From assembly GCA_029265455.1 (NCBI GenBank), contig JAJUJF010000001.1, positions 32,040 through 96,039 on the forward strand: a stretch of DNA of 64,000 nucleotides, given 5' to 3'. The position numbers were made by a program, and so were the translations under genes. The notes beneath the pieces were generated by a model, which had not been told where the DNA came from, made no database searches, and saw only the letters and a program-made list of their open reading frames with translations. Below are positions 1 to 64,000 of this stretch, one piece after another. Origin of the DNA: Paracoccaceae bacterium (GTDB taxonomy: Bacteria; Pseudomonadota; Alphaproteobacteria; Rhodobacterales; Rhodobacteraceae). How positions within the stretch are numbered: the first letter of the stretch is position 1; each line of letters opens with the position of its first letter.

Positions 1-542
1 GCCTCGGCCTGGCGCGCGATGGCGCGGATCATCGTCTCGTTGATGTCGACATGCTTGATCTCGACATTGGCGACCTTGATCCCCCAGGCGTCGGTCTGTC
101 GGTCGAGGATGCTCTGGATGTCGGTATTGAGCTTGTCGCGCTCGCTCAGCATGTCGTCGAGATCGTGCTTGCCCAGCACCGAACGCAGCGTCGTCTGGCT
201 GAGTTCGCTCGTCGCCTGCAGGAAGTTCTCGACCTGGATCGTCGCCTTCTCCGGCTCGATCACCCGGAAGTAGATGACCGCGCTCACCCGCACCGAGACG
301 TTGTCGCGCGAGATCACGTCCTGGCTCGGCACGTCGAGCACGATCACGCGCAGATCCACCCGCACCATCTGCTGGACGAGCGGGATGACGAAGATCAGTC
401 CCGGCCCCTTCACGCCCGTGAACCGCCCCAGCGTGAAGATCACACCCCGTTCGTATTCGCGCAGGATGCGGAATGCCGACCCGACGAACGCGAACAGGAG
501 AGCGGCCAGCACCGCGAAGAACATGAGGCTGTCGAGTGCCAT
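1..542 (-). CDS. SPFH/band 7 (slipin/stomatin-like) membrane protein, truncated by the window edge
   Basis: Not in the ORF track. Manual translation from ATG 542 (RBS GGAGG): [41 protein letters not shown]...[17 protein letters not shown], classic SPFH; directly downstream of nfeD. Confidence 0.93.
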
Positions 543-562
543 CGGAACCCCTCCGCAGTCTC

Positions 563-1996
563 CTATTCCAACTGCCGGGCCGCCGGGCCGGTTCCGCGGG
601 CCGCCTCGCCCCGTTCCCTCCGTGCGATCCTCAGCACCAGTCCCTCGACACCCACCACCTCGGCCTCGTCACCCGCCACGAACGGCTCCTCCCCCGTCGC
701 CTGCCAGCGCTCGCCATGGACCTGCACCGCGCCGCGACCCTCCTGCCATTCGAGCACGATCGCCCGCGAGCCGATCATCTGCTCGCGCCCCGTCGTGACC
801 GGCTGCCGCCGCGAGCCCACCGCCATCCGCGCGACGAGGAGCGCGAAGGCGAGACTCGCGACGCCGAGGGCCGCGATCACCGGCCAGGAAAGCGCGAGGC
901 CCGGCATGTCGGTGTCGACGAGCAGTGTCGCCCCGAGCGTGATCGCCACCGCCCCCCCGATGCCGAGCACCCCGAACGAGGGGGTGAAGGCTTCCGCGAC
1001 GATCAGCGCCACCCCGAGCAGCATCAGTCCCGCCCCCGCAAACGTCACCGGCAGCACCGAAAGCGCGTAGAACCCGGTCAGCAGGCTGATCGCGCCGATC
1101 ACGCCGGGGAAGATCGCGCCCGGATTGATGAACTCGAAGATGATCCCGTAGATGCCGACCATCATCAGGATCAGCGCGACATTGGGATCGGTCAGCACCG
1201 AGAGCAGCCGCGTCTTCAGCCCCGGCGGCCGCTCCTCGACCTCAAGCCCGGCCGTCGCCAGCGTGACCGTCCTGCCGCCCGCCTCGACCTCCCTCCCGTC
1301 CGCGCCTTCGAGCAGCGCCTCCATGTTCGCCGCGACGAAGTCGATCGCGCCGATCTCCGCCGCTTCCATGGCGCCGAGACTCTCGGCCCGCCGCACCGCG
1401 CGTTCGGCCCAGTCGGCATTCCGCCCCCGGAGCGTCGCCAGTCCGCGGATATAGGCAACGGCGTCGTTGATCGCCTTGGCCTCGCTCGCGGTGCCGGGGG
1501 CGAGGTCCTCGCCGTCCCCGCCATCCTCCTCCTCCGCCCCTCCGAACGGCGATCCGCCACCGCCGAGCTGTACCGGCGTCGCCGCGCCGATATTCGTCCC
1601 CGGCGCCATCGCCGCGACATGAGAGGCATAGAGGATATAGGTCCCGGCACTCGCCGCCCGCGCGCCCCCCGGCGCCACCCAGCCCGCGACCGGCACCGGC
1701 GAGGCGAGGATCGCCCGTACGATCTCGCGCATCGAGGTGTCGAGCCCGCCCGGCGTGTCCATCCGGATGACGACGAGCCACGCCCCCTCCGCGCCTGCCT
1801 CCGCGATCCCGCGCACGAGATAGTCCGCGCTCGCCGGCGTCACCGCGCCTTCGAGCGTCAGCACCACCGCGCGGCCGGAAGCCGCCGGTTCCGTCTGCCC
1901 CGCGCCCGGTCCGACCGCCCCCGCGAGCACGAGAAGCGTGATCACGAGAAGCCGCAGGCCCGGCACCGCCCGTCGAAGAAGCCTCATGTCCGGCAT
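563..1996 (-). CDS. nfeD: NfeD family protein, long form with ClpP-like protease domain
   Basis: DTPGGL...AASAGTYI motifs, multi-TM segment, C-terminal OB-like VHGERWQA; paired with SPFH gene. Start 1996 or 1987. Confidence 0.9.
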
Positions 1997-2093
1997 ATAG
2001 CGCGGCCCGTCCGGATGGTAAGGCGCGCCTCCCGCGGGCGGAGCCCGCCCCGCATGAGCGCGAGGCAACCCGGCTCCGCATCCGCCGGCGAAC

Positions 2094-2993
2094 TCAGGGC
2101 TCGCGGAGGATGCCCTGCGGAAGGTCTCGCCCAGCGAGGTAACGGCTCATCCAGTCCACGGCCTCGGCGATGCCGCCGAAGGGATAGAGGTGAAAGAGGA
2201 CCGTCCCGAGGCTGCCGCCGGCGATCTCGGGAACAAGACGGTCAAGAAACCGCTCCGGCCCCACGCGCTGCAGGAGGTTGACGAGGGAGAAGCCGTACCG
2301 GCGCACGACCCTCGCCGACGAGGCCGCGCCGAACTGGCGGGCAAATCTCAGAAGCCTGCCGGCATCCGCCGGGCCGGGAACGCCGATCCTCACCGGGCAT
2401 CCGATTCCCGCGCTGCGCAACTCCCGGATCCAGCGCAGGACGGCCTCCGCGTCGAAGCCGAACTGCGTGGTGATCTCCACCGAACAGCCCTCCGCCTCGA
2501 GGAAGGCAATTTTCCACTTCAGCGATTTCCAGAGCGTCTCGCTGTCGATCTTCGGATGGCCTTCGGGATAACCTGCGATGCCGACATGGCGGATGGCATG
2601 ACGCCGCAGGACGCCGCTCTCGAGCAGCACGAGCGAATCCGTGAAGGGTCCCGCCGGCTTCGCCGGATCGCCTCCCACGAAAAGGAAGCGCGAGGGCGCC
2701 GCCCCCCTGATCAGCGCGCCGAGCAGATCGTCGAGATCCTCTTCCGACCGCAGCCGGCGCGAGGAAATGATCGGCACCGGCTCGAAGCCGCAGGCCCGGA
2801 TCACCCGCGCGGCATTGATGCGCTGTTCGTGGTTCTCGTTGCCGAGGAACGCGATGTTGATCGGCGTTCCTTGCGGAATCACGTGGCGCGCGGCCTCAAG
2901 CTGGGCGATGTCCTTGCCGGTGACCTCGAGCGAATAGCCTCGCTGACGCTCCGGCGCGGCTGCCGTTCGGGAAGAATCCTCGCGATCCTGCAT
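2094..2993 (-). CDS. metF: Methylenetetrahydrofolate reductase family protein (short MetF-like)
   Basis: GGD, GIAGYPEGHP, ITTQFGFD and VRIGVPGPA motifs. Confidence 0.82.
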   Translation of the reverse strand: MQDREDSSRTAAAPERQRGYSLEVTGKDIAQLEAARHVIPQGTPINIAFLGNENHEQRINAARVIRACGFEPVPIISSRRLRSEEDLDDLLGALIRGAAPSRFLFVGGDPAKPAGPFTDSLVLLESGVLRRHAIRHVGIAGYPEGHPKIDSETLWKSLKWKIAFLEAEGCSVEITTQFGFDAEAVLRWIRELRSAGIGCPVRIGVPGPADAGRLLRFARQFGAASSARVVRRYGFSLVNLLQRVGPERFLDRLVPEIAGGSLGTVLFHLYPFGGIAEAVDWMSRYLAGRDLPQGILREP

Positions 2994-3165
2994 CGTCAGC
3001 CCCGCCCGATCAGCCGGCGGAGAAGTCGGCGCGCGACCCGCCATGACCCGTCCGGCAGGGCCGCGCCGGAACCTCCGCCGTTCCCGTGCCCGGCTGGAAC
3101 ATTGCCGGAAGCATACGCGGCGCGGCCGCCCCGTGATCCTGCATCGGCCATTCCGCCCCGGCCGC

Positions 3166-3237
3166 CGTTAACCCTTGGGTAGCTTCCTGTTTCTTTTTGA
3201 AATCAAGCACTTGATTGGGTTTTCACGCGTGGGCGCC
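3166..3237. repeat. 72-bp dispersed element, copy 1, with IHF-consensus core
   Basis: Ungapped 52/72 identity to 32624..32695, including exact 21-bp GGGTTTTCACGCGTGGGCGCC and 11-bp AAATCAAGCAC. Confidence 0.85.
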
Positions 3238-3249
3238 TGCTGCCCACGC

Positions 3250-4269
3250 TCAGGCGGCGGCCGGATAGAAGGCCTCGTAGAGCGGCTCGAGGGTGCGGCT
3301 GTCGAAGAGCGAGCTCACGCTCGTTCCGTTCGAGATGTTGAGGATCGCCTGGGCGAACAGCGGCGCGAGCGGCACGATCCGGATGTTCTTCGCCTTCCTC
3401 ACCGCCTCGGTCGGCTCGATCGAATCGGTGATGACGAGGCTCTTCATGATTGATTTCTCGATCCGCTCGACCGCGGGCCCGGAGAGGACGCCATGGGTGA
3501 TATAGGCATGCACCTCCTTCGCGCCCTGGTTCTTCAGAAGCTCCGCCGCCTTCACGAGCGTCCCGGCCGTGTCGCAGATGTCGTCGACGATGATGCAGAC
3601 CCGGTCCTTCACGTCGCCGATCACCGTCATCGACGCCACCTCGCCCGGGGCGGCGCGACGCTTGTCGACGATGGCGAGATCGGCGTCGATCCGCTCCGCC
3701 AGTTCCCGCGCCCGCGCGACCCCGCCCACGTCGGGCGAGACCACCGTCACCGCCGACCGGTCGCGGAAGACATGCATGATGTCGAGGGCAAAGACCGGCG
3801 CCGCATAGAGGTTGTCGACCGGGATGTCGAAGAACCCCTGGATCTGCGCGGCATGAAGATCGAGGGTCAGCACCCGCTCGATCCCCGCCTCGACGATCAG
3901 GTTGGCGACGAGCTTCGCGGAGATCGGGGTGCGCGCCTTCGCCCGCCGGTCCTGGCGCGCATAGCCGAAATACGGCATGACCGCCGTAATCCGCCCCGCC
4001 GACGAACGTCGGAGCGCGTCCGTGACGATCAGCAGCTCCATCAGGTTGTCGTTTGCGGGATTGGAGGTCGACTGGACGATGAACATGTCCTCGCCGCGGA
4101 CATTCTCGTAGACCTCGACGAAGATTTCCTGGTCGTTGAACCGCTCGACCCGCGTGTTGACGAGGCCGACTGATTCGCCGCGATGGATGGAGATGCGGCG
4201 CGCGATCGCTGCGGCGAGCGTCTTGTTGGAGTTGCCCGCAATCAGCTTCGGCCGGAGAAGGGGATTCAT
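3250..4269 (-). CDS. prs: Ribose-phosphate pyrophosphokinase
   Basis: [32 protein letters not shown]; start ATG 4269 after RBS GAGG. Confidence 0.97.
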
Positions 4270-4443
4270 GATGCCTCGGGAGCAGAAGTGGCCAGTCACG
4301 CGGTTCCCCTACCACCGCCGCCCGGACTTGCAAAGATCCGCAATCGGTCCATGCTCGCCACGGTGAACTTGCCGGGGAGGGGCCATGCCAGCCACCGATC
4401 CTTGCCACGCCTCGCTCACGCCCCGCCACCCTGCCGGGAAGCG

Positions 4444-4743
4444 ATGACCCCGTGGCGCGAAACCGGGGACGGGGTCGAACTCACCGTCCGCCTCACGCCC
4501 CGCGGCGGCCGTTCGGCGATCGACGGCGTCGGCGAGGCCGGGGGCCGCGCGGTGCTGCGGGTCCGGGTCGCCGCGCCTCCCGTCGATGGCGCAGCCAACG
4601 AGGCGCTGATAAGGACGCTCGCGGATGCGCTCGACCTGCCCCGCTCCGCGATCCGCATCGTCGCCGGCACCAGGGGGCGCATCAAGACCCTCCATCTCGA
4701 GGGCGACGACCTGCCCGCACGTCTTGCAGCCCTCACCGGCTGA
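4444..4743 (+). CDS. DUF167/YggU family protein
   Basis: VRLTPRGGR...VRVAAPPVDGAANEALI...GTRGRIKTL. Confidence 0.88.
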   Translation: MTPWRETGDGVELTVRLTPRGGRSAIDGVGEAGGRAVLRVRVAAPPVDGAANEALIRTLADALDLPRSAIRIVAGTRGRIKTLHLEGDDLPARLAALTG

Positions 4744-4750
4744 TCGCGCC

Positions 4751-5215
4751 CTACAGTTCCTCGTCGATAAGGTGATCCTCGAGCTCCTCCTCGGCGACCT
4801 CGTATTCGGGCACCATCGCGCCGCGCAGGGAGATGCCGGCGCGATGCACGCTCTCCGGATCGCCGGTGAGAAGCGGATGCCAATCCGGCAGCGGCATGCC
4901 CTTCGCCCGCAGGCGGTAGGCACAGGTCGAAGGCAGCCAGTGGAGCGATTCCCGCACCTTCTTCGGCGTCAGCATGACGCAGGCCGGCACCAGGGCCTTG
5001 CGATTCGCATAATTGCCGCAGCGGCAGGTTTCGGTGTCGAGCAACCGGCAGGCGACCGAGGTAAGATGCACCTCGCCGGTATCCTCATCCTCGAGCTTGA
5101 TGAGGCAGCACTTGCCGCATCCGTCGCAGAGCGCCTCCCATTCGGCCGGTCGCAACCGGTCGAGGGGCAGTTTCCAGAATTCCGGCCGCAATCCGCCGCG
5201 GGAAGCCATCCTCAT
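4751..5215 (-). CDS. YcgN family cysteine-cluster protein (UPF0260)
   Basis: [14 protein letters not shown]...WLPSTCAYR. Confidence 0.92.
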
Positions 5216-5291
5216 CCTTTCCGCTGCGGTCGAACCGCCGCATGCCACGCATTTAAGCGCCGCGCCTTCACTGACAAGACGACCGGCCCGC

Positions 5292-6236
5292 TCAGAGCCC
5301 CGCCAGCTCCAGCCGCTCGCGCGCCTCTGCCACATCGCGGTGCATCTGCGCGACCAGGGCATCCACGGATTCGAACTTCAGCTCCGGCCGCAGATAGGCA
5401 ACAAGCGCCACCGACACGGCCGTCCCGTAGAGGTCCCCCGAGAAATCGAGCAGATGCACCTCGAGATTGGGCGCATGGACCCCGAAGGTCGGCCGCTCCC
5501 CGATCGAGGCGGCGCCGCGCCAGCGTCCCCGCCACTGCCCTTCGAGCACGTCCACGCTGACCGCGTAGATACCGAGCCGCGGCAGATGGAGCCCCTCGAG
5601 CGACAGGTTGGCCGTCGGGAAACCCATGTCGCGGCCGCGCTTGTCGCCATGCTCGACCCGTCCCTCGATCCGGTGCCAATGCCCGAGCATCCGCGCCGCC
5701 CGTTCCGGCCGGCCTTCGCTGAGTGCCGCGCGGATCGCCGAGGAAGACACGTCTGTTCCCGCTTCGGAAACGAGGGGCGCCAGCGTCACTCCGAACCCGT
5801 AATGCGCCCCGAGCGCGCGAAGCAGGATGCCATCTCCCTGCCGGCCCTTGCCGAAGCGGAAATCCTCCCCGGCGACGACGTGCCGGACCGCGAGACCCTC
5901 CACCAGTACTTCTTCGACAAAGGTCTCCGCCGTCATCGAGGCAAGATCCGCGTTGAACGGGATCTCGTAGAGATGCTCGACCCCGAGCTTGTCCAGCCGG
6001 TGTGCCCGCGCTTCGGCATTCATCAGCCGGAACGGCGGACCGTCCGGATTGAAGAAGCTGCGCGGATGCGGCTCGAAGGTGACCACCCCCAGGGGAGCGT
6101 CCCGCTCCGCGGCCGCTGCCCGCGCTATCGCGATGACCGACTGATGGCCCAGATGCACACCGTCGAAATTGCCGATTGCCACTGCGGCGCCCCGTTCGGC
6201 CGCTGCAAGGCCACGATAGCCATGATGGCGGTGCAT
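5292..6236 (-). CDS. ribF: Bifunctional riboflavin kinase/FAD synthetase
   Basis: [38 protein letters not shown]. Confidence 0.97.
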
Positions 6237-6348
6237 GATTTCCCTCCGGCGCCCGCAGCCGCTACGGAACGCCGCGCCGGCATTCCACGCTCCGGCACCT
6301 ATGGCGCAGGTGCCGGGCACGTGCAAGCAGTGGGGCCACCGGCCGGGA

Positions 6349-6816
6349 TCAAGCCGCCGGGATCAGGTCGGCACGGCGGGGCGCGAGCACGATCGCCTCG
6401 CCGCGGAGCACGTCGGAACCACCGACGGAGCAGGCGCAGTCGAGGGTGACCCGCCGCTTCTCCATGTCGATCGCGATGACGGTGACGCGCGCCTCGACGA
6501 GGTCCCCCGGCCGGACCGGTCCGAAGAACTTCAGATCCTGCTTCAGGTAGATCGCGCCATGCCCGGGCAGCTGCTCGCCGATGACGGCGGAGATCAGCGA
6601 GCCGGTCAGCAAGCCGTGGGCTATCCGCCCGCCGAATATTGTCTTCCGCGCATACTCCTCATCGAGATGCACCGGATTATGGTCACTCGAAATCTCGGCA
6701 AAGAGCGCGATCATCCGCTCGGATACCACCTTCTGCAGCGACCGCGTCATCCCGACCTCGAGGTCCTCGAGCGGGATCGAGCCCGCTGTCTGCGATGATT
6801 CGCGCACGTCGAACAT
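6349..6816 (-). CDS. MaoC family dehydratase (R-specific enoyl-CoA hydratase, PhaJ-like)
   Basis: SSDHNPVHLD...RIAHGLL hydratase-2 motif. Confidence 0.9.
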   Translation of the reverse strand: MFDVRESSQTAGSIPLEDLEVGMTRSLQKVVSERMIALFAEISSDHNPVHLDEEYARKTIFGGRIAHGLLTGSLISAVIGEQLPGHGAIYLKQDLKFFGPVRPGDLVEARVTVIAIDMEKRRVTLDCACSVGGSDVLRGEAIVLAPRRADLIPAA

Positions 6817-7086
6817 GGCATCCTCCGGCATGTCTTCTGGAGGAGAGATAGCGTGCCCCGAAGAACCGCGCAACAATCTTGCGCAATTTTATGTCTACGA
6901 CCTCCGTCGTAGGCATCAGAATATTACGTCATGGTTTACGGAGCCGGGGTGACGCGATCCTGCCGTTCCGCAACGGCTGCCTGCCAAGCCCGCCTGCCGT
7001 GCACCGCAAGAATGCGCTTCAGGCGTGTCGGAACTCATGAAAAGTCCGCCCGAATTCCGCCTTCCCGGCGCGGCAGCCACCGCGAT

Positions 7087-7962
7087 TCAGCGCAGGTAGG
7101 GAATCACTGCGCTCGGCGTGAGCCGCGCCTTCTTCAGGAAGGTGTCGAGGAGATTCGCATCCGGCCCGGCGTCGCCGCTCGTTCCCGTCTCCGCTGCCGC
7201 CAGGCCGCCAGTCACGAAAACGGAATCCAGGTCCTCGCCAATCGCGCCGGCGATATCGGTGTGGATCCCGTCGCCGACCACCAGGATCGCGCGCGGACCT
7301 CCATCGTATCCCGCCGCCTCGAGCCAGCGCCGCGCCAGCGCATAGATCGGCGCATGCGGCTTGCCGAAATAGAAGCTCTCGCCGCCGGCTTCCGTATAGG
7401 CCTGGGCAATGGCGCCGGCGCAGTAGATGCGCTTGTCGCCGACGTCCACCACGATGTCGGGGTTGGCGCAGAGCAGCTTCAGTCCCTTGTTGACGCCGTA
7501 GAGGATGGTCGCGCGGTAGTCCTCGGGCGTCTCGGTGCGGTCATCGAAGAGCCCGGTGCAGACGATCGCCTCCGCCTCCTCGAGCGCCACCCGCTCGACC
7601 GGCACCGGGCTGCCGTCCTCCCGCTCGAAGAAGACGAGATCGCGCTCGGGACCCAGATGATAGACCTTGCTCCCGAACATGCCGCGCACCAGCGCGTCCT
7701 GCGCCGCGTCTCCCGACGAGATCACCGTGTCATAGACCTCCCGCGGCACGCCGAGCCCGTCGAGCTGACGGACGACGCTTGCCCGTGGCCGGGGGGAGTT
7801 CGTCAACAGGATGACCGCGCCCCCCCTGGCCTTGAACCGCGCCAGTGCGTCCACCGCCTCCGGAAAAGCCCGCACCCCGTCGTGTAGACAACCCCAGAGG
7901 TCGCAGTAGAGCGCCTCGTACTCGCCCGCGATCTCGTCCAACCGCTCGATGATCCGCACCAT
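7087..7962 (-). CDS. HAD-superfamily subfamily IIA hydrolase (TIGR01459 type)
   Basis: CDLWGCLHDG, LLTNSPR, CANPD, FGKP, VGDGIHTDI. Confidence 0.92.
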   Translation of the reverse strand: MVRIIERLDEIAGEYEALYCDLWGCLHDGVRAFPEAVDALARFKARGGAVILLTNSPRPRASVVRQLDGLGVPREVYDTVISSGDAAQDALVRGMFGSKVYHLGPERDLVFFEREDGSPVPVERVALEEAEAIVCTGLFDDRTETPEDYRATILYGVNKGLKLLCANPDIVVDVGDKRIYCAGAIAQAYTEAGGESFYFGKPHAPIYALARRWLEAAGYDGGPRAILVVGDGIHTDIAGAIGEDLDSVFVTGGLAAAETGTSGDAGPDANLLDTFLKKARLTPSAVIPYLR

Positions 7963-8146
7963 GAACCTCCGCCGCAAAGGCTCTTGCCATAGCCGTTCAC
8001 CCGCGGAGTGGGAAGGCCGGCTCCCGGCTGCCGGGCCTGTCGCCATCTGCGGACCGTTCCTGCGGGCAGCCTCCGCTTCGGCTGGCGCCCCGAGCCGCCT
8101 CTCCGGGTTGACATCGCCGGGCCTTCCCCCTTAATTCCGCTGTGAG

Positions 8147-8173
8147 TTAGCACTCACCCTTGGTAAGTGCTAA
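8147..8173 (+). promoter_or_regulatory. CIRCE element (HrcA operator)
   Basis: TTAGCACTC-N9-AAGTGCTAA, one mismatch to consensus, upstream of groES; TTGAC...CCCCTTAA promoter-like sequence at about 8108-8134. Confidence 0.93.
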
Positions 8174-8241
8174 CAAGGGGGGAGGGGCGCCGCTCGGGCC
8201 TGCCCCTTTTGTACAGGAAAGCAAGTGAGGAGCTGTTCCCC

Positions 8242-8556
8242 ATGAACTTCAAACCGCTGCACGACCGTGTCCTCGTTCGCCGCATCGAGACCGACGAGAA
8301 GACCAAGGGTGGCCTGATCATCCCGGATACCGCCAAGGAGAAGCCCTCCGAGGGCGAGGTCATCGCCGTGGGCGAAGGGGCGCGCAAGGATTCGGGCGAG
8401 CTGATTGCTCCCGCTGTCAAGGCCGGCGACCGCATCCTGTTCGGCAAGTGGTCGGGCACGGAGGTCAAGATCGACGGCGAAGATTACCTGATCATGAAGG
8501 AAAGCGACATCCTCGGAATCATCGAGGGCGGCAGCTCGGCACGCGCCGCGGCCTGA
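8242..8556 (+). CDS. groES: Co-chaperonin GroES
   Basis: [12 protein letters not shown]...[13 protein letters not shown]. Confidence 0.98.
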
Positions 8557-8595
8557 GTTCCCCGTTCCGGACGTCGCAACCCGAAAGAAGAATAG

Positions 8596-10251
<1,656 letters not shown>

Positions 10252-10307
10252 TCGGACCCGAGGTCCGGCCATCATCAGGGAGGCGGTCTCCGCCTCCCGA
10301 CAGTTCG

Positions 10308-10336
10308 CGGCCTGCGGAAGCTCCGCAGGCCGTTTT
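10308..10336 (+). terminator. Intrinsic terminator after groEL
   Basis: 11-bp stem CGGCCTGCGGA/TCCGCAGGCCG followed by TTTT. Confidence 0.75.
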
Positions 10337-10438
10337 GCCTGTTGCGTCGGGAATCCTTCCCGCCCGGGTCGTTCCGGCCCGCACAGGACAGGTTCCCAGC
10401 GTGAAGATCAGACCGTCAGACGCCTCGCACCTGCCCGT

Positions 10439-10576
10439 TCAGCCGAGGCGACGGGCGTCAGGACGATGATCCTCGATCCGGACCCGTCTCGGCGCGGGAC
10501 GGGCTGCGGCCCGAGCGGACAGAAGGCTGGCGCCAAGGACGGCCAGCACGACAAGAAGAAGCGTCAGCAGGTTCAT
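10439..10576 (-). CDS. 45-aa small membrane or secreted protein, not in ORF track
   Basis: MNLLTLLLVVLAVLGASLLSARAAARPAPRRVRIEDHRPDARRLG*; RBS GGGGAG; exact GGAAC-N17-CGTT promoter upstream. Confidence 0.7.
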   Translation of the reverse strand: MNLLTLLLVVLAVLGASLLSARAAARPAPRRVRIEDHRPDARRLG

Positions 10577-10632
10577 GATCGGCACTCCCCCGTCTTCGGC
10601 GCCATCATCCGGCGCAAGGGCTATGCATGGTG

Positions 10633-10658
10633 AACGCGCCTCGAGAGGAGTTCGTTCC
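10633..10658 (-). promoter_or_regulatory. EcfG/sigmaT/RpoE2-type general stress promoter
   Basis: Minus strand GGAAC-gaactcctctcgaggcg-CGTT (N17), oriented toward the 45-aa ORF. Confidence 0.7.
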
Positions 10659-10681
10659 GCGTGGCGATCATCAGGCGGGTT

Positions 10682-11749
10682 TCAACCGCCGGCCAGGGGC
10701 ATGATCCGTGTCACATGACCCATCTTGCGCCCCGGTCGTGCCTGCGCCTTGCCATAGAGATGCAGGGCTGCACCCTCGATCGCCGCGGCCTCGAACACCT
10801 CGTCGCCGATCAGGTTGGTCATCACCGCATCCGAATGCCGTCGACCGTCACCCAGCCTCCAGCCGCAGACCGCCCGCACATGCTGCTCGAACTGGTCGAT
10901 CAGGCAGCCGTCAATGGTCCAGTGGCCGGAATTGTGCACTCGCGGCGCGATCTCGTTGACCACGAGGCCCTGGTCGGTCACGAACATCTCGACTCCGATC
11001 ACGCCGACGTAATCGAGCGCGCCGAGGATGCGTCCTGCAATCAGCACCGCATCCTGCGCAAGCCGCGCAGGGATCCGCGCCGGCACGGTCGTCGTATGCA
11101 GGATACCGTCGCGGTGGACGTTCTCGCCCGGGTCGAAGGCGGCGACCTCGCCGTCGAGGCCGCGCGCGGCGATCACCGAGATCTCACGTTCGAAATCGAC
11201 GAAACCTTCCGCAATTGCCGGCGCGCCTTCAAGCGCAGCGAGCGCCGGCGCTGCCTCGGCCATGGAGGTGAACCGCGCCTGGCCCTTGCCGTCATAGCCG
11301 AAGCGCCGGGTCTTCAGGATCCCGCGCTCTCCCGTCACCACAAGGGCCGGGGCGAGGTCCTCATCCCCGTCCACCCGCGCATAGGGGGCGGTGGCAAGGC
11401 CGAGACCGCCGAGGAATTCCTTCTCCGCCAGCCGATCCTGCGCCACCTCCAGGGCCCTGCGGCCCGGCCGCACGGGCGCCGCCGCCGCGACCACGTCGAC
11501 GGCTTCGACCGGGACATTCTCCCATTCGTAGGTGACGACGTCGCAGGCGGCCGCGAACCGCGCCAGGGCTTCCCGGTCGTCGAACCGCGCCCGCGTCCAG
11601 TCGCGCGCCACCTCGGCGGCGCAAGCGTCGCCGGGCTCGTAGACATGGACATGAAGGCCCAGGCGGGCCGCCGCCATTGCCAGCATCCTGCCGAGCTGTC
11701 CGCCACCGAGTATGCCGAGGGTCGATCCGGGTGCGAGCATCTCAGTCAT
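10682..11749 (-). CDS. purK: 5-(carboxyamino)imidazole ribonucleotide synthase
   Basis: [36 protein letters not shown]; start overlaps purE stop. Confidence 0.96.
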
Positions 11750-12230
11750 CCTCAGGCACCTCCGCCACCGCTTCGGTCTGCGCTGCGCGCCACGCATCCA
11801 GGCGTGACGCGAGCGCGGGATCATCGACCGCAAGCATCGCCGCCGCGAAAAGCGCGGCATTGGCCGCACCGGCCGCACCGATGGCAAAGGTCGCGACCGG
11901 CACCCCCTTCGGCATCTGGACGATCGAGAGAAGGCTGTCGAGACCGGAAAGCGCCCGGCTCTCGACCGGCACCCCGAGCACCGGCACCCGGGTCTTTGCC
12001 GCGAGCATTCCCGGCAGATGCGCGGCGCCGCCCGCACCGGCGATGATCGCGGCAAGGCCACGCCCGGCCGCCGCCTCGGCATAGGCAAACATCCGGTCCG
12101 GGGTACGGTGCGCGGAGACGATCCGCACTTCATGCGCCACCCCGAGGGCATCGAGGATCGTGGCGGCCGACTTCATCGTCGCCCAGTCGGACTGGCTCCC
12201 CATCACGATGCCGACCCGCGGCTCAGCCAT
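11742..12230 (-). CDS. purE: N5-CAIR mutase
   Basis: [39 protein letters not shown]. Confidence 0.97.
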
Positions 12231-12311
12231 GCCGATCCCCGGCGTGACCATGCCCCGATGCCGTGCAGGGTGGACTCCCGCGATGCATGTCGCCTGCCCG
12301 GCCGCTCCCGC

Positions 12312-12530
12312 TCACGCGATGATGTCCGGTGTCAGCTCGTCCTCGAGCCGGACGATCTCGTCCTTGAGGACGAGCTTGCGCTTCTTCAGCCGCCGTATCG
12401 TCAGCGCGTCGCCCCGGCCCTCGCGGTCCAGTGCCGCGATCGCCGCATCGAGATCGCGATGCTCGCGCCGGAGCAGGTCAAGCTTCACCCGCAGCACCTC
12501 CTCATGGCTCATTGTCGGCGGTTCGGTCAT
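12312..12530 (-). CDS. DUF465/YdcH family coiled-coil protein
   Basis: LRREHRDLDAAI...IRRLKKRKLVLKDEI; usual neighbour of purE. Confidence 0.85.
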   Translation of the reverse strand: MTEPPTMSHEEVLRVKLDLLRREHRDLDAAIAALDREGRGDALTIRRLKKRKLVLKDEIVRLEDELTPDIIA

Positions 12531-12618
12531 GGCAGTCGGCAGTCCTCTGGAAGGCGCTTGCCGCTCTATACCGCTCGGTGGCGCCGTCGCAAAGCCCTGC
12601 CGCAGATCCTTCTGCCAC

Positions 12619-12647
12619 CTTGCGTATCTGCCTGAGGCATCCCATCT
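12619..12647 (+). promoter_or_regulatory. RpoH (sigma32)-type promoter of ibpA
   Basis: CTTG-N18-CCCATCT about 70 nt upstream of the sHSP start. Confidence 0.6.
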
Positions 12648-12653
12648 TTCCTC

Positions 12654-12722
12654 CTCGAGAGGGCCGCCACGGACAGGGACCCTCCCGCAAAGTCGCTTCG
12701 CTGAAAGGGCTTCAACCAGATG
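12654..12722 (+). promoter_or_regulatory. ROSE-like RNA thermometer in the ibpA 5' UTR
   Basis: Hairpin AAGUC-G-CUU/AAGGGCUU (12690-12712): UCGCU motif with bulged G pairing over the SD AAGGG. 5' boundary approximate. Confidence 0.72.
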
Positions 12723-13172
12723 ACCAAGGTCACCTTCGCCTCGCATCCCTATCTCCTGGGGTTCGAGCAGTTCGACCGCCTCCTCGAAAGGAGCGCGAAA
12801 ACGGCGACGGAGGGGTATCCCCCATACAATATCGAGCAGACCTCGGAGAGTTCCTACCGCATCACGCTTGCGGTTGCGGGCTTCGCCGAGGAGGATCTCG
12901 AGATCACGGTGGAGAACCACCAGCTCACCATCCGTGGCCGCCAGGGAGAGGATACGGCGAACCGCGTCTACCTGCACCGCGGCATCGCCGCTCGCCAGTT
13001 CCACCGCAACTTCGTGCTGGCTGACGGGGTCGAGGTCCGGGGCGCCAGCCTCGAGAACGGGCTCCTTCACATCGATCTGACGCGCGAATTGCCGGAGACC
13101 CGGGTGCAGACGATCAGGATCAGCGGCAGGCAGCCGTCGGTCCGGAAACGGGAGGAAAGCAGCGCATCCTGA
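12720..13172 (+). CDS. ibpA: Hsp20 family small heat shock protein
   Basis: YPPYNIEQ, LAVAGF, YLHRGIAARQF, LENGLLHIDL. Confidence 0.95.
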   Translation: MTKVTFASHPYLLGFEQFDRLLERSAKTATEGYPPYNIEQTSESSYRITLAVAGFAEEDLEITVENHQLTIRGRQGEDTANRVYLHRGIAARQFHRNFVLADGVEVRGASLENGLLHIDLTRELPETRVQTIRISGRQPSVRKREESSAS

Positions 13173-13209
13173 TCACGCGAGTTGCGCACGCCGAGACGAC
13201 AGGTGAACC

Positions 13210-13464
13210 ATGACCGATTTCCCAAGTATCAATGACACGAAGTTCAACCAGACCGCCAGCGGCCAGCCGATAGTCTACGTACGCCCGGTGCGCACCAATG
13301 AACTTCCCGCCGAGGTGAAGGAGCAGATCGAGGCGAATCTCGGCAAGCAGACGGTCTACGCGATTCACGCCCCCTCGGGCGAGGTGCTGGCGCTCGTGCC
13401 CGACCGCCGCCAGGCCTTCTGGATTGCGCGCCAGAACCAGTACGCGCCGGTCAGCGTCCACTGA
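13210..13464 (+). CDS. DUF1150 family protein
   Basis: IVYVRPV...YAIHAPSGEVLALV.DRRQAF..ARQNQYAPVSVH; conserved Hsp20 neighbour. Confidence 0.88.
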   Translation: MTDFPSINDTKFNQTASGQPIVYVRPVRTNELPAEVKEQIEANLGKQTVYAIHAPSGEVLALVPDRRQAFWIARQNQYAPVSVH

Positions 13465-13513
13465 GGACCCCGGCCGGCCGTGACCGCGGGTGGCGGGCAG
13501 GATGGCTGCCCGC

Positions 13514-14581
<1,068 letters not shown>

Positions 14582-14695
14582 TCACGCCCCGCCCAGCAGC
14601 AGCAGGCAGCGGCGGGAAGTGCGGAGACGAAACTTTGTTGCCATTGGCGGCCTGGCCGCCTAATCAGCAGCAAGGCATTTCACCCAGAGATATTG

Positions 14696-15190
14696 ATGTC
14701 TGCCCCAAAGCTCGATCCCATCGACCACAGGATTCTCGCGGAGCTCCAGGCTGACGGACGGATGACCAATGTCGAACTGTCCCGTCGCGTCGGCATCTCG
14801 GCCCCTCCCTGCCTGCGCAGGGTACGCGCGCTTGAGGAAATCGGGCTGATCCGCGGCTACCACGCCGAGCTCAACGCGCGCGAACTCGGGCTCGAGGTTC
14901 AGGTCTATGCCATGGTCGGCCTCTCGAGCCAGGCGGAGGCCGATCTTTCCGCATTCGAAGAACTGGCGCGGAGCTGGCCACTCGTGCGTGAATGCCACAT
15001 GCTGAACGGCGAGATCGACTTCATCCTGAAATGCGTGGCGCCCGATCTCCCGACCTTCCAGACCTTCCTCACCGAAGAACTCACCGCAGCACCCAAGGTG
15101 GCGAGCGTCAAGACCTCGCTCGTCATCCGCTGCGCCAAGAACGAGCCCATCGTCCCCTTCGAGGCGCTGGAAAAGCGTGGCAAGGGCTGA
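14696..15190 (+). CDS. Lrp/AsnC family transcriptional regulator
   Basis: LDPIDHRILAELQADGRMTNVELSRRVGISAPPCLRRVR HTH. Confidence 0.95.
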   Translation: MSAPKLDPIDHRILAELQADGRMTNVELSRRVGISAPPCLRRVRALEEIGLIRGYHAELNARELGLEVQVYAMVGLSSQAEADLSAFEELARSWPLVRECHMLNGEIDFILKCVAPDLPTFQTFLTEELTAAPKVASVKTSLVIRCAKNEPIVPFEALEKRGKG

Positions 15191-15223
15191 TTCCGCCGCT
15201 GCCGGGGCGGAGGCGTAAGGCTT

Positions 15224-16021
15224 TCAGGGCGAGCCGGGTGGCGGTATCGGCAGCGCCGCGCCGGTCAGGACCCAGCCTCCATCCGCGGCGAGCACCGCTC
15301 CGTTGACATAGGAGGCGGCCGCGGAGCCGAGGAAGAGGCAGGCCCGCGCCACGTCCTCCGGCGAGCCGAAGCGGCGCATCGGCACCCCCTCGGTGACCAG
15401 TTGCCGCGCCTCGGGCGTCGGCGCGAGCCGCTCCATTCCCTCGGTATTCGCGATCGGGCCCGGAATGACCCCGTTCACTCTCAGCCCCTCCGGTCCCCAT
15501 TCGATGGCGAGGCATCGCGTCACCATGTCGACGCCGGCCTTGGCGGCGCAGACATGGACCTGGTGCGCCATCGCCACCTGCGCCTGCGGCGCCGAGATGT
15601 TGATCAGACTGCCGCCCGGCCGCCGCATGTACGGATAGGCAGCCTTCATCACGTTGAAGGTGCCAAGAAGGTCGATATCGACCACCGCCTTGAAACCGTT
15701 CGGGCTCAGATCCCGGGCGAGCGCCGGGAAATTCCCCGCGGCACCCGAGACCAGCACATCGATCGGTCCGGCCTCTGCCGCGAAGGCGGAGATCGCCTCG
15801 GCGACGGCCGTCGCGTCCCGCACATCCAGCACATAGCCGAGTGCCGGCCGCCCGTCGCGCGACAGTCCGGCTGCTGCCGCCTCCACCTTCTCCGGTCGGC
15901 GCGATGCCACCCCGAGCCGCGCCCCCGCATCGGCGAAGGCCCGCGCGATACCGAGGTTGATGCCACTGGTCCCGCCGATCACGATCACCGAGCAACCGGC
16001 GTAATCGAACGATGCGCGCAT
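15224..16021 (-). CDS. SDR oxidoreductase (2,4-dienoyl-CoA reductase-like)
   Basis: GGTSGINLG, GAAGNF, HVCAAKAGV, PGPI..TEG. Confidence 0.88.
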   Translation of the reverse strand: MRASFDYAGCSVIVIGGTSGINLGIARAFADAGARLGVASRRPEKVEAAAAGLSRDGRPALGYVLDVRDATAVAEAISAFAAEAGPIDVLVSGAAGNFPALARDLSPNGFKAVVDIDLLGTFNVMKAAYPYMRRPGGSLINISAPQAQVAMAHQVHVCAAKAGVDMVTRCLAIEWGPEGLRVNGVIPGPIANTEGMERLAPTPEARQLVTEGVPMRRFGSPEDVARACLFLGSAAASYVNGAVLAADGGWVLTGAALPIPPPGSP

Positions 16022-16066
16022 CTGCCCCGTTTCCCTCCTCGCCCGGGAACTGCCCTCGTCATGCAG

Positions 16067-16094
16067 GAACGCCGCCCCGGAAGGGGCGGCGTTC
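16067..16094. terminator. GC hairpin downstream of the DUF3618 operon
   Basis: 12-bp stem GAACGCCGCCCC-GGAA-GGGGCGGCGTTC; no clear U-tract. Confidence 0.5.
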
Positions 16095-16113
16095 GTGTGT
16101 AATGAACTGCGGT

Positions 16114-17385
16114 TCAGGTCGAGCCGGGGCCGGTGTCACGCCTCTCCGTCGCGGCGCGGGCGCTGAGATCGTCCGTTCCCGACTTCGGTCTGACGGTTCC
16201 CGCTCCCGGGATGCCGCCACTGCTCGCGCTGCTTCCGCTGCCCGCGGTGGTGCCACTCCCTCCCGCGGCAGCGCGCGCGCGGTCGGCTTCCCGCTCCGTG
16301 TCCTCGACGGCGGCATCCGCTGCCGCCCGGGCGACATTGCCGACGCGCTCAGCGAGCGGACGGTTGTCCGACGGAACCAGCCCTTCGCGTTCGGCGGCAG
16401 CCCGGCCGGCCTCATAGACATCCTGCGCCATGTCGCGGGCCCGCTCGCTCGCATAGTCGAAGGCGCGCCCTGCTCCACGCCGCACCTGTTCACGCGCTTC
16501 CGGCCAGGTCTCCTCCTCGAAACGCGCCTTCGGCAGCATGGTGCCGAGGGCGGCGCCGATCGCGAGGCCGATGGCGCCCGCGAGGAACGGCTCGCGCTCG
16601 ATGGCGGAGACGAGACTGCCGCCGCGATCACGCATGCGGTATCCGCCGCGATCGACCCAGTGACGGCCGCGATCGGAGACACCCTGCCACCGCTCCCCCG
16701 CGTGATCCGCGAGATCGCGGACGCGGCTGCCGGCTTCCTCGCTCCAGTCGCGGACCCGATCGCGCGCATCGTGCACGAAGCCGCGGACCCGCCCTGTCAC
16801 CCCTTCGGCCGCCTCGCTGGCGCGATAACCATAATCACGCCCGGCGCTCTGCACCCTGCTTGCGTAGTCCCGGCCTGCCGCACCCGCACGTGCAGCCGCC
16901 TCCCGCGCCTTCTCCCGCAGCTCGGCGGCGGTGCTGCCGGAACTCCCCGAAGCCTCGCCGCCGGCGACATAGCCCACGCCGGTGCCTCCGGCCGCATAAG
17001 ACTCCGCCGCATGCGCGCCATGGCTCCCTCTCGACGGACCTGCGTCGTAGCCGCCATGAAGCTCGCCCCGGTAATGCTCGTCCCCGTAGGACTCCCTGTC
17101 GTAAACCCCGACATGGCCATGGTCGGTCCCGTGCCCGTAGCGGCTCCCGAAGATCAGCCACGCCACGCCTGCCCCGATCAGGGCGAGAGCCATCGGGTTG
17201 TCGCGCGCCTGCCGGCGCAGGTTGTCGAGGGCGATCGAACTGTCGCTGTCGCGAAGGTAACGCGTCATCTCGTCCACCACGTTCCCCGGCTGCATCCGGT
17301 ATTTCAGTTCCTCGGCGGTATTCGCGATGCCGCTGCGGATGCGCTCGGCGTCCCGCTCGAGTTCTTCTGCCGACCTGTCGGTCAT
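16114..17385 (-). CDS. DUF3618 domain protein with long Ala/Arg-rich body and C-terminal membrane anchor
   Basis: N-terminal RSAEELERDAERIRSGIANTAEEL; NPMALALIGAGVAWL; GAIGLAIGAALG. Confidence 0.82.
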   Translation of the reverse strand: MTDRSAEELERDAERIRSGIANTAEELKYRMQPGNVVDEMTRYLRDSDSSIALDNLRRQARDNPMALALIGAGVAWLIFGSRYGHGTDHGHVGVYDRESYGDEHYRGELHGGYDAGPSRGSHGAHAAESYAAGGTGVGYVAGGEASGSSGSTAAELREKAREAAARAGAAGRDYASRVQSAGRDYGYRASEAAEGVTGRVRGFVHDARDRVRDWSEEAGSRVRDLADHAGERWQGVSDRGRHWVDRGGYRMRDRGGSLVSAIEREPFLAGAIGLAIGAALGTMLPKARFEEETWPEAREQVRRGAGRAFDYASERARDMAQDVYEAGRAAAEREGLVPSDNRPLAERVGNVARAAADAAVEDTEREADRARAAAGGSGTTAGSGSSASSGGIPGAGTVRPKSGTDDLSARAATERRDTGPGST

Positions 17386-17786
17386 CGGGTCTCCTCCTTG
17401 ACGAGCTGGGCGTCCTTGGTGACCTGCCGGGCAGTGCGCTCCGGGGTCATGGCGGACGCCGACAAGTTGTCCTTGCCCTTCTTGAGCAGGAAGGCGCCGA
17501 TCGCGGCGAAGACGACGCCCACCACCAGCGAGGACCAGCCGAAGCTCAGACCCAGCGACTCGATCGCGTGGACGAGCGCGATCAGGAGAATGATCAGCGC
17601 CGCCTGCACGATCATCACCCCGGCGCCGATCTCACCCGCGCCTGTGCCCAGCTTGGCTAGGTTTTCGCGCATCTCCGCCTTGAGCAGCGTCGCCTCCGTA
17701 CGGAACAGGGAAGTCAGCTGCGTGACGAGATCGGAGACGAGATCCGAGAAGGACCGCGCATCCTTGGGGTCGTGCTCTACGCTCAT
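17382..17786 (-). CDS. YqjE-like 'phage holin superfamily' membrane protein
   Basis: SFSDLVSDLVTQLTSLFRTEATLLKAEM, two TM helices, PERTARQV..D; ATGA overlaps at both ends. Confidence 0.82.
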   Translation of the reverse strand: MSVEHDPKDARSFSDLVSDLVTQLTSLFRTEATLLKAEMRENLAKLGTGAGEIGAGVMIVQAALIILLIALVHAIESLGLSFGWSSLVVGVVFAAIGAFLLKKGKDNLSASAMTPERTARQVTKDAQLVKEETR

Positions 17787-18823
17787 CCCTGGCCTCCCGG
17801 CTTGGTCTCACTGCTGCCCGCGGACTTGCTCGACCCGGAGCCCGAAGTGCTCCCGGATCCTCCCTGCGGGCTGCTCGGGCTTCCGGGCAGACTCGAAGTG
17901 CCGGTCGCACCCTGCCCGGGGCCGCCCATGCCCACACCCGCAGTCCCGCCCGACCCGGAGGTGCCGGAGCTTCCCGCGGCTCCCCGCGACGGGCTGCTCG
18001 GGCTTCTGGGAAGGCTCGAGGTGCCGGCCGTCCCCTGCCCCGTCCCACCCGTAAGAACGCCCGCAGTGCCCGGAGAGCGAGGGGCCTGGCCGGCGCCGCT
18101 CGTGCCCTGCGATGAATAATCCGATCCCGGAGTGCCGCTGCCGCCCGCGCCATAGGCCATGCCGGTCGTGCCGGCGCTGCTCGGATGGGCGGCTCCCGTC
18201 CGGGCGACGTCGGCGCTCGCCGATCCGCCCGCACTTCCGCCGAGCCCCGCGCCGCCGATGCCAGCCCCTGCGCCTGCGCCGGGATAGCCCGGGCCTCCGG
18301 GAGTGGCGACCGCGCCGCTGGTGCGCTGGCCGTAGTCGCCGCCGTAGCTCTCGGCCCCGGTCCGCCGCGGCGCCGACGTCGTCGCGAACCGCGCCAGCGC
18401 GAAGCCCATCAGCATGCTCCCCGCAAGGAAGGCGCCCGGATGCCGGCGCCCGAAGTCACGCACCGTGTGCAGGACGTCGGATGGCTGCCGGCGTGACAGC
18501 GATTCGGCGAACCGCTCGAGGCCATAGGCCGCTTCGCGCACAACATCGGACACGATTCCCGGCTCCTTCTCGCCGAGCTCGTCGCCGGCATGACGGATGG
18601 CATCGGCGAAGTGGCGCAAGTGGCTCACGGCCTCGCCGCGGATCTCTTCGCCCTGCCGCTCCACCGCACGCCGTGCCCGCTCGCCAAGACCGCCAGCCGC
18701 GTCCCGCGCCTCGCGGGCAAGATCTTCCGCTGCACGCCGCTCTTCCTCGAGCCGGTGCCGCGCCTGTTCCATGTCGCTCGACGGGCTTGCGGCACCCCGG
18801 GTGCCATGTTCAGCTTCCGCCAT
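17783..18823 (-). CDS. ElaB/YgaM-like stress protein with a Gly/Ser/Thr/Pro-rich disordered tail
   Basis: Helical N-terminal half ending DFGRRHPGAFLAGSMLMGFALARF; low-complexity tail; RBS GAGGAG before ATG 18823. Confidence 0.75.
   Translation of the reverse strand: MAEAEHGTRGAASPSSDMEQARHRLEEERRAAEDLAREARDAAGGLGERARRAVERQGEEIRGEAVSHLRHFADAIRHAGDELGEKEPGIVSDVVREAAYGLERFAESLSRRQPSDVLHTVRDFGRRHPGAFLAGSMLMGFALARFATTSAPRRTGAESYGGDYGQRTSGAVATPGGPGYPGAGAGAGIGGAGLGGSAGGSASADVARTGAAHPSSAGTTGMAYGAGGSGTPGSDYSSQGTSGAGQAPRSPGTAGVLTGGTGQGTAGTSSLPRSPSSPSRGAAGSSGTSGSGGTAGVGMGGPGQGATGTSSLPGSPSSPQGGSGSTSGSGSSKSAGSSETKPGGQG
17831..18067. repeat. Two-copy imperfect intragenic tandem repeat, period 120-123 bp (about 40 aa)
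   Basis: CGACCCGGAG at 17831/17951, GGGCTGCTCGGGCTTC at 17868/17991, CCCGCAGT at 17937/18060. Confidence 0.85.
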
Positions 18824-18908
18824 CAGCCTGCTCCTCTCTCGTATCCATCGGTCAAGGGGCATCGGGATCGGCTCTCCCGCCTTGCCTCCGTTGCCGTTCT
18901 GGGAAGGC

Positions 18909-18933
18909 AATCCACATGACGCCCATTGGTTCC
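18909..18933 (-). promoter_or_regulatory. EcfG/RpoE2-type promoter of the three-gene stress operon
   Basis: Minus strand GGAAC-N18-TT (GGAAC caatgggcgtcatgtg GATT), about 85 nt upstream of the ATG. Confidence 0.55.
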
Positions 18934-19019
18934 GAGCTGGCCGGAGAACGTCGCGGACATGCCGTGACGCGACTCTGCCGGGCCGCGATGGCCGCGAGCC
19001 GATGACGCCGGAAGTGACG

Positions 19020-19778
19020 CTAGAGGGTGATTGCCGAGATCAGCCGGCCATAGTCGCTCTGGCCCGTCTGGGTGGTGCGACGATAGGAGTAGAAGCGCTC
19101 GGGGTCGGAGTGGGTACAGGCGCCGATCCACTCCGCCTCGCCCACTCCCGCCTCCCGCAGCCGCGCGAGCACGAAGCCCGGCAGGTTGAAGAGCGCCCGG
19201 TCGCCGGGCCCGCCGGAGAAGAACCGGCCGAACTCCCGGTCCTCGTCGAGGAACCGCTCGACGAATTCCGGACCGACCTCATAGGCGCGCTGGCTGATCG
19301 TCGGGCCGATGGCAGCCTGGATGCCCGCAGGCTCCGCCCCGAGCCGGCCCATTGCCGCGACTGTCGCCTCGATCACCCCGTCAAGCGCGCCGCGCCAGCC
19401 TGCATGCACCGCGCCGATCACCCCTGCCTCGCGGGCACGCAGCAGGACCGGCGCGCAATCGGCGGTGAGCACGCTGAGCGCGATCCCCGGCACCGTCGTC
19501 ACCGCGGCATCCGCGCGCGGCCGCTCGGTCCAGCCTTCCGGACCGGCCACCACCACCTCCGCGGAATGAATCTGGTGGAGCGAGAGGAGCCGTGCCGGCG
19601 GAACCCCGAGTGCCTCCGCCACCCGCGCCCGGTTGACCGCGACGGCGCTGGCCTGATCTCCCGAGCCCGGCCCGCAGTTCAGCCCGGCATAGATTCCCGA
19701 CGATGCGCCGCCTCGCCGCGTGAAGAAACCGTGGCGCGTGCCTGCAAGGAGATCGGAGGTGAGGATCTCGAGCGTCAT
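19020..19778 (-). CDS. pgeF: Peptidoglycan editing factor PgeF (YfiH/laccase-domain)
   Basis: HGFFTRRGG, QIHS, VLTADCAPV, HAGWRG, FYSYRR. Confidence 0.93.
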   Translation of the reverse strand: MTLEILTSDLLAGTRHGFFTRRGGASSGIYAGLNCGPGSGDQASAVAVNRARVAEALGVPPARLLSLHQIHSAEVVVAGPEGWTERPRADAAVTTVPGIALSVLTADCAPVLLRAREAGVIGAVHAGWRGALDGVIEATVAAMGRLGAEPAGIQAAIGPTISQRAYEVGPEFVERFLDEDREFGRFFSGGPGDRALFNLPGFVLARLREAGVGEAEWIGACTHSDPERFYSYRRTTQTGQSDYGRLISAITL

Positions 19779-20878
19779 TCCATCGATCCGGCCATGGGGC
19801 CGCTGGCAAATCCGGGCGGGGCCGGCGCTCCCGGCTTCGTGAGCGCCATGACCTTGAACACCTGACCCATCTCGGCGGGATGCGTCAAGCGACGATGCCC
19901 CGCTGCCACGCCGGCCGCCGCTGGGCCGCCTGTCCGGGCGAGGACCCGCGCCCGCGCGGTGATGCCGAGCCGCTCGAGGAACACGCCTTGCGTGACCGGT
20001 CCCCACGGCTGCAGCCCGGAGGCCTCCGCCAATGCCCGAAACCGCACATGCGCGGTCAGATCCGCCTGCCCCGGAGCCGCGAGCGGATCCGCGAACCGGT
20101 GCCCCGCCACTGCCTGGAGCGTGTCGCCGGTGCCATCCCACTCGCCATAATCGATAATGAGCGCCACGCCGCCGAAACTCGCGATCCGCCGCCCGATTTC
20201 CGCCGCCACCGCCTCCCCATCCGGGTTCACCTCGACGAGCGCACCCTCCGGCAGCGCGCCGAACCGGGTTTCCAGGGCCGCCGACGTCATCACCGGCCCG
20301 TAGCCGAAGCGGAGGCCTTCGGGGCCTACAACCACCACCCGTTCCTGCCAGCCCTGTGCGAGGCGCAGGAACTGGCGTACCGGCAATGCGTCAAAGAACT
20401 CGTTGGCGACGAGGAACAGCGGCCCTTCCGGCAAATCCGCGACGCGCTCCACCCAGTGCGGCGCCCAATCCCCGAGGGCCGCCGCCTGCGCCGACCGGAG
20501 GACGGGACTCGTCTCCACCAGTTTCAGCGCCATTGCCTCCCGGAACCCAGGCAACCGCCCCGCCACCCGCAGCGCATCCGCCATCAGCGTGCCCCGCCCC
20601 GGCCCCGCCTCGGCGAGGATCGCCTGCGGCCGCCCCGCATCGATCCAGACCTGTGCGAGCCAGCCGCCGATCATTTCCCCGAAAAGCTGGCTCACCTCCG
20701 GCGCGGTGACGAAATCGCCCTTCGCCCCCAGCGGATCACGGGTGATGTAGTAGCCGTGCTCCGGATGGCCGAGGCAGAGCGCCATGTACTCCGCAACCGG
20801 CATCGGCCCGGCCTCGGCGATACGTTCGCGGATCAGCCGCGCGAGGGGCGTCGGGCGGCCCGGGTCAGGCGGGGACAC
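19775..20878 (-). CDS. MidA/NDUFAF7-type SAM-dependent methyltransferase
   Basis: [38 protein letters not shown]. Confidence 0.92.
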
Positions 20879-21767
20879 GCCGCCTCCGCGTGATCAGCCA
20901 CAGGCCGAGCGCCAGCATCGGCAGGCTCAGCACCTGACCCATCGTGAAGCCCCAGGAATCGATCCCGCTCCCGAACTGCACGACGAGGCCCCAGGGATTC
21001 CCCGGTCCTGCGAATTGCGCATCGCCCTGCCGGAAGAACTCGACGACGATCCGCGCCACCGCGTAGCCGGCAAGGAAGAGGCCGAACACCCGCCCCGGCT
21101 GCCGGAGCCATCCCCCCCGCCATACGGCCCCGGCCAGGAGCAGGAAGAGGAGGAGCCCCTCGAAGGTCGCCTGGTAAAGCTGGCTCGGATGGCGCGCACA
21201 GACATCCGCAATCCAGCCCGGCGGGCAGATCTGCGCCGCTTCAGAGGGAAAGATCACCCCCCAGGGCACGGTCGTCGGCCGCCCCCAGAGCTCCCCGTTC
21301 ACGAAATTGGCGAGCCGGCCGAAAAAGAGCCCGATCGGCGCCGCCGCCGCCACCGCATCTCCAAGGCTCAGCATCGGCAGGTTGTTCTTCCAGGCAAACA
21401 GCGCCGTCGCCACCACCACGCCGAGGAAACCGCCATGGAACGACATCCCCCCCTGCCAGATCGCGATGATCTCGCCGGGATTGGCGAGGTAGTAGCCGGG
21501 CTGGTAGAGCAGGACGAAGCCGAGCCGGCCGCCGGCGATCACGCCGACCACCATCCAGGTGAGCAGATCGTCGGCCTTCGCCGGCGCCATCGGCGCCGCG
21601 CCGCCCCAGAGGCCCGGCCGCCGGCAGAGCGCCGCGACATAACGCCAGCCGAGCACCAGCCCGGCGATATAGGCAAGCGCGTACCAGCGAAGCGCGATCT
21701 CGATCCCGAAGAGCTCGAAGGCGAAGAGATTGGGGTCGATGTCGGGGAACGGGATGGCAAACGGCAT
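20865..21767 (-). CDS. lgt: Prolipoprotein diacylglyceryl transferase
   Basis: [35 protein letters not shown]. Confidence 0.97.
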
Positions 21768-21881
21768 GAAGACCCTCCGGCTCGGGCGCGCCGGCCTCCA
21801 TCGGTTGAGGCGCCCTGCCTGTCAACCTTGGCACGGCCTGCCACCGCCCATATATCCGGATCGTTCAACCGGAGGCCCGCC

Positions 21882-22232
21882 ATGCAGACCCGCAACAAGA
21901 TCCTCGACGATCTCGCGAAGCTGATGACGAACGCGGTCGGCGTCGCGCAGGGCGCCCGGACCGAGGCCGAGACGGCAATGAAGAGCATGTTCGACCGCTT
22001 CCTTGCCGATCGCAACCTCGTCACCCGGGACGAGTTCGACGCCATCCGGGCCATGGCGCAGAAGGCGCGCGAGGAAAACGATCGCCTGCGGACCGAGATC
22101 GCGGCGCTTGCCGCCCGCGTGGCGGCGCTCGAAGCCGCATCGCGAAAACCCGGGAAGGCTGCTCCGCGCAAGGCTGACGTATCCGCTGCGGACAAGTCCG
22201 GCGAATCACCTGCGAGCGAGTCCGGGGAGTGA
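21882..22232 (+). CDS. ubiK: Accessory factor UbiK / BMFP family protein
   Basis: ILDDLAKLMTNAVGVAQG...LVTRDEFDA.RAMA.KAR. Confidence 0.88.
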   Translation: MQTRNKILDDLAKLMTNAVGVAQGARTEAETAMKSMFDRFLADRNLVTRDEFDAIRAMAQKAREENDRLRTEIAALAARVAALEAASRKPGKAAPRKADVSAADKSGESPASESGE

Positions 22233-22402
22233 CACTCGCTGTGAACGGTACCTTCGTCTCGAATTTTGTCCTTTACAGACTCGACCGGAACACCCACCAT
22301 ATCTTGTAGGTTCGCAGACGCACCCTGCTTACCTGTTGTTAACCGATTGCCCCCGCGCGGGGCTCGCCCCGCCGGGTGGCAGGAAAGCCATGAGGCAAGG
22401 GC

Positions 22403-22906
22403 ATGGGTATTATCGAGCGCGACTACCACACCGAGGACCTGCACCCGATCGATATCGTCGAGACCCTCGCCTTGGAGCAGTCCTGGGAGTTCGACCGCGT
22501 CGCCGAGGACCAGATCGCCATGGCGATCGAGGGGAGCTGGCGCACCTATTCCGTGACCCTTGCCTGGTCACCCGCGGATTCGGCACTGCGCCTCGTCTGC
22601 GCGTTCGAGTTCGCTCCGCCCAAGCGCCGCCTCGGGGCGATCTACCGGGCCATGGCCCTTGCCAATGACAGGACCTGGGCAGGTGCCTTCGTGCTCTGGC
22701 CTGACCAGAAGCTGATGGTGTTCCGCTATTCCCTGAACTGCGCCGGTGATGCCGTCGCCGGCCAGGCGCAGATCACCGACATGATGCGCGGCGCCGTTGC
22801 CACCTGCGAACGCTTCTTCCCCGCATTCCAGCTCGTCGCCTGGGATGGAGAATCGCCGGAGAAGGCGCTTGGCATCGCGATGACCGAGGCATACGGTCGG
22901 GCCTGA
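22403..22906 (+). CDS. YbjN domain (T3SS-chaperone-like) protein
   Basis: HPIDIVE..A....W.FDR....QIAM.IEG.W..Y; conserved upstream of proC. Confidence 0.85.
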   Translation: MGIIERDYHTEDLHPIDIVETLALEQSWEFDRVAEDQIAMAIEGSWRTYSVTLAWSPADSALRLVCAFEFAPPKRRLGAIYRAMALANDRTWAGAFVLWPDQKLMVFRYSLNCAGDAVAGQAQITDMMRGAVATCERFFPAFQLVAWDGESPEKALGIAMTEAYGRA

Positions 22907-22949
22907 GGCGCCGGGCCTCCCTGCCGGCCCGGCCCGGCAGGGGAGGCTC

Positions 22950-23774
22950 ATGACCGATCACTTCCATGACATCGCCAGCCGCGGTCTCGTCCTGCTCGGA
23001 TGCGGCAGGATGGGATCGGCACTTCTCGAGGGCTGGCTTTCCCGCGGCCTTCCGGCATCGGCCGTCACCGTCCTCGACCCCGTCCCGGGAACGCGACTCG
23101 AAACCCTCGCGCGCGACGGGCTCCGCCTCAATGACGCCCTCCCCGACGCCCCCGCCGCCTGCCTCCTCGCAGTCAAGCCGCAGACGATGGAGGCGGCGCT
23201 TCCTGCGGTCGCCCCACTTGCCGGCGGCGCCACGCTCTTTCTCTCCATCGCCGCCGGCACGACGCTGGCACGGCTCGAATCGGTGCTCGGTGCCGGGACA
23301 CCGATCGTGCGCGCGATGCCCAACACGCCGGCGGCGATCGGCCGCGGCATCACCGCGCTCGTCGGCAACGAGGCTGCGGAGGAGGATCACCTCGCCATGG
23401 CCGAGGCGCTCCTCGCCGCGGTGGGCGAGACCGTCCGCCTCGACTCGGAGGCAGAGATGGACGCCGTCACTGCCGTCTCCGGCTCGGGTCCCGCCTATGT
23501 CTTCCTCCTGATCGAGACCCTCGCCCGCGCAGGCGAGGCCGAGGGTCTCGCGCCCGAACTCGCGTTGCGCCTTGCGCGCGCAACCGTCGCCGGCGCAGGC
23601 GCGCTTGCGGCCGAAAGCGGTACCGATCCTGCCATCCTGCGCGAGAACGTCACCAGTCCCGGCGGCACCACCGCCGCCGCCCTCGAAGTCCTCATGGAAC
23701 CCCGGGGTTTTCCCGCTCTCCTGTGCGAGGCGGTTGCCGCCGCGTCCCGCCGCTCACGGGAGCTTGCCCGATGA
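22950..23774 (+). CDS. proC: Pyrroline-5-carboxylate reductase
   Basis: GCGRMG, AVKPQ, RAMPNTP, SGSGPAY, VTSPGGTT. Confidence 0.96.
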   Translation: MTDHFHDIASRGLVLLGCGRMGSALLEGWLSRGLPASAVTVLDPVPGTRLETLARDGLRLNDALPDAPAACLLAVKPQTMEAALPAVAPLAGGATLFLSIAAGTTLARLESVLGAGTPIVRAMPNTPAAIGRGITALVGNEAAEEDHLAMAEALLAAVGETVRLDSEAEMDAVTAVSGSGPAYVFLLIETLARAGEAEGLAPELALRLARATVAGAGALAAESGTDPAILRENVTSPGGTTAAALEVLMEPRGFPALLCEAVAAASRRSRELAR

Positions 23775-23799
23775 CGTCTTCCCTGTGCGGAGATTTTTT

Positions 23800-23850
23800 T
23801 GCTGCACTGCAACAAAACTGCTTGACGGTTATGCTGCACCGCACCATATT
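23800..23850 (+). promoter_or_regulatory. Sigma70-type promoter with two PhaR-like TGC boxes
   Basis: TTGACG(23822)-N17-CATATT; boxes TGCTGCACTGC (23800) and ATGCTGCACCGC (23831). Confidence 0.65.
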
Positions 23851-23906
23851 CGCCTCGTGCGCGGATGATCCCGCCACTCGAAGCCAGCGCAAAAGGGAGA
23901 TTCCCG

Positions 23907-24374
23907 ATGTTTGACCCCAAGACCTTCCAGTTCGATGTCGAGAAGATGACCGACTTCTTCCGGCAGAACGACTTCACCAAGCAGTTCGCCGCCTTCAAGG
24001 TGCCCGGCGTGGACACCGAGGCCCTCGTCGAGACCCAGAAGAAGAACATGGAAGCCCTCGTGAAGGCCAATCAGGCTGCCGCGGCCGGCTACCAGGATCT
24101 CTTCAAGAAGCAGATCGCGATCTTCGAGGAGACGATCGCCGAGGCGCAGAAGCACTTCCAGAATCTCGATGCGACCAAGCTCGATGCCGAGTCCGCCAAG
24201 GCTCAGGCCGAACTCGCCCGCACCGCCTTCGAGAAGGCGCTGAGCAACATGCAGATGCTCGCCGAGACCGCGCAGAAGGCCAATGCCGAGGCCTACGAGA
24301 TCGTCTCCGCCCGCATCCAGGAGAGCCTCGCCGAACTCCGCGAGATGGCGCAGAAGCTCACCTCGCGCGCCTGA
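23907..24374 (+). CDS. phaP: Phasin (TIGR01841-like)
   Basis: Ala/Gln/Glu-rich amphipathic helices, KKNMEALVKANQAAAAGYQ; PhaR-like boxes upstream. Confidence 0.85.
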   Translation: MFDPKTFQFDVEKMTDFFRQNDFTKQFAAFKVPGVDTEALVETQKKNMEALVKANQAAAAGYQDLFKKQIAIFEETIAEAQKHFQNLDATKLDAESAKAQAELARTAFEKALSNMQMLAETAQKANAEAYEIVSARIQESLAELREMAQKLTSRA

Positions 24375-24443
24375 TCGACCGAGGGGACGACCTTCCTCAT
24401 CCGGGGCCTGCCGCGACCCGTGGCAGGCCTTTTTCCTGTCTGC

Positions 24444-24941
24444 TCAGCCGAGCAGTACCTCAAGATACCGCTCGTGGACGAGGCAGAGCGGCAGGCCGTG
24501 CCGATCGCTCAGCATCGCCTCATGCTCAAGCACCGTCGCACCCTCTCCGGTGAACCGCACCCCGAGATTGCGCCGCCTTGGCCGGAGCGGCGCCACCACC
24601 TCGCCGAAAGGCACATCGCTCGTCGCCAGGGCGCGGTTGATCCCGTCCGGAAGCCGGCCGGGCACGAACCAGTTCTCGGCCCAGGCAAGCGGGACATCAC
24701 CGCGCAGGAGCTGCACCGACCGGTAGTCGAGACGTTCGCCCGGCTCGAGGGCCAGCAGCGCAATCAGGTCCGGCCCCGGCCCGGGAGGCCGCTCCACCTG
24801 CCGCTGCACCACCCGGATCGGCCCGGACGCGATCCCGCGGAACTCGCACCAGTCGAGGAGCGCCGCCGTCGCCGTCGGCCCCGCGAGGATGCGGTCGCTG
24901 AGCGCGCGCACGCAAGCCCTCACCCGGCTTCCCGCTGTCAC
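24444..24941 (-). CDS. Hypothetical protein, chorismate-lyase/UTRA-like fold
   Basis: GTG start 7 nt after AGGAGG; YRSVQL.RG...LAWAENWFVP.RL, SDVPFG, LVHERY recall UbiC/UTRA patterns. Confidence 0.65.
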   Translation of the reverse strand: MTAGSRVRACVRALSDRILAGPTATAALLDWCEFRGIASGPIRVVQRQVERPPGPGPDLIALLALEPGERLDYRSVQLLRGDVPLAWAENWFVPGRLPDGINRALATSDVPFGEVVAPLRPRRRNLGVRFTGEGATVLEHEAMLSDRHGLPLCLVHERYLEVLLG

Positions 24942-25103
24942 GGCGCATCCTCCTTCGCCCTGTCATTGCCGGCCCCGCGACGGCGCAGCCTGCCCCCGCA
25001 CCTACGGCCGTTGGGGAACACGGGCAAGCGCACCTCCGACCAATAGCCCGTTGCTCCCGCCGCCGGATGCGGGTTTCCTCGCCATTACGAACGGGAGAGG
25101 GAC

Positions 25104-25442
25104 ATGGAAGAGATCAGCTTCGACGACTTCCTCAGGGTCGACATCCGCGTTGGCCGCATTGTCGAGGCCGAGGACTTCCCCGAGGCGCGCAAACCCGCGC
25201 TGAAGCTCCGCATCGACTTCGGCCCGGAACTCGGCACCCGCCGCTCCTCGGCCCAGCTCACCCGCCACTACACTCCCGAATCGCTCATCGGCCGCCGCGT
25301 GCTCGCGGTCGTCAACTTCCCGCCCCGCCAGATCGGCCCCGTCCGCTCCGAGGTCCTCGTCCTCGGCGTCCCGGATGCCGAGGGCGAGGTCGTTCTCGTC
25401 ACCCCCGATCAGGACGTGCCGCTCGGCGGCCGTCTCTTCTGA
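25104..25442 (+). CDS. csaA: tRNA-binding protein / chaperone CsaA
   Basis: DIRVGRI...FPEARKPA...SSAQLT...VVNFPPRQIGP..SEVL. Confidence 0.93.
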   Translation: MEEISFDDFLRVDIRVGRIVEAEDFPEARKPALKLRIDFGPELGTRRSSAQLTRHYTPESLIGRRVLAVVNFPPRQIGPVRSEVLVLGVPDAEGEVVLVTPDQDVPLGGRLF

Positions 25443-25460
25443 CCCCGAGAGGCCCGCGTC

Positions 25461-26423
<963 letters not shown>

Positions 26424-26498
26424 GCGGGATACTCCCAACCACCCGAACCGGGCGCGAGGCGCATCACCGGCCGTCCGGAGACGCGCGACCGGCGCCGT

Positions 26499-27008
26499 TC
26501 ACACCGTCGCGGCGGGCTCGGGTTCCGATGCGATGTCGACGCCGGCGCTCGCGGCGATGGCGAGAATCGTCGCAATTGACGGCTCGCCCCCGCGCCCGGC
26601 GGCGTCCATCTGCCTGAACATCGCCTCGATCCCGGCGCCGGGCAGGCAGAACACCAGCAGTCGCGCCTCCTCCGCGCCCTCGTTGCGAAATGCATGCCGC
26701 AGGCCGCGCGGCCCGAAGAAGAACCCACCCGGGCCGAGGCATTGCGGCCCTTCAAGCCCGGCGCAGTCGATGACGATCTTCCCCGCCAGCACATGGAATG
26801 CCTCGTCCTCATGCGTGTGGGTGTGGGGCGGCACGCCGCGACCCGGCGGCACGCTCACCTCGATACAGCAGAAACTTCCGGCGGTCTCGGCGCTCGTGGC
26901 CTTGAACACATAGCGCGCGCCCAGGATTTCGAGCCGCGAACCCTCGTCCGCATGGCGGAGCACGGCCGCCGCCGCGGGCGCCTCTCCCGGATTCCGCATC
27001 ACGTCCAT
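26499..27008 (-). CDS. Cupin domain protein (quercetinase-like)
   Basis: PPHTHTHEDEAFHVLAG and GPRGLRHAFRN cupin motifs; start 27008 or 26999. Confidence 0.85.
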   Translation of the reverse strand: MDVMRNPGEAPAAAAVLRHADEGSRLEILGARYVFKATSAETAGSFCCIEVSVPPGRGVPPHTHTHEDEAFHVLAGKIVIDCAGLEGPQCLGPGGFFFGPRGLRHAFRNEGAEEARLLVFCLPGAGIEAMFRQMDAAGRGGEPSIATILAIAASAGVDIASEPEPAATV

Positions 27009-27093
27009 CGTCGCATCCTCCCGACCCGGCTGAACGGGGAAATCCTAGATCCGGCAGGCGCCATCGATTAGTCTGCCCGGGCGCGACGCCGCT

Positions 27094-27107
27094 TCCTGAA
27101 ATCAGGA
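27094..27107. promoter_or_regulatory. Inverted repeat between divergent cupin and LysR genes (probable LTTR site)
   Basis: TCCTGA-AA-TCAGGA. Confidence 0.5.
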
Positions 27108-27116
27108 CAATCACCG

Positions 27117-28052
27117 TTGGACCGGCTGGACGGGATCACCGCTTTCGCGCAGGTCGTGGAGGCCGGCAGCTTCACCGCTGCTGCGCAGCGCATGAAACTC
27201 TCGAAATCGGCGGTCAGCGCCCATGTGCAGCGACTCGAGGACCGGCTCGGGGTGCAGCTCCTGCACAGGACGACCCGGCGCCTCGCCACCACGGAAGCGG
27301 GTACCGCCTATTACCGGCACTGCGTACGTATCCTCGCCGAGGCCGCCGCCGCCGAACAGGCCGCGATGGCGCTCCATCTCGAACCCCGCGGCACGCTGAG
27401 GATCAGCGCCCCCGACAGCTTCGGGTGGATGCACGTGGCCCCTGCAATCGCCACGTTCCGCGCCCGCTTTCCCGATGTCACCATCGATCTCCGGCTCGAG
27501 GAGCGGCATGTCGACCTAGTCAGGGAGGAGGTCGACCTTGCCATCCGCATCGGGGCGATGCCCGACTCCGCGCTGATCGTGCGGACCCTTGCGCGATCGC
27601 GCATGGTGATCTGCGCAGCCCCGGCCTATCTCGCCCGCCACGGCACGCCCTCGACGCCCGAAGCGCTCGAAACACACGGCTGCCTCTGCTTCCCGCCGCT
27701 GTGGCGGAGCGGCCGATGGCATCTCGACGGTCCCGACGGGGAGCGGCGCGTGCCGGTCTCGGCCAACGTCGCCAGCAACAGTGCCGAAGTGCTACGCGCC
27801 ACCGCGCTTGATGGCGTCGGGATCGCCCTGCTGCCCTGCTGGCTGATCGCCGGCGACCTGCGAAGCGGCGCGCTTGTGCCCATCCTCCCCAGATGGACGC
27901 CGGGTGCTCCCGACATCCACGCCGTCTATCCCGACGACCGCCGCAGATCGGCGAAGGTGCGCGAATTCGTCGATCACCTCGCGCGGCGGATCGGACGCAT
28001 CCCGTACTGGGAGCGGGAAATGACCGCCGGGCCACCCCCGGCACCCGGCTGA
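27117..28052 (+). CDS. LysR family regulator (DmlR/CrgA-like)
   Basis: GSFTAAA...SKSAVS...LEDRLGVQLLHRTTR; TTG start. Confidence 0.93.
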   Translation: MDRLDGITAFAQVVEAGSFTAAAQRMKLSKSAVSAHVQRLEDRLGVQLLHRTTRRLATTEAGTAYYRHCVRILAEAAAAEQAAMALHLEPRGTLRISAPDSFGWMHVAPAIATFRARFPDVTIDLRLEERHVDLVREEVDLAIRIGAMPDSALIVRTLARSRMVICAAPAYLARHGTPSTPEALETHGCLCFPPLWRSGRWHLDGPDGERRVPVSANVASNSAEVLRATALDGVGIALLPCWLIAGDLRSGALVPILPRWTPGAPDIHAVYPDDRRRSAKVREFVDHLARRIGRIPYWEREMTAGPPPAPG

Positions 28053-28299
28053 CACACGAACCGGACTCCGCGATCCGGTTGGCCCGTATGCCGGGAGCGG
28101 GTGCCCAGGTCCCATGCAGGCGGGAGCGACACCGGCCATCGCTCCCTGCGCAAACCGTCCCCTTGCACGCGGTTCCGGATCAACGACTTGTGGGGATTTC
28201 AAGCCTGGCGCTTCCTCCGCGCGGCGGATCCTCGGTCGCTCGACACCCTTTCCCCGATCGCCTAGGACGGGATGGAGCAGCAGCCTTCGGAGAGAACCG

Positions 28300-30120
28300 A
28301 TGCACCCAGAACCCCGCTTCGACGCCCGCGATGCCGCCCGCGACGGAGAGGAGCTCGGACCGCTCCCCGAATGGGATCTCTCCGCCCTCTACGCGGGCCC
28401 CGACGACCCGGCGCTTGCCCGCGACATGGATCAGGTGGCGGCAGAAGCCGCCGCATTCGCCGAACGCTACGAGGGCAAGCTCGCCGATCTCGATGCCGCC
28501 GGCTTCCTTGAATGCATCCGAGCCTACGAGGCAATCCAGAACCGCTCCGGCCGGGTCATGTCCTATGTCGGGCTGCGGCATTACCAGAACACCCTCGATC
28601 CCGCCCGCGCCAAGGCCTACGGCGACGCCGATACCCGCATCACCGAAGCGACGACGCCGCTCGTCTTCTTCACGCTCGAGCTCAACCGCCTCGAGGACGC
28701 CCATCTCGAAGGGCTGCTTGCCGCCGATCCCGAACTCGCCCGCTACCGCCCGGTCCTTGCCCGCATCCGGGCAATGAAACCCTACCAGCTCTCCGACGAG
28801 CTCGAGCGTTTCCTCCACGATCAGTCCGTCGTCGGCGCCGCCGCCTGGAACCGCCTCTTCGACGAGACGATGGCCGGGCTCACCTTCACGGTCGATGGCG
28901 AGAGCCTGAATCTCGAATCGACGCTCAACCTCCTCACCGACCACGATCGCAGCCGCCGCGAAGCCGGCGCCCGGGCACTGGCCGCCGTCTTCACCGAGCG
29001 CCTGCCCCTCTTCGCGCGCATCACCAACACGCTCGTCAAGGAAAAGGAGATCGTCGACCGCTGGCGGAAGCTCCCCACGCCGCAGATGGCGCGGCATCTT
29101 TCCAATGATGTCGAGCCCGAGGTGGTCGAGGCGCTCCGCAACGCCGTGGTCGCCGCCTATCCCCGGCTCTCCCACCGCTACTACGCGCTCAAGGCCCGCT
29201 GGCTCGGCCTCGACAAGCTCGAGATCTGGGACCGCAACGCGCCACTGCCGCAGGAGACCGACCGTCGCATCCCTTGGGAGGAGGCCCGCGAAACCGTCCT
29301 CGAGGCCTATGCCGGATTCGATCCCCGCATGGCCGAGATCGCCCGCCCCTTCTTCGACAAGGGCTGGATCGACGCGCCGGTGAAACCCGGCAAGGCCCCG
29401 GGTGCCTTCGCTCATCCGACCGTCACCGACGCCCATCCCTTCGTGCTGCTCAACTATCTCGGCAAGACCCGGGACGTGATGACGCTCGCCCATGAACTCG
29501 GCCACGGCGTGCACCAGGTCCTCGCCGCGCCGCAAGGCGAGCTTCTCTCCTCCACCCCGCTGACGCTGGCCGAGACGGCTTCCGTCTTCGGCGAGATGCT
29601 CACCTTCCGCCGCCTTCTCGATCAGGCGCCGACGCCCGAGCAGCGGCGCATCCTCCTCGCCTCCAAGGTCGAGGACATGATCAACACCGTCGTCCGCCAG
29701 ATCGCCTTCTACGATTTCGAATGCCGCCTCCATGAGGCCCGGCGTGCAGGCGAACTGACGCCCGACGACATCAACGCGATCTGGATGTCGGTCCAGGCCG
29801 AATCCCTCGGGCCGGTCTTCAACTTCATGCCGGGATACGAGACCTTCTGGACCTACATCCCGCATTTCATCCACTCGCCCTTCTACGTCTATGCCTATGC
29901 CTTCGGCGACGGGCTCGTGAACGCGCTCTACGCGGTCTATGAGGAGGGCGACCCCGATTTCGCCGACAAGTATTTCGCCATGCTGCGTGCGGGCGGCTCT
30001 CTCCACCACAAGGAGTTGCTCGCGCCCTTCGGCCTCGACGCGAGCGATCCCGCCTTCTGGGACAAGGGCCTTGCCCTCATCTCCCGCTTCATCGACGAAC
30101 TCGAGGCGGCCGGAACCTGA
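28300..30120 (+). CDS. pepF: M3 family oligoendopeptidase (PepF/M3B)
   Basis: LAHELGHGVH, LAETASVFGE, HFIHSPFYVYAY. Confidence 0.94.
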   Translation: MHPEPRFDARDAARDGEELGPLPEWDLSALYAGPDDPALARDMDQVAAEAAAFAERYEGKLADLDAAGFLECIRAYEAIQNRSGRVMSYVGLRHYQNTLDPARAKAYGDADTRITEATTPLVFFTLELNRLEDAHLEGLLAADPELARYRPVLARIRAMKPYQLSDELERFLHDQSVVGAAAWNRLFDETMAGLTFTVDGESLNLESTLNLLTDHDRSRREAGARALAAVFTERLPLFARITNTLVKEKEIVDRWRKLPTPQMARHLSNDVEPEVVEALRNAVVAAYPRLSHRYYALKARWLGLDKLEIWDRNAPLPQETDRRIPWEEARETVLEAYAGFDPRMAEIARPFFDKGWIDAPVKPGKAPGAFAHPTVTDAHPFVLLNYLGKTRDVMTLAHELGHGVHQVLAAPQGELLSSTPLTLAETASVFGEMLTFRRLLDQAPTPEQRRILLASKVEDMINTVVRQIAFYDFECRLHEARRAGELTPDDINAIWMSVQAESLGPVFNFMPGYETFWTYIPHFIHSPFYVYAYAFGDGLVNALYAVYEEGDPDFADKYFAMLRAGGSLHHKELLAPFGLDASDPAFWDKGLALISRFIDELEAAGT

Positions 30121-30169
30121 TCACGGGACCGGACCCGGCGCGACGTGGCGCCCGGAACGTCGCCCGGAC

Positions 30170-30877
30170 TCAGCCGCGCCCCGCGAGCAGCGACTCGACG
30201 AATGCCGGCACCACCTCACCTGCCGGTCCGTAACGCCGCTCGTCGAAGGCCCAGGCATTGTCGGAAGGCTCGAGATTGAGCTCGGCCGTCCGCACTCCCG
30301 CCTCCCGGGCGATGTCCACGAATCCCGCCGCCGGATAGACCGAGCCCGAGGTACCGATCGACACGAAGAGATCGCTCGTCTCGATCGCCATCGCTGCCTC
30401 GTCGAGACCGACCGGCATCTCGCCGAACCAGACCACGTCCGGGCGCATCCCGCCCCGCCGCCCGCATCCCGGGCAGGCGGTCGCCACGTCGAGTTCCCCC
30501 CGCCACTCCACGACCGCCCCGCAACCGGTGCAGCGCGCCTTCAGGAGTTCGCCATGCATGTGATGCACCACGCGCGAGCCCGCCCGCTCGTGCAGGTCGT
30601 CGATATTCTGCGTGCAGAGGTAGAGGCTCCCGCCCGAAGCCGTGAGGGCCGCCTCGAGCCGCGCAAGCGCGCGATGTCCCTCATTCGGCTCGGCGGCAAG
30701 GAGATCCCGCCGCCGCAGGTTGTAGAAGGCATGCACCTGCTCCGGATCGGAGGCGAAGGCCTCGGGTGTCGCGAGTTTCATCGGGTCGAACCGCTCCCAG
30801 ATGCCGCCCGGATCGCGGAACGTCCCGAGCCCGCTCTCCGCCGAGATCCCCGCTCCCGTCAGCACGAATACCCTCAC
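30170..30877 (-). CDS. cobB: NAD-dependent protein deacylase (Sir2/CobB)
   Basis: GAGISAESG, TQNID, two CxxC, RPDVVWFGE, GTSGSVYPAA; GTG start after AGGAGG. Confidence 0.92.
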   Translation of the reverse strand: MRVFVLTGAGISAESGLGTFRDPGGIWERFDPMKLATPEAFASDPEQVHAFYNLRRRDLLAAEPNEGHRALARLEAALTASGGSLYLCTQNIDDLHERAGSRVVHHMHGELLKARCTGCGAVVEWRGELDVATACPGCGRRGGMRPDVVWFGEMPVGLDEAAMAIETSDLFVSIGTSGSVYPAAGFVDIAREAGVRTAELNLEPSDNAWAFDERRYGPAGEVVPAFVESLLAGRG

Positions 30878-31003
30878 GCCGGCCTCCTGCTCTTGCCGCG
30901 AGCCTTGACGCTCGTGCGGCGAGGCGTCAACCATGGCGGCACCGAACCGGGCGGGCATCCCGTCCCGCCGCTTCATCGCCTCCTGACCCGAGGACCTCCG
31001 CAT

Positions 31004-32389
31004 ATGGCTCGGCTCGTCATCGCCTCCAACCGCACCGCCGCCCCCGGCGAGTCCACGGCCGGCGGCCTTGCTGTCGCACTCCGGGAAGCCCTCACCGAAC
31101 GCGGCGGCGGCCTCTGGTTCGGCTGGTCGGGCGAAACCCACGACAGCGAGAGCCGCGGCGTCCGCCTCATCTCCGAGGGCAACATCGACTACGCCCTCGC
31201 GGATCTGAGCGAACGGGAATACGAGGGTTATTACCTCGGCTACGCCAACCGCTCGCTGTGGCCGGTCTGCCATTACCGCATAGATCTCGCGCGTTTCGAC
31301 GACGAGGCCTTCGAGACCTATGCCCAGGTCAACCGCCGCTTCGGCGGCCTCATCCACGGCCTGCTCAGGCCAGGCGACCGGGTCTGGGTGCATGACTACC
31401 ACTTCTTCCTCCTCGGCCAGGAACTGCGAAATGCCGGCTGGCGCGGGCGGATCGGCTTCTTCCACCATATCCCCTTTCCGGCGCCCGAGGTCTTCACCGC
31501 CCTGCCCCAGCACCATCGCCTCGCGCGCGGCCTTGCGGATTTCGACCTCCTCGGCTTCCAGACCCAGCGCGACACCCGCAACTTCACCCGCTACATGGTC
31601 GAGCACCACGGCGCGCATCACCTCGGCGACGGGCGGCTCGCCGTCTTCGACCGCACGATCGAGGCCCGGGCCTTCCCGATCGGCATCGATCCCGCCGAGA
31701 TCGTCGCCTTCGCCACTTCCGAGAGCGGCCGCAATGACGCCGACCGCCTTTCCCGGATGCTTGCGGATCGCGCTCTCGTCCTCGGCGTCGACCGCATGGA
31801 CTATTCAAAGGGCCTTCTGCAGCGCATCCAGGCCTTCGGCAGCCTCCTCGACGAACACCAGGATCTGCGCGGCCATGTCACCTTCGTCCAGATCGCGCCG
31901 CCCTCGCGCGAGGGGCTGTATGCCTACCAGGAACTGCGCGAGGAACTCGACCGGCTCTCGGGCCGGATCAACTCCAACTATTCCGATCTCGACTGGACCC
32001 CGATCCGCTATCTTGCCCGGGGCTATCCGCGCGAAACCCTCGCCGGGCTCTATCGCAAGGCGCGGGTCGGACTGGTCACGCCGCTCTACGACGGCATGAA
32101 TCTCGTCGCCAAGGAATATGTGGCGGCACAGGATCCGGAGGATCCGGGCGTGCTCGTGCTTTCGGAATTCGCCGGCGCCGCCGAACAGCTTTCCGCCGCC
32201 CTCATCGTCAACCCCTACGACATCCCGACGATGGCCGAGGCGATCCACCGCGGCCTCACGATGCCGCTCGAGGAACGGCGCGAACGATGGCAGGAGCTCA
32301 ACAGGGCCGTCACCGAAAATGACATCGCCCGCTGGCGGCGCGACTTCCTCGCCGCCCTCGACGCCCATCCCGGTTCCGAGGACGACTGA
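31004..32389 (+). CDS. otsA: Alpha,alpha-trehalose-phosphate synthase
   Basis: SNR, WVHDYH, FFHHIPFP, GVDRMDYSKG, DGMNLVAKEY. Confidence 0.96.
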   Translation: MARLVIASNRTAAPGESTAGGLAVALREALTERGGGLWFGWSGETHDSESRGVRLISEGNIDYALADLSEREYEGYYLGYANRSLWPVCHYRIDLARFDDEAFETYAQVNRRFGGLIHGLLRPGDRVWVHDYHFFLLGQELRNAGWRGRIGFFHHIPFPAPEVFTALPQHHRLARGLADFDLLGFQTQRDTRNFTRYMVEHHGAHHLGDGRLAVFDRTIEARAFPIGIDPAEIVAFATSESGRNDADRLSRMLADRALVLGVDRMDYSKGLLQRIQAFGSLLDEHQDLRGHVTFVQIAPPSREGLYAYQELREELDRLSGRINSNYSDLDWTPIRYLARGYPRETLAGLYRKARVGLVTPLYDGMNLVAKEYVAAQDPEDPGVLVLSEFAGAAEQLSAALIVNPYDIPTMAEAIHRGLTMPLEERRERWQELNRAVTENDIARWRRDFLAALDAHPGSEDD

Positions 32390-32530
32390 CCGTCGCGGAC
32401 ATCCGGCGACGACTGCATACCGGCCGCCGGCGACCTGCGCAGGGGAAGCTCCACGTCCGCCCCTCGATACACATCGGCGCCATCCGGAGGGACAAGAGCG
32501 CCGCACCGGTCGACGGCACCCGCTCCAGCC

Positions 32531-32590
32531 GCTCGCTTCCGGCCGGACGGCCGGGAGCGAGCCAGAGACCACGGCCCCGCAACGGGGCCT
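32531..32590. terminator. Tandem GC hairpins between convergent otsA and hspQ
   Basis: 14-bp stem 32531-32562 (one G-U) and 7-bp stem GGCCCCG/CGGGGCC 32574-32590. Confidence 0.5.
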
Positions 32591-32623
32591 CTGCATGGCA
32601 GCGGCCGGCTCGCGGGCCCATGG

Positions 32624-32695
32624 CGTTAACCTTGGGGCAATCTTTGATTATGCTTGAAAATCAAGCACCTGGACGGGTTTTCACGCGTGGGCGCC
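32624..32695. repeat. 72-bp dispersed element, copy 2
   Basis: Ungapped 52/72 identity to 3166..3237; ends 2 nt from the hspQ stop codon. Confidence 0.85.
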
Positions 32696-32697
32696 CC

Positions 32698-33027
32698 TCA
32701 GTGGAGGTGGCCTCCGATATCGTAACGCCCCTCGTCCTTGAAGTCGCCGAACATCTCCGCCACGTCGGGATGATCCACCGGCTCGCCGGAATCGTCCCGC
32801 TCGAGATTCTGTTCGGATACGTAGGCGACGTAGTACGAGGTCTCGTTCTCCGCGAGGAGGTGATAGAACGGCTGATCCTTCGGCGGCCGGTTCTCCTCCG
32901 GGATGGACAGCCACCATTCCTCGGTATTGCTGAAGGTGGGATCCACGTCGAAGATCACTCCACGGAACGGATGAACCCGGTGGCGCACAACCTCGCCGAG
33001 CGCGAACTTGGCCTTGCTCTTCATCAT
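32698..33027 (-). CDS. hspQ: Heat shock protein HspQ
   Basis: AKFALGEVVRHR...RGVIFDVDP...QPFYHLLAEN...YVSEQNL. Confidence 0.94.
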   Translation of the reverse strand: MMKSKAKFALGEVVRHRVHPFRGVIFDVDPTFSNTEEWWLSIPEENRPPKDQPFYHLLAENETSYYVAYVSEQNLERDDSGEPVDHPDVAEMFGDFKDEGRYDIGGHLH

Positions 33028-33301
33028 GGCAGTGGTGCCTGGAGAACGTCTCATCATGAGGCAGCATATAGGCCGCCTGGGTACCTGTCCACAAGTCGGG
33101 AAAGCCACAATACATCTAGGTAAACCGGACGCAACCCCGGGGAGGCTTCGTCATCCGCCCTTCGGGCACGTGCGAACCGGCTGCCCGCGCGCGAGCTTCC
33201 GCTTGCCAGGGAGCGGGAATCTTTGGCAGACTGCCCCCCGCAGCGTCGGCCAACAGGCGCAACCGGCAGAGTGAACGGGCAGAGACAGTGGGCGGAACAT
33301 C

Positions 33302-33889
33302 ATGCGGAGGTGGCTTCTTCTTGTCGCGCTAGTGGCGGCGAGTTCATGCAGTTCGACCGTCGAGAAGCCGCCGAGCACGGTCGTGGATGCCTGCCGGATG
33401 CAGGTGGAGCGCCCGCACTGGTTCAGGGCCATGCGCGAGACCGAGGCGAGATGGGGCGTGCCCGTGCATGTCCAGCTCGCCACCATCTCCCGCGAATCCA
33501 GTTTCGTGGCAGACGCCCGGCCGACGCGGCGGGAGCGGCGTTTCATCTTCTTCACCCGGGAGGTGCCGCGCTCCTCCGCCTATGGATACGCGCAGGCGAT
33601 CAACGGCACCTGGGAATGGTATCAGCGCGAAACCGGACGGTACCGCGCGAGTCGCACCAACTTCGCCGACGCTGCCGACTTCATCGGCTGGTACATGGCG
33701 AAGACGCAGCAGCGGAACGGCATCCCCGTGCACGACGCCTACAACCAGTATCTGGCGTATCACGAGGGCCATACCGGCTACGCGCGCGGCAGTTACGGCC
33801 GAAAGGGCTGGCTGACTCCCGTGGCCCGCGACGTCCAGAACTGGGCGAATCGTTATGAAGCCCAGCTCCGCACCTGCTCCTTCGGCTGA
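33302..33889 (+). CDS. Lipoprotein with lytic transglycosylase (SLT-like) domain
   Basis: Lipobox-like AASSC; ISRESSF catalytic-Glu motif; SSAYGYAQA; YLAYHEG. Confidence 0.82.
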   Translation: MRRWLLLVALVAASSCSSTVEKPPSTVVDACRMQVERPHWFRAMRETEARWGVPVHVQLATISRESSFVADARPTRRERRFIFFTREVPRSSAYGYAQAINGTWEWYQRETGRYRASRTNFADAADFIGWYMAKTQQRNGIPVHDAYNQYLAYHEGHTGYARGSYGRKGWLTPVARDVQNWANRYEAQLRTCSFG

Positions 33890-33920
33890 TTTCTCCACCT
33901 CGCGGGTGCGCGCGGCCTGA

Positions 33921-34892
33921 TCAGGCGGATGCCACCGGCACCCGCCCGTTCACGGTATCCACGGTGTCCTCGGTGCGTCCCGTGCAGTCGCCTGCCGGAT
34001 TGCGGGGCCAGCCCGGGGCAAGTTCGATCCGCTGGCGCGGCGGCGAGATGCGGCGCTCCCGCATCGCTTGGTCGACCCGCTGCAGGATCTCGTCGCGGCA
34101 GTCGAGGTCGCGGTCGAAACGCGGCACCCAATAGCGCAAGGCATACCGGATCCCGTCGGCGCCATAGGTCAGCACCCGCACGTCCGGCTTTGGTTCCTGA
34201 AGAATGGTCCGCGCGCCCTGCATCACCTCGCGCAGCATCGACCGCGCCACCGCCACCGGCACGCCATGATCGAGCGTGATCTCGACCTGCGCCCGGTACT
34301 CCCGCCGCGGCGCGCTGTAATTGGTCAGCCTCTGCCGCGCGATCTGACTGTTCGGCAGGATCATGTAGGTCGAATCCCGCGTCATCAGCCGGGTCGTCCG
34401 CCAGCCGATGTCGATCACGCGTCCCCGCGCCACGTTCTCGATCTCGACCCAGTCACCGATCCGGAAGGGTGCCTCGAGCCCCAGCGCGATCCCGGAAAGC
34501 GTATCCGCGACGACATTCCGGATCGCGAAGCCCATAAGGGCGATCAGAAGACCGGAACTCGCCAGCGCACCGGTCCACCCCTGACCGAGGAAGAGCATCA
34601 CCGTGGCAATGAAGGCGACGACGAAGAGGCCGGCCCGTATGAGCTGCATGTGCAGGCGAGGCATCGGGCGGCTCCGCTTCGCCATGCGACCGAAACCGAT
34701 CTCGACCATGCGCGAGAACAGCCAGGCAATGGTGAAGTTGCTCAGCCCGCCAAGGGCGAGCCGCAGCCCATCAAGCCCGTCGTCAAGTCCGAGTATCAGC
34801 TTGATCGCAGGGTAGAACCCCGTAAGGGCAAGGCTGATGGCCGCAGCCACGGCCGGCCAGAGCAGGGTCCTCCACTCCCCCCGCTCCCTCAT
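33921..34892 (-). CDS. mscS: Mechanosensitive ion channel, MscS family
   Basis: N-terminal TM helices, PFRIGDWVEI...GRVIDIGWRTT...LPNSQI. Confidence 0.9.
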   Translation of the reverse strand: MRERGEWRTLLWPAVAAAISLALTGFYPAIKLILGLDDGLDGLRLALGGLSNFTIAWLFSRMVEIGFGRMAKRSRPMPRLHMQLIRAGLFVVAFIATVMLFLGQGWTGALASSGLLIALMGFAIRNVVADTLSGIALGLEAPFRIGDWVEIENVARGRVIDIGWRTTRLMTRDSTYMILPNSQIARQRLTNYSAPRREYRAQVEITLDHGVPVAVARSMLREVMQGARTILQEPKPDVRVLTYGADGIRYALRYWVPRFDRDLDCRDEILQRVDQAMRERRISPPRQRIELAPGWPRNPAGDCTGRTEDTVDTVNGRVPVASA

Positions 34893-35170
34893 GTTGGCTT
34901 CCTCCCCGGGAACCCTCCTGCAGGCGGTTCGACGGTTCTTCGCCCTCGCCCGTCATCCCGCGAACGGAAAACCGGAGTGACGAGTGAGGCGCGGCAGAAG
35001 GGGCAGTGGCTCGCGGCTGCCCGCGGCAGCGGCGTGCCACAGGCGCGGCAGCTCGTTCCGGACCGCGGGACAGTGATCGTCGCGCGACACTTCGGACAAC
35101 GCGACACAGCGGACCGGGGCAGCTCGACGCCGCACTGGAAACAGGAACGGAAGGAAACGGAATACGACAT
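34889..35170 (-). CDS. Double zinc-ribbon protein, 93 aa
   Basis: Four CxxC motifs (CFQC, CPKC, CRAC, CPFC) in two ~31-aa repeats; RBS GGAG; stop overlaps mscS start (ATGA). Confidence 0.78.
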   Translation of the reverse strand: MSYSVSFRSCFQCGVELPRSAVSRCPKCRATITVPRSGTSCRACGTPLPRAAASHCPFCRASLVTPVFRSRDDGRGRRTVEPPAGGFPGRKPT

Positions 35171-35313
35171 GGCTCTCTTGCTCCGGACAGGATGATGAAA
35201 ACGCGATGCTGCCCGGAGCGCTGGAGCGCACGACTCAGATCATGGCGACCACGCTCCGGGCAATCCATCTGCCTTTCGAAGGCTCCGACGTTCCGGAATT
35301 CCGGATGGGCGGC

Positions 35314-35754
35314 TCATCGCTTCTCCCCCGATCGGTCGGCAGCAGGCGAGACCCGGATCACCGTCAGCTTCCGCGTCTCGCCGTCTCGTGTTTCCCAGGT
35401 GAGGGACGCGCCCTCACGCAGTCCGATCAGCGCGACGCCGATCGGCGTCATGACCGACGTCCGCCCCTTGTCGATATCAGCATCCTGGGGCAGGACGAGG
35501 ACCACTGTATGCTCGCGGCCGGTAGTCTCGTCCCGGAACACGACCTCCCGGCCCAGAGCGACGATATCGGGGCGCAATCGCGGGGGGCTGACAATGCGCG
35601 CCCGTGCGATCTCGCCAAGGAGCTTCTCGGCAAGCTCCGGCGTTCGGCGCATGGCGCCGGTCGCCAGGCTCTCGAGCTGGTCGGCCTGGTCGGAGTCAAG
35701 AACGATCGGCGCGGTCCGTCGGGCAACACGCGCTGATTGGCTGCTGGCCGCCAT
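35314..35754 (-). CDS. rnk: Nucleoside diphosphate kinase regulator (GreA/B family)
   Basis: LLGEIARARIV, LVLPQDAD...GRTSVMTPIGVALIGLREG. Confidence 0.92.
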   Translation of the reverse strand: MAASSQSARVARRTAPIVLDSDQADQLESLATGAMRRTPELAEKLLGEIARARIVSPPRLRPDIVALGREVVFRDETTGREHTVVLVLPQDADIDKGRTSVMTPIGVALIGLREGASLTWETRDGETRKLTVIRVSPAADRSGEKR

Positions 35755-35812
35755 GATCTGTCTGCTTTCTGTAAATGGCCGGCGGAAAACGGATACCGGC
35801 GAGCGGAGAATG

Positions 35813-35995
35813 TTATGCCGCAGCCGGACCGGGATCGGTATCGTCCGGCGTCTCCGACGGCGTGTGACTGGTTGTGTTACGGCGATCCTGCAGCGTGACG
35901 ACCTTCCCCTCGCCGAGCGGCCGCTCCGGGGTCGGCTCCTGTTCGGCGGAGAGCTCCGAACCTCTGGACTTCAGAAACTCCACGATGCTGCGCAT
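35813..35995 (-). CDS. 60-aa hypothetical protein
   Basis: Strong RBS GGAGG before ATG; first ORF behind a sigma70-like promoter; no family recognised. Confidence 0.55.
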   Translation of the reverse strand: MRSIVEFLKSRGSELSAEQEPTPERPLGEGKVVTLQDRRNTTSHTPSETPDDTDPGPAAA

Positions 35996-36050
35996 GATGA
36001 TCCTCCGGCAACGTCGCCGTTCGCTGATTGAGACCTGATGCTGGAACCAA

Positions 36051-36093
36051 CCCCGAGCGGGCGGTCAGCGAGTGCCGCCTATCCCGCTCGGGG
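36051..36093. other. Long hairpin in the leader of the 60aa-rnk-DZR-mscS unit
   Basis: CCCCGAGCGGG (36051-61) / CCCGCTCGGGG (36083-93) plus inner GCGG/CCGC pairing. Confidence 0.65.
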
Positions 36094-36145
36094 AACGAGG
36101 CGGTTCAGCAGTCGACCTGCTGCCCGCGTGCCTGGACCGCCAACG

Positions 36146-36192
36146 ATTATCATAATGTCGTGAAAGGTAGGCATCTCCCCGTGGAAAGTCAA
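36146..36192 (-). promoter_or_regulatory. Sigma70-type promoter with a palindromic operator at the predicted start site
   Basis: Minus strand TTGACT-N17-TACCTT (36192-36164); palindrome ATTAT-C-ATAAT at 36146-36156. Confidence 0.55.
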
Positions 36193-36206
36193 CGCGCTTG
36201 CCCCGC

Positions 36207-36228
36207 CCCCGGCACTCACATGCCGGGG
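36207..36228 (-). terminator. Hairpin downstream of the D-Ala-D-Ala carboxypeptidase gene
   Basis: CCCCGGCA-ctcaca-TGCCGGGG; no clear U-tract. Confidence 0.45.
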
Positions 36229-36285
36229 CCGGAAGTGACTTGCCTCGATGGAGAAAATCCGGCGGTGCCTCCCGTGCGGCCGGGC

Positions 36286-37713
36286 TCAGATACCCGGCTC
36301 GATCGGTTCGCATTCCGCCTGCTGGCGGGCAAGGCGCGAACAGGCAGCCACCGCCGCCTCGCGACTCATGCCGACAAACTGGGCGCGGAACAGCGTCACG
36401 CCGTTTCCGCTGACCGGCTCGATCCGGCGCAGACCGCCCGCAAGTTCCGGCACATCCATGAGAGCCGTGGTGAGCAGATGGCGCTCGGCGTCACCCTTGG
36501 CGCGGAATGCCCCGAGCTGCACCCCCCAGGCATTTCCGCCTGTCGAAGCCTCGCCGGGATCATCGACGCGGATGCCGGCTGTCGCGGATCGAGCGGGCGG
36601 CTCCACCGCGACGAAGGTCGAGCCCATTCCCGCCGCCGCCACGCGCACGCCCTCGATGCCGCGTGGCCTGGGCCGGGCGCCTGTAGCGAGATCGGTGCCG
36701 CGGTCGCTGCCCTGATTGAGTTCAGCATTCACCTCGGCGATCGCCTGGGCGATCGATTCGACATTGCGCGTGACCACCGCGGCCGTTCGCGTCGCGCCAC
36801 GGGGCAGAGGCCTGTCGGCGCTGGCAAGCGCCGTGCCTGCGGCAGCGACCCCGGCGGGCGCGGTAACACCCGCCACCCGGAGGGGCGGCAGTGCCGCAAA
36901 CTGCGCCCGTGCCGGCATCTTCCCGAGGCCGAGATCCATCAGCCGCGCTACCTCGGCGTTGCGTGACGCCGCGCTCTTGCCTCCGAAGAGCGAGACGATC
37001 ACCCGCCGGTCACCGCGCCGGGCAGAGGAGACGAGATTGAAGCCGGCGGCGCGGGTATAGCCGGTCTTGATGCCGTCAGCCCCGTCATAGGAGTCGAGGA
37101 GGCGACTGTTGGTATTGGTGATCGTCGCGGTCCCGGCCGAGGTCGAACGGCGGCTGAAGAGATTGTAGTATTGAGGGAAATCGTAGAGGATCCGCCGGCC
37201 GAGGATCGCCATGTCCTTCGCGGTGGACAGGTGCCCGTCCTGGGTCAGGCCGTGGGCGTTCTTGAAGGTCGTCTGGGTCATGCCCATTGCACGGGCGTAG
37301 GCGTTCATCCGTGCCGCGAACGCCTCTTCCGTCCCCGCCACCGCCTCGCCAAGGGCCGTTGCCGCGTCGTTGGCCGAGCGAATCGCCGCGGCACGGATCA
37401 GGTAACGCAACTCGATCTGCTGGCCTGCCCGCAGCCCGAGTTTCGACGGAGGCTCGGCCGCCGCATTGCGCGAGATCGTCACCTTCTGGTCGAGCGACAT
37501 CCGACCGCGGCGAATCTCGTCGAAGACGATATAGAGGGTCATCATCTTGGTCAGCGAGGCCGGATGCAACCGCGTCTCCGCGTTGCGCGAATGGAGCACC
37601 TGTCCGGTGCGGGCATCCATCACGTAAGCGGCGTATTGCTGGGCCTGAGCAATGGTCGCCGAAGCGGCGAGCACGATAGCGAGAATCACCCCGCGCGTGA
37701 TCGAGTGTCTCAT
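36286..37713 (-). CDS. D-alanyl-D-alanine carboxypeptidase (S11) with C-terminal SPOR-like domain
   Basis: HPASLTKMMT (SxxK), SAN, GIKTGYT, VQLGAF. Confidence 0.93.
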   Translation of the reverse strand: MRHSITRGVILAIVLAASATIAQAQQYAAYVMDARTGQVLHSRNAETRLHPASLTKMMTLYIVFDEIRRGRMSLDQKVTISRNAAAEPPSKLGLRAGQQIELRYLIRAAAIRSANDAATALGEAVAGTEEAFAARMNAYARAMGMTQTTFKNAHGLTQDGHLSTAKDMAILGRRILYDFPQYYNLFSRRSTSAGTATITNTNSRLLDSYDGADGIKTGYTRAAGFNLVSSARRGDRRVIVSLFGGKSAASRNAEVARLMDLGLGKMPARAQFAALPPLRVAGVTAPAGVAAAGTALASADRPLPRGATRTAAVVTRNVESIAQAIAEVNAELNQGSDRGTDLATGARPRPRGIEGVRVAAAGMGSTFVAVEPPARSATAGIRVDDPGEASTGGNAWGVQLGAFRAKGDAERHLLTTALMDVPELAGGLRRIEPVSGNGVTLFRAQFVGMSREAAVAACSRLARQQAECEPIEPGI

Positions 37714-37897
37714 CACTGCCTCCGACACGGGTGATTCCCGCGTCATACCTCGTGAAATGCCGGCTTCTTGTCTCAACCGGCGATTTATTTTCGGTTAGCC
37801 TAGCATGGCGGCATCAACGGGGAAAGCCGTTTGCTGTCAGGGGCCCAGCGCAGGATGCTCGCGTGCAACAGCAATACGGGGAGGCGCATCATCATAC

Positions 37898-37944
37898 CGC
37901 ATTGCAGCATGTTTGTTGACGCACTGCAGCATGCTCCCTATCCT
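37898..37944 (+). promoter_or_regulatory. Sigma70-type promoter with two PhaR-like TGC boxes
   Basis: TTGACG(37916)-N17-TATCCT; boxes GCATTGCAGCAT (37899) and GCACTGCAGCAT (37921). Confidence 0.68.
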
Positions 37945-37994
37945 GATGCTGCCACAACCGGCACAGACCTATCAGCAACACCGAGGAGTCGTGC

Positions 37995-38552
37995 ATGACC
38001 ACCAAGACGACCGCCCGCTCGGCCGCCAGCGAGGCGGCGCAGGCCGGCACCGACGCCGCGAAGACCGCCGCGGGCGCCACGAAGGACACCGCGAAGACTG
38101 CTGCGGATGCCGCGACCGACGCGGCCCGGGAAGCCACCGCCACCTTCGGCAGCCTCGCTGCTGAAAGCCAGCGCAATCTCAGCGAGAGCCTCGAGAAGTT
38201 CTCGAAGGGCCTCGAAGGCCTTACCTCGTTCAGCCAGGAAAACGTCGAGGCTGTCGTGAAGTCCTCCGAAATCGCCGTCAAGGCGTTCGAGGGCATCGGC
38301 TCCGAAATCTCGGCCTATTCGCGCAAGTCGTTCGAGGACGGTGTCGCCGCCGCCCAGGACCTCGCTTCGGCGCGGACGGTGACCGAGCTCTTCGAGAAGC
38401 AGACTGCCTACGCGCAGACCGCTTTCGAGGGCTGGCTCAACCAGACCAGCAAGATGAACGAGATCCTCGCCGCCGCGGCGAAGGACATCACAACGCCGAT
38501 CGGCGAGCGCCTTTCGGCGGCGTCGGACGCGGTGAAGAGCTTCACGCTCTGA
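37995..38552 (+). CDS. phaP: Phasin family protein with Ala/Thr-rich N-terminal extension
   Basis: [12 protein letters not shown]...[13 protein letters not shown]...PIGER. Confidence 0.85.
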
Positions 38553-38577
38553 TCACCTCGCCGACCTGGGGTGGAAG

Positions 38578-38599
38578 AGGGGGCTTCGGGCCCCCTTTT
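38578..38599 (+). terminator. Intrinsic terminator after the phasin gene
   Basis: AGGGGGC-ttcgg-GCCCCCT followed by a T-run. Confidence 0.72.
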
Positions 38600-38661
38600 C
38601 TATTTGCGGCATTCCCTTATATCCTCCTGCCAGACGCCGCCGTTGGAATGCCGATACGACA

Positions 38662-38985
38662 ATGCCAGGAACCGATCGCAAGGGCCCGGGCTCCGAGACC
38701 GGGCTCCTGACAGAGACGAAGACGAGAACGCAGCGACCGCCTCTCTACAAGGTGCTGCTTCTCAACGATGATTACACGCCGATGGAGTTCGTGGTCCACG
38801 TTCTCGAACGGTTCTTCGGCGTGTCGCATGACCATGCGGTCGAACTCATGCTCACGGTCCATCGCAAGGGTGTCGCTGTCGTCGGCGTCTTCTCCTTCGA
38901 GATCGCCGAGACCAAGGTGACCCAGGTAATGGACTACGCCCGCCGGCATCAGCATCCACTGCAATGCACGATGGAACGGGAATGA
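38662..38985 (+). CDS. clpS: ATP-dependent Clp protease adaptor ClpS
   Basis: [17 protein letters not shown]...VHRKG...EIAETKV...HPLQCTME. Confidence 0.97.
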
Positions 38986-39065
38986 CGCGGACAATATGGC
39001 CGTGAGCCTGCTGACGACTCCGGAAGCGCAGGGATGAGTCGGTTGATGACCCGGGCATTGCGGCC

Positions 39066-40085
39066 GTGAGCCGCCGCGACGACCGGCTTCTTCTCGCCCG
39101 GGAAGCGGGTGAGCTCCCGCTTCCGGATGAGGGCATGATCGCCGTCCTGCGGGCGTCGATGTCCGGGCTCTACTCAGCTGTCGGGTCGCATCGCTTCCTC
39201 TGTCAGCAGGGCTTCCGTCCGCTTCACGATCGCCTCGCCGGCGAGGGTCTCGCCGTTTCGCCCGACACACCGGGATCGGCTGCGGCGGCGATCGTCTTCG
39301 CGACGCGATCCCGCAGCGATTCCCTCGGCGCGGTGGCCGAGGCGCTGGCGCTGGTGCCGCCCGGTGCAGTCGTTGCCGTTACCGGCGCGCGCACGGACGG
39401 AATCGACGCGCTGATGCGCCAGATCGGCAGCGTGATGCCGCTCGACGGCCGCATGTCGAAGGCGCATGGCCGCGTCTTCCACTTCCGCCGCCCCGTACAG
39501 TTGCCGACGGAAGTCGAGAGCTGGGCCGCCGATCATGCCCTCCGCCCCAATGCCGCGGGTTTCATGACCGGTCCGGGAATGTTCAGCCCCGATCATCCCG
39601 ATCCCGGATCGGAGCGCCTCGCTTCGCATGCGCAGGGCCGGCTCGGTGGGGCCGTCGCGGATCTCGGTGCTGGCTGGGGCTGGCTTGCGGCGCGGCTGCT
39701 CGCGACAAATCCGGAGATTGCCACACTTGATCTCCATGAAGCCGAGGCGCGCGCCCTCGAGGCCGCGCGGCGGAACGTCACCGATCCTCGTGCCAGCTTT
39801 CACTGGAGCGATGTCACCCGCCTCACAGGCTCAGGCTACGACTGGGTCGTCTCCAACCCGCCCTTCCACCGTGGCCGCGCTGCGGAGCCGGAGCTTGGCG
39901 TGTCGTTCATCACCGCTGCCGCGCGCCTGCTGAAACCGGCAGGCAGCCTCCTCCTCGTCGCCAACCGCTCCCTCCCTTACGAGGCGACGCTCGCCCGGGT
40001 CTTCCGGAGCGTGACGCCGCTGGCCGAGGATGAAGCATACAAGGTGATCGAGGCGAAGCGCCCGGTGACCGCCCGATCCGGCTGA
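39066..40085 (+). CDS. Class I SAM-dependent methyltransferase (RsmC/MTS-like)
   Basis: PGMFS...DPGS, DLGAGWG, NPPFH, VANRSLPYE. Confidence 0.9.
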   Translation: MSRRDDRLLLAREAGELPLPDEGMIAVLRASMSGLYSAVGSHRFLCQQGFRPLHDRLAGEGLAVSPDTPGSAAAAIVFATRSRSDSLGAVAEALALVPPGAVVAVTGARTDGIDALMRQIGSVMPLDGRMSKAHGRVFHFRRPVQLPTEVESWAADHALRPNAAGFMTGPGMFSPDHPDPGSERLASHAQGRLGGAVADLGAGWGWLAARLLATNPEIATLDLHEAEARALEAARRNVTDPRASFHWSDVTRLTGSGYDWVVSNPPFHRGRAAEPELGVSFITAAARLLKPAGSLLLVANRSLPYEATLARVFRSVTPLAEDEAYKVIEAKRPVTARSG

Positions 40086-40099
40086 CCGCTTGCCCCCGC

Positions 40100-40912
40100 T
40101 CAGCGCCGCCTTCCCTTCTTCTCGCCCTCGACGCTCTTGCGAAGTGCATCGAGAATCGAGACCACTTCGCCTTCGCCGGAGTCACCGGTACGGGCGGGAC
40201 GCCTTTTCGGTGCGGGCCTTGCCTTCCTCTGCTTCTCCCTGATCATCGTCACCAGCTGGTCCTGGACCGGATCCCGCACCATCTTTGGCGACCAGGGCTT
40301 CGTCCGGCTGTCGATCAGCTGCGTGAGGAGTTCGAGCGCCTCCGGCTCGGGCTCAACCGCCTTGATCCCCTCGAAATACGGGTCCGGATCGCGCACCTCG
40401 TCGCCGTAGCGAAGCGTCCAGACCACGAGCCCCTTGCCACAGGGTTCGACCATCACCGCCCGCTCGCGGCGGTAGAGCACCAGCCGGGAGATGCCGACGG
40501 TGTCGGTGGCCTTCATCGCCTCCCGGATGACCGCGAAGGCCTCGTCGCTCGCCTTGTCGTCCGGCTTGAGGTGATGCGGCCGGTCAAGCCAGATCCAGCC
40601 GATCGAATCACGTGGCACGAACTTCTCGATGTCGATGACCCGCGTGCTCTCGAGTGCGACGGCTTCCAGATCCTCGTCCTCGACGATCACGTGCCGCTCA
40701 TCCGGGAGGAAGTAGGCACGTGCCTCCTCCCCCTCCGCCACCGGCTCGCCAGTCACCGAGTCCATGTACTGGCTGCGGACGCGGTTCCCGGTCTTCGCGT
40801 TCAGCGTATGAAAACGCACCTTCTCCCGGGTGGTCAGCGCCGGCGCCATCGTCACGGCGCAGCTCACCAGGGAGAACTTGAGATATCCCTTCCAGAAGGA
40901 GCGAGGAGCCAT
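40100..40912 (-). CDS. ku: Ku protein (non-homologous end joining)
   Basis: RSFWKGYLKFSLVSCAV, FHTLNAKTGNRV, IDIEKFVP, LRYGDEVR, VVSILDALRKS. Confidence 0.95.
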   Translation of the reverse strand: MAPRSFWKGYLKFSLVSCAVTMAPALTTREKVRFHTLNAKTGNRVRSQYMDSVTGEPVAEGEEARAYFLPDERHVIVEDEDLEAVALESTRVIDIEKFVPRDSIGWIWLDRPHHLKPDDKASDEAFAVIREAMKATDTVGISRLVLYRRERAVMVEPCGKGLVVWTLRYGDEVRDPDPYFEGIKAVEPEPEALELLTQLIDSRTKPWSPKMVRDPVQDQLVTMIREKQRKARPAPKRRPARTGDSGEGEVVSILDALRKSVEGEKKGRRR

Positions 40913-40984
40913 CCAGCCTCCGTCATCATCCGGGCGATATGCTGCACCCCCACAGCCCTCGCCTGGAGCGGCAAGGAACAGAAG

Positions 40985-41062
40985 TCAGATCGCCCCGAAC
41001 AGCATCAGGAGGATGATCAACGTGATCGGCACCCCGAGCAGCCACAACAGGATCGGAACCAT
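40985..41062 (-). CDS. 25-aa single-TM small protein, not in ORF track
   Basis: MVPILLWLLGVPITLIILLMLFGAI*; RBS GAGGGG, 10 nt after the upstream sORF stop. Confidence 0.78.
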   Translation of the reverse strand: MVPILLWLLGVPITLIILLMLFGAI

Positions 41063-41071
41063 GGTGTCCCC

Positions 41072-41158
41072 TCAGAAGATCAGGGCAAGGAGCCCGATGA
41101 CGACCAGGAGGCCGATGAGGAAGATGACGCCGATCGTGCCTCCGATGAACTTCAGCAT
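41072..41158 (-). CDS. 28-aa single-TM small protein, YohP-like, not in ORF track
   Basis: MLKFIGGTIGVIFLIGLLVVIGLLALIF*; RBS AAGGAG; exact EcfG-type promoter upstream. Confidence 0.8.
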   Translation of the reverse strand: MLKFIGGTIGVIFLIGLLVVIGLLALIF

Positions 41159-41207
41159 TGCCGCTCCTTTCGGGCAAGAACGCGACGGGGCGCGTGATTC
41201 GCTGATC

Positions 41208-41232
41208 AACGGGCAGCGCCCCCGGCGGTTCC
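41208..41232 (-). promoter_or_regulatory. EcfG/sigmaT/RpoE2-type general stress promoter
   Basis: Minus strand GGAAC-cgccgggggcgctgcc-CGTT (N16), exact consensus, 50 nt upstream of the 28-aa ATG. Confidence 0.78.
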
Positions 41233-41235
41233 CCG

Positions 41236-41574
41236 TCAGACGACGCGGATCAGCCGGGCTTCCAGCGGGCGGAGCACCTGGCGAAGATCATGGCCGCGGC
41301 GCAGGATCCGCCCGTCCATGCCGAGCACCGAATACTGCCCCTGCCGCGCGGCAAGCTTCGGCCGCTTCTCGATCCGGTAAAGCGGATGTTCGGCCGAATG
41401 CCGGAACACCGAGAACACCGCCACGTCATGCAGGAGCGAGATCCCGTAATCCCGCCAGATCCCGGCCGCCACGGCACGGCCGTAGAGGCCCAGAATCACG
41501 GAGAGTTCCGCTCGATTGAAGCTGACGCGGTCGGGAAGGGGCGAGAACGGCACAACCTTGGTGGATGGTCCCAT
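41236..41574 (-). CDS. DUF2794 domain protein
   Basis: VSFNRAELSVILGLYGRAVAAGIWRDYGI...PLYRIEKRPKL. Confidence 0.9.
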   Translation of the reverse strand: MGPSTKVVPFSPLPDRVSFNRAELSVILGLYGRAVAAGIWRDYGISLLHDVAVFSVFRHSAEHPLYRIEKRPKLAARQGQYSVLGMDGRILRRGHDLRQVLRPLEARLIRVV

Positions 41575-41654
41575 CCCCCCAGCTTAACCGCCGTGCCACC
41601 GTTGGCAAGCTGCCCGCTTCGTCCTGTACGGACATGCCCCGGTGCTGCGCCTGC

Positions 41655-41679
41655 CGAACCAGGTGCCCGTACCTGCGTT
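41655..41679 (+). promoter_or_regulatory. EcfG-type promoter (near consensus)
   Basis: CGAAC-caggtgcccgtacctg-CGTT (N16), 43 nt upstream of the cupin ATG. Confidence 0.62.
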
Positions 41680-41722
41680 CATCCGCGAAGCGCATGACTT
41701 GAGGACTGGAGACGCAGCCGCC

Positions 41723-42217
41723 ATGCCCGACCCCGAGCAGATCTTCCTCGAACCCGACGACGGGATCCCCAATTCTCCCCTGCCGGTCCTCATCTACCGC
41801 GCCGCCTGCCCGGAGGGTGCCGCAGCTCTCGAGGGACTGTTCCTGCGAAACGGGTGGAGCGGGCTGTGGCGGGACGGCGTGTTCGATTTCCATCACTACC
41901 ACAGCCGGGGCCACGAGGTGCTCGGCGTCGCCGCCGGCTCGGCGCGGCTTGCCCTCGGCGGGCCCGGAGGTCGGGACATCGACGTGACCGCCGGCGACGT
42001 GCTGGTCCTTCCCGCCGGCACCGGCCATCGCCGGATCGGAGCGAGCAGCGGCTTCCTTGTCGTTGGCGGCTATCCTCCCGGACAGGAGGGCGACATCTGC
42101 CGGCCTCCCGCGACGCCTGAGCAGCGCCGCCGGATCGCCTCCCTTCCCCTGCCCGACTCCGATCCCGTGCTCGGGGACGACGGCCTCACCCGCCTCTGGA
42201 AAAACCTGCCGTCGTGA
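41723..42217 (+). CDS. Cupin domain protein (YjlB/COG4297-like)
   Basis: IPNSPLPVLIY, GVFDFHHYHSRGHEVLG, GDVLVLPAGTGH, VVGGYP. Confidence 0.86.
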   Translation: MPDPEQIFLEPDDGIPNSPLPVLIYRAACPEGAAALEGLFLRNGWSGLWRDGVFDFHHYHSRGHEVLGVAAGSARLALGGPGGRDIDVTAGDVLVLPAGTGHRRIGASSGFLVVGGYPPGQEGDICRPPATPEQRRRIASLPLPDSDPVLGDDGLTRLWKNLPS

Positions 42218-42254
42218 GCCAAGTGAGTGGCCATCATAGCCGGGGAGGGAGACG

Positions 42255-43361
42255 ATGAAGGTTGAGGGCAGGCCGACGCGCACCATCTGGGTCGAGCGCC
42301 CGCCCGCGGACGGGCAGCGCGGGGCCGTCGGCATCATCGACCAGACCCGCCTGCCGCATGCCTTCGCGACCGAAAGCCTCGAGACGCCCGAAGATGCCGC
42401 CCGCGCCATCCGCGACATGCTCGTTCGCGGGGCGCCCCTGATCGGCATTACCGCCGCCTACGGCATCGCGCTTGCGCTCCATGACGATCCGTCGGACGCC
42501 CGCCTGCGCGAAGCCCATGACCTGCTGCTCGCGACACGCCCGACCGCGGTCAATCTCCGCTGGGCGCTCGAGGCGATGATGCACCGCCTCCGCCAGCTCC
42601 CCGAGGCCGAACGCGAGGCCGCTGCCTGGATTGCCGCCGGCGAACTCGCCGACGAGGATGCCGAGATCTGCCGCACGATCGGCGTCAACGGCCTGCCCCT
42701 GATCCGGGACATCGCCGCACGGAAGGCGGGGCCGGTCAACATCCTCACCCATTGCAACGCCGGCTGGCTCGCCACGGTCGACTGGGGCACCGCCACCGCA
42801 CCCGTCTACCAGGCGCATGATTCGGGCATCGAGGTTCACGTCTGGGTCGACGAGACCCGCCCGCGCAACCAGGGCGCCGCACTCACGGCGTGGGAACTCG
42901 CCAATCATGGCGTCCCTCACCACGTCATCGCGGACAATACCGGCGGTCACCTGATGCAGAATGGTCTCGTCGACATGGTGATCGTCGGCACCGACCGCAC
43001 CACGGCGAACGGCGACGTGTGCAACAAGATCGGCACCTATCTCAAGGCGCTCGCGGCGCATGACAACGGTGTGCCCTTCTACGTTGCCCTGCCCTCTCCG
43101 ACCATCGACTTCTCGCTTGGCTCCGGCCGGGACATCCCGATCGAGGAGCGGAGCCCGGAGGAAGTCACCCACATCTGGGGCCGCACCGCACAAGGTGACG
43201 TGACGCAGGTTCAGATCACCCCCGACGCCTCGCCCGCCGTCAACTATGCCTTCGACGTGACACCCGCCCGGCTCGTGACCGCGCTCATCACCGAACGCGG
43301 CGTCGTTGCGGCAGACCCCGCTGCCCTTGCCGCCATGTTCCCCGAGCGCGCCGCCGCCTGA
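42255..43361 (+). CDS. mtnA: S-methyl-5-thioribose-1-phosphate isomerase
   Basis: [41 protein letters not shown]. Confidence 0.96.
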
Positions 43362-43451
43362 ACCGTCGCAGGCCGTCTGCCTGCCGATCGGCCCGGAACC
43401 GGTGGCCGCAGCCACTTTTCCGAATCACGCACCGCCGCGAAGGGCATTAGA

Positions 43452-43642
43452 AATCAAGCTCTTGAACATGAACCAATAAAACCGGGAAAACGGCCAACGT
43501 ATACTGATCAACAGGCCTCTACTTCCAGTGGCACCTAAGCCTTGGCTGATCTTGTCGGGGCCAGAGGCTAGATCCGCCGCCAGCGGTTTCTTCCGCCAAT
43601 GGGGTCCGGCGTGGGCAATTCTCGCGCCTAATCAAGGGATTA
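43452..43642 (+). promoter_or_regulatory. AT-rich upstream region with two exact IHF consensus sites
   Basis: AATCAAGCTCTTG (43452-64) and AATCAAGGGATTA (43630-42) match WATCAANNNNTTR. Confidence 0.55.
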
Positions 43643-43647
43643 ATTTC

Positions 43648-44004
43648 ATGGCCATCATCAAGTTCGGAACCTACCAGAAACCCAACGTCGAGCCGATCAC
43701 CACCGATCTGGACTGGTGGAAGCCGGTCGAAGGCTCGCCGACGATGCGGACCTGGATCGAGCATCAGAGCGAGGACGGCAAGTACCTGACCGGCTACTGG
43801 GAGGCGACCCCGGGCAGCTACCGCGTCAAGTACGAGGTCGACGAGTTCATCCACATGTTCGAGGGCCGGGCGACCCTGACCGACAACGGCAAGGAGCCGC
43901 AGACCTTCGTGGCGGGCGACACCTTCCTCATCGAGGCCGGTTTCGACGGGATCTGGAAGACCGAGGAGACCGTGCGCAAGGCTTTCGCCATCCGCGCGAA
44001 GTGA
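43648..44004 (+). CDS. Cupin, DUF861/EutQ-like (Cupin_3)
   Basis: GYWEATPG...DEFIHMFEGRATL...FVAGDTFLIEAGFDGIW. Confidence 0.87.
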   Translation: MAIIKFGTYQKPNVEPITTDLDWWKPVEGSPTMRTWIEHQSEDGKYLTGYWEATPGSYRVKYEVDEFIHMFEGRATLTDNGKEPQTFVAGDTFLIEAGFDGIWKTEETVRKAFAIRAK

Positions 44005-44132
44005 CGGCCTTCTGACCCTGCATCCCGTCGGGCCGCACCAGGAAAACGGCTGTCTCCGGCGCCTGCATCGCCGTTGGCGGCAGGTCCGGTCCGGCCTTCA
44101 GCACCGGCCGTCGCACGGCCCGGCGGGAACAG

Positions 44133-44196
44133 CCCGACCCTTGCCTCTCCCCACCGTTCGCCCGACAAGGCGCGAACGGCAGAGGCAGAGGTCGGG
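44133..44196 (+). other. Long imperfect hairpin reaching into the oxoprolinase RBS
   Basis: CCCGACC/GGTCGGG, TGCCTCT/AGAGGCA and CCGTTCGC/GCGAACGG pairings; SD GGGAG at 44194-98. Confidence 0.55.
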
Positions 44197-44204
44197 AGCA
44201 ATCG

Positions 44205-47200
44205 ATGACCGGGGCGTGGGATTTCTGGATCGACCGCGGTGGCACCTTCACCGACATTCTTGGCCACGCGCCGGACGGGACCATCCATCCGCTCAAGCTC
44301 CTTTCAGACAATCCCGACGCCTACGAGGACGCCGCGATCGAGGGCATCCGGCGGCTGCTCGGGCTGTCCGCCGATGACCGTATTCCACCCGACCGCATCG
44401 GCACCGTCCGCATGGGCACTACCGTCGCGACCAATGCGCTTCTCGAGCGCAAGGGCGACCGCACCGCGCTCCTGATCACCCGGGGCTTTCGCGACGCGCT
44501 ACGCATCGGGACCCAGGCCCGCCCCGACATCTTCGCCAAGGAAATCGTCCTACCCGAGCAGCTCTACGAGCAGGTGGTCGAGGTGGACGAACGCCTGCGT
44601 GCCGACGGTTCGGTCGAGATCCCGCTCGATCCCGCGACGCTCGATCCGGAACTCCGGGCACTCCGCGCCTCCGGCATCGAGGCGATTGCCATTGCCCTCA
44701 TGCATGCCTGGCGCAACAGCGAGCACGAGGCACGCCTCGCCGCGCATGTCCGCCGCTTCGGTTTTGCCCAGGTTTCGGTCAGCCACGAGGTCTCGCCCCT
44801 CATCAAGATCGTCGGACGGGGCGACACCACCGTCGTCGACGCCTATCTCTCGCCGATCCTCGGCCGCTACGTCGCGCGCGTTGCCGAGGCGCTCGGCGCG
44901 ACCCCCTCGACCGAGCCCGGACCCACCCTCCAGTTCATGATGTCCTCGGGCGGCCTCACCGCCGCCGATCGTTTCGGCGGCAAGGATGCCGTTCTCTCCG
45001 GTCCGGCCGGGGGCGTCGTCGGCATGGTCCGGACGGCCGAAAGTGCGGGCTTCTCCCGCGTCATCGGTTTCGACATGGGCGGCACCTCGACCGATGTCGC
45101 CCATTTCGCCGGCGAATACGAACGCGCGTTCGATTCCGAGGTTGCCGGCGTCCGCATGCGCGCACCGATGCTGCGGGTCCACACGGTGGCGGCGGGCGGC
45201 GGCTCGATCCTCCATGCCGAGCCCGGCCGCTTCCGCGTCGGTCCGGATTCCGCTGGTGCCGACCCCGGTCCTGCCTGCTATCGCCGCGGTGGTCCGCTGA
45301 CGCTTACCGACGCCAATGTCATGCTCGGCAAGCTGCGGCCTGAACTCTTCCCGGCGATCTTCGGCCCGAAGGGCAACCAGCCCCTCGACCTCGACACCGT
45401 TGCCCGCCGTTTCGCCGAGATCGCCGCAACCACCGGCGAGGGCAGATCACCCGAAACCGTGGCCGAGGGCTTCGTCCGTATCGCCGTCCAGAACATGGCG
45501 AACGCGATCAAGAAGATAAGCGTCCAGCGCGGCTACGACGTCACCCGCTACCTCCTGAATTCCTTCGGCGGCGCCGCAGGTCAGCATGCCTGTCTCGTCG
45601 CCGATGCGCTCGGCATGCGTTCGGTCCTGATCCATCCGCTCTCTGGGCTCCTCTCCGCCTACGGGATCGGCCTCTCCCGCGTCGTCACCACGCGGATGCG
45701 GGCGATGGAGATGCCGCTGGCGCCGGATGCGCTTGCCACGCTTGACAGCGTGATTGATGAGTTGCTCGGCGAGGCCGGGGCCGAACTTGCCGCTCAGGGC
45801 CTTGCCCCCGACCACGTGGCGAGCCGCGCTCGCCTGCACCTGCGGTACGAGGGCACCGATACCGCGCTACCGGTTGCCTTCGACGCTCGCGACACCGACG
45901 CGGCAAGGGCGGATTTCGAAACGGCCCATGCAAGCCGGTTCGGCTTCGTCACCCCGGAGAAACCGGTCATCGTCGAGGCCGTCGAGCTCGAGGCGTTCGA
46001 GGCCACGCCGCCCGCCCCGCCGGAAACCGGAACCGACCCCATCCCGAGCGAGAGCGAGCCTGCATACACCGCCCCGGTCTTCTGCTCCGGCGCCTGGCAG
46101 GATGCCGCCATCCACCACCGCGAGGCGCTCCACCCCGGTCACCGCATCGCCGGTCCCGCCCTCGTCATCGAGCCGAACCAGACCATCGTCGTCGAGCCCG
46201 GCTGGCAGGCGGAGATCACCGCGTTGAACCATGTCCTGCTCACCCGCAGGGAGGAACTCCGCCGCGACATGGCCATCGGCACCGATCGCGCCGACCCGGT
46301 CCTCCTCGAGGTATTCAACAACCTCTTCATGAACATTGCCGAGCAGATGGGCGTCACGCTCCAGAACACCGCGCGCTCGGTCAACATCAAGGAGCGGCTG
46401 GACTTCTCCTGCGCCGTCTTCGATGCCTCTGGTGCCCTTGTCGCCAACGCACCGCACATGCCCGTCCATCTCGGCTCGATGGACCGCTCGGTGGAGACGG
46501 TGATCCGCCTCAACGCCGGCGACATCCACCCCGGCGACGCCTTCGCGCTCAATGCACCCTATAACGGCGGCACCCACCTTCCCGACATCACCGTCGTCAC
46601 CCCGGTCTTCGACGAGGCGGGCGAAACCATCCTCTTCTGGGTCGCCTCCCGCGGGCATCACGCGGATGTCGGCGGTACCGCTCCCGGCTCCATGACGCCG
46701 CTTGCGACCCGCGTCGACGAGGAAGGCGTGCTCATCGACAACTTCCGCATCGTCGAGCGCGGCCGTTTCCGCGAAGCGGAGCTGCGCCAACTGCTGACGG
46801 ATCATCCCCATCCCTGCCGCAATCCCGAGCAGAACATCGCCGATCTCGCCGCGCAGGTCGCTGCCAACGCCCGCGGCATCGCGGAACTCCGGCGCATGGT
46901 GAGCGAATTCGGCCTCCCCGTCGTCCAGGCCTACATGGGTCATGTCCAGGACAATGCCGCCGAGGAGGTCCGCCGCCTCATCGACCGGCTCGAGGACTGC
47001 GCCTGTGACTATCCGACCGACACGGGCCAGGTGATCCGGGTCCGCATCACCGTCGACCGCGCCGCGCGGAGCGCCACCGTCGATTTCACCGGCACCTCTC
47101 CGGCTGCGGAAAACAACTTCAACGCGCCCGAACCCGTCACCCGCGCTGCCGTCCTCTATGTCTTCCGCGTCATGGTGGAAGCGCCGATTCCGATGAATGC

Positions 47201-47834
47201 CGGCTGCCTGCGACCGCTCCGCATCGTCATCCCCGACGGCTGCATGCTGAAACCGGCCTGGCCCCGTGCCGTGGTCGCCGGCAATGTCGAGACCTCCCAG
47301 CACGTCGCCAATGCCCTCTTCGCCGCCCTCGGCGCGCTCGCGAACAGTCAGGGCACGATGAACAACCTCACCTTCGGCAACGCGAAATACCAGTATTACG
47401 AGACGATCTGTTCCGGCGCGCCTGCCGGGCGGATGAACGACGGCCGCGGTTTCGCCGGAGCCTCGGGCGTCCATACCCACATGACCAACTCCCGCCTCAC
47501 GGATCCGGAGGTGCTCGAACTGCGCTTTCCCGTCCTGCTCGAGGAATTCAGCCTCCGCCCCGGCTCCGGCGGGCGCGGTGCCTTCCCCGGTGGCGACGGC
47601 ACGCTGCGGCGGCTGCGATTCCTCGAGCGGATGGATTGCGCGATCCTGTCGTCGCATCGCTCCCGCCCGCCGCAGGGCCTTGCCGGCGGCGGCGATGGCG
47701 AACCCGGCCGCACCTTCGTCCGCCGGAACGACGGGAGGGAGGAGCTTCTCGCTGCCTGTGACCAGACCATCCTCGAACCGGGCGAGACGATCACCATCAT
47801 CACCCCCACCCCGGGCGGCTACGGCACCCCCTGA
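44205..47834 (+). CDS. 5-oxoprolinase, fused hydantoinase A/B type
   Basis: [61 protein letters not shown]. Confidence 0.95.
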
Positions 47835-48084
47835 CTGCGGCCCGGCGGGGAGGTGCACGGCGCAGCGGATCGCTCGGACCACGAGCATGCCCCGCCGCCA
47901 CCGCGACCCTGCCATGCGCGGCGCATGATTCCGTCAATGTCGAAATCTCCCGTCCAGACTTGAATCGTGTCGCCGGAGCGGTCAGAAGAGTTGAAATCTC
48001 CTCCGCGGAGCAACGGAACACCAACCGAGAGACGCCCCGGCGGAGGGACGCCGGGGACGTATCCAGCAGAGAGAGCGTGCGCCC

Positions 48085-50334
48085 TTGGCCGATCCAGCAC
48101 CGTCCGGACCTGCCCCTCACCCCGTGTGGCGCTACCTGCCTCCGCTCCTGCCATTTGCCGCCTTCCTCTGGTTCCTGCCACGGGTCCTGCCCGTCGCCCG
48201 CGGCGAGACCGGCGAATACGTCTGGAGCTGGGTGCCCGGCCTCGGCATCGATCTCGCCTTCTGGCTCGACGGGCTCAGCCTCGCCTTCGCGCTTCTCATC
48301 ACCGGGATCGGCACGATCTGCATCCTCTACGCCGGCACCTATTTCGCGAAGGATCCGCGGCTGCCGAGCCTTCAGATAATCCTGCTGCTCTTTGCCTTCT
48401 CCATGCTCGGCCTCGTCGTCGCCGATGATGCGATCACCTTCTTCGTGTTCTGGGAAGCGACGACGATCACCTCCTACCTCCTCGTCGGTTTCGACCACGA
48501 GAGCGCGAAATCCCGTGCAAGCGCCCTGCAGGCGCTGCTCGTCACCAGCGCCGGCGGCCTCACCCTGCTCATCGGGCTGCTGCTGATGGGCAGTGTCGCC
48601 GACACCTGGCGCCTTTCCGGGATGAACGCGCAGGGCGATCTCCTGCGCGCGAGCCCGCTGTATCTGTGGATCTTCTGGCTGATCGCCCTCGGCGCCTTCA
48701 CCAAGTCGGCACAATGGCCGTTCCAGTTCTGGTTGCCTGGCGCCATGGCCGCCCCGACGCCCGTTTCAGCCTATCTGCACAGCGCGACCATGGTGAAGGC
48801 AGGCGTCTACATGCTCGCGCGGTTCACCCCGGCGCTGGGCGGCACCGATGTCTGGATCTGGACGCTCACCCTCGTCGGCGCCTTCACCATGGTCCAGGCC
48901 TCGATCTGGGCCCTGCGCCAGATCGACCTCAAGATGATGATGGCCTATACCACCGTCATGGCCCTCGGCGCGCTGACCATGCTCCTCGGCCAGGGCTCGG
49001 CCATGGCGGTGACCGCGGCCATGGCCTTCATCCTCGTCCATGCCTTCTACAAGGCGGCGCTCTTCCTCGGTGTCGGCATGATCGACAAGGGGGCGGGCAC
49101 CCGCGAGTATACCCAACTCGGCGGCCTTGGCCGCTACATGCCGATCACCGCCATCGCCATCGCCATTGCCGCGCTGTCGATGGCCGGCTTCCCGCCGATG
49201 TTCGGCTTCATCGGCAAGGAACTGATCTACGGTTCGCTCGAGGACGCGACATGGCCATGGCTCATCGGCGGGGCGGCACTCGTCGCCAACGCGCTGATGG
49301 TGGTCTGCGCCGGCGTCGTCGCGATCCGCCCCTTCGCCGGCCGCCGCCGCATCGCGCCCAGGGCCTATACCGCCGACCCCGGCTGGGGTCTCTGGATCGG
49401 CCCGGCGATCCTCGCCGGCATGGGCGTGCTTGGCGGCATCCTGGCCGGCAGGTTCGAGCATTTCCTCGTCGCACCGATGGTGAGCGCCGTCACCGGCAGC
49501 GAGACCGGTGCTCATCTCGCGCTCTGGCACGGCATCAATCCGGCGCTGATCCTCAGCCTCGTCACCTTCGCCATCGGCATCGCGCTCTATTTCCTCATCG
49601 ATCCGATCCGCAAGGCACTGATCAAGGCCGATCCGAAGACCCCCGGCACCGAGGACGGCTACGACTGGCTGCTCCAGGCACTCAAGGACTTCGCCGCCTG
49701 GCAGACAGGGATCGTCCAGAGCGGCCTGATGACCCGCTACCTCCAGACCACCTTCGTGCTGCTGGGCGGGCTGATCTGGGGCGCGGTCTATTTCGGGACA
49801 CCGGCCCTGCCGCCGCTCCGGTTCGACCTCGATCTCTTCGAATGGGCGGTGGTCGGCATCATCGTCGGCTCGATCGTCCTCGTCCTTCTCACGCCCTCGC
49901 GCCTCACCGCCATCGCCGGCCTCGGCGGAGTCGGCGGCGGCACCGGCGTGATCTTCTTCCTCTACGGCGCGATCGATGTTGGCATGACCCAGCTCTTCGT
50001 CGAGATCCTCGTCGTTGTCTTCATCACCATCGCGATGGTGCGCCTGCCGCGGGCGGGCTACATCCCCTTCCACCGGATCAGCGCGGTGATCGCCGTCCTG
50101 TTCGGCCTCGCGATCACCGCCGCCATGCTCGCGGTCCTCGGCACTCCGCTTGATCGCCGCCTCACCGACTTCTTCGAGGCGACAAGCCTGGCGGAGGCGC
50201 ATGGTCGCAACATCGTCAACGTCATCCTCGTCGATTTCCGCGCCCTCGACACGATGGGGGAGGTCTCGGTCATCGTCATCTCCGGGATTGCCGCCCTCGC
50301 CGCGCTCTGGGCCGGCAAGGAGCGCAAGGCATGA
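48085..50334 (+). CDS. mrpA: Mrp/Mnh Na+(K+)/H+ antiporter subunit A
   Basis: [60 protein letters not shown]; TTG start. Confidence 0.93.
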
Positions 50335-50762
50335 ACTCCCTCATCCTCACGACGGCGACCCGGTTCCTGACGCCGCTCATCCTCGCGCTGTCCGTCTTCA
50401 TCCTCCTGCGTGGTCACAACGAGCCGGGCGGCGGCTTCATCGGCGGCCTGCTCGTCGCCGTCGCCTTCGCCCTCGTCGAGAAGGCCGAGGGCGTCGAGGC
50501 AGCGCGTCGCGCAATGCGGATCGAGCCGCTGGTGCTCGCCGGCATCGGTCTCGGCTGCTGCCTCGCCGGCGGCTACTGGGGCGGGATCGTGCATGGCGAC
50601 TTCCTGCGCGGCATCTGGCCCTGGTACGAGGAATACGGGCTGCCGGTCGGCTCGATCCTCCTTTTCGATCTTGGCGTCTATCTTGCGGTCGCCGGTACCG
50701 TCTCGGCGATCCTCTTCGGCCTCGAGGAGGCTGGCCATGCCGTTGCCGGGCGGGACGACTGA
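50331..50762 (+). CDS. mrpB: Mrp antiporter subunit B
   Basis: [22 protein letters not shown]. Confidence 0.92.
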
Positions 50763-50763
50763 G

Positions 50764-51132
50764 ATGGAGATCGTGCTCGCAATCCTTGTCGGCCTGCTCG
50801 CCGCCTCCGGCGCCTACATGATGATGGCCGGGCGGCTCATCGCCTATCTCTTCGGCCTCATCATGATCTCGAACGCGGCGAACATCGCCATCTTTGCCGC
50901 CGGCCGCCTCACCTATGCCGAACCGCCTCTCGTTCCCGACGGCGAGTACACCCCGATGACGGAGGTGGCGAACGCCCTGCCGCAGGCCCTGATCCTCACC
51001 GCGATCGTGATCGGCTTCGGCCTGCTCTCCTTTGCTCTGGCCCTCGTCTTCCGCACCTATTTCGAGCTCGGCACCACCCGCATGGATGACATGCGCGAGG
51101 CCGAGCCCCGCAACATGGGCGGCAACAGCTGA
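50764..51132 (+). CDS. mrpC: Mrp antiporter subunit C
   Basis: SNAANIAIF, ALPQALILTAIVIGF. Confidence 0.93.
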   Translation: MEIVLAILVGLLAASGAYMMMAGRLIAYLFGLIMISNAANIAIFAAGRLTYAEPPLVPDGEYTPMTEVANALPQALILTAIVIGFGLLSFALALVFRTYFELGTTRMDDMREAEPRNMGGNS

Positions 51133-52742
51133 TGCTCCTCGTCTGGCCCATCGCCCTCCCGCTGAGCACCGCGGTCCTCTGCCTGATCGCCTGGCACTCG
51201 CCCCGCGTCCAGCGCGCCCTGAACGCCGCGGGTTCGCTCGGCCTCCTCGTCGCGTCGATCGCCATCATCACCCGCGTCCTCGACGAAGGCCCCGTCGCCG
51301 CCCAGATGGGTTCCTGGCCCGCGCCCTTCGGCATCACCCTCGTCGCCGACATCCTCTCGGCGGCGATGGTGCTCATCACCGGCATCATCGCGGTGGCCTG
51401 TGCCGTCTACGGCTGGGCCGAGGTGGGCGCCGGCGAGGAGCGCAATGGCCATCATGCCCTCACCCAAGCCCTGCTCGGCGGCGTCTGCGGCGCCTTCGTC
51501 ACCGGCGACATCTTCAACATGTATGTCTGGTTCGAGGTGCTGCTGATCGCTTCCTTCGGCCTGATGGTCGTCGGGGGCGGCAAGGCGCAGCTCGATGCGG
51601 CGGTGAAGTATGTCGGGTTGAACCTGATCGCGACCCTGGCCTTCCTCACCGGCGTCGGCCTCCTCTACGGTGCCGCCGGCACGCTCAACATGGCCGACCT
51701 GCACCTGACGCTCGCCGGCCGCCAGGGTGAGACCGCGATCTTCAGCGCCGCCGCGATGCTGATGTTCGCCTTCGGCGCCAAGGCGGCGATGTTCCCCGCC
51801 TTCTTCTGGCTGCCCGCCTCCTACCACACGCCTTCGGTCACGACCTCGGCGCTGTTCTCGGCGCTGCTGACCAAGGTCGGCGTCTATGCGATGATCCGGG
51901 CCTTCACCATCGTCTTCGACACGTCGGAACCCGCAATCCAGAACACGCTCCTCTACGGCTCGGCAATCACCATGGTCGTCGGCGTGCTCGGCGCGGCGGC
52001 GCAGATGCATGTCCGCCGCATCCTGTCGTTCCACATCATCAGCCAGATCGGCTACATGATCCTCGGCCTTGCCATCTACACGCCGCTCGGCCTCGTGGGA
52101 GCGATCTTCTACCTCTTCCACCACATCATCGTGAAGGCGAACCTGTTCCTGATCGCGGGCGTCATCGGCCGCTCCACCGGTTCCGAGGAACTCACGGATA
52201 TCGGCGGCCTGTGGAAACGGAAACCCTGGCTCGGGGTGCTCTTCCTGATCCCGGCGCTGTCGCTCGCCGGCGTCCCGCCGCTTTCCGGATTCTGGGCGAA
52301 GCTCCTGATCATCCTCGCCGCGCTAGAGGAGGAACGCTACTTCATCGCCTTCGTCGCCGTCCTCGTCGGGTTCCTCACCCTCTACTCGATGTCGAAGATC
52401 TGGATGGAGGCATTCTGGAAGGCCCATCCCGGCGGCGACGACGCGGCGGCGCGGCCTGCCTCCTACTGGCTCTACCTGCCGATCATCACTCTTGCGCTGA
52501 TGACCGTCTTCATCGGCCTCAATGCCCAACCCTTCGTCGAGGCGGCCTTCGCCTCTGCCGAGCAGGTTCTCCAGCCCGACGCCTATATCGCGGCCGTCGC
52601 CCGTGCGAGCGAGGCAGCGGAACTCGGGCTGACCTTCGAGAGCCCGGCCGCATCCGGCGTTCCCGCCGAAGCCGCCCCCACTCCCGTCGAGCCGATCGAG
52701 AACCCGACCGGTCCGCCCGAGCCGGAGGATCCCCTGCGATGA
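51132..52742 (+). CDS. mrpD: Mrp antiporter subunit D
   Basis: GDIFNMYVWFEV, KAAMFPAFFWLP, LTKVGVY, AGVPPLSGF. Confidence 0.94.
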   Translation: MLLVWPIALPLSTAVLCLIAWHSPRVQRALNAAGSLGLLVASIAIITRVLDEGPVAAQMGSWPAPFGITLVADILSAAMVLITGIIAVACAVYGWAEVGAGEERNGHHALTQALLGGVCGAFVTGDIFNMYVWFEVLLIASFGLMVVGGGKAQLDAAVKYVGLNLIATLAFLTGVGLLYGAAGTLNMADLHLTLAGRQGETAIFSAAAMLMFAFGAKAAMFPAFFWLPASYHTPSVTTSALFSALLTKVGVYAMIRAFTIVFDTSEPAIQNTLLYGSAITMVVGVLGAAAQMHVRRILSFHIISQIGYMILGLAIYTPLGLVGAIFYLFHHIIVKANLFLIAGVIGRSTGSEELTDIGGLWKRKPWLGVLFLIPALSLAGVPPLSGFWAKLLIILAALEEERYFIAFVAVLVGFLTLYSMSKIWMEAFWKAHPGGDDAAARPASYWLYLPIITLALMTVFIGLNAQPFVEAAFASAEQVLQPDAYIAAVARASEAAELGLTFESPAASGVPAEAAPTPVEPIENPTGPPEPEDPLR

Positions 52743-53077
52743 GCCTTCTTCTGCTCCCCTACTACATCCTCAAGCTCTTCGTCGTCTTCCTCTACGACCT
52801 GGTGATGTCGAGCATCCAGGTCGCGATCGCGGTGATCTGGCCCGACGACCGGATCCAGCCGCGGCTGATGACCATTCCCCTCACCACGCGGACCGCCCTC
52901 CAGACGACCCTCGTCGCCAATCTGATCTCGCTCACCCCCGGCACGCTCACCCTCGACGTGGGCGAGGACGGCACCACCCTCCTCGTCCACGACATGTTCG
53001 CGGGCGACGAGCCGGAGGACGCGTTGCGCTCCGTCCAGGAGGGACTCCAGAAACGGGTGAAGGACGCCGCGCCATGA
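52739..53077 (+). CDS. mrpE: Mrp antiporter subunit E
   Basis: ANLISLTPGTLTLD. Confidence 0.9.
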   Translation: MSLLLLPYYILKLFVVFLYDLVMSSIQVAIAVIWPDDRIQPRLMTIPLTTRTALQTTLVANLISLTPGTLTLDVGEDGTTLLVHDMFAGDEPEDALRSVQEGLQKRVKDAAP

Positions 53078-53388
53078 CCATCCTCGGCACCGAAACCACC
53101 GGCATCCTCGACATCGGGCTCGAGTTCTGCGCCTTCTGCATCCTCGTCGCGCTGGTCTGCGCCGCCTGGCGGCTGATCCTGGGACCGAGCCTCGCCGACC
53201 GTGCCGTCGCGCTCGACCTCATCAGCGGGCTGCTCGTCGCCTTCCTTGTCGTCTTCACGCTGGCAAGCGGCATCCGCGCCTATATCTACGCCGCGATCGC
53301 CTTCGCCCTCATCGGTTTCCTGACCACGATCGCCTTTGCCCGCTACATCGAGCGGACCAAGGGGACCGAACTGGAGAGCCACGACTGA
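53074..53388 (+). CDS. mrpF: Mrp antiporter subunit F
   Basis: RLILGPSLADRAVALD, FLTTIAFARY. Confidence 0.92.
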   Translation: MTILGTETTGILDIGLEFCAFCILVALVCAAWRLILGPSLADRAVALDLISGLLVAFLVVFTLASGIRAYIYAAIAFALIGFLTTIAFARYIERTKGTELESHD

Positions 53389-53783
53389 TGATCCTCGAGA
53401 TCCTCGCCACGATCTTTCTCGTGCTCGGCGGCTTCTTCTGCCTCATGGCGGGAATCGGCGTGGTCAGGCTTGGCGACATCTTCCTCCGCATGCATGCCTC
53501 GACCAAGGCAGGCACCCTCGGCATTGCCCTCATCGTGGTGGCGATGATGTTCCTCGCCGAAAGCTGGACCGAGCTTCTCGAGCCGGTCTTCGTGTTCCTG
53601 TTCATGATCCTGACGATCCCGATCGGTGCCCATCTGATCGGCCGCGCCGCCTTCCGCACCCGCGTTCCGCTGCAGCCCGATACCCGGATCGAGCCAGAAT
53701 GCGAGACCTTCCGGGGCGACCGGATCGAGGGGCGCCCGTCCGGGCGGACCTCCTCGGCGAAGCGTCCGATCCCGTCCCCCTGA
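53388..53783 (+). CDS. mrpG: Mrp antiporter subunit G
   Basis: RLGDIFLRMHASTK, LTIPIGAHLIGRAA. Confidence 0.93.
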   Translation: MILEILATIFLVLGGFFCLMAGIGVVRLGDIFLRMHASTKAGTLGIALIVVAMMFLAESWTELLEPVFVFLFMILTIPIGAHLIGRAAFRTRVPLQPDTRIEPECETFRGDRIEGRPSGRTSSAKRPIPSP

Positions 53784-53805
53784 TCGCTGCCGCTCCTGCG
53801 CGCCG

Positions 53806-55050
53806 TCAGAGCCGCCGCCGGTCGGCCTCGCCCGCAGCGGAGCGACTCCTTGCGACCCGGATGACATAGACCGTCGCCGCGACGCTGCCGAGGGACGAGA
53901 GGAACATGATGATGATGAGCGGCCAGGCGCCGGTCTCCGGCGTGAGCAGCGCGCCCGCGAGCGAGGCGAGGGCCGCCCCCGCCCCGATCGTCAGCGCCCC
54001 GCCGAGCCCCGAGGCACTGCCGGCGAGATGCGGGCGCACCGAGACAAGTCCGGCGTTGGCGCTCGGCAGCAGGAGCCCGTTCCCCACGCCGAGGAACATG
54101 ATCGTGCCGAAGAAGGCGAGCGGCGTCGCGAGGCCCACCGCGAACAGCAGCAACGTCAGCCCGAGCCCCGCCGTCGCGACGATGCCGCCAAGGAGCATCA
54201 TCCGGTTCATGCCGACATGCGAGGCAAAACGCCCGGAGAGGAAGTTGCCGCCCATGTAGCCGACGGCAATGAAGCCGAAATGGAAGCCGAGCGTCGCCGG
54301 CGACATGCCGAGCACGACGCTCGCCACCCACGGACCGCCCCCGAGAAAGGCGAAGAACGCGCCGGAGGCAAAGGCGGTGCTCGCCGCATAGCCCCAGAAC
54401 CGGCGCGAGCGCGCGAGTTCGGGATAGGTCCGGAACTGCGCCGCGAAACTTGCCGACCGGTTGAGGTTCGTCTCGCCGAGGTCCGCCCACATGAGCCAGG
54501 TCGCGACAACGCCCACGACCAGTGTGGCGACGAAGACCGCCTGCCAGCCGAAGGTCTCGTCGAGGAACCCGCCGAGGATCGGTGCCACCATCGGCATCAG
54601 CGACATCCCCATGGTCACGTAGCCGATCATGCTCGCCGCCTCGCTCGCCGGCACGATGTCGCGCACGATCGCCCGTGACAGCACCATCCCCGAGGCCACC
54701 GTCGCCTGCATCAGCCGGAAGAACAGGAACACGGTGATGCTCGGCGCGAAAAGGCAGCCGACCGTCGCGGCGAGGAAGACCGTCAGCGAACCCAGCACCA
54801 CCGGCCGACGTCCGAAACGATCCGAAAGCGGCCCGAGCACCAGCTGTATCACCGCCGTGACCGCGAGATAGGCCGAGACGGCCAGCGCAACCACGCCGTA
54901 CTCCGCGTCGAAATGGCTCGCGAGGCTCGGCAACGACGGGAGCAGCATGTTCATGTTGAGCGCGCCGATCCCGGCGAGGATGACGAGGGTGAAGATCGTC
55001 GGCGGGGTCTCGCGGCTCAGTCTCGGACCGAAGCCCCTTCGGGAAGTCAT
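53806..55050 (-). CDS. Bcr/CflA family MFS efflux transporter
   Basis: NMLLPSLP, GPLSDRFGRRPV, APILGG. Confidence 0.92.
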   Translation of the reverse strand: MTSRRGFGPRLSRETPPTIFTLVILAGIGALNMNMLLPSLPSLASHFDAEYGVVALAVSAYLAVTAVIQLVLGPLSDRFGRRPVVLGSLTVFLAATVGCLFAPSITVFLFFRLMQATVASGMVLSRAIVRDIVPASEAASMIGYVTMGMSLMPMVAPILGGFLDETFGWQAVFVATLVVGVVATWLMWADLGETNLNRSASFAAQFRTYPELARSRRFWGYAASTAFASGAFFAFLGGGPWVASVVLGMSPATLGFHFGFIAVGYMGGNFLSGRFASHVGMNRMMLLGGIVATAGLGLTLLLFAVGLATPLAFFGTIMFLGVGNGLLLPSANAGLVSVRPHLAGSASGLGGALTIGAGAALASLAGALLTPETGAWPLIIIMFLSSLGSVAATVYVIRVARSRSAAGEADRRRL

Positions 55051-55171
55051 GGCGCGGATCCGGGAGCAGTCAGGGCAATGGCCGGAAATGTAGCTCGCGG
55101 CCACGCCGCCGGCCACTCCTCCGAAGACAGGACAAGGACAGAAACGCCACCGTCACCGGCCCGGCAGGATG

Positions 55172-56635
55172 TCACCGCCGCGCATAGGCATCCTCGTGGC
55201 GGGTGATGTCGTCCTCGCCGAGATAGCTCCCCGACTGCACCTCGACGAGATGCAGATCGACCTTCCCCGGGTTCTCGAGCCGGTGCACCTCGCCCAGGGG
55301 CACGTAGACGGACTGGTTCTCCGTCACGAGCCGGACCTCCTCGCCGATCGTGACCCGTGCCGTGCCCTCGACCACCACCCAGTGCTCGGCGCGATGGACA
55401 TGGGACTGCAGCGACAGGATCCCCCCCGGATGCACCATGATGCGCTTCACCTGGAATCGGTGCCCGCGGGCGAGCTGCTCGTACCAGCCCCAGGGCCGGT
55501 GACAGCGAGGAAATCCCGTTGCCTGCGCCATCCCCTCGGCGCGCAGGAGCGCGACTGCTTCGCCGACCCGCTGGCTCTGGGCGAGATCGGCGACCAGCAC
55601 CGCATCCTTCATCGCGATCGCGGCGATGTTGCGCAGCCCGAGGCCGACCAGCACCTGGTCCCCGCTCTCGCTCCGCAGGAGACTCCCCTCGCAGTCGAGC
55701 GCCCGCGCGAGGCCGGCAAGGGTGTTGCCCTGCCCGTCCGCCTCCATCTCGCGGGCAATCGCGTCCCAGGAGCCGAGATCCGACCAACCGCCGGCAAGCG
55801 GCACGACGGCGAGGTTCTCCACCTTTTCCATGACGGCATAGTCGACGGAAATGTCCGCCACCGCCTCCCATGCCGCGGGATCGAGGCGGCAGAAGGCGAG
55901 ATCCGATTGTGCCCCCGCCAATGCCCGCCGGACATGGCCGACCAGCGCCGGCTGATGCGCCTCGAACGCGGCAAGGATCGCCGCTGCGGTAAAGAGGAAG
56001 ATGCCACCGTTCCAGAGATGCTGCCCGTCCGCCACCAGCGCGGCGGCACGTTCTGCATCGGGCTTCTCCACGAAACCGCGCAACGGCATCGCCCGCGCCG
56101 CGCCGGCTTCGGCCGCGCCGTTCCCGAGAGGCGCCTCGAGTTCCAGATAGCCGAAACCCGTCTCCGGGCGGGTCGGCACGATTCCGAAGGTCACGAGCCT
56201 GCCTTCCCGTGCCGCGGCCATCCCCGCCTGCACTGCCGCGCGGAAGGCCGCCCCGTCGGCGATCACGTGATCCGAGGGACAGACGAGGAGGAGCGCCTCC
56301 GGATCCTCCTTCGCAAGGAACATCGCGGCGGCAAGAATGGCAGGGCCGGTATTGCGCGCCGCGGGCTCGATCAGGATGCGTCCGGCAGCACGGCCGATTT
56401 CCCCGAACTGCTCGGCGACCACGAACCGGAACTCCGCCCCCGTGACCACCACCGGCGGTGCAAATCCGGAGGCAGCAAGCCGCTCGACCGTCTCCTGGAA
56501 CGGGCTCGTCCCTCCGAACACCCGCGCGAACTGCTTCGGATAGCTCTGGCGCGAGAGCGGCCACAGACGCGTTCCCGAGCCGCCGCAGAGGATGACCGGA
56601 TGAATCGTCTCGATCGGCATGCCCCGCTCGCTCAT
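55172..56635 (-). CDS. manC: Mannose-1-phosphate guanylyltransferase / mannose-6-phosphate isomerase
   Basis: ILCGGSGTRLWPLSRQSYPKQF, EPAARNT, ISVDYAVME, RPWG, LQSHVHRAEHW. Confidence 0.96.
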   Translation of the reverse strand: MSERGMPIETIHPVILCGGSGTRLWPLSRQSYPKQFARVFGGTSPFQETVERLAASGFAPPVVVTGAEFRFVVAEQFGEIGRAAGRILIEPAARNTGPAILAAAMFLAKEDPEALLLVCPSDHVIADGAAFRAAVQAGMAAAREGRLVTFGIVPTRPETGFGYLELEAPLGNGAAEAGAARAMPLRGFVEKPDAERAAALVADGQHLWNGGIFLFTAAAILAAFEAHQPALVGHVRRALAGAQSDLAFCRLDPAAWEAVADISVDYAVMEKVENLAVVPLAGGWSDLGSWDAIAREMEADGQGNTLAGLARALDCEGSLLRSESGDQVLVGLGLRNIAAIAMKDAVLVADLAQSQRVGEAVALLRAEGMAQATGFPRCHRPWGWYEQLARGHRFQVKRIMVHPGGILSLQSHVHRAEHWVVVEGTARVTIGEEVRLVTENQSVYVPLGEVHRLENPGKVDLHLVEVQSGSYLGEDDITRHEDAYARR

Positions 56636-56704
56636 GACCTCGGCCGGAGATGGCGGAACTCGCCATCCGCCCTCCTCGATCTAGCGCAGATGACGCCGGT
56701 ATCC

Positions 56705-56719
56705 TTAAGGCATCCTTAA
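56705..56719. promoter_or_regulatory. CtrA full binding site upstream of manC
   Basis: TTAA-GGCATCC-TTAA (TTAA-N7-TTAA), 70 nt upstream of the manC start. Confidence 0.65.
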
Positions 56720-56809
56720 GAATGCGTAAGCCCTCGCCGGAGCCGCTCCGCCGGACCTCCTGCCGCAGCCCCTCCGGCATGCCTGCACCATCCCCCTGGA
56801 TTGGGCGGG

Positions 56810-57016
56810 TCAGAAGTCGCAGGCGATGCCCTTCACCTCGTAGTCGCCATAGCGGGCCGGGTCGGGACCGTCACGGCCGCCGACCTCGCGCGGGCTGCTC
56901 GCCGGCTTCCGGGTCGCGCGGCGGGCTTCGGCCTCGGCAAGGGCACGTCGGGCAGCAGCGGCGATGCGCGCCTTCTTTTCGTCGTCCGTGTCAGGCCTAT
57001 ATTCGGGATCGGTCAT
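56810..57016 (-). CDS. DUF1674 domain protein
   Basis: ARRALAEAEARR...PREVGGRDGPDPARYGDYEVKGIACDF. Confidence 0.92.
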   Translation of the reverse strand: MTDPEYRPDTDDEKKARIAAAARRALAEAEARRATRKPASSPREVGGRDGPDPARYGDYEVKGIACDF

Positions 57017-57081
57017 GACCACATGTTAGGACGGCCCACGGCCGGAGGAAAGGGCGGGGCCGGGAAAAGAGGTCAAGGCAG

Positions 57082-57981
57082 ATGAACTATTTCAAGACGA
57101 TGCTGCTCCTCGCGGCGCTCACCGCGCTTTTCATGGGTGTGGGCTACCTCCTCGGCGGCAGCGGCGGCATGATGATCGCCTTCCTCTTCGCGCTCGCAAC
57201 CAATGCTTGGGCCTTCTGGAACTCCGACAAGGTGGTGCTGCGCATGCATGACGCGCAGCCGGTGACCCGCGCGTCGATGCCCGAGTTCTACGACATGGTG
57301 GCCCGGCTTGCCCGGAATGCCGACCTGCCGATGCCGAAGGTCTACATCATCCAGGCTGATCAGCCGAACGCCTTCGCCACGGGCCGCAACCCGGAGAATG
57401 CCGCCGTCGCGGCGACCACCGGCCTCCTGAAGCTCCTCACCCCGGCCGAGGTCGCGGGCGTGATGGCGCACGAGCTCGCCCATGTGAAGAACCGCGACAC
57501 CCTGATCATGACGATCGCGGCGACCGTCGCCGGTGCCATCGCCATGCTCGCGCAGTTCGGCTTCCTCTTTGGCGGCCGCGACGATCGCAACAATCCGCTC
57601 GGCGTCATCGGCGTGCTGCTGGCGGTGCTCGTCGCCCCCCTCGCGGCCGCGATGATCCAGATGCTGATCAGCCGCACGCGGGAATATTCCGCCGACCGGA
57701 TGGGGGCGCAGATCGCCGGCGATCCCCTGGGCCTTGCAAGCGCGCTACGCAAGATCTCGGGCGTTGCGCGCCGGATCGAGATGCCGAGCGCCGAGCGCAA
57801 CCCGGCCTCGGCGCATCTCTTCATCGTCAATCCCCTGTCGGGGGCACGGATGGACAACCTCTTTTCCACCCATCCCAACCCCGAGAACCGCATCCGCGCC
57901 CTCGAGGCGATGGCGGCGGAGATGCCGGGACGGCGGATGCGCGAATCGCCGATCCCGCGCGCCGGGCGGCCGAGGTGGTGA
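57082..57981 (+). CDS. htpX: Zinc metalloprotease HtpX
   Basis: [30 protein letters not shown]. Confidence 0.96.
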
Positions 57982-58195
57982 GCGGAACGGTGACCGGGAT
58001 TCCATCTGATCCGCTCGTCGTCGCCCCTCGGGCCGCGCCGTCAACGGAGGCGGGCACCCTCCTCGCGACACGCCGCAGTCCTGCAGCTGCCTCCCGATGC
58101 CGCGGGCGCATCTCCCGCACGGCACCGGCACATGGGGACCTGTCCACATCCGGCCGTCGCCCGTACCGTCTTTCCGTCTGCCCGGCAGGCGCGGC

Positions 58196-59515
58196 ATGAG
58201 ACCCCGACGCAGCGATCGCCGCACCGAGCCGCGTCCCGTGGGGCCACCGGGTTTTGCCGCGCGCCGGGCAGCGGCGGAACTCGTCGAGGGCGTGCTCCGG
58301 CGCAACCGGCGGCTTTCCGAACAGGCCGGCGAGGACGGGCCGCTCGCCCGCCTCGGGCCGGCCGACCGCGCCCGGGCACAGGCGCTCGCGGCCACGACGC
58401 TGCGCCATCTGCCGGCGATCGACCGCGTTCTCGATGCCTTCCTGCGCCGGCGCCCCGCAGGCCGGGCGCTGACCGCGCTCCGGCTTGCCGCCGCCGAGAT
58501 GCTGGTCGATGGCGTGGCTCCCCACGCCGCCGCCGATGCCGCGGTGACCCTCACCCGCGGCCATCCGAAGACCCGCCATCTCGCGCCCCTCGTCAATGCC
58601 GTCTCGCGCCGCCTCGCCACCGAGGGTCCGGCCCGTTGGGCCGAGATCCCGCCACGGCGCCTGCCGCCCTGGCTCGAGGCGCCGGTGATCGCGGCCTGGG
58701 GCGAGGCGGCGGCCGATACCATCGCCCAGGTGCAGGGCGGGCGGCCGCCGCTCGACATCACGCCGAAGAACCCCGAGGCGGCGGAGATCCTGGCCGAGCG
58801 GCTCGGCGGCGATCTCCTTCCCACCGGCAGCCTCAGGCTGCCGGGGCGGGTGCAGGTCTCGGCCCTGCCGGGGTATGACGAGGGCGAATGGTGGGTGCAG
58901 GACGCCGCCGCCGCGCTGCCGGCCCGGATGCTCGGCATCCGGCCCGGAGAGCCCGTGCTCGATCTCTGCGCGGCTCCGGGCGGCAAGACGCTCCAGCTCG
59001 CGGCCGCAGGCGGCCTCGTGACCGCGCTCGACATCTCCGCTCCCCGCCTCGAGCGGCTCAGGGAAAATCTCGCGCGCACCGGCCTCGATGCCGAGATCGT
59101 GGTCGCGGATGCGCTCGCCTGGACGCCGGAGCAACCCTGGGGCGCGATCCTGATCGACGCTCCCTGCTCTGCAACCGGCACGATCCGCCGCCATCCCGAC
59201 CTGCCGCATCTGCGCAACGCAGGTGACATCGAACCCCTTGTCGCATTGCAGGCACGACTTCTCGACCGCGCCTGGGAATGGCTGCGCCCGGGCGGCCGGC
59301 TCGTCTATGCGGTCTGCTCGCTCATTCCGGCCGAAGGCGAGGAGCAGGTGGCGGCCTTCCTGCGGCGGACTCCCGGCGCGCAGCGGCTCCGCCCGGACAT
59401 TGCCCTGCCCGAAGGCTGGCTCGACAGCGAAGGCGCGCTCCGCACAAGGCCGGATTTCTGGGCGGAGACGGGAGGCGTGGACGGGTTTCATGCCGCGCTG
59501 ATCGGGAAGGCGTGA
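58196..59515 (+). CDS. rsmB: RsmB/NOP class I SAM-dependent RNA methyltransferase with NusB-like domain
   Basis: VQDAAAALP, DLCAAPGGKT, DAPCSATGTIRRHPD, YAVCSL. Confidence 0.92.
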   Translation: MRPRRSDRRTEPRPVGPPGFAARRAAAELVEGVLRRNRRLSEQAGEDGPLARLGPADRARAQALAATTLRHLPAIDRVLDAFLRRRPAGRALTALRLAAAEMLVDGVAPHAAADAAVTLTRGHPKTRHLAPLVNAVSRRLATEGPARWAEIPPRRLPPWLEAPVIAAWGEAAADTIAQVQGGRPPLDITPKNPEAAEILAERLGGDLLPTGSLRLPGRVQVSALPGYDEGEWWVQDAAAALPARMLGIRPGEPVLDLCAAPGGKTLQLAAAGGLVTALDISAPRLERLRENLARTGLDAEIVVADALAWTPEQPWGAILIDAPCSATGTIRRHPDLPHLRNAGDIEPLVALQARLLDRAWEWLRPGGRLVYAVCSLIPAEGEEQVAAFLRRTPGAQRLRPDIALPEGWLDSEGALRTRPDFWAETGGVDGFHAALIGKA

Positions 59516-59581
59516 CAATTTCGGCGCCTGCCGCCTAAGCTCCCCTTGGCCACCTGATCCGGAAGTTCCGCGACACTCCTC

Positions 59582-61330
59582 ATGACGTCCCTTCGCCTTC
59601 CCCTGAGCCCCCTCGGCGCGGCGGCCCGTCCATTCCGGAAGCTGCGCGGTCACTACCGCGTGCGCCGTGGCTGGGCGGGAGCCGTGACCCCGCCCGCTCG
59701 GGAAGCGCTCCCCGAGCCGTTCCTCTGGGGCGACGCCGAGGTCGGTCGTCGGCTCGTCGCCGGGGAATGGCGCGCCTTCGGGCATTCGGTACTGCTCGGC
59801 GCCGGGTTCTGGGGCACCACGCTTCCCGATCCCCGGCTGGAGGCGGAGCGCGACACTTTCCGCTGGCTCGACGATCTCGCCGCCCTCGGCACCCGCAAGG
59901 CACGGCAACTGGCGCAGCGATGGACCTTCGAATGGATCGACCGGTTCGGTCGCGGTCGCGGGCCCGGCTGGCAACCGGAACGGGCAGGTGCACGGATCTT
60001 CCACTGGACGGCGCATGCAGGGTTCCTGACCGAGGGCCTCGGGGAAACCGATACCGCCCGGTTCTGGCAGGCGGTGGCCGCGCATGGCCGCGCCCTGTCG
60101 AAAGGCTGGCGCGATGCGGGCGACCTCGCGGCGAGGGTCGAGGCTCTCGCGGGCGCCGTCCATGCCCTCGCCCTTGTTGCCGACCCTTCCTGCGACGAGG
60201 CGGCGGATGAACTCGCCCGGCTCGCGGCGCGCGCGGTCGATCCGGCCGGCGGCACACCGAGCCGCGCGCCCGAGGACCTCGCGCGGATCGTCATCGCCCT
60301 CGTCTGGTCCGCGCGCATCCTCGAGACCTTCGGCCGGCACGCGCGTCCGCCCCATCTCCACGCCATTGCCCGCGCCGTGCCGGTCCTGCGCGTGCTGAGG
60401 CTCGGCGACGGCTCCACCGCGCGATTCCAGGGCGGCGGCCCCGGAGACCCTGTCCGGCTCGACCAGGCGCTGGCGGAGCTGCGGCTCGCGGCACGGGCAA
60501 AGCCGCGGCTGCCGATGGGCTATGCACGGCTTGCCGGCGGGCGGGTGGTGGCGGTGATGGATGGAGGACTCCCTCCGACGGGGCCGGATGCGTCTGGAGG
60601 TGCTGCCGGAACCCTCGCCTTCGAGATGTCGGCCGGCACGGTGCCGATCATCGTCAACGCCGGGCCGGGAGCCGCCTTCGGGCCGGCCGCCGATCTCGCC
60701 TCGCGCGGGACAGCCGCCCATTCGACGGTGGAGATTGCCGGAATGCCGTCGGCCCGCCTCCGCCGGCCGCGGACCTCGGGCCGTGCCGCCGGGAGCTGGA
60801 TCGCCCAGGGACCGAGCCTCGTCTCGGTTCGCCAGGCCCAGGATGCGACCGGCCAGTGGCTGCTCGCCACCCACGACGGCTATGTCGAGACCCTCGGCCT
60901 CCTTCACGAGCGGCGGCTCTTCGTGGATGCGAAGGGGACCGAGCTGCGTGGCGAGGAGATCGTCCATGTGCCCGACGCCCGCGCACGCAGACGTTTCGAC
61001 GCCGCGTCCCGCCGCCGCCGGGACCCCATGGTTCTCGTCGCGCATTTCCATCTGCACCCGGACGTGGCGGCCGCCGTCGATCCGGTCCGGCAGGTGGTCG
61101 AGATCCGCCCTCCCGGCATCGACACCTGGATCTTCCGCACCGGCGGCGGCCGGGTGGAACTGCGTGAATCGCGCCATTTCGACCCGACGGCGGCAGCGCC
61201 CCTGCCCTCGCTCCAGATCATGGTCATCGTCGAGGTGATCGAGTATCTGGGCCAGGTCAACTGGTCCTTCACCCGTGTTCCGACCACGCAAGGGCACGGG
61301 CGCCGATCCCTTGCCGGAGGCTCCCCATGA
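59582..61330 (+). CDS. Heparinase II/III family protein
   Basis: [10 protein letters not shown]...[19 protein letters not shown]; conserved between rsmB and purH. Confidence 0.85.
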
Positions 61331-62913
61331 GCGATATCGTCCCCGTCCACCGCGCCCTCCTCTCGGTTTCGGACAAGACGGGGCTCGTCGACCTCGCCCG
61401 CGCCCTTGCCGCGAAGGGGATCGAGCTCATCTCGACCGGTGGCACCGCCCGTGCGCTTCGGGACGCGGGACTCGCCGTGCGCGACGTGGCCGACCTCACC
61501 GGCTTTCCCGAAATGCTCGACGGGCGGGTGAAGACACTGCATCCCGCCGTGCATGGCGGCCTCCTCGGCCTGCGCGACGACGAGAGCCACCAGGCGGCGA
61601 TGGAGGCGCACGGGATCGCGCCGATCGACCTCCTCGTGGTCAATCTCTATCCCTTCGAGGCGACCGTCGCCGCCGGCGCCGGTTACGCGGAATGCGTCGA
61701 GAACATCGACATCGGCGGCCCGGCGATGCTCAGGGCGGCGGCGAAGAACCACGCCCATGTCGCGGTGGTCACCGATGTCGCGGATTATCCCGGGCTGCTC
61801 GCGGAACTCGACAGCCACGGCGGCACCACCCGCGCCTTCCGCCAGCGCCTCGCGCTTGCCGCCTTCGGCCGCACCGCCGCCTATGACGCCGCCGTCTCGA
61901 CCTGGCTCGCGACCGCGACCGGCGAGACCGCGCCGCGGCGGCGCGTCTTCGCGGGCGAACACGCCGGAATCCTCCGCTACGGCGAGAATCCGCATCAACG
62001 CGCCGCCTTCTACCGCGACGGCTCCACCCGGCCGGGCGTCGCCACCGCCCGGCAGCTCGGCGGCAAGGCGCTGTCCTACAACAACATCAACGATACCGAC
62101 GCCGCCTTCGAACTGGTGGCGGAATTCCCGCCGGCGGACGGTCCGGCCTGCGCCATCATCAAGCACGCGAATCCCTGTGGCGTGGCACGCGGGAAGACTC
62201 TCGCCGAAGCCTACCGCGCCGCCTTCGACTGCGACCGGACCTCGGCCTTCGGCGGCATCGTCGCCGTCAACGTTGCCCTGGACGGCGAGACGGCGGCGGC
62301 CATCGCCGAGATCTTCACCGAAGTGGTGATCGCCCCCGCCGTCACCCCGGAAGCGGCGGAGATCTTCGCCACGAAGAAGAACCTGCGCCTGCTCGAGGCC
62401 GGTGGCCTGCCCGATCCCTCCGCTCCGGGGCTGACATTCCGGCAAGTGGCGGGCGGCTTCCTCGTCCAGGACCGCGACACGGGCAGGCTCGCGCCCGACA
62501 CGCTCAAGGTCGTGACGAAACGCGCGCCTACCGATACCGAACTCCGCGACCTCCTCTTCGCCTGGAGCGTCGCCAAGCACGTCAGGTCGAACGCCATCGT
62601 CTATGCGAGGGACGGGGCCACCGTCGGCATCGGCGCCGGCCAGATGAGCCGGGTCGATTCGACCCGCATCGCCGCCCGCAAGGCAGGCGACATGTCGGCC
62701 ACGCTCGGCCTCGCCGAACCGCCGACCCGGGGCGCGGTCGTCGCATCGGACGCCTTCTTCCCCTTTGCCGACGGGCTCCTCGCCGCCGTCGAGGCCGGGG
62801 CGACGGCGGCGATCCAGCCGGGCGGCTCGGTCCGCGACGAGGAGGTGATCGCCGCCGCCGACGAGGCGGGGCTGGCGATGGTCTTCACCGGCATGCGCCA
62901 TTTCCGGCACTGA
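61327..62913 (+). CDS. purH: Bifunctional AICAR transformylase / IMP cyclohydrolase
   Basis: [51 protein letters not shown]. Confidence 0.98.
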
Positions 62914-62977
62914 ACCCCGCCTTGCCCCCGCCGGGCGCGGCCGCTAGGGTCACGGGCGTTTTCCGGAGGTTGCTCGG

Positions 62978-63478
62978 ATGCCGCTCAAGCGGACCCTGCT
63001 CGTCGCGGCGCTCGTCGTCGCCCTCGATCGCGCCGTGAAGCTGTGGGTGGTGGAAGGGCTCGACCTCCGGCACCGGTTCTTCATCGAGATCTGGGACCCC
63101 TGGCTCAACCTCGCGATGGCGTGGAACCGCGGCGTGAATTTCGGCCTCTTCGACTTCGGGGATGCCGGGCGCTGGGTGCTCGTGGCCCTTGCGCTCGTGA
63201 TCTCGGCCGGCGTGCTCTGGTGGACACGGCGCGCACGGGGACCATGGGTGCCGCTCGGCGCCGGCCTCGTCGTCGGCGGCGCGATCGGCAACGCCTGGGA
63301 CCGGCTGACCTGGGGCGCGGTCGCGGATTTCATCAACATGAGCTGCTGCGGGATCGACAATCCCTTTGCCTTCAACATCGCCGATATCGCGATCTTTGCC
63401 GGCGCCGGGCTTCTCGTCCTCTTCGGCGAACGCGACGCCAATCCGGAACGGAGCCGGAGCCGGCGCAAGAAGGCGTGA
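62978..63478 (+). CDS. lspA: Lipoprotein signal peptidase II
   Basis: [26 protein letters not shown]. Confidence 0.95.
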
Positions 63479-63557
63479 CGGGCCGGACCGCATCGGCTAG
63501 AGGGAAACGGGGCGCGCCTTTGTCCGCCACCGAAGGGAAGTTGACGGGATTGCCGAA

Positions 63558-64000
63558 GTGAATCGTGACGCCAGATCCGGATTGCGGGCGCTCGTCGCCG
63601 GCGCGGTGCTCATCCTGCCGCTTGCGGCCTGCGGCGACGGCGGGCTTGCGGGCAGCCTGCGCCGTTCGGGCGTCGTCGGCCAGCCGGACGAGTTCATGGT
63701 GCTGCCGACCCGCCCGCTCGAGATGCCGGCCGATCTCTCCACCCTGCCGCCGCCGACGCCCGGTGCCACCAACCGCGTCGACCGCCAGCCGCGGGCCGAG
63801 ACCATCACTGCCCTCACCGGTCGGCCGCCGGCCTCGGCCCCGGCCGCTCCGGGCCTGGTTGCCGCCACCGGGCCGGCGTCACCCGAGATCCGCGCGGCGC
63901 TCTCCGCGGAGGACGAGGCCTATGCGCGCCGGAACCAGCCCCGGCTCCTCGAACGCTGGTTCGGCGGAAATCGCAACCGCCAGGTCTACGAAGGGATGAC
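63558..64000 (+). CDS. DUF3035 family lipoprotein, truncated by the window edge
   Basis: Frame not in the ORF track: GTG 63558, MNRDARSGLRALVAGAVLILPLAACG...PDEFMVLPTRPLEMP. Confidence 0.82.
   Translation, partial: MNRDARSGLRALVAGAVLILPLAACGDGGLAGSLRRSGVVGQPDEFMVLPTRPLEMPADLSTLPPPTPGATNRVDRQPRAETITALTGRPPASAPAAPGLVAATGPASPEIRAALSAEDEAYARRNQPRLLERWFGGNRNRQVYEGM

Follow-up and report, generated by a model that had tools for sequence, protein, structure and literature searches.

The window, i.e., the whole 64,000-nt stretch of DNA analysed here, contains two copies of a lineage-specific family of dispersed intergenic elements with an IHF-consensus core and a bias towards gene 3' ends. The existence of the family is supported by an nhmmer search of the source genome (a 2.83-Mb MAG in 209 contigs, 98.9% complete), which returned 85-90 copies, including both of those in the window. 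The main property of these elements, missed in the original prediction, is a strict polarity relative to GC skew.

Architecture and conservation of the element family

Positions 3166-3237 and 32624-32695 of the window align without gaps, with 52 of 72 columns invariant, and share the predicted blocks CGTTAACC and AAATCAAGCAC as well as an exact 21-mer, GGGTTTTCACGCGTGGGCGCC, which occurs twice in the window as compared with 0.01 expected from shuffles. The aligned stretches end 12 nt from the prs stop codon and 2 nt from that of hspQ/YccV, both of which read tca on the plus strand. The features are as follows.

3156-3249, plus strand: element copy 1, full extent, i.e., model match plus 3' hairpin arm (nhmmer match C199:35195-35293, equal to window 3156-3254); neighbours are a MetF-like ORF (2094-3044, minus strand) on one side and the prs stop on the other
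3166-3173, plus strand: copy 1 5' block CGTTAACC, with a GTTAAC palindrome in which TTAAC is a CtrA-type half-site
3193-3198, plus strand: copy 1 T-tract, ahead of the IHF-consensus core
3201-3216, plus strand: copy 1 IHF-consensus core and palindrome AATCAAG-CA-CTTGATT, assigned by sequence
3217-3237, plus strand: copy 1 near-invariant block GGGTTTTCACGCGTGGGCGCC, the exact 21-mer
3224-3231, plus strand: copy 1 8-bp palindrome CACGCGTG, within GGGTTTTCACGCGTGGGCGCC
3227-3249, plus strand: copy 1 terminal hairpin GCGTGGGC - GCCTGCT - GCCCACGC, adjoining the prs stop (3250-3252)
3250-4299, minus strand: prs (ribose-phosphate pyrophosphokinase; three PRPP synthetase Pfam domains)
32615-32698, plus strand: element copy 2 (nhmmer match C199:64654-64737), without the 3' hairpin arm; neighbours are an otsA-like gene (29939-32389, plus strand) and the hspQ/YccV stop (32698-32700)
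32659-32671, plus strand: copy 2 IHF-like core AATCAAGCACCTG, one mismatch
32675-32695, plus strand: copy 2 invariant 21-mer
32698-33108, minus strand: hspQ/YccV-like gene, its stop 2 nt from copy 2

As originally described, the palindrome of copy 1 fits the IHF consensus WATCAANNNNTTR on both strands behind a T-tract, the core of copy 2 departs from it at one position (CTG for TTR), and GCGTGGGC (3227-3234) pairs with GCCCACGC (3242-3249) directly at the prs stop. Given the number of copies in the genome, the similarity of the window pair lies far beyond chance. The 72-bp unit first proposed proved to be the core of a longer one, of about 95-100 nt, that reaches to the 3' hairpin arm.

Throughout the family the parts follow one another at fixed length: GTTAAC, a T-rich spacer, the IHF-consensus core (ATCAA-N4-TTGAT), the invariant GGTTTTCACGCGTGGGC and the hairpin arm GCCCACG, and about 40% of copies have one more arm motif on their 5' side. 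TTAAC stands at the 5'-block position in 66 of 84 copies, CACGCGTG is present in 83 and the terminal hairpin in 74. Alignment positions 53-72 are about 95-100% identical, and over positions 1-52 pairs of copies share a median identity of 60% (maximum 87%), with zero indels. Near-invariant blocks within otherwise diverged, indel-free copies fit selected protein sites and not a young MITE burst. GGGTAG, 45 nt from the hairpin, is also conserved in the family. Common flanks of copies C16 and C87 were considered as a larger repeat and rejected as a contig-end overlap of the MAG.

The exact IHF consensus was found in 50 of 84 copies on the plus strand and in 11 on the minus strand, so that 61 of the 69 matches genome-wide fall in the family. 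The core is preceded by a T-tract, in keeping with an IHF site as a consensus plus a 5' A/T-rich tract, and the source genome carries ihfA, ihfB and hu genes. The exact consensus is, however, almost lost from the variant in the congener G044 (1/38), and IHF may therefore not be the common denominator. With respect to CtrA, the source genome has the TTAAC half-site without the full box TTAA-N7-TTAAC; G044 has TTAA-N6-TTAA in 23 of 38 copies and the N7 spacing in none. In the G072 variant, 8 copies carry the exact box, these being 8 of its 12 matches over 635 kb, and 23 of 33 carry it with at most one mismatch; 31 of the 33 also contain the 16-bp palindrome GTAACACGCGTGTTAC. Three other candidate sites were rejected or set aside, i.e., a sigma-54 promoter in the hairpin (spacing N9, not N10), a parS likeness of GTTTTCAC (some variants only, with a CGCG centre) and a GTA packaging site (a D. 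shibae study detected no motif at packaging peaks; PMC5786225).

Using genes called by a simple program written for this analysis, we located 3 of 90 copies inside genes and the remainder between them. Convergent regions were enriched (27 of 81 copies vs 353 of 2376 intergenic regions) and divergent regions, though the longest, were depleted (9 of 81 vs 352 of 2376); the other copies lay sense (29) or antisense (16) to the flanking genes. The 3'-end and convergent bias expected of a BIME-like element is thus present family-wide, with a median of 11 nt from the hairpin end to a converging stop codon (20 nt or less in 33/43).

Most of 24 congeners contained no copies, and two, G008 and G044, held 36-40 of another variant, one copy of which sits, in both, at the same position by the prs stop. 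Four to seven of the 38 G044 sites have a flank in common with a source-genome site, and none of the copies at the seven such flanks keeps both; at these partly shared sites the hairpin arms have been replaced species-specifically. Genome-specific variants of the pattern TCAA-N4-TT-N11-CACGCGTG occurred in multiple copies in at least 10 of the 300 genera sampled (about 0 for a reversed-pattern control), with a sporadic spread over genera. In a second population of the species, at 99.3% identity, all sites were identical and so yielded no empty site, and the congeners were too distant (prs 78-84% nt) for base-level boundaries. Beyond this species the exact core was not found in 185,579 species genomes and JGI metagenomes, bar chance matches in coding DNA; the species itself was represented by one MAG contig and one metagenome.

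Polarity of the elements relative to GC skew

Polarity was examined in three genomes from two genera. In element orientation, the flank past the GTTAAC end (the upstream flank) had negative skew in 54 cases and positive in 2 in the source genome, 27 and 1 in G044, and 33 and 0 in G072. Element orientation followed local skew by 62 to 13 in the source genome with 5-kb flanks, and by 45 to 3 where |skew| exceeded 0.04, a result replicated in G044 (31 vs 5) and, for the upstream flank, in G072 (33 vs 0). The effect was independent of gene strand and stronger at third codon positions. Gene orientation was rejected as the source of the skew: the mean coding-strand skew is about 0, changes of strand leave the skew intact over 105 kb, and genes of both strands show an equal effect. 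Since the G-rich strand carries rpsL, tuf, atpD and rpoB, we take it to be the leading strand, and it is this leading-type strand that reads from hairpin to GTTAAC. The converse assignment of the C-rich strand, under which pairs of elements would be Ter-like, was rejected on the same genes.

The hairpin side presents a different picture. At 3-12 kb past the hairpin end the mean skew is about 0 (19 negative, 21 positive), and this side often coincides with a minus-to-plus skew switch. Close pairs were arranged (+,-) 11 times and (-,+) 0 times, i.e., facing and never facing apart, and the facing pairs bracket minus-to-plus switches. Their interior genes are housekeeping (surE-pcm-nlpD, ispB, pheS, recG, rlmN), and composite transposons were accordingly rejected. 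The skew boundary could stem from past inversions and not from element activity. Inversions by element-element recombination, worked through on paper, were rejected as the origin of the switches, because one copy always breaks the upstream rule or else zero anomaly remains. The pattern would follow if the breakpoints lay a few kb away from two co-oriented copies, on their hairpin side.

Possible origin and function

It is highly improbable that the copies act as transcribed 3'-UTR elements, be it an sRNA family, as had been suggested, an RNA-stability hairpin or a terminator. The GC-rich hairpin in 74 of 84 copies and its closeness to converging stop codons would suit such a role, but the hairpin has no following U-tract on either strand, the opposite end is turned toward the upstream gene in the 29 tandem cases, 16 copies are antisense, and replication polarity is unexpected of RNA. 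Rfam gave no gathering matches in the 64 kb, covariation was absent from every candidate stem, stems SL1 and SL2, drawn by eye, were no longer than those of permuted partners (z = -1.7 to 2.6), and RNAalifold recovered only the two conserved palindromes. The blank covariation and Rfam results together with the mixed gene orientation argue against an RNA element. A stable-RNA promoter or ncRNA gene beside the copies was rejected as well, with no Rfam match, tRNA or tmRNA there. We also consider it improbable that the family is a regulon-type cis-regulatory site, i.e., a CtrA/IHF-dependent promoter or operator module, newly arisen or recruited beside many genes. The CtrA-type box of the G072 variant, the TTAAC half-site in the source genome and the IHF consensus would agree with this, as would a minus-strand TTGATT-N17/18-GCTACC that loosely resembles alphaproteobacterial sigma-70 promoters by sequence and the position of copy 1 about 110 nt upstream of a minus-strand ORF. 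Gene starts, however, lie on the GTTAAC side of only 25 and on the hairpin side of only 38 of 81 copies, promoter-rich divergent regions are depleted, 27 copies sit between convergent genes, and a promoter role leaves a skew polarity that disregards gene strand unexplained.

A weightier alternative, though on balance a doubtful one, is that the copies are non-autonomous mobile elements (MITE, REPIN or PATE-like) that depend for their movement on a strand-specific enzyme supplied in trans, HUH-type or other, which works on ssDNA at the replication fork. Polarity would then be a product of how the element inserts, the enzyme would recognise the invariant block and hairpin, and the arms would differ between genomes because they co-evolved with it; indeed, turnover of a mobile element that brings its own enzyme accounts more readily for the species-specific replacement of arms than does the joint evolution of about 90 host sites. 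The high and species-variable copy number (about 90 here, 36-40 in G008 and G044, 0 in most congeners), the sporadic spread, the few G044 sites (4-7/38) sharing a flank with the source genome, the hairpin at one end, accompanied in some copies by arm motifs on both sides, and an orientation bias like that of IS200/IS605, IS91 and IS110 (PMC3971601, PMC6006769) all point in this direction. Against it, the Y1 HUH transposase family that includes RAYT (PF01797) had no member in the source genome or in eight of the nine other carriers (G008, G044, the complete chromosome of G072, G058, G149, G324, G172 and G057), in a search whose controls gave matches; G118 was the sole carrier of the ten with such a gene. 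This absence argues against the REP-RAYT system that the original prediction had envisaged, as does the CGTGGGC-N-GCCCACG hairpin, which lies inside the element 70 times out of 71 and is never a free REP. Repeats of IS size are missing from the assembly, where only overlaps of contig ends were seen. The proposed MITE-like relic is weakly supported: near-identical copies (the variable part reaches 87% at most), a parent IS and consistent terminal inverted repeats or target duplications were not found, 5' (CCCACG)CGTTAACAC being an imperfect match to the reverse complement of the 3' block, GCCCACGCGTGAAAAC, with the outer 5' arm in 25-37 of 84 copies. Moreover, the sites do not differ in the second population, the indel-free, block-wise conservation indicates selection on every copy, and an insertion mechanism alone leaves the break in skew on the hairpin side unexplained.

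The reading that we favour, tentatively and at somewhat short of even chances, is that of fixed-length, double-stranded polar nucleoprotein sites, seeded by strand-specific, replication-coupled spreading and kept by purifying selection. The invariant spacing would align the 5' GTTAAC, the T-rich tract, the IHF core and the CACGCGTG palindrome fused to a genome-specific hairpin; IHF would bend the AT-rich centre and so bring the 5' site beside the palindrome or hairpin, to which a sequence-specific protein would bind. After seeding, purifying selection on the protein-site blocks would maintain the copies. As the leading-type strand reads from hairpin to GTTAAC, forks would enter from the hairpin side, and since this is where GC skew and gene order break, the elements would mark, or cause, preferred points of fork stalling and rearrangement just behind the stops. 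A specific form of these polar sites, which we regard as unlikely but worth stating, is that they act in cis in a replication-linked system of Rhodobacteraceae, in which an IHF-bent complex with a CACGCGTG-binding protein and, in some lineages, CtrA would act on forks that come in from the hairpin side by pausing, trapping or restarting them, thereby setting the starts of GC-skew domains and sites of rearrangement. If so, a Ter-, Chi- or origin-like function would reside on a dispersed 100-bp repeat.

Small repeats between genes are commonly regarded as selfish relics. The present family stands apart in that a fixed geometry of predicted protein-site blocks is held over deep divergence, and in being skew-oriented in 33/33, 54/56 and 27/28 informative cases without the HUH transposase usual for such polarity. 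It may represent a new type of repeat in Rhodobacteraceae-like bacteria, one that organises the chromosome or spreads strand-specifically. If the polarity arises from insertion, a new strand-specific mobilisation enzyme is to be discovered; if it arises from selection, the element is a directly testable candidate polar chromosome-organising site for alphaproteobacteria, in which we know of no equivalents of Tus/RTP or Chi. As synteny breakpoints and the location of most of the perfect IHF-consensus sites in the genome, the elements also matter for annotation and the study of rearrangements.

Comparison with known systems

Like E. coli BIME-1/RIB-RIP, the element is an extragenic mosaic of about 100 bp with many copies at the ends of transcription units, with GC-rich palindromic arms and a central IHF-consensus site. 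The analogy drawn originally thus stands as regards a lineage-specific intergenic repeat with an IHF core at 3' ends and fails as regards a REP/RAYT relationship: unlike BIME-1, the element has no RAYT/TnpA-REP, no stand-alone REP hairpin and no GTAG at the hairpin foot, and it adds the invariant CACGCGTG palindrome, a GTTAAC/CtrA-type module and strict skew polarity. We know of no description of GC-skew polarity for BIMEs. In common with the Correia elements (CREE) of Neisseria and other IHF-site MITEs, it is a small, dispersed, gene-adjacent intergenic repeat (PMC2649163, PMC10969869, PMC2229807) whose IHF site looks functional and could influence neighbouring expression. Correia elements have 26-bp terminal inverted repeats, a TA duplication and strain-polymorphic copies (PMC2649163, PMC10969869, PMC2229807), whereas ours lack clear terminal inverted repeats and a clear target duplication, do not vary between the two populations and share about 60% identity outside the blocks.

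The subterminal hairpin, the strong replication-orientation bias and the genome-specific variants recall IS200/IS605 derivatives and REPINs (PMC6006769, PMC3116915, PMC3971601), and a bias of this kind is known from IS200/IS605-type single-strand elements (PATE), whose active strand lies on the template of the lagging strand. The Y1 transposase that defines them is, however, absent from 9/10 carriers, and the copies are deeply diverged, unlike the near-identical quasi-species of REPINs (PMC6006769, PMC3116915, PMC3971601). Among alphaproteobacterial repeats, CIR is the Caulobacter CcrM-associated intergenic repeat (PMC10969869). CIR and the rhizobial RIME are, like our element, intergenic repeats of about 100 bp with a site for a cell-cycle regulator, a putative one in our case. 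CIR carries GANTC methylation sites; GANTC is conserved nowhere in the present element, and the sequences are probably dissimilar. Chi, KOPS and Ter are motifs of 8 to 23 bp with RecBCD/AddAB, FtsK and Tus/RTP as their respective partners. Unlike these, the element has no partner protein known to us and is a 100-bp composite, intergenic only, in 30-90 copies; like them, it is oriented with the leading strand and flips at skew switches, and its facing pairs resemble opposed Ter sites but flank switches of the origin type, not the terminus type.

The two copies and the anatomy of the family

Two copies of a dispersed intergenic repeat of about 95-100 nt, written here with its GTTAAC end as 5' and its hairpin end as 3', lie in the window.

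3166-3237: core of copy 1, 12 nt past the stop of the minus-strand prs gene
32624-32695: core of copy 2, 2 nt past the stop of a minus-strand YccV/HspQ-like gene

The cores align without gaps and match at 52 of 72 positions, with the blocks CGTTAACC and AAATCAAGCAC and the exact 21-mer GGGTTTTCACGCGTGGGCGCC common to both; the 21-mer is present at two places in the window, where 0.01 occurrences would be expected. The open reading frame adjoining copy 1 carries three PRPP-synthetase Pfam domains, which identify it as prs. The palindrome of this copy, AATCAAG-CA-CTTGATT, fits the IHF consensus on either strand, and its GCGTGGGC/GCCCACGC hairpin adjoins the prs stop. All sequence features reported in the original prediction were confirmed. 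No family member was called by nhmmer at 43441-44004 of the window.

That the pair belongs to a dispersed element was borne out by nhmmer searches of the source genome, a fragmented 2.83-Mb MAG (67.8% GC, 209 contigs): a 72-bp model returned 85 copies, an extended one 90. One pair of copies is a duplication in the assembly, as contig ends of the MAG overlap in many places. Dozens of ends overlap the end of another contig over 440-730 bp at 96-99% identity (e.g., C16:15136-15578 and C87:10208-10650; also C39/C197 and C56/C144); the MAG is therefore redundantly fragmented, probably owing to strain variation, and double counting affects some features. Three further copies were found on unbinned contigs of a JGI metagenome in which this species is present at 99.3% identity.

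Almost every copy aligns without indels, and the family consensus is CGTTAACACTTGGGTARCTTCTGNTTTYNCTTTGAAATCAATGGCTTGATGGGGTTTTCACGCGTGGGCGCC-(N3-5)-GCCCACGS.

Sequence features among 84 copies of the family
5'-terminal TTAAC: 66
Exact IHF consensus, plus strand: 50
CACGCGTG: 83
3' hairpin: 74
5'-flanking arm motif (CCCAYG or CGTGG): about 37
Internal arm motif, 3' arm often missing: 9

The hairpin sequence falls inside the element in 70 of its 71 genomic occurrences, as do 61 of the 69 exact IHF-consensus matches genome-wide; homologues of ihfA, ihfB and hu were found in the source genome. Positions 53-72 are 95-100% identical. Outside the blocks, over positions 1-52, pairwise identity has a median of 60% and a maximum of 87%. 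Young copies are absent from the family, and no site polymorphism was seen between the two sampled populations. The family consists of DNA elements of fixed geometry with blocks resembling protein sites. Blocks that hardly vary, held at strict spacing amid sequence of saturated divergence, are the picture that a set of selected protein-binding sites would give; a recent transposition burst would give a different conservation pattern. Genome-wide, GTTAAC is nearly absent from the 2.48 Mb of coding DNA, with 8 sites. Intergenic DNA (0.33 Mb) has 44 sites that are not part of the family and may represent CtrA-type sites or additional degenerate copies.

Distribution and variants in related genomes

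The exact variant is limited to the source species. It was found in none of 24 congeners and 16 more distant relatives, two of the congeners giving weak partial matches to the shared core and nothing more. Among 185,579 species genomes it occurred on a single MAG contig, labelled uncultured Rubellimicrobium, which represents the same locus as copy C138 of the source genome. The 17-mer GGTTTTCACGCGTGGGC was found by chance in protein-coding genes, translated as ...VFTRG... (L040, Pseudovibrio sp. Ad37; L063 and L089, JGI metagenomes), and exact-core matches outside the species are therefore not elements.

Related variants were found in other genomes. The congeners G008 and G044 have a variant of their own, ATTAAYG-AAG-ATTAACG...TTTCAA-N4-TTAACCGGAATTGCACGCGTGTTAC-loop-GTAACAC, at 36-40 copies, one of which lies in the equivalent place straight after the prs stop; the congeners closest in prs sequence (84% identity) lack an element at this site. 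We searched one genome per genus from 300 genera of the bacterial family with the spacing-constrained pattern TCAA-N4-TT-N11/12-CACGCGTG. It was multi-copy in at least 10 genera (counts of 41, 33, 23, 20, 12, 8 and 6; 74 in the source genome), and a reversed-pattern control over the 300 genera gave approximately none. The sequence adjoining CACGCGTG differs genome by genome. In G072, a complete 3.7-Mb chromosome of another genus (59% GC), the 5' module is a CtrA-type box, YTAA-N7-TTAAC (exact in 8 copies; no more than one mismatch in 23 of 33), followed by an IHF-consensus core and, in 31 of 33 copies, by the perfect 16-bp palindrome GTAACACGCGTGTTAC. The family is widespread yet patchy in the bacterial family.

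Gene context and polarity with strand asymmetry

Gene context was scored against a home-made codon-bias gene set (2585 genes, 88% coding density).

Gene context of the copies in the source genome
Between tandem genes, same direction as the genes: 29
Between tandem genes, opposite direction: 16
Between convergent genes: 27
Between divergent genes: 9
Within a called gene: 3
Contig edge: 6

Intergenic regions of the genome number 1671 tandem, 353 convergent and 352 divergent; relative to this background, copies are over-represented between convergent genes and under-represented between divergent ones. The proposed bias to gene 3' ends held, the hairpin end lying a median of 11 nt from the stop of the converging gene and within 20 nt in 33 of 43 cases. 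This bias is real, and orientation relative to transcription is variable.

Element orientation correlates with local GC skew in the source genome. With 5-kb flanks, the strand of the written consensus coincides with the C-rich strand for 62 of 75 copies; among copies with an absolute skew above 0.04 the figure is 45 of 48. The skew resembles replication skew and not a transcription effect: coding-strand skew averages about 0, the skew holds its sign across 105 kb in which genes change strand, the orientation effect is equal whichever strand the genes occupy, and it is greater at third codon positions. With the elements on the C-rich strand and rpsL, tuf, atpD and rpoB on the G-rich strand, the leading-type strand therefore reads from hairpin to GTTAAC. 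Over the whole genome, genes show no leading-strand preference (47% of coding bases on the locally G-rich strand).

The skew association is one-sided in the source genome, G044 and G072.

GC skew on the two sides of the element, read in the direction of the element
Source genome, beyond GTTAAC end: -0.05 to -0.075 for at least 10 kb (54 negative vs 2 positive)
Source genome, beyond hairpin: about -0.07 in the first 1-2 kb; about 0 at 3-12 kb (19 negative, 21 positive)
G044, beyond GTTAAC end: -0.03 to -0.05 over 7 kb (27 negative vs 1 positive)
G044, beyond hairpin: -0.065 in the first 1-2 kb; about 0 at 2.5-7.5 kb (13 negative, 12 positive)
G072, beyond GTTAAC end: mean -0.123 over 7 kb (33 negative vs 0 positive)
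G072, beyond hairpin: -0.08 in the first 1-2 kb; +0.017 at 2.5-7.5 kb (12 negative, 21 positive)

About 78% of G072 copies obey its two large skew domains, and all 33 obey the local flank. Stretches of consistent skew begin at the elements, and this polarity with strand asymmetry is a new observation.

Neighbouring copies less than 14 kb apart had facing hairpins (+,-) 11 times and the (-,+) arrangement never. Facing pairs enclose minus-to-plus skew switches, a pattern repeated along 400 kb of G044. The genes inside the pairs are housekeeping ones. The tightest facing pair (L230, G072:C1:1297749-1299217) spans 1.4 kb around a single CDP-alcohol phosphatidyltransferase (pgsA-like) gene, with a skew jump of about 0.26. 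The 25.8-kb dnaA contig (C155:12812-13081) has no copies and almost no skew; facing pairs are therefore not at dnaA. In the near-complete G044 (C1:400000-800000, L170-L189), skew is patchy, with domains of 25-150 kb instead of two replichores, which suggests many past rearrangements or another strand-asymmetric process. The sole clear violators of the skew rule there, at C1:508247 and 531505, are two copies with identical flanks in inverted orientation, which points to a larger inverted duplication about 23 kb apart. Seven element-adjacent flanks are common to the source genome and G044, and both flanks of one copy are never shared; for example, the gene at the GTTAAC side of the G044 prs copy adjoins another copy (C171) in the source genome. 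The elements are located at rearrangement junctions or synteny breaks.

Interpretation and relation to known systems

Our tentative preference is for polar nucleoprotein sites. IHF would bend the centre and bring the GTTAAC/CtrA-type module beside the palindrome or hairpin, which a putative partner protein would bind. Copies would have been seeded by a replication-strand-specific process and may now be kept by selection, with forks reaching the hairpin end first. If the chromosome broke or rearranged a few kb before the hairpin, exactly the observed pattern would result: facing pairs where skew turns from minus to plus, and no marking element where it turns from plus to minus. The main rival, a still-mobile non-autonomous element driven by a putative strand-specific enzyme, is possible at a lower probability; it accounts better for the genome-specific arms and worse for the deep divergence and the skew boundary. 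A promoter or regulon site fits poorly and is improbable.

A transcribed RNA element is also a poor fit, and the least probable of these readings. The window has no Rfam family at threshold and no tRNA or tmRNA gene, and RNAalifold recovered two conserved palindromes and nothing else. In four candidate stems, pairing between the true partners does not exceed that obtained when partners are permuted among copies, and a U-tract after the hairpin is absent on both strands. An RNA element was rejected on the Rfam, stem and U-tract results, and the suggested 3'-UTR sRNA family, given also the mixed orientation to genes, did not hold up.

Likewise, a REP-RAYT system was rejected: PF01797 (Y1 transposase of IS200/RAYT), used for the proposed RAYT search, is absent from the source genome and eight of nine other carriers (G008, G044, G072, G058, G149, G324, G172 and G057) and present only in G118 among the genomes checked, with positive controls matching. 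As for a MITE-like relic, dispersal stands, and the family shows no clear terminal inverted repeats or target duplication (its unit ends are not fixed by an empty site), no near-identical copies and, in the assembly, no IS-sized repeat. No description of the family was found in the searched literature. Lacking a RAYT, a free REP and near-identical copies, it is set apart from BIME-1/RIB, Correia and IS200/IS605-type elements by their defining features. The part of the BIME-1/RIB analogy that survives is the intergenic mosaic with an IHF-consensus site, an organization that BIME-1/RIB and Correia elements have likewise (PMC2229807, PMC2649163, PMC10969869), and the polarity of the family is like that of IS200/IS605-type elements (PMC3971601, PMC6006769).

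Follow-up and report, generated by a model that had tools for sequence, protein, structure and literature searches.

Both elements that meet at the locus described here, the double zinc-ribbon fold class and the MscS family of channels, are already known. To our knowledge, and in the literature searched, channels of the MscS type are regarded as tension sensors complete in themselves, with modulatory domains fused in cis. Small proteins that modulate membrane transporters are represented by the AcrZ-AcrB, KdpF-KdpABC and MgtS-MgtA pairs, in which the small partner is a single-TM peptide. Leader peptides are short and are not conserved as folded domains. Escherichia coli YfgJ (PDB 2jne) is a free-standing small zinc-ribbon protein. 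Small free-standing zinc ribbons are also found among the Haloferax C(P)XCG zinc-finger micro-proteins, such as HVO_0758 (PMC10716476). Coupled upstream ORFs and leader peptides of bacteria are covered by a survey of uORFs in Sinorhizobium meliloti, in which the uORF of a mechanosensitive channel is non-overlapping and only 5 aa long (PMC13285730). The first-pass annotation of the DNA considered here knew of no described soluble zinc-ribbon partner of MscS channels, and none was found in the literature searched, in which no dedicated soluble MscS partner of another kind and no link between Rnk and MscS genes were found either.

The locus lies within a 64,000-nt stretch of DNA from a Paracoccaceae bacterium (GCA_029265455.1, JAJUJF010000001.1:32040-96039), referred to here in its entirety as the window; coordinates are counted from its first letter, and the features listed below are on the minus strand. 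The gene order is rnk, a 143-nt spacer, a 93-aa ORF and a 323-aa channel ORF. The first conserved gene of this cassette, rnk (35314..35754), encodes a nucleoside diphosphate kinase regulator with a GreA/GreB-like fold, the product scoring 128.6 bits against NCBIfam NF004396 (above the equivalog cut-off of 109) and matching Pfam PF01272 and PF14760. The spacer between rnk and the ribbon gene contains a leader hairpin, CCCGGAGCG...CGCTCCGGG (35212..35260), with a 2-codon mini-ORF, ATGATCTGA, in its loop (35235-35243), followed by a Shine-Dalgarno sequence, GGAG (35181..35184), that lies 10 nt 5′ of the ribbon ATG and is kept in relatives. The gene for the 93-aa double zinc-ribbon protein (ZR/DZR) occupies 34889..35170, with ribbon 1 corresponding to residues 10-28 (nt 35087-35143), ribbon 2 to residues 41-59 (nt 34994-35050), and residues 61-93 forming a basic, poorly conserved tail. 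Within the 3′ end of the ribbon ORF a second Shine-Dalgarno sequence, GGAGGA (34900..34905), can be read, and the two genes share an ATGA stop/start overlap (34889..34892) in which the ribbon TGA is at 34889-34891 and the channel ATG at 34890-34892. The MscS-family channel of 323 aa, with one extra N-terminal TM segment, extends over 33921..34892, and nothing 3′ of it is conserved in the loci compared.

No sigma-70 promoter and no intrinsic terminator were found in 33700-36100, nor was an EcfG-type promoter found near the cassette. Upstream of rnk there is a 60-aa acidic, Pro-rich ORF (35813-35995, minus strand) that is kept in the close clade only (L006 and L007), and before it a TTGACT-type -35 box and a ATTATGATAAT palindrome can be read by eye (36130-36200, minus strand). 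A role in anti-phage defence was rejected, PADLOC having returned no defence-system match for the ribbon protein, the channel or Rnk.

The 93-aa ORF is a real protein-coding gene under selection, one that annotation pipelines usually miss. Its product begins MSYSVSFRSCFQCGVELPRSAVSRCPKCRATITVPRSGTSCRACGTPLPRAAASHCPFCRASLVTPVFRS and carries CxxC motifs at residues 10-13, 25-28, 41-44 and 56-59, which form two CxxC-x11-CxxC ribbons spaced 31 residues apart; by inspection, 12 of 20 residues are common to positions 10-29 and 41-60. Against Pfam DZR (PF12773) it scores 28.8 bits, just above the gathering cut-off of 27.3. The closest channel homologues, at 80-81% identity, are in two loci syntenic with the window (L006, from a Rhodobacterales MAG, and L007), where rnk and the channel gene are separated by an uncalled gap of ~445 nt that contains a 93-codon ORF with eight Cys, the same SD-ATG arrangement and the same 4-nt overlap. 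Cys 10/13/25/28 and 41/44/56/59 are all kept there, as are the LPR-A-S-CP-CR loops, while the protein as a whole is only 46-53% identical to that of the window. By the Nei-Gojobori method, residues 1-63 have a dN/dS of 0.12-0.24 and the tail one of 0.37-0.64, and the Cys codons show synonymous TGT/TGC changes among relatives. The spacing GGAG-N10-ATG is invariant in the window and these two loci and is kept in a third, L008. The first-pass description of a double CxxC-CxxC protein of 93 aa ending in an ATGA overlap on mscS is therefore confirmed from the sequence, and the arrangement recurs in relatives.

Initial searches pointed elsewhere. A word-based search of the 93-aa protein against 5.8 billion sequences gave zero matches, a six-frame search of 60 relatives returned its own genome and one marginal match (E 4.7e-4), and the ORF was present in 0 of 36 same-genus genomes. 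These results are accounted for by gene callers skipping the ORF and by same-genus genomes lacking the whole cassette, and the reading of an orphan ORF was dropped on these grounds. That the ORF is spurious, a product of a 68% G+C genome, might be argued from its being skipped by callers in most assemblies, from the empty first protein search and from a GC3 (0.71) below that of neighbouring genes, but this is contradicted by the Cys conservation, the dN/dS values and the database relatives, and its probability is close to nil. The ORF is likewise uncalled in L006, L007 and L115-L118, a systematic annotation gap for the family.

Members of the ribbon family have one or two ribbons and share the core CxxC-x3-[LV]PR[AS]A-x2-3-RCPxC, with an optional second ribbon of the form CRRC-x4-PRAHAGxCPxC. 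In alignments A5 and A6, which comprise 26-27 sequences of 25-50% identity, C10, C13, P18, C25, P26 and C28 are invariant; the protein is Arg-rich, and R19 and R24 are invariant as well. A 3-sequence profile (A2) proved too narrow, recovering one locus each in genome contigs and metagenome contigs and only noise over 400 genomes of the class, and the wider A5 and A6 profiles were needed. When 1.84 billion representatives were scanned in full with HMMER, 25 matches were obtained, mostly of 70-115 aa and bearing the family signature. A profile search gave 54 database relatives; among those with a name, most are labelled 'hypothetical protein' and two bear generic names assigned automatically. 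Nine relatives that were scanned (P0121-P0126, P0128, P0131 and P0140) fall below every Pfam and NCBIfam cut-off, with 18-21.5 bits or no match against Pfam DZR. Elsewhere the family is rare, as judged from genomes sampled evenly across the class. AlphaFold models from 3 and 27 sequences were of low confidence (pLDDT 54 and 60). Foldseek comparison with the PDB gave nothing significant, and both it and a profile search of PDB sequences returned only generic zinc fingers; YfgJ matched the profile weakly (E 0.009). No similarity to DksA/TraR or to a known regulator was found in Pfam, NCBIfam or PDB profile searches. Cys4 zinc binding and the ribbon fold are putative, and by these profile comparisons the ribbon gene represents an uncatalogued family of small zinc-ribbon proteins that lacks a Pfam or NCBIfam model.

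The channel matches PF00924 with 68.3 bits (cut-off 20.2) and PF21082 with 35.9 bits (cut-off 21). These are its only Pfam domains, which agrees with the first-pass statement that no extra sensory domain is visible. Residues 55-285 align with residues 40-269 of E. coli MscS (2vv5, 6rld and others); MscS, MscK and YnaI chains all align, and the best match among solved chains is 7dlu (E 6e-16). The channel scores far below the NCBIfam equivalog cut-offs (81 versus 991 bits for MscK and 50.5 versus 321 for MscS) and is therefore placed in a separate MscS subfamily. Relative to E. coli MscS it has ~27 extra N-terminal residues with one more hydrophobic segment, and inspection aided by the structure alignment predicts four TM segments and a cytoplasmic N-terminus. 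Orthologues have a common N-terminus, M-x(5-8)-L-x-W-P, that runs from the overlapped ATG at 34892, which by this alignment is the conserved channel start; one public gene call (P0001, 309 aa) begins 14 codons downstream of it. The channel is an MscS-family member by sequence, and tension-gated conductance and a heptameric assembly are putative.

A ribbon ORF is located directly 5′ of the channel gene in 21 of 27 orthologous loci (channel identity >=49%), and at all 21 junctions the two genes overlap or are 1 nt apart. Sixteen junctions are of the [A/G]TGA type (4-nt overlap), three read TGAcATG and two are overlaps of 8 or 14 nt. From the overlap we infer, as the first-pass annotation did, that the ribbon protein and the channel are co-expressed stoichiometrically. 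Since the channel gene is preceded by a Shine-Dalgarno sequence of its own, its translation need not depend on that of the ribbon ORF; purine-rich SD-like motifs likewise precede the overlapped channel ATG in L114-L117. The minimum-free-energy fold pairs the channel SD; the SD-occluding fold is no better than that of shuffled sequences (z -0.93), and occlusion of the SD by RNA folding was rejected on this basis.

Carriers of the pair include Rhodobacteraceae genera and marine MAGs; outside the family it is present in Hoeflea sp. (where the ribbon gene is annotated, at 79 aa), Oceanibacterium hippocampi, Pararhizobium sp. IMCC3301, a widespread marine alphaproteobacterial MAG and G386, which belongs to another family. 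Several carriers of the cassette are cultured strains. Co-occurrence was assessed in 401 genomes representing 400 genera of the family. A channel orthologue is present in 16 of these genomes, upstream translation showing a ribbon ORF in most, and the ribbon gene was found in 15 by six-frame profile search (E<=1e-7), in 14 of them directly 5′ of the channel. The resulting table of 14 genomes with both genes (adjacent), 2 with the channel only, 1 with the ribbon only and 384 with neither gives a Fisher p of 7e-23, to be read with genera as samples that are not fully independent. The first-pass proposal of a trans-acting partner had been staked in part on conservation of the pairing, and the pairing and its tight junction are indeed kept across many genera. 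Of the two arrangements for which a neighbourhood survey had been proposed, separate pairs and fusions, the former were found at the 21 loci, and no natural ribbon-channel fusion was found among the HMMER matches. The larger HMMER matches were rejected as fusions, being unrelated multi-ribbon, TIR and Tim44 proteins.

In a maximum-likelihood tree of the channel, double-ribbon and single-ribbon forms group by clade and the ribbonless state is scattered, a pattern that indicates prolonged co-inheritance and recurrent loss. The channels of Rhizobiales and Rhodospirillales carriers fall within those of Rhodobacteraceae. In 40 same-genus genomes (with L039-L067 among the loci) the hspQ-SLT_4 synteny is kept and the rnk, ribbon and channel genes are missing beside it. 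Together, the nested carriers and the missing cassette at a kept hspQ-SLT_4 site suggest that rnk, ribbon and channel genes have been transferred horizontally as a unit, and in the lineage of the window this unit has the look of an acquired island. On this comparative evidence, the ribbon gene is inherited or transferred with one subfamily of predicted 4-TM, MscS-like channels in the Alphaproteobacteria.

Either gene may nevertheless be lost. Intact channel orthologues with a decayed or absent upstream ribbon gene are found in L008, L009, L070, L071 and L004, and L008, L009 and L010 (channel identity 68-70%) have no intact ribbon gene. In L008 (1724-1831) a homologous leader and SD are followed by a 35-aa non-ribbon ORF that ends GTGA on the channel start, and in L009 (3906-4004) a 32-aa non-ribbon ORF ends ATGA on the channel start. 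More generally, short non-ribbon ORFs of 32-38 aa still end on the channel start after ribbon loss. A CCDCPAALPRS remnant persists at the contig end in L010, and in L070 a decayed remnant (..RCPHI..) ends 2 nt before the channel start. De novo birth of a double ribbon between rnk and the channel in the clade of the window was rejected because more distant orthologues have a ribbon, which makes L008, L009 and L010 losses. Conversely, in G447, which retains rnk and a double ribbon, the channel gene has been lost and an aminotransferase gene comes next; in G632 (L099, about 1480-1695 and 1800-3047) rnk and a double ribbon are followed by a COG0523-like GTPase, with GAGKTT and CxCC/CICC motifs read from its sequence, which is a possible link with zinc homeostasis, seen once; and in Paracoccus denitrificans (L119:3001-3165) a 54-aa single-ribbon member follows cbbL-cbbS-cbbX and faces, in convergent orientation, an FAD-oxidoreductase-like gene, with no MscS gene nearby. 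These three cases, taken with the ribbonless channels, indicate that ribbon and channel can each exist alone, and as judged from gene content the partnership is not obligate.

Upstream of the pair, an rnk homologue is present in at least 13 related loci, whereas in at least seven ribbon-channel loci (L072, L078-L080, L082, L114 and L117) the fetched flank contains none. In L009 (3362-3886), L004 (802-1341) and L089 (2376-2843) the upstream position is taken by a distant Rnk-like paralogue with no Pfam match, and members of this MscS subfamily are preceded by rnk or an Rnk-like gene even in loci that lack the ribbon. The distance between rnk and ribbon gene is about 110-170 nt in most loci, with a spacer length that is nearly constant (about 140 nt). 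The leader hairpin found in this spacer has the form CCCGGRG...CYCCGGG; its loop, about 31 nt long, contains a conserved ATG-NNN-TGA mini-ORF, and the left arm resembles the Shine-Dalgarno sequence of that mini-ORF. Across nine diverse loci the 10-bp helix has 97.8% of its cells paired and compensatory changes in 4 of 10 pairs, and it outperforms 500 shuffles and all slid controls. The presence of sense-strand G-U pairs favours an RNA element over a DNA palindrome. Rfam has no family for the hairpin, as searched with the window and six related loci, and the element is a candidate new cis-regulatory leader. A ROSE_3 match (35312-35382, minus strand; 22.8 bits against a cut-off of 43, E 0.022) falls in the 3′ end of rnk and not in the hairpin, and is probably due to chance. 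A second palindromic motif of about 43 nt, CCCGGGCGGT-yAGGCGC-N4-GCGCCTG-...ACC-CCCGGG, is found 5′ of the cassette in many genera (L114:1609-1651, L115:1425-1467, L116:1216-1258, L117:1875-1917 and others) and is absent from the genome of the window; it may represent a terminator or some REP-like element.

Our best guess at function, held tentatively and at somewhat less than even likelihood, is an accessory one: the ribbon protein would act in the cytoplasm and dock on the channel. Both genes would be carried on one mRNA, and ribosomes ending the ribbon ORF would re-initiate on the channel start, so that a soluble Cys4-zinc protein would be released in a fixed ratio beside the cytoplasmic N-terminus of the channel. 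Docking might involve the N-terminal tail of the channel, its Arg-rich TM1-TM2 loop or the cage, and the docked protein might tune assembly or gating, possibly through its zinc or thiol redox state. An accessory role is preferred because no feature is more invariant than the link to the start of the channel, because the conserved non-Cys residues of the loops look like an interface, and because both genes move together; such a role would be dispensable, since several lineages have lost the ribbon gene. The lack of a ribbon-channel fusion among the HMMER matches and the channel's own SD count against it, as do the channel orthologues without an intact ribbon gene and the three ribbon genes that adjoin no channel. 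A stronger version, in which the ribbon protein would be a dedicated soluble subunit, one per protomer on the cytoplasmic face, with zinc occupancy or thiol redox setting gating or assembly, is doubtful. The idea of an obligate subunit is weakened by the five orthologous channels that lack an intact ribbon, by the ribbons of G447, G632 and P. denitrificans that adjoin no channel, and by the additional linkage of the ribbon gene to the upstream rnk.

The main rival, unlikely but to be taken seriously, holds that the ribbon protein is a regulator of nucleic acids or RNA polymerase that works with Rnk or on the leader hairpin and so governs how the cassette is expressed, the channel being cargo. 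Zinc ribbons commonly bind nucleic acids or RNAP, and the protein is Arg-rich with two invariant Arg residues; moreover, rnk precedes the ribbon gene in most loci and stays paired with it in G447 and G632 where the channel is missing, and a covarying hairpin lies between the two. However, the tightest and most invariant link is with the start codon of the channel rather than with rnk, which in most loci is over a hundred nucleotides away, the fetched flank of at least seven ribbon-channel loci contains no rnk, and no resemblance to DksA/TraR or a known regulator was detected. It is also conceivable, if quite improbable, that the ORF acts in cis as a leader, its translation unmasking the channel start or delivering ribosomes to it while the peptide matters little. 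The geometry of the junction is better conserved than the peptide, with the stop overlapping or abutting the main start at 21 of 21 junctions as expected of a leader ORF, the non-ribbon ORFs of L008 and L009 (about 35 and 32 aa) retain the GTGA/ATGA ending, with the same SD in L008, and the minimum-free-energy fold sequesters the channel SD; but that fold is not significant, and an ATGA is automatic when the second codon of the channel begins with A. A leader peptide would also be free to vary in sequence, whereas here Cys, Pro and Arg columns are invariant across 26-27 sequences, Cys codons change synonymously and dN/dS is as low as 0.12-0.24. A zinc buffer or metallochaperone-type microprotein that belongs to a stress cassette and has no specific tie to the channel would suit the eight Cys in 93 aa and the GTPase that follows the ribbon in G632, yet this neighbourhood was seen only once, the conserved LPRAA and RCP loop residues point to a specific interface, and the co-occurrence with the channel is left unexplained, which makes such a role very unlikely.

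A conserved, separately encoded zinc ribbon that travels with one channel subfamily is a candidate trans-acting partner, and its distribution suggests that these MscS channels have a dedicated soluble partner. If the stronger version, with one ribbon subunit per protomer, were true, no trans-acting sensory subunit would have been known before it for a mechanosensitive channel of bacteria, and the rnk-hairpin-ribbon-channel cassette would be a horizontally mobile stress module. If the ribbon serves only translation or Rnk, the locus would still illustrate cleanly how a coupled upstream gene can be conserved over long periods. The finding extends the catalogue by one microprotein family and one covarying leader RNA.

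Compared with known systems, the ribbon protein resembles the small zinc-ribbon proteins of Pfam DZR (PF12773) and DZR_2 in having two CxxC-x11-CxxC pairs, fewer than 100 aa, a soluble character and no further domain; the Pfam DZR models, however, lack the family's loops (LPRAA...RCPxC and PRAHAGxCPxC), and a fixed genomic coupling to MscS, which the ribbon family has, is not described for proteins of the DZR, YfgJ or HVO_0758 type. Coupled uORFs, like the ribbon ORF, end in ATGA on the main ORF and have a structured leader upstream, but the ribbon peptide, unlike leader peptides, is under selection at the protein level. With AcrZ, KdpF and MgtS the ribbon protein shares the properties of a microprotein tied to membrane transport and often missed by annotation, and it differs from them in being a soluble, predicted Cys4 zinc protein with a putative tie to the channel. 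Lastly, MscK, MscM, YnaI and the cNMP-binding bCNG channels have the same pore/beta/alpha-beta core (PF00924 and PF21082) as the channel of the window; in those channels the sensor is in cis, whereas the window channel is minimal (323 aa, one extra TM, no added domain) and its candidate modulator is a separate, putatively translationally coupled polypeptide.

Follow-up and report, generated by a model that had tools for sequence, protein, structure and literature searches.

As shown in Table 1, the locus comprises a GGAAC-N16-CGTT promoter motif, two tandem small ORFs (sORF1 and sORF2) predicted to encode transmembrane peptides, each with its own ribosome-binding site (RBS) and separated by a 9-nt gap, a 72-nt spacer, and ku. 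Reading of the sequence confirmed that all of these elements, which an earlier note had described, are present on the minus strand of the window (i.e. the whole stretch of 64,000 nucleotides that was analysed). The leader between the promoter motif and the ATG of sORF1 is 49 nt long and ends in AAAGGAG; in this Shine-Dalgarno region, GGAGCGG is kept in the two related loci L001 and L005. The counterparts of the Shine-Dalgarno-like GAGGGG of sORF2 are GAGGGCGG in L001 and GAGGAGGCGG in L005. Upstream, the stop codon of the DUF2794 gene lies 3 nt ahead of the promoter GGAAC, and no terminator was detected in the interval between the DUF2794 gene and the promoter. The product of ku scored 263.8 bits against TIGR02772 (Ku_bact; cut-off of 150), matched PF02735 (E=4e-41), and has a basic C-terminal tail, KQRKARPAPKRRPAR...EKKGRRR; among 8,000 candidates scored, 7269 were Ku homologues at E<=1e-30. 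No gene for LigD adjoins ku within 37-44 kb of the window. A role in anti-phage defence was considered and rejected, as PADLOC returned no match for any of four proteins.

Table 1. Features of the sORF1-sORF2-ku locus and its neighbours, in window coordinates
Feature	Position	Strand	Details
DUF2794 gene, upstream context	41236..41574	-	PF10984, E=2.7e-38
EcfG-type (ECF15) promoter motif	41208..41232	-	-35 GGAAC 41232-41228, N16, -10 CGTT 41211-41208
sORF1 Shine-Dalgarno AAAGGAG	41164..41170	-	Sequence reading
sORF1, YohP family, 28 aa, MLKFIGGTIGVIFLIGLLVVIGLLALIF	41072..41158 including stop	-	ATG 41158, stop 41074-41072
sORF2 Shine-Dalgarno-like GAGGGG	41068..41073	-	Overlaps sORF1 stop codon; sequence reading
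sORF2, 25-aa hydrophobic peptide, MVPILLWLLGVPITLIILLMLFGAI	40985..41062 including stop	-	ATG 41062, stop 40987-40985
sORF2-ku spacer, 72 nt	40913..40984	-	ku RBS GGAGG at 40921-40917
ku, 270 aa	40100..40912	-	ATG 40912, stop 40102-40100
MTS-domain methyltransferase gene, convergent, downstream of ku	39066..40085	+	PF05175, E=1.6e-41

The first peptide matches the Pfam family YohP (PF25659) at E=3e-12 and over its full length, its residues 1-28 aligning with positions 1-28 of the model; the score is 46.7 bits, above the cut-off of 27. Against NCBIfam NF011345 / PRK14762, it reaches 16 bits, below the cut-off of 58. We conclude that sORF1 is a member of the YohP family and not an equivalog of enterobacterial YohP. 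All database homologues of sORF1 carry a precomputed PF25659 match, some alphaproteobacterial homologues are labelled 'small membrane protein YohP' by NCBI, and the 28-aa core is nearly invariant in Skermanella, Geminicoccus, Paracoccus, Azospirillum, and Cereibacter. A tblastn search with sORF1 against plasmids gave no match, probably owing to low-complexity masking. Like E. coli YohP (27 aa), the 28-aa sORF1 peptide has a single transmembrane helix and an N-terminal lysine (K3), and it retains the IGLLVVxG dimerisation motif (here, IGLLVVIGL at residues 15-23), of which the first glycine (G15) is needed for dimerisation in E. coli (PMC7549839). However, the N-terminal half differs (MLKFIGGTIG), and there is no counterpart of K24, the C-terminal lysine being replaced (GLLALIF). 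We note that some relatives, such as that in Cereibacter (GLFKLIF), retain the C-terminal lysine. The two genes are alike in that both appear to be under a stress or stationary-phase regulator, which for sORF1, unlike E. coli yohP, would act through an EcfG-type ECF promoter. The E. coli yohP neighbourhood, from the mdtQ pseudogene to dusC (PMC12719787), is not kept around sORF1, where a second microprotein gene and ku come next, in contrast to most of the alphaproteobacterial homologues sampled, which are monocistronic. In E. coli, YohP brings about sublethal depolarisation, nucleoid condensation, ppGpp accumulation with a stringent response, and metabolic silencing, and the K24A variant still causes condensation (PMC12542507, PMC12719787). 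Because sORF1 falls below the NCBIfam cut-off and is without the C-terminal lysine, a YohP function can be suggested for it only by analogy.

The second peptide belongs to a family of 24-26 aa with the core ILLWLLGVP, the homologues of which we traced at the DNA level to metagenomes and to replicons of Sinorhizobium, Paracoccus, Ensifer, Rhizobium, Phyllobacterium, and Beijerinckia, with one homologue on pSymB of S. meliloti and another in Paracoccus versutus. None of 11 members matches Pfam or NCBIfam, no entry in a collection of 5.8 billion proteins shares words with sORF2 (searched as a tandem-doubled query), and a PDB sequence search gave no match for the profile of either peptide family. 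The lack of a word-sharing protein entry for sORF2 is in keeping with the statement of the earlier note that the ORF track lists neither sORF. Further, a literature search with the peptide strings LWLLGVP, WLMGVP, and variants of these found nothing relevant. The possibility that sORF2 is a diverged YohP was rejected, the hhalign probability being 5.5%. Homologues of sORF2 carry an N-terminal K or R, and the window copy is without any charged residue. They usually stand behind their own GGAAC-N16-CGTT (the EcfG motif was found ahead of sORF2-like genes at L010, L011, L013, L015, L025, L027, and L028) and elsewhere have other partners, occurring as tandem copies after csbD (L012) or with the gene for a membrane protein of ~300 aa (L014, L025, and L026). 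With ~25 aa, an almost wholly hydrophobic sequence, and a stress promoter, sORF2 resembles YncL and TisB-like small stress proteins and type I toxins; PMC12648545 reviews small stress-induced membrane proteins, and PMC12542507 compares them with TisB. Unlike type I toxins such as TisB, however, sORF2 has no evident antisense RNA or antitoxin partner. It shows no sequence relation to YohP, and none to an entry of Pfam, NCBIfam, or PDB. We conclude that sORF2 probably also encodes a small membrane peptide induced by stress and that its uncatalogued family is the modestly novel part of the locus.

Both ORFs are very short and are missed by gene callers, and the S. meliloti homologue of sORF2 was not found in the text-form supplementary files of the S. 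meliloti Ribo-seq study, all of which would agree with the sORFs being untranslated and the region serving as a long structured 5' leader or an sRNA ahead of ku. However, the codon changes among three genomes show a strong synonymous excess, with synonymous/nonsynonymous counts of 6/1, 11/0, and 11/1 for sORF1 and 9/2, 6/4, and 8/4 for sORF2. Further, the gap between the ORFs is 9 nt in the window, 11 nt in L001, and 10 nt in L005, so that the relation of the two frames shifts, and yet each peptide is preserved. The good RBSs, a YohP HMM match well over the gathering threshold, conservation of the peptides across alphaproteobacterial orders, and the absence of Rfam matches, both for this part of the window and for four homologous loci, also speak against an untranslated leader or sRNA, which we regard as extremely improbable. 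Because the changes are mostly synonymous and the peptides are preserved across variable gaps, we conclude from the comparison of these genomes that both sORFs are genuine coding genes, as had been claimed. The different gap lengths in L001 (11 nt) and L005 (10 nt) also led us to reject a fusion of the two peptides by stop-codon read-through, for which the TGA of sORF1 is in frame with sORF2 in the window.

The promoter motif is an exact match to the EcfG (ECF15) consensus (PMC6599016), and its spacing and its distance of 49 nt from the sORF1 ATG lie within the limits that we applied to EcfG promoters (GGAAC and (C)GTT elements 16-17 nt apart and no more than ~100 nt from the first start codon). 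We observed 2 exact motif matches in the window, where 0.64 were expected, and at least 2 were seen in 14 of 100 shuffles; the motif count by itself is not significant, and it is conservation that settles whether the promoter and the ORFs are real. In L001 and L005, the motif is kept at the equivalent site with N17 spacing despite diverged intergenic flanks, and conservation in these two loci and L009 extends to the motif and both ORFs but not to the intergenic DNA around them. In other genera, the same motif is found upstream of ku as well as of yohP-like and sORF2-like genes. A consensus scan of 39800-41700 revealed no sigma-70-like promoter or intrinsic terminator. Similar AAC/CGT motifs also serve other ECF sigma factors, so that the motif does not point to EcfG alone. 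On the strength of an exact match that is conserved in L001 and L005, the assignment to a general-stress (EcfG-type) promoter made in the earlier note is upheld, and we infer that transcription from this promoter depends on EcfG.

By the operon criteria that we used, the three genes form a putative operon: they lie on the same strand, separated by 9 and 72 nt, their order is kept, and the scan gave no match to a promoter or terminator between them. An arrangement in two transcription units was also considered, in which an EcfG-dependent bicistronic sORF1-sORF2 RNA would end at a hairpin, ku would have an unrecognised promoter of its own in the spacer or depend on leaky read-through alone, and the adjacency would be incidental. 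Such a hairpin is at hand, in that the spacer holds a 7-bp GC-rich stem (CCUUGCC/GGCGAGG) starting 9 nt past the sORF2 stop, and a GC hairpin is present at this place in L001 as well. In these high-GC genomes, terminators, including the hairpins that end the monocistronic relatives, are often without U-tracts, and genes of both the sORF2-like and the yohP-like kind normally stand as single cistrons. In contrast to the 3' ends of monocistronic relatives, which have fold z-scores of -4.1, -4.5, -4.0, and -2.65, the spacers fold no more stably than their shuffles in all three genomes compared (z of -0.15 in the window, -1.29 in L001, and -0.02 in L005), and the earlier description of a spacer without an obvious terminator agrees with both this result and the consensus scan. 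Further, no sigma-70-like or GGAAC/CGTT motif was recognised in the sORF2-ku spacers of the three genomes, the sequence of which is not conserved, and in relatives without the sORFs, ku always stands directly behind the EcfG motif. Two separate units consequently seem rather unlikely to us. Contigs from a compost metatranscriptome (runs X25 and X27) span ku-sORF2-sORF1 and run on across the promoter into DUF2794, but their coverage is low and flat or single-read across the promoter, DUF2794, and the convergent methyltransferase gene, and the data are unstranded. The contigs may contain DNA or read-through RNA and give no information on where transcripts begin or end. We conclude that co-transcription of sORF1, sORF2, and ku is likely, judging from their arrangement, and that the proposed coupling of the sORFs to ku by co-expression is probable, as no promoter or terminator is recognised in the spacer. 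A ku gene without its own stress promoter would be unusual for this Ku clade, because ku of the sORF-less relatives follows the EcfG motif directly.

Absence of the linkage from relatives had been named as evidence against the proposed system, and outside a narrow clade the linkage is indeed absent. The order promoter-sORF1-sORF2-ku recurs in L001 and L005, the Ku of which is 76-77% identical, and in the near-identical L009, but in L006, L007, L008, and L002 (Ku 71-60% identical), the promoter lies directly ahead of ku, and the sORFs are absent. The DUF2794 neighbour is common to L001, L005, and L009, the MTS methyltransferase neighbour is also found in L005, and it was only in the clade sharing DUF2794-ku-MTS synteny that the sORFs were found linked to ku. 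Members of this lineage were found in sludge, compost, and manure, and the source of the window is judged to be alphaproteobacterial from DUF2794 and the nearest Ku relatives. Outside the clade, the parts occur separately. First, the EcfG motif stands ahead of monocistronic yohP-like genes at L018, L019, L020, and L022, and at L017, yohP follows csbD and lies beside an ecfG-like sigma gene; at none of eight yohP-like loci is ku a neighbour (0/8), nor is a sORF2-like gene adjacent (0/8), and only L022 has one, ~900 nt away. Second, 13 sORF2-like loci from outside the clade were examined, and neither ku nor a yohP-like gene adjoins the sORF2-like gene at any of them (0/13). In the loci sampled, the sORF-ku linkage is thus confined to a narrow lineage.

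These counts bear on whether the locus is a dedicated three-part dormancy and repair system, in which the peptides, as a heteromer or a toxin-antidote pair, would de-energise the membrane and compact the nucleoid for end protection by Ku. The order conserved in three diverged genomes, the nucleoid condensation by YohP in E. coli (PMC12542507), and the stress island at L022, as a second independent case of both peptide families within ~1 kb, are in keeping with such a system. However, the linkage to ku is restricted to the DUF2794-ku-MTS clade and is missing at four other Ku loci, ku is absent from all eight yohP-like loci and from every sORF2-like locus outside the clade, and each peptide is usually found alone, sORF2 also having other partners. 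We therefore hold a dedicated system to be very unlikely. Similarly, the toxin/antidote pair or obligate hetero-oligomer put forward in the earlier note is unlikely from the distribution of the genes, because each peptide family normally occurs alone.

Control of ku by EcfG has been described before. In S. meliloti, ku3-ku4 and ligD4 are under RpoE2/EcfG control, and an EcfG box precedes a ku gene in ~90% of ku-bearing alphaproteobacteria (PMC6379672); the table of the S. melonis EcfG regulon also includes ku (PMC6599016). The locus resembles these EcfG/RpoE2-dependent NHEJ genes of S. meliloti and S. melonis in that ku lies downstream of GGAAC-N16/17-CGTT, and L006, L007, L008, and L002 represent the published arrangement itself, with the motif ~20-45 nt ahead of ku. 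In contrast to EcfG-controlled ku elsewhere, two microprotein cistrons (~250 nt) stand between the promoter and ku in the clade of the window, and, compared with ku3-ku4/ligD4 of S. meliloti, the operon is without a second ku and without ligD. [quoted passage not shown] With regulation of ku by EcfG already in print (PMC6379672, PMC6599016), the locus does not qualify as the undescribed system that had been proposed. The accompanying guess of membrane de-energisation or nucleoid changes agrees well with the published effects of YohP, but this part is not undescribed either, because those effects have already been reported for E. coli (PMC12542507, PMC12719787). Overall, we conclude that the locus is a lineage-specific fusion of three general-stress-regulon genes and reveals no new kind of system.

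The reading that we prefer, and consider reasonably probable, is that the locus is a lineage-specific general-stress operon of an uncultured alphaproteobacterium, with three genes behind one EcfG-type promoter. In this operon, the single EcfG-type ECF sigma promoter would most likely drive one transcript, with a predicted start near 41200, carrying three cistrons, each with its own RBS, for a YohP-family peptide, a peptide with the LWLLGVP core, and Ku. Each of these gene types appears elsewhere to be a stand-alone member of the general-stress regulon with its own GGAAC-N16/17-(C)GTT, and they would have been concatenated in the lineage of the window; as a consequence of this concatenation behind one promoter, stress or stationary phase would switch all three on together. 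By analogy with E. coli YohP, the sORF1 peptide would be inserted in dimeric form in the inner membrane, where it would cause a sublethal drop in the proton motive force and promote compaction of the nucleoid and a metabolically quiescent state. Ku would protect and bridge the ends of double-strand breaks for NHEJ in non-replicating cells that have no sister chromosome. The coupling would thus amount to co-regulation of independent effectors and would involve no dedicated multi-part machine, toxin-antidote pair, or obligate heteromer.

For the annotation of this genome, the analysis indicates that two real genes are missing at the locus. One belongs to the YohP family, the physiological role of which was worked out only in 2025, and the other to a family that is absent from Pfam, NCBIfam, and a large protein collection and yet occurs in model rhizobia and in Paracoccus, where textbook EcfG promoters precede its genes. 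Alphaproteobacterial EcfG regulons probably contain conserved microproteins that regulon tables miss because current annotations miss them. The YohP-sORF2-ku arrangement also hints at a joint deployment of quiescence-inducing membrane peptides and NHEJ, and S. meliloti and Paracoccus carry the parts separately. We think it quite unlikely, although worth stating, that sORF2 founds a widespread uncatalogued stress family and that its co-expression with a YohP homologue and Ku is functionally meaningful for NHEJ in quiescence. If this were true, peptide-induced de-energisation and compaction would hold broken DNA ends together, stop replication, and aid Ku-dependent NHEJ, and the locus would provide a physical and genetic link between the quiescence brought about by small membrane proteins and the repair of double-strand breaks.

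Every element of the layout that the earlier note had described (a promoter motif, two small open reading frames and ku, all on the minus strand) is present in the window, as listed in the table below. A consensus scan found neither a sigma-70-type promoter nor an intrinsic terminator between positions 39800 and 41700. The neighbours of ku are ordinary housekeeping genes, which, when looked over, showed nothing to suggest a mobile element near the locus.

Features of the ku locus and its surroundings (window positions), and regions with an MGRGILLW peptide gene and its partner gene (positions in each locus)
Feature	Position	Strand	Detail or basis
Presumed PBP5-type carboxypeptidase	36286-37776	-	name from reading translation
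Phasin (PF09361)	37995-38985 region	+	Pfam check
Presumed ClpS-like adaptor	37995-38985 region	+	name from reading translation
MTS-domain methyltransferase gene, convergent, locus boundary	39066-40085	+	window
ku	40912-40100	-	270 aa
sORF2-ku spacer, 72 nt, GGAGG inside		-	sequence
sORF2	41062-40985	-	MVPILLWLLGVPITLIILLMLFGAI, 25 aa
sORF1-sORF2 gap, 9 nt; GAGGGG overlaps sORF1 stop codon		-	sequence
sORF1	41158-41072	-	MLKFIGGTIGVIFLIGLLVVIGLLALIF, 28 aa
sORF1 leader, 49 nt, 3' end AAAGGAG		-	sequence
EcfG-type promoter motif	GGAAC 41232-41228, 16 nt, CGTT 41211-41208	-	exact match
DUF2794 gene stop codon	41238-41236	-	sequence
Cupin gene	within 41642-43361	+	Pfam check
Presumed MtnA-like isomerase gene	within 41642-43361	+	name from reading translation
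Peptide-partner region, L014	1489-2478
Peptide-partner region, L025	1189-2178
Peptide-partner region, L026	1189-2193

The order DUF2794, motif, sORF1, sORF2 and ku recurs at three further loci: L009, which is nearly identical to the window in sequence; L001, from a MAG labelled uncultured Rhodobacterales (Ku 76% identical to that of the window); and L005 (Ku 77% identical), where the convergent MTS gene is also found. Both ORFs and both promoter elements stand out as conserved islands between these genomes, and the leader, the spacer and the DNA upstream of the motif have diverged. Codon differences in the sORFs are for the most part synonymous: for window-L001, window-L005 and L001-L005, the synonymous/nonsynonymous counts are 6/1, 11/0 and 11/1 in sORF1, 9/2, 6/4 and 8/4 in sORF2, and 28/27, 31/20 and 25/31 in the first 100 ku codons. 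All sORF2 replacements are conservative, with exchanges among A, I, L, V, M and T. Between the two ORFs lie 9, 11 and 10 nt (window, L001 and L005), so the reading-frame relation shifts while both peptides, each with its RBS, are kept; this variation excludes a read-through fusion of sORF1 and sORF2 across the TGA that lies in frame in the window. We conclude, from sequence comparison, that sORF1 and sORF2 are genes. We also note that, in L001, a short tandem repetition (GCTGATCCGCCGTCT GCTGATCCGCGTCT ...) at 3597-3640, between the DUF2794 stop codon and the EcfG motif, duplicates the 3' end of DUF2794; the window lacks this repetition, which resembles a scar left by slippage or duplication.

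The ku product is an ordinary bacterial Ku (TIGR02772, 263.8 bits against a cut-off of 150; PF02735). The EcfG consensus has been published as GGAAC-N16/17-(C)GTT (PMC6599016), and the exact motif occurs twice in 64 kb against 0.64 expected, a count that 14 of 100 shuffles equalled or exceeded and that, taken alone, is statistically unremarkable. As judged from the window's own shuffles, about 0.001 exact motifs are expected per 200 nt of one strand, and the recurrence of the motif before ku, yohP-like and sORF2-like genes is therefore far beyond chance. Where ku lacks the sORFs, the motif precedes it in L006 and L008 (both N17-CGTT), L007 (N16-GGTT) and Methylopila L002 (N17-TGTT). In S. meliloti, RpoE2 (EcfG) drives ku3-ku4 and ligD4, and an EcfG box precedes a ku gene in ~90% of ku-bearing alphaproteobacteria (PMC6379672); the table of EcfG-dependent genes of Sphingomonas melonis also includes ku (PMC6599016). 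The only other exact motif in the window (GGAAC-N17-CGTT, 10658-10633, minus strand) is followed, 56 nt on, by an RBS and a 45-aa membrane-type ORF (MNLLTLLLVVLAVLGASLLSARAAARPAPRRVRIEDHRPDARRLG; 10576-10439, minus strand), convergent to groEL and without a Pfam match, which is a possible third gene of this genome for an unannotated general-stress microprotein. A relaxed EcfG-like motif (GGAAC-N17-GGTT, 22287-22312, plus strand) precedes, at a distance of 90 nt, a 167-aa ORF starting MGIIERDYHTEDLHPIDIVETLALEQSWEF.

Among the Ku relatives sampled, each that lacks the sORFs carries an EcfG motif of its own; for a ku without one, the simplest explanation is that the upstream promoter is used. 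The sORF2-ku spacers of the window, L001 and L005 hold no promoter-like motif, are not conserved in sequence and fold no better than shuffles (z = -0.15, -1.29 and -0.02, respectively). A 7-bp hairpin is present 3' of sORF2, though weak, and leaves room for partial termination there; monocistronic sORF2-like or yohP-like genes at L010, L015, L018 and L019 are followed by strong hairpins (z = -4.1, -4.5, -4.0 and -2.65). Some contigs from compost 'metatranscriptome' runs (X25-X27) span ku, sORF2 and sORF1, lack strand information and may contain DNA; they continue past the promoter into DUF2794, with the convergent gene covered equally, and four other RNA runs gave single-read fragments only. 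Overall, we favour, with some reserve, a tricistronic sORF1-sORF2-ku operon. Only 3 nt (window 41236-41232) separate the DUF2794 stop codon from the -35 element, with no terminator detected there, and read-through from DUF2794 could therefore provide a basal level of sORF and ku expression; contigs from X25, X27 and X31 cross this junction, which fits read-through but also DNA carry-over.

sORF1 is assigned to the YohP family by its full-length match to PF25659 (46.7 bits, cut-off 27, E=3e-12). It keeps the IGLLVVxG motif of E. coli YohP, the first glycine of which is needed for dimerisation (PMC7549839), but lacks the C-terminal lysine; as an equivalog of enterobacterial YohP it was rejected (NCBIfam, 16 bits against a cut-off of 58). 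A protein-database search gave 573 relatives, with PF25659 on 120 of 120 among the matches listed; their records carry spurious N-terminal extensions added by gene callers, and NCBI names some 'small membrane protein YohP'. The 28-aa core is near-invariant in Skermanella, Geminicoccus, Paracoccus, Azospirillum, Cereibacter, Pelagibacterium and a Stutzerimonas. The EcfG motif precedes monocistronic yohP-like genes in Geminicoccus (L018), Paracoccus (L019), Azospirillum (L020) and L022, with a near-match at L023. In Skermanella rosea (L017, 971-2147), the yohP-like gene lies 16 nt past a csbD gene, and the pair is divergent from an ecfG-like ECF sigma gene with a PhyR_sigma2-type Pfam match, which places yohP physically beside a general-stress regulator gene.

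sORF2 had no Pfam or NCBIfam match, either singly or as 11 family members, nothing in PDB or PADLOC, and shared words with none of 5.8 billion predicted proteins; a relationship to the YohP-like profile was rejected (hhalign probability only 5.5%). At the DNA level, homologues of 24-26 aa with invariant M1, I, W, G-V-P and I, and K or R near the N terminus, were found in metagenomes (L010, L011 and L012), and in replicons of S. meliloti GR4 (megaplasmid pRmeGR4d), S. terangae, S. americanum, Ensifer adhaerens, Paracoccus versutus, Rhizobium sp. ACO-34A, Phyllobacterium zundukense and Beijerinckia indica, almost all of them unannotated. Judged by these aligned homologues, the family is real. 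The EcfG motif precedes the gene in L010, L011, S. meliloti L013, Paracoccus L015, Rhizobium L025, S. terangae L027 and S. americanum L028, in most of these ~30-35 nt from the start; in all but L025 the gene stands alone with its own terminator. L012, a low-GC and probably non-alphaproteobacterial contig, carries two tandem copies (MVPILLWLLGVPLTIIIILLLLGVI and MRPILLWLLGVPVSIIIILYLLGVV; 330-407 and 463-540, plus strand), each preceded by a duplicated ~40-nt leader (GAAGGTGTTTTTACCTATAAACCAAGGAGCAAGCA), with a CsbD gene (PF05532, 72 bits) directly upstream and creA downstream; the family therefore reaches beyond EcfG-bearing bacteria, still tied to general-stress genes. Members starting MGRGILLW lie 3-9 nt upstream of a gene for a ~300-aa multi-pass membrane protein without a Pfam family in Ensifer adhaerens, Rhizobium sp. 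ACO-34A and Phyllobacterium, and may form a conserved microprotein-partner pair with it; in Beijerinckia (L016, 649-1566), the peptide gene is instead downstream of that for a 274-aa hypothetical protein, also without a Pfam match.

The sORF-sORF-ku linkage, when checked in relatives, was confined to one clade, that with DUF2794-ku-MTS synteny (window/L009, L001 and L005), and none of eight yohP-like loci has ku. Among these eight, a sORF2-like gene is near only in L022, ~900 nt downstream, the sole place besides window-type loci where we saw both families together. There, a compact stress island (764-2182, plus strand) has one EcfG motif ahead of the yohP-like gene and a second followed by a hemerythrin gene, an 80-aa ORF, the sORF2-like gene (MGKGILLWLLGIPIPIIILILLFW) and a 55-aa TM ORF. 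The distribution of both peptide genes contradicts a toxin-antidote pair or an obligate heteromer. The stress cassette of the earlier note stands, and its idea of de-energisation or nucleoid changes matches YohP; the cassette is not an undescribed system, since YohP and EcfG-driven ku were both already described and the linkage is lineage-specific. We thus see no dedicated system in these sequences; most simply, a single lineage brought together three independent cargo genes of the general stress regulon under one promoter.

Beside the anatomy, coding status, family assignments, motif recurrence and distribution observed here, we propose, by analogy with E. coli YohP (PMC12542507, PMC12719787, PMC7549839), that under stress or in stationary phase sORF1 would enter the inner membrane, probably dimerised via the conserved glycine motif, and cause a sublethal drop in proton motive force, favouring nucleoid compaction, the stringent response and reduced metabolism. 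sORF2 would, from the same E. coli work, be a further stress-induced small membrane peptide with a single helix. Ku acts in non-homologous end joining by binding double-strand-break ends when a sister chromosome is absent, a role that matches the quiescent state for which the general stress regulon prepares; direct functional interplay of peptide-induced compaction with Ku is speculative and quite improbable. What is new here is an operon variant with microprotein cistrons between an EcfG promoter and ku, together with an uncatalogued microprotein family, LWLLGVP. The latter is the more useful of the two, and appears to be a common, overlooked member of EcfG regulons.
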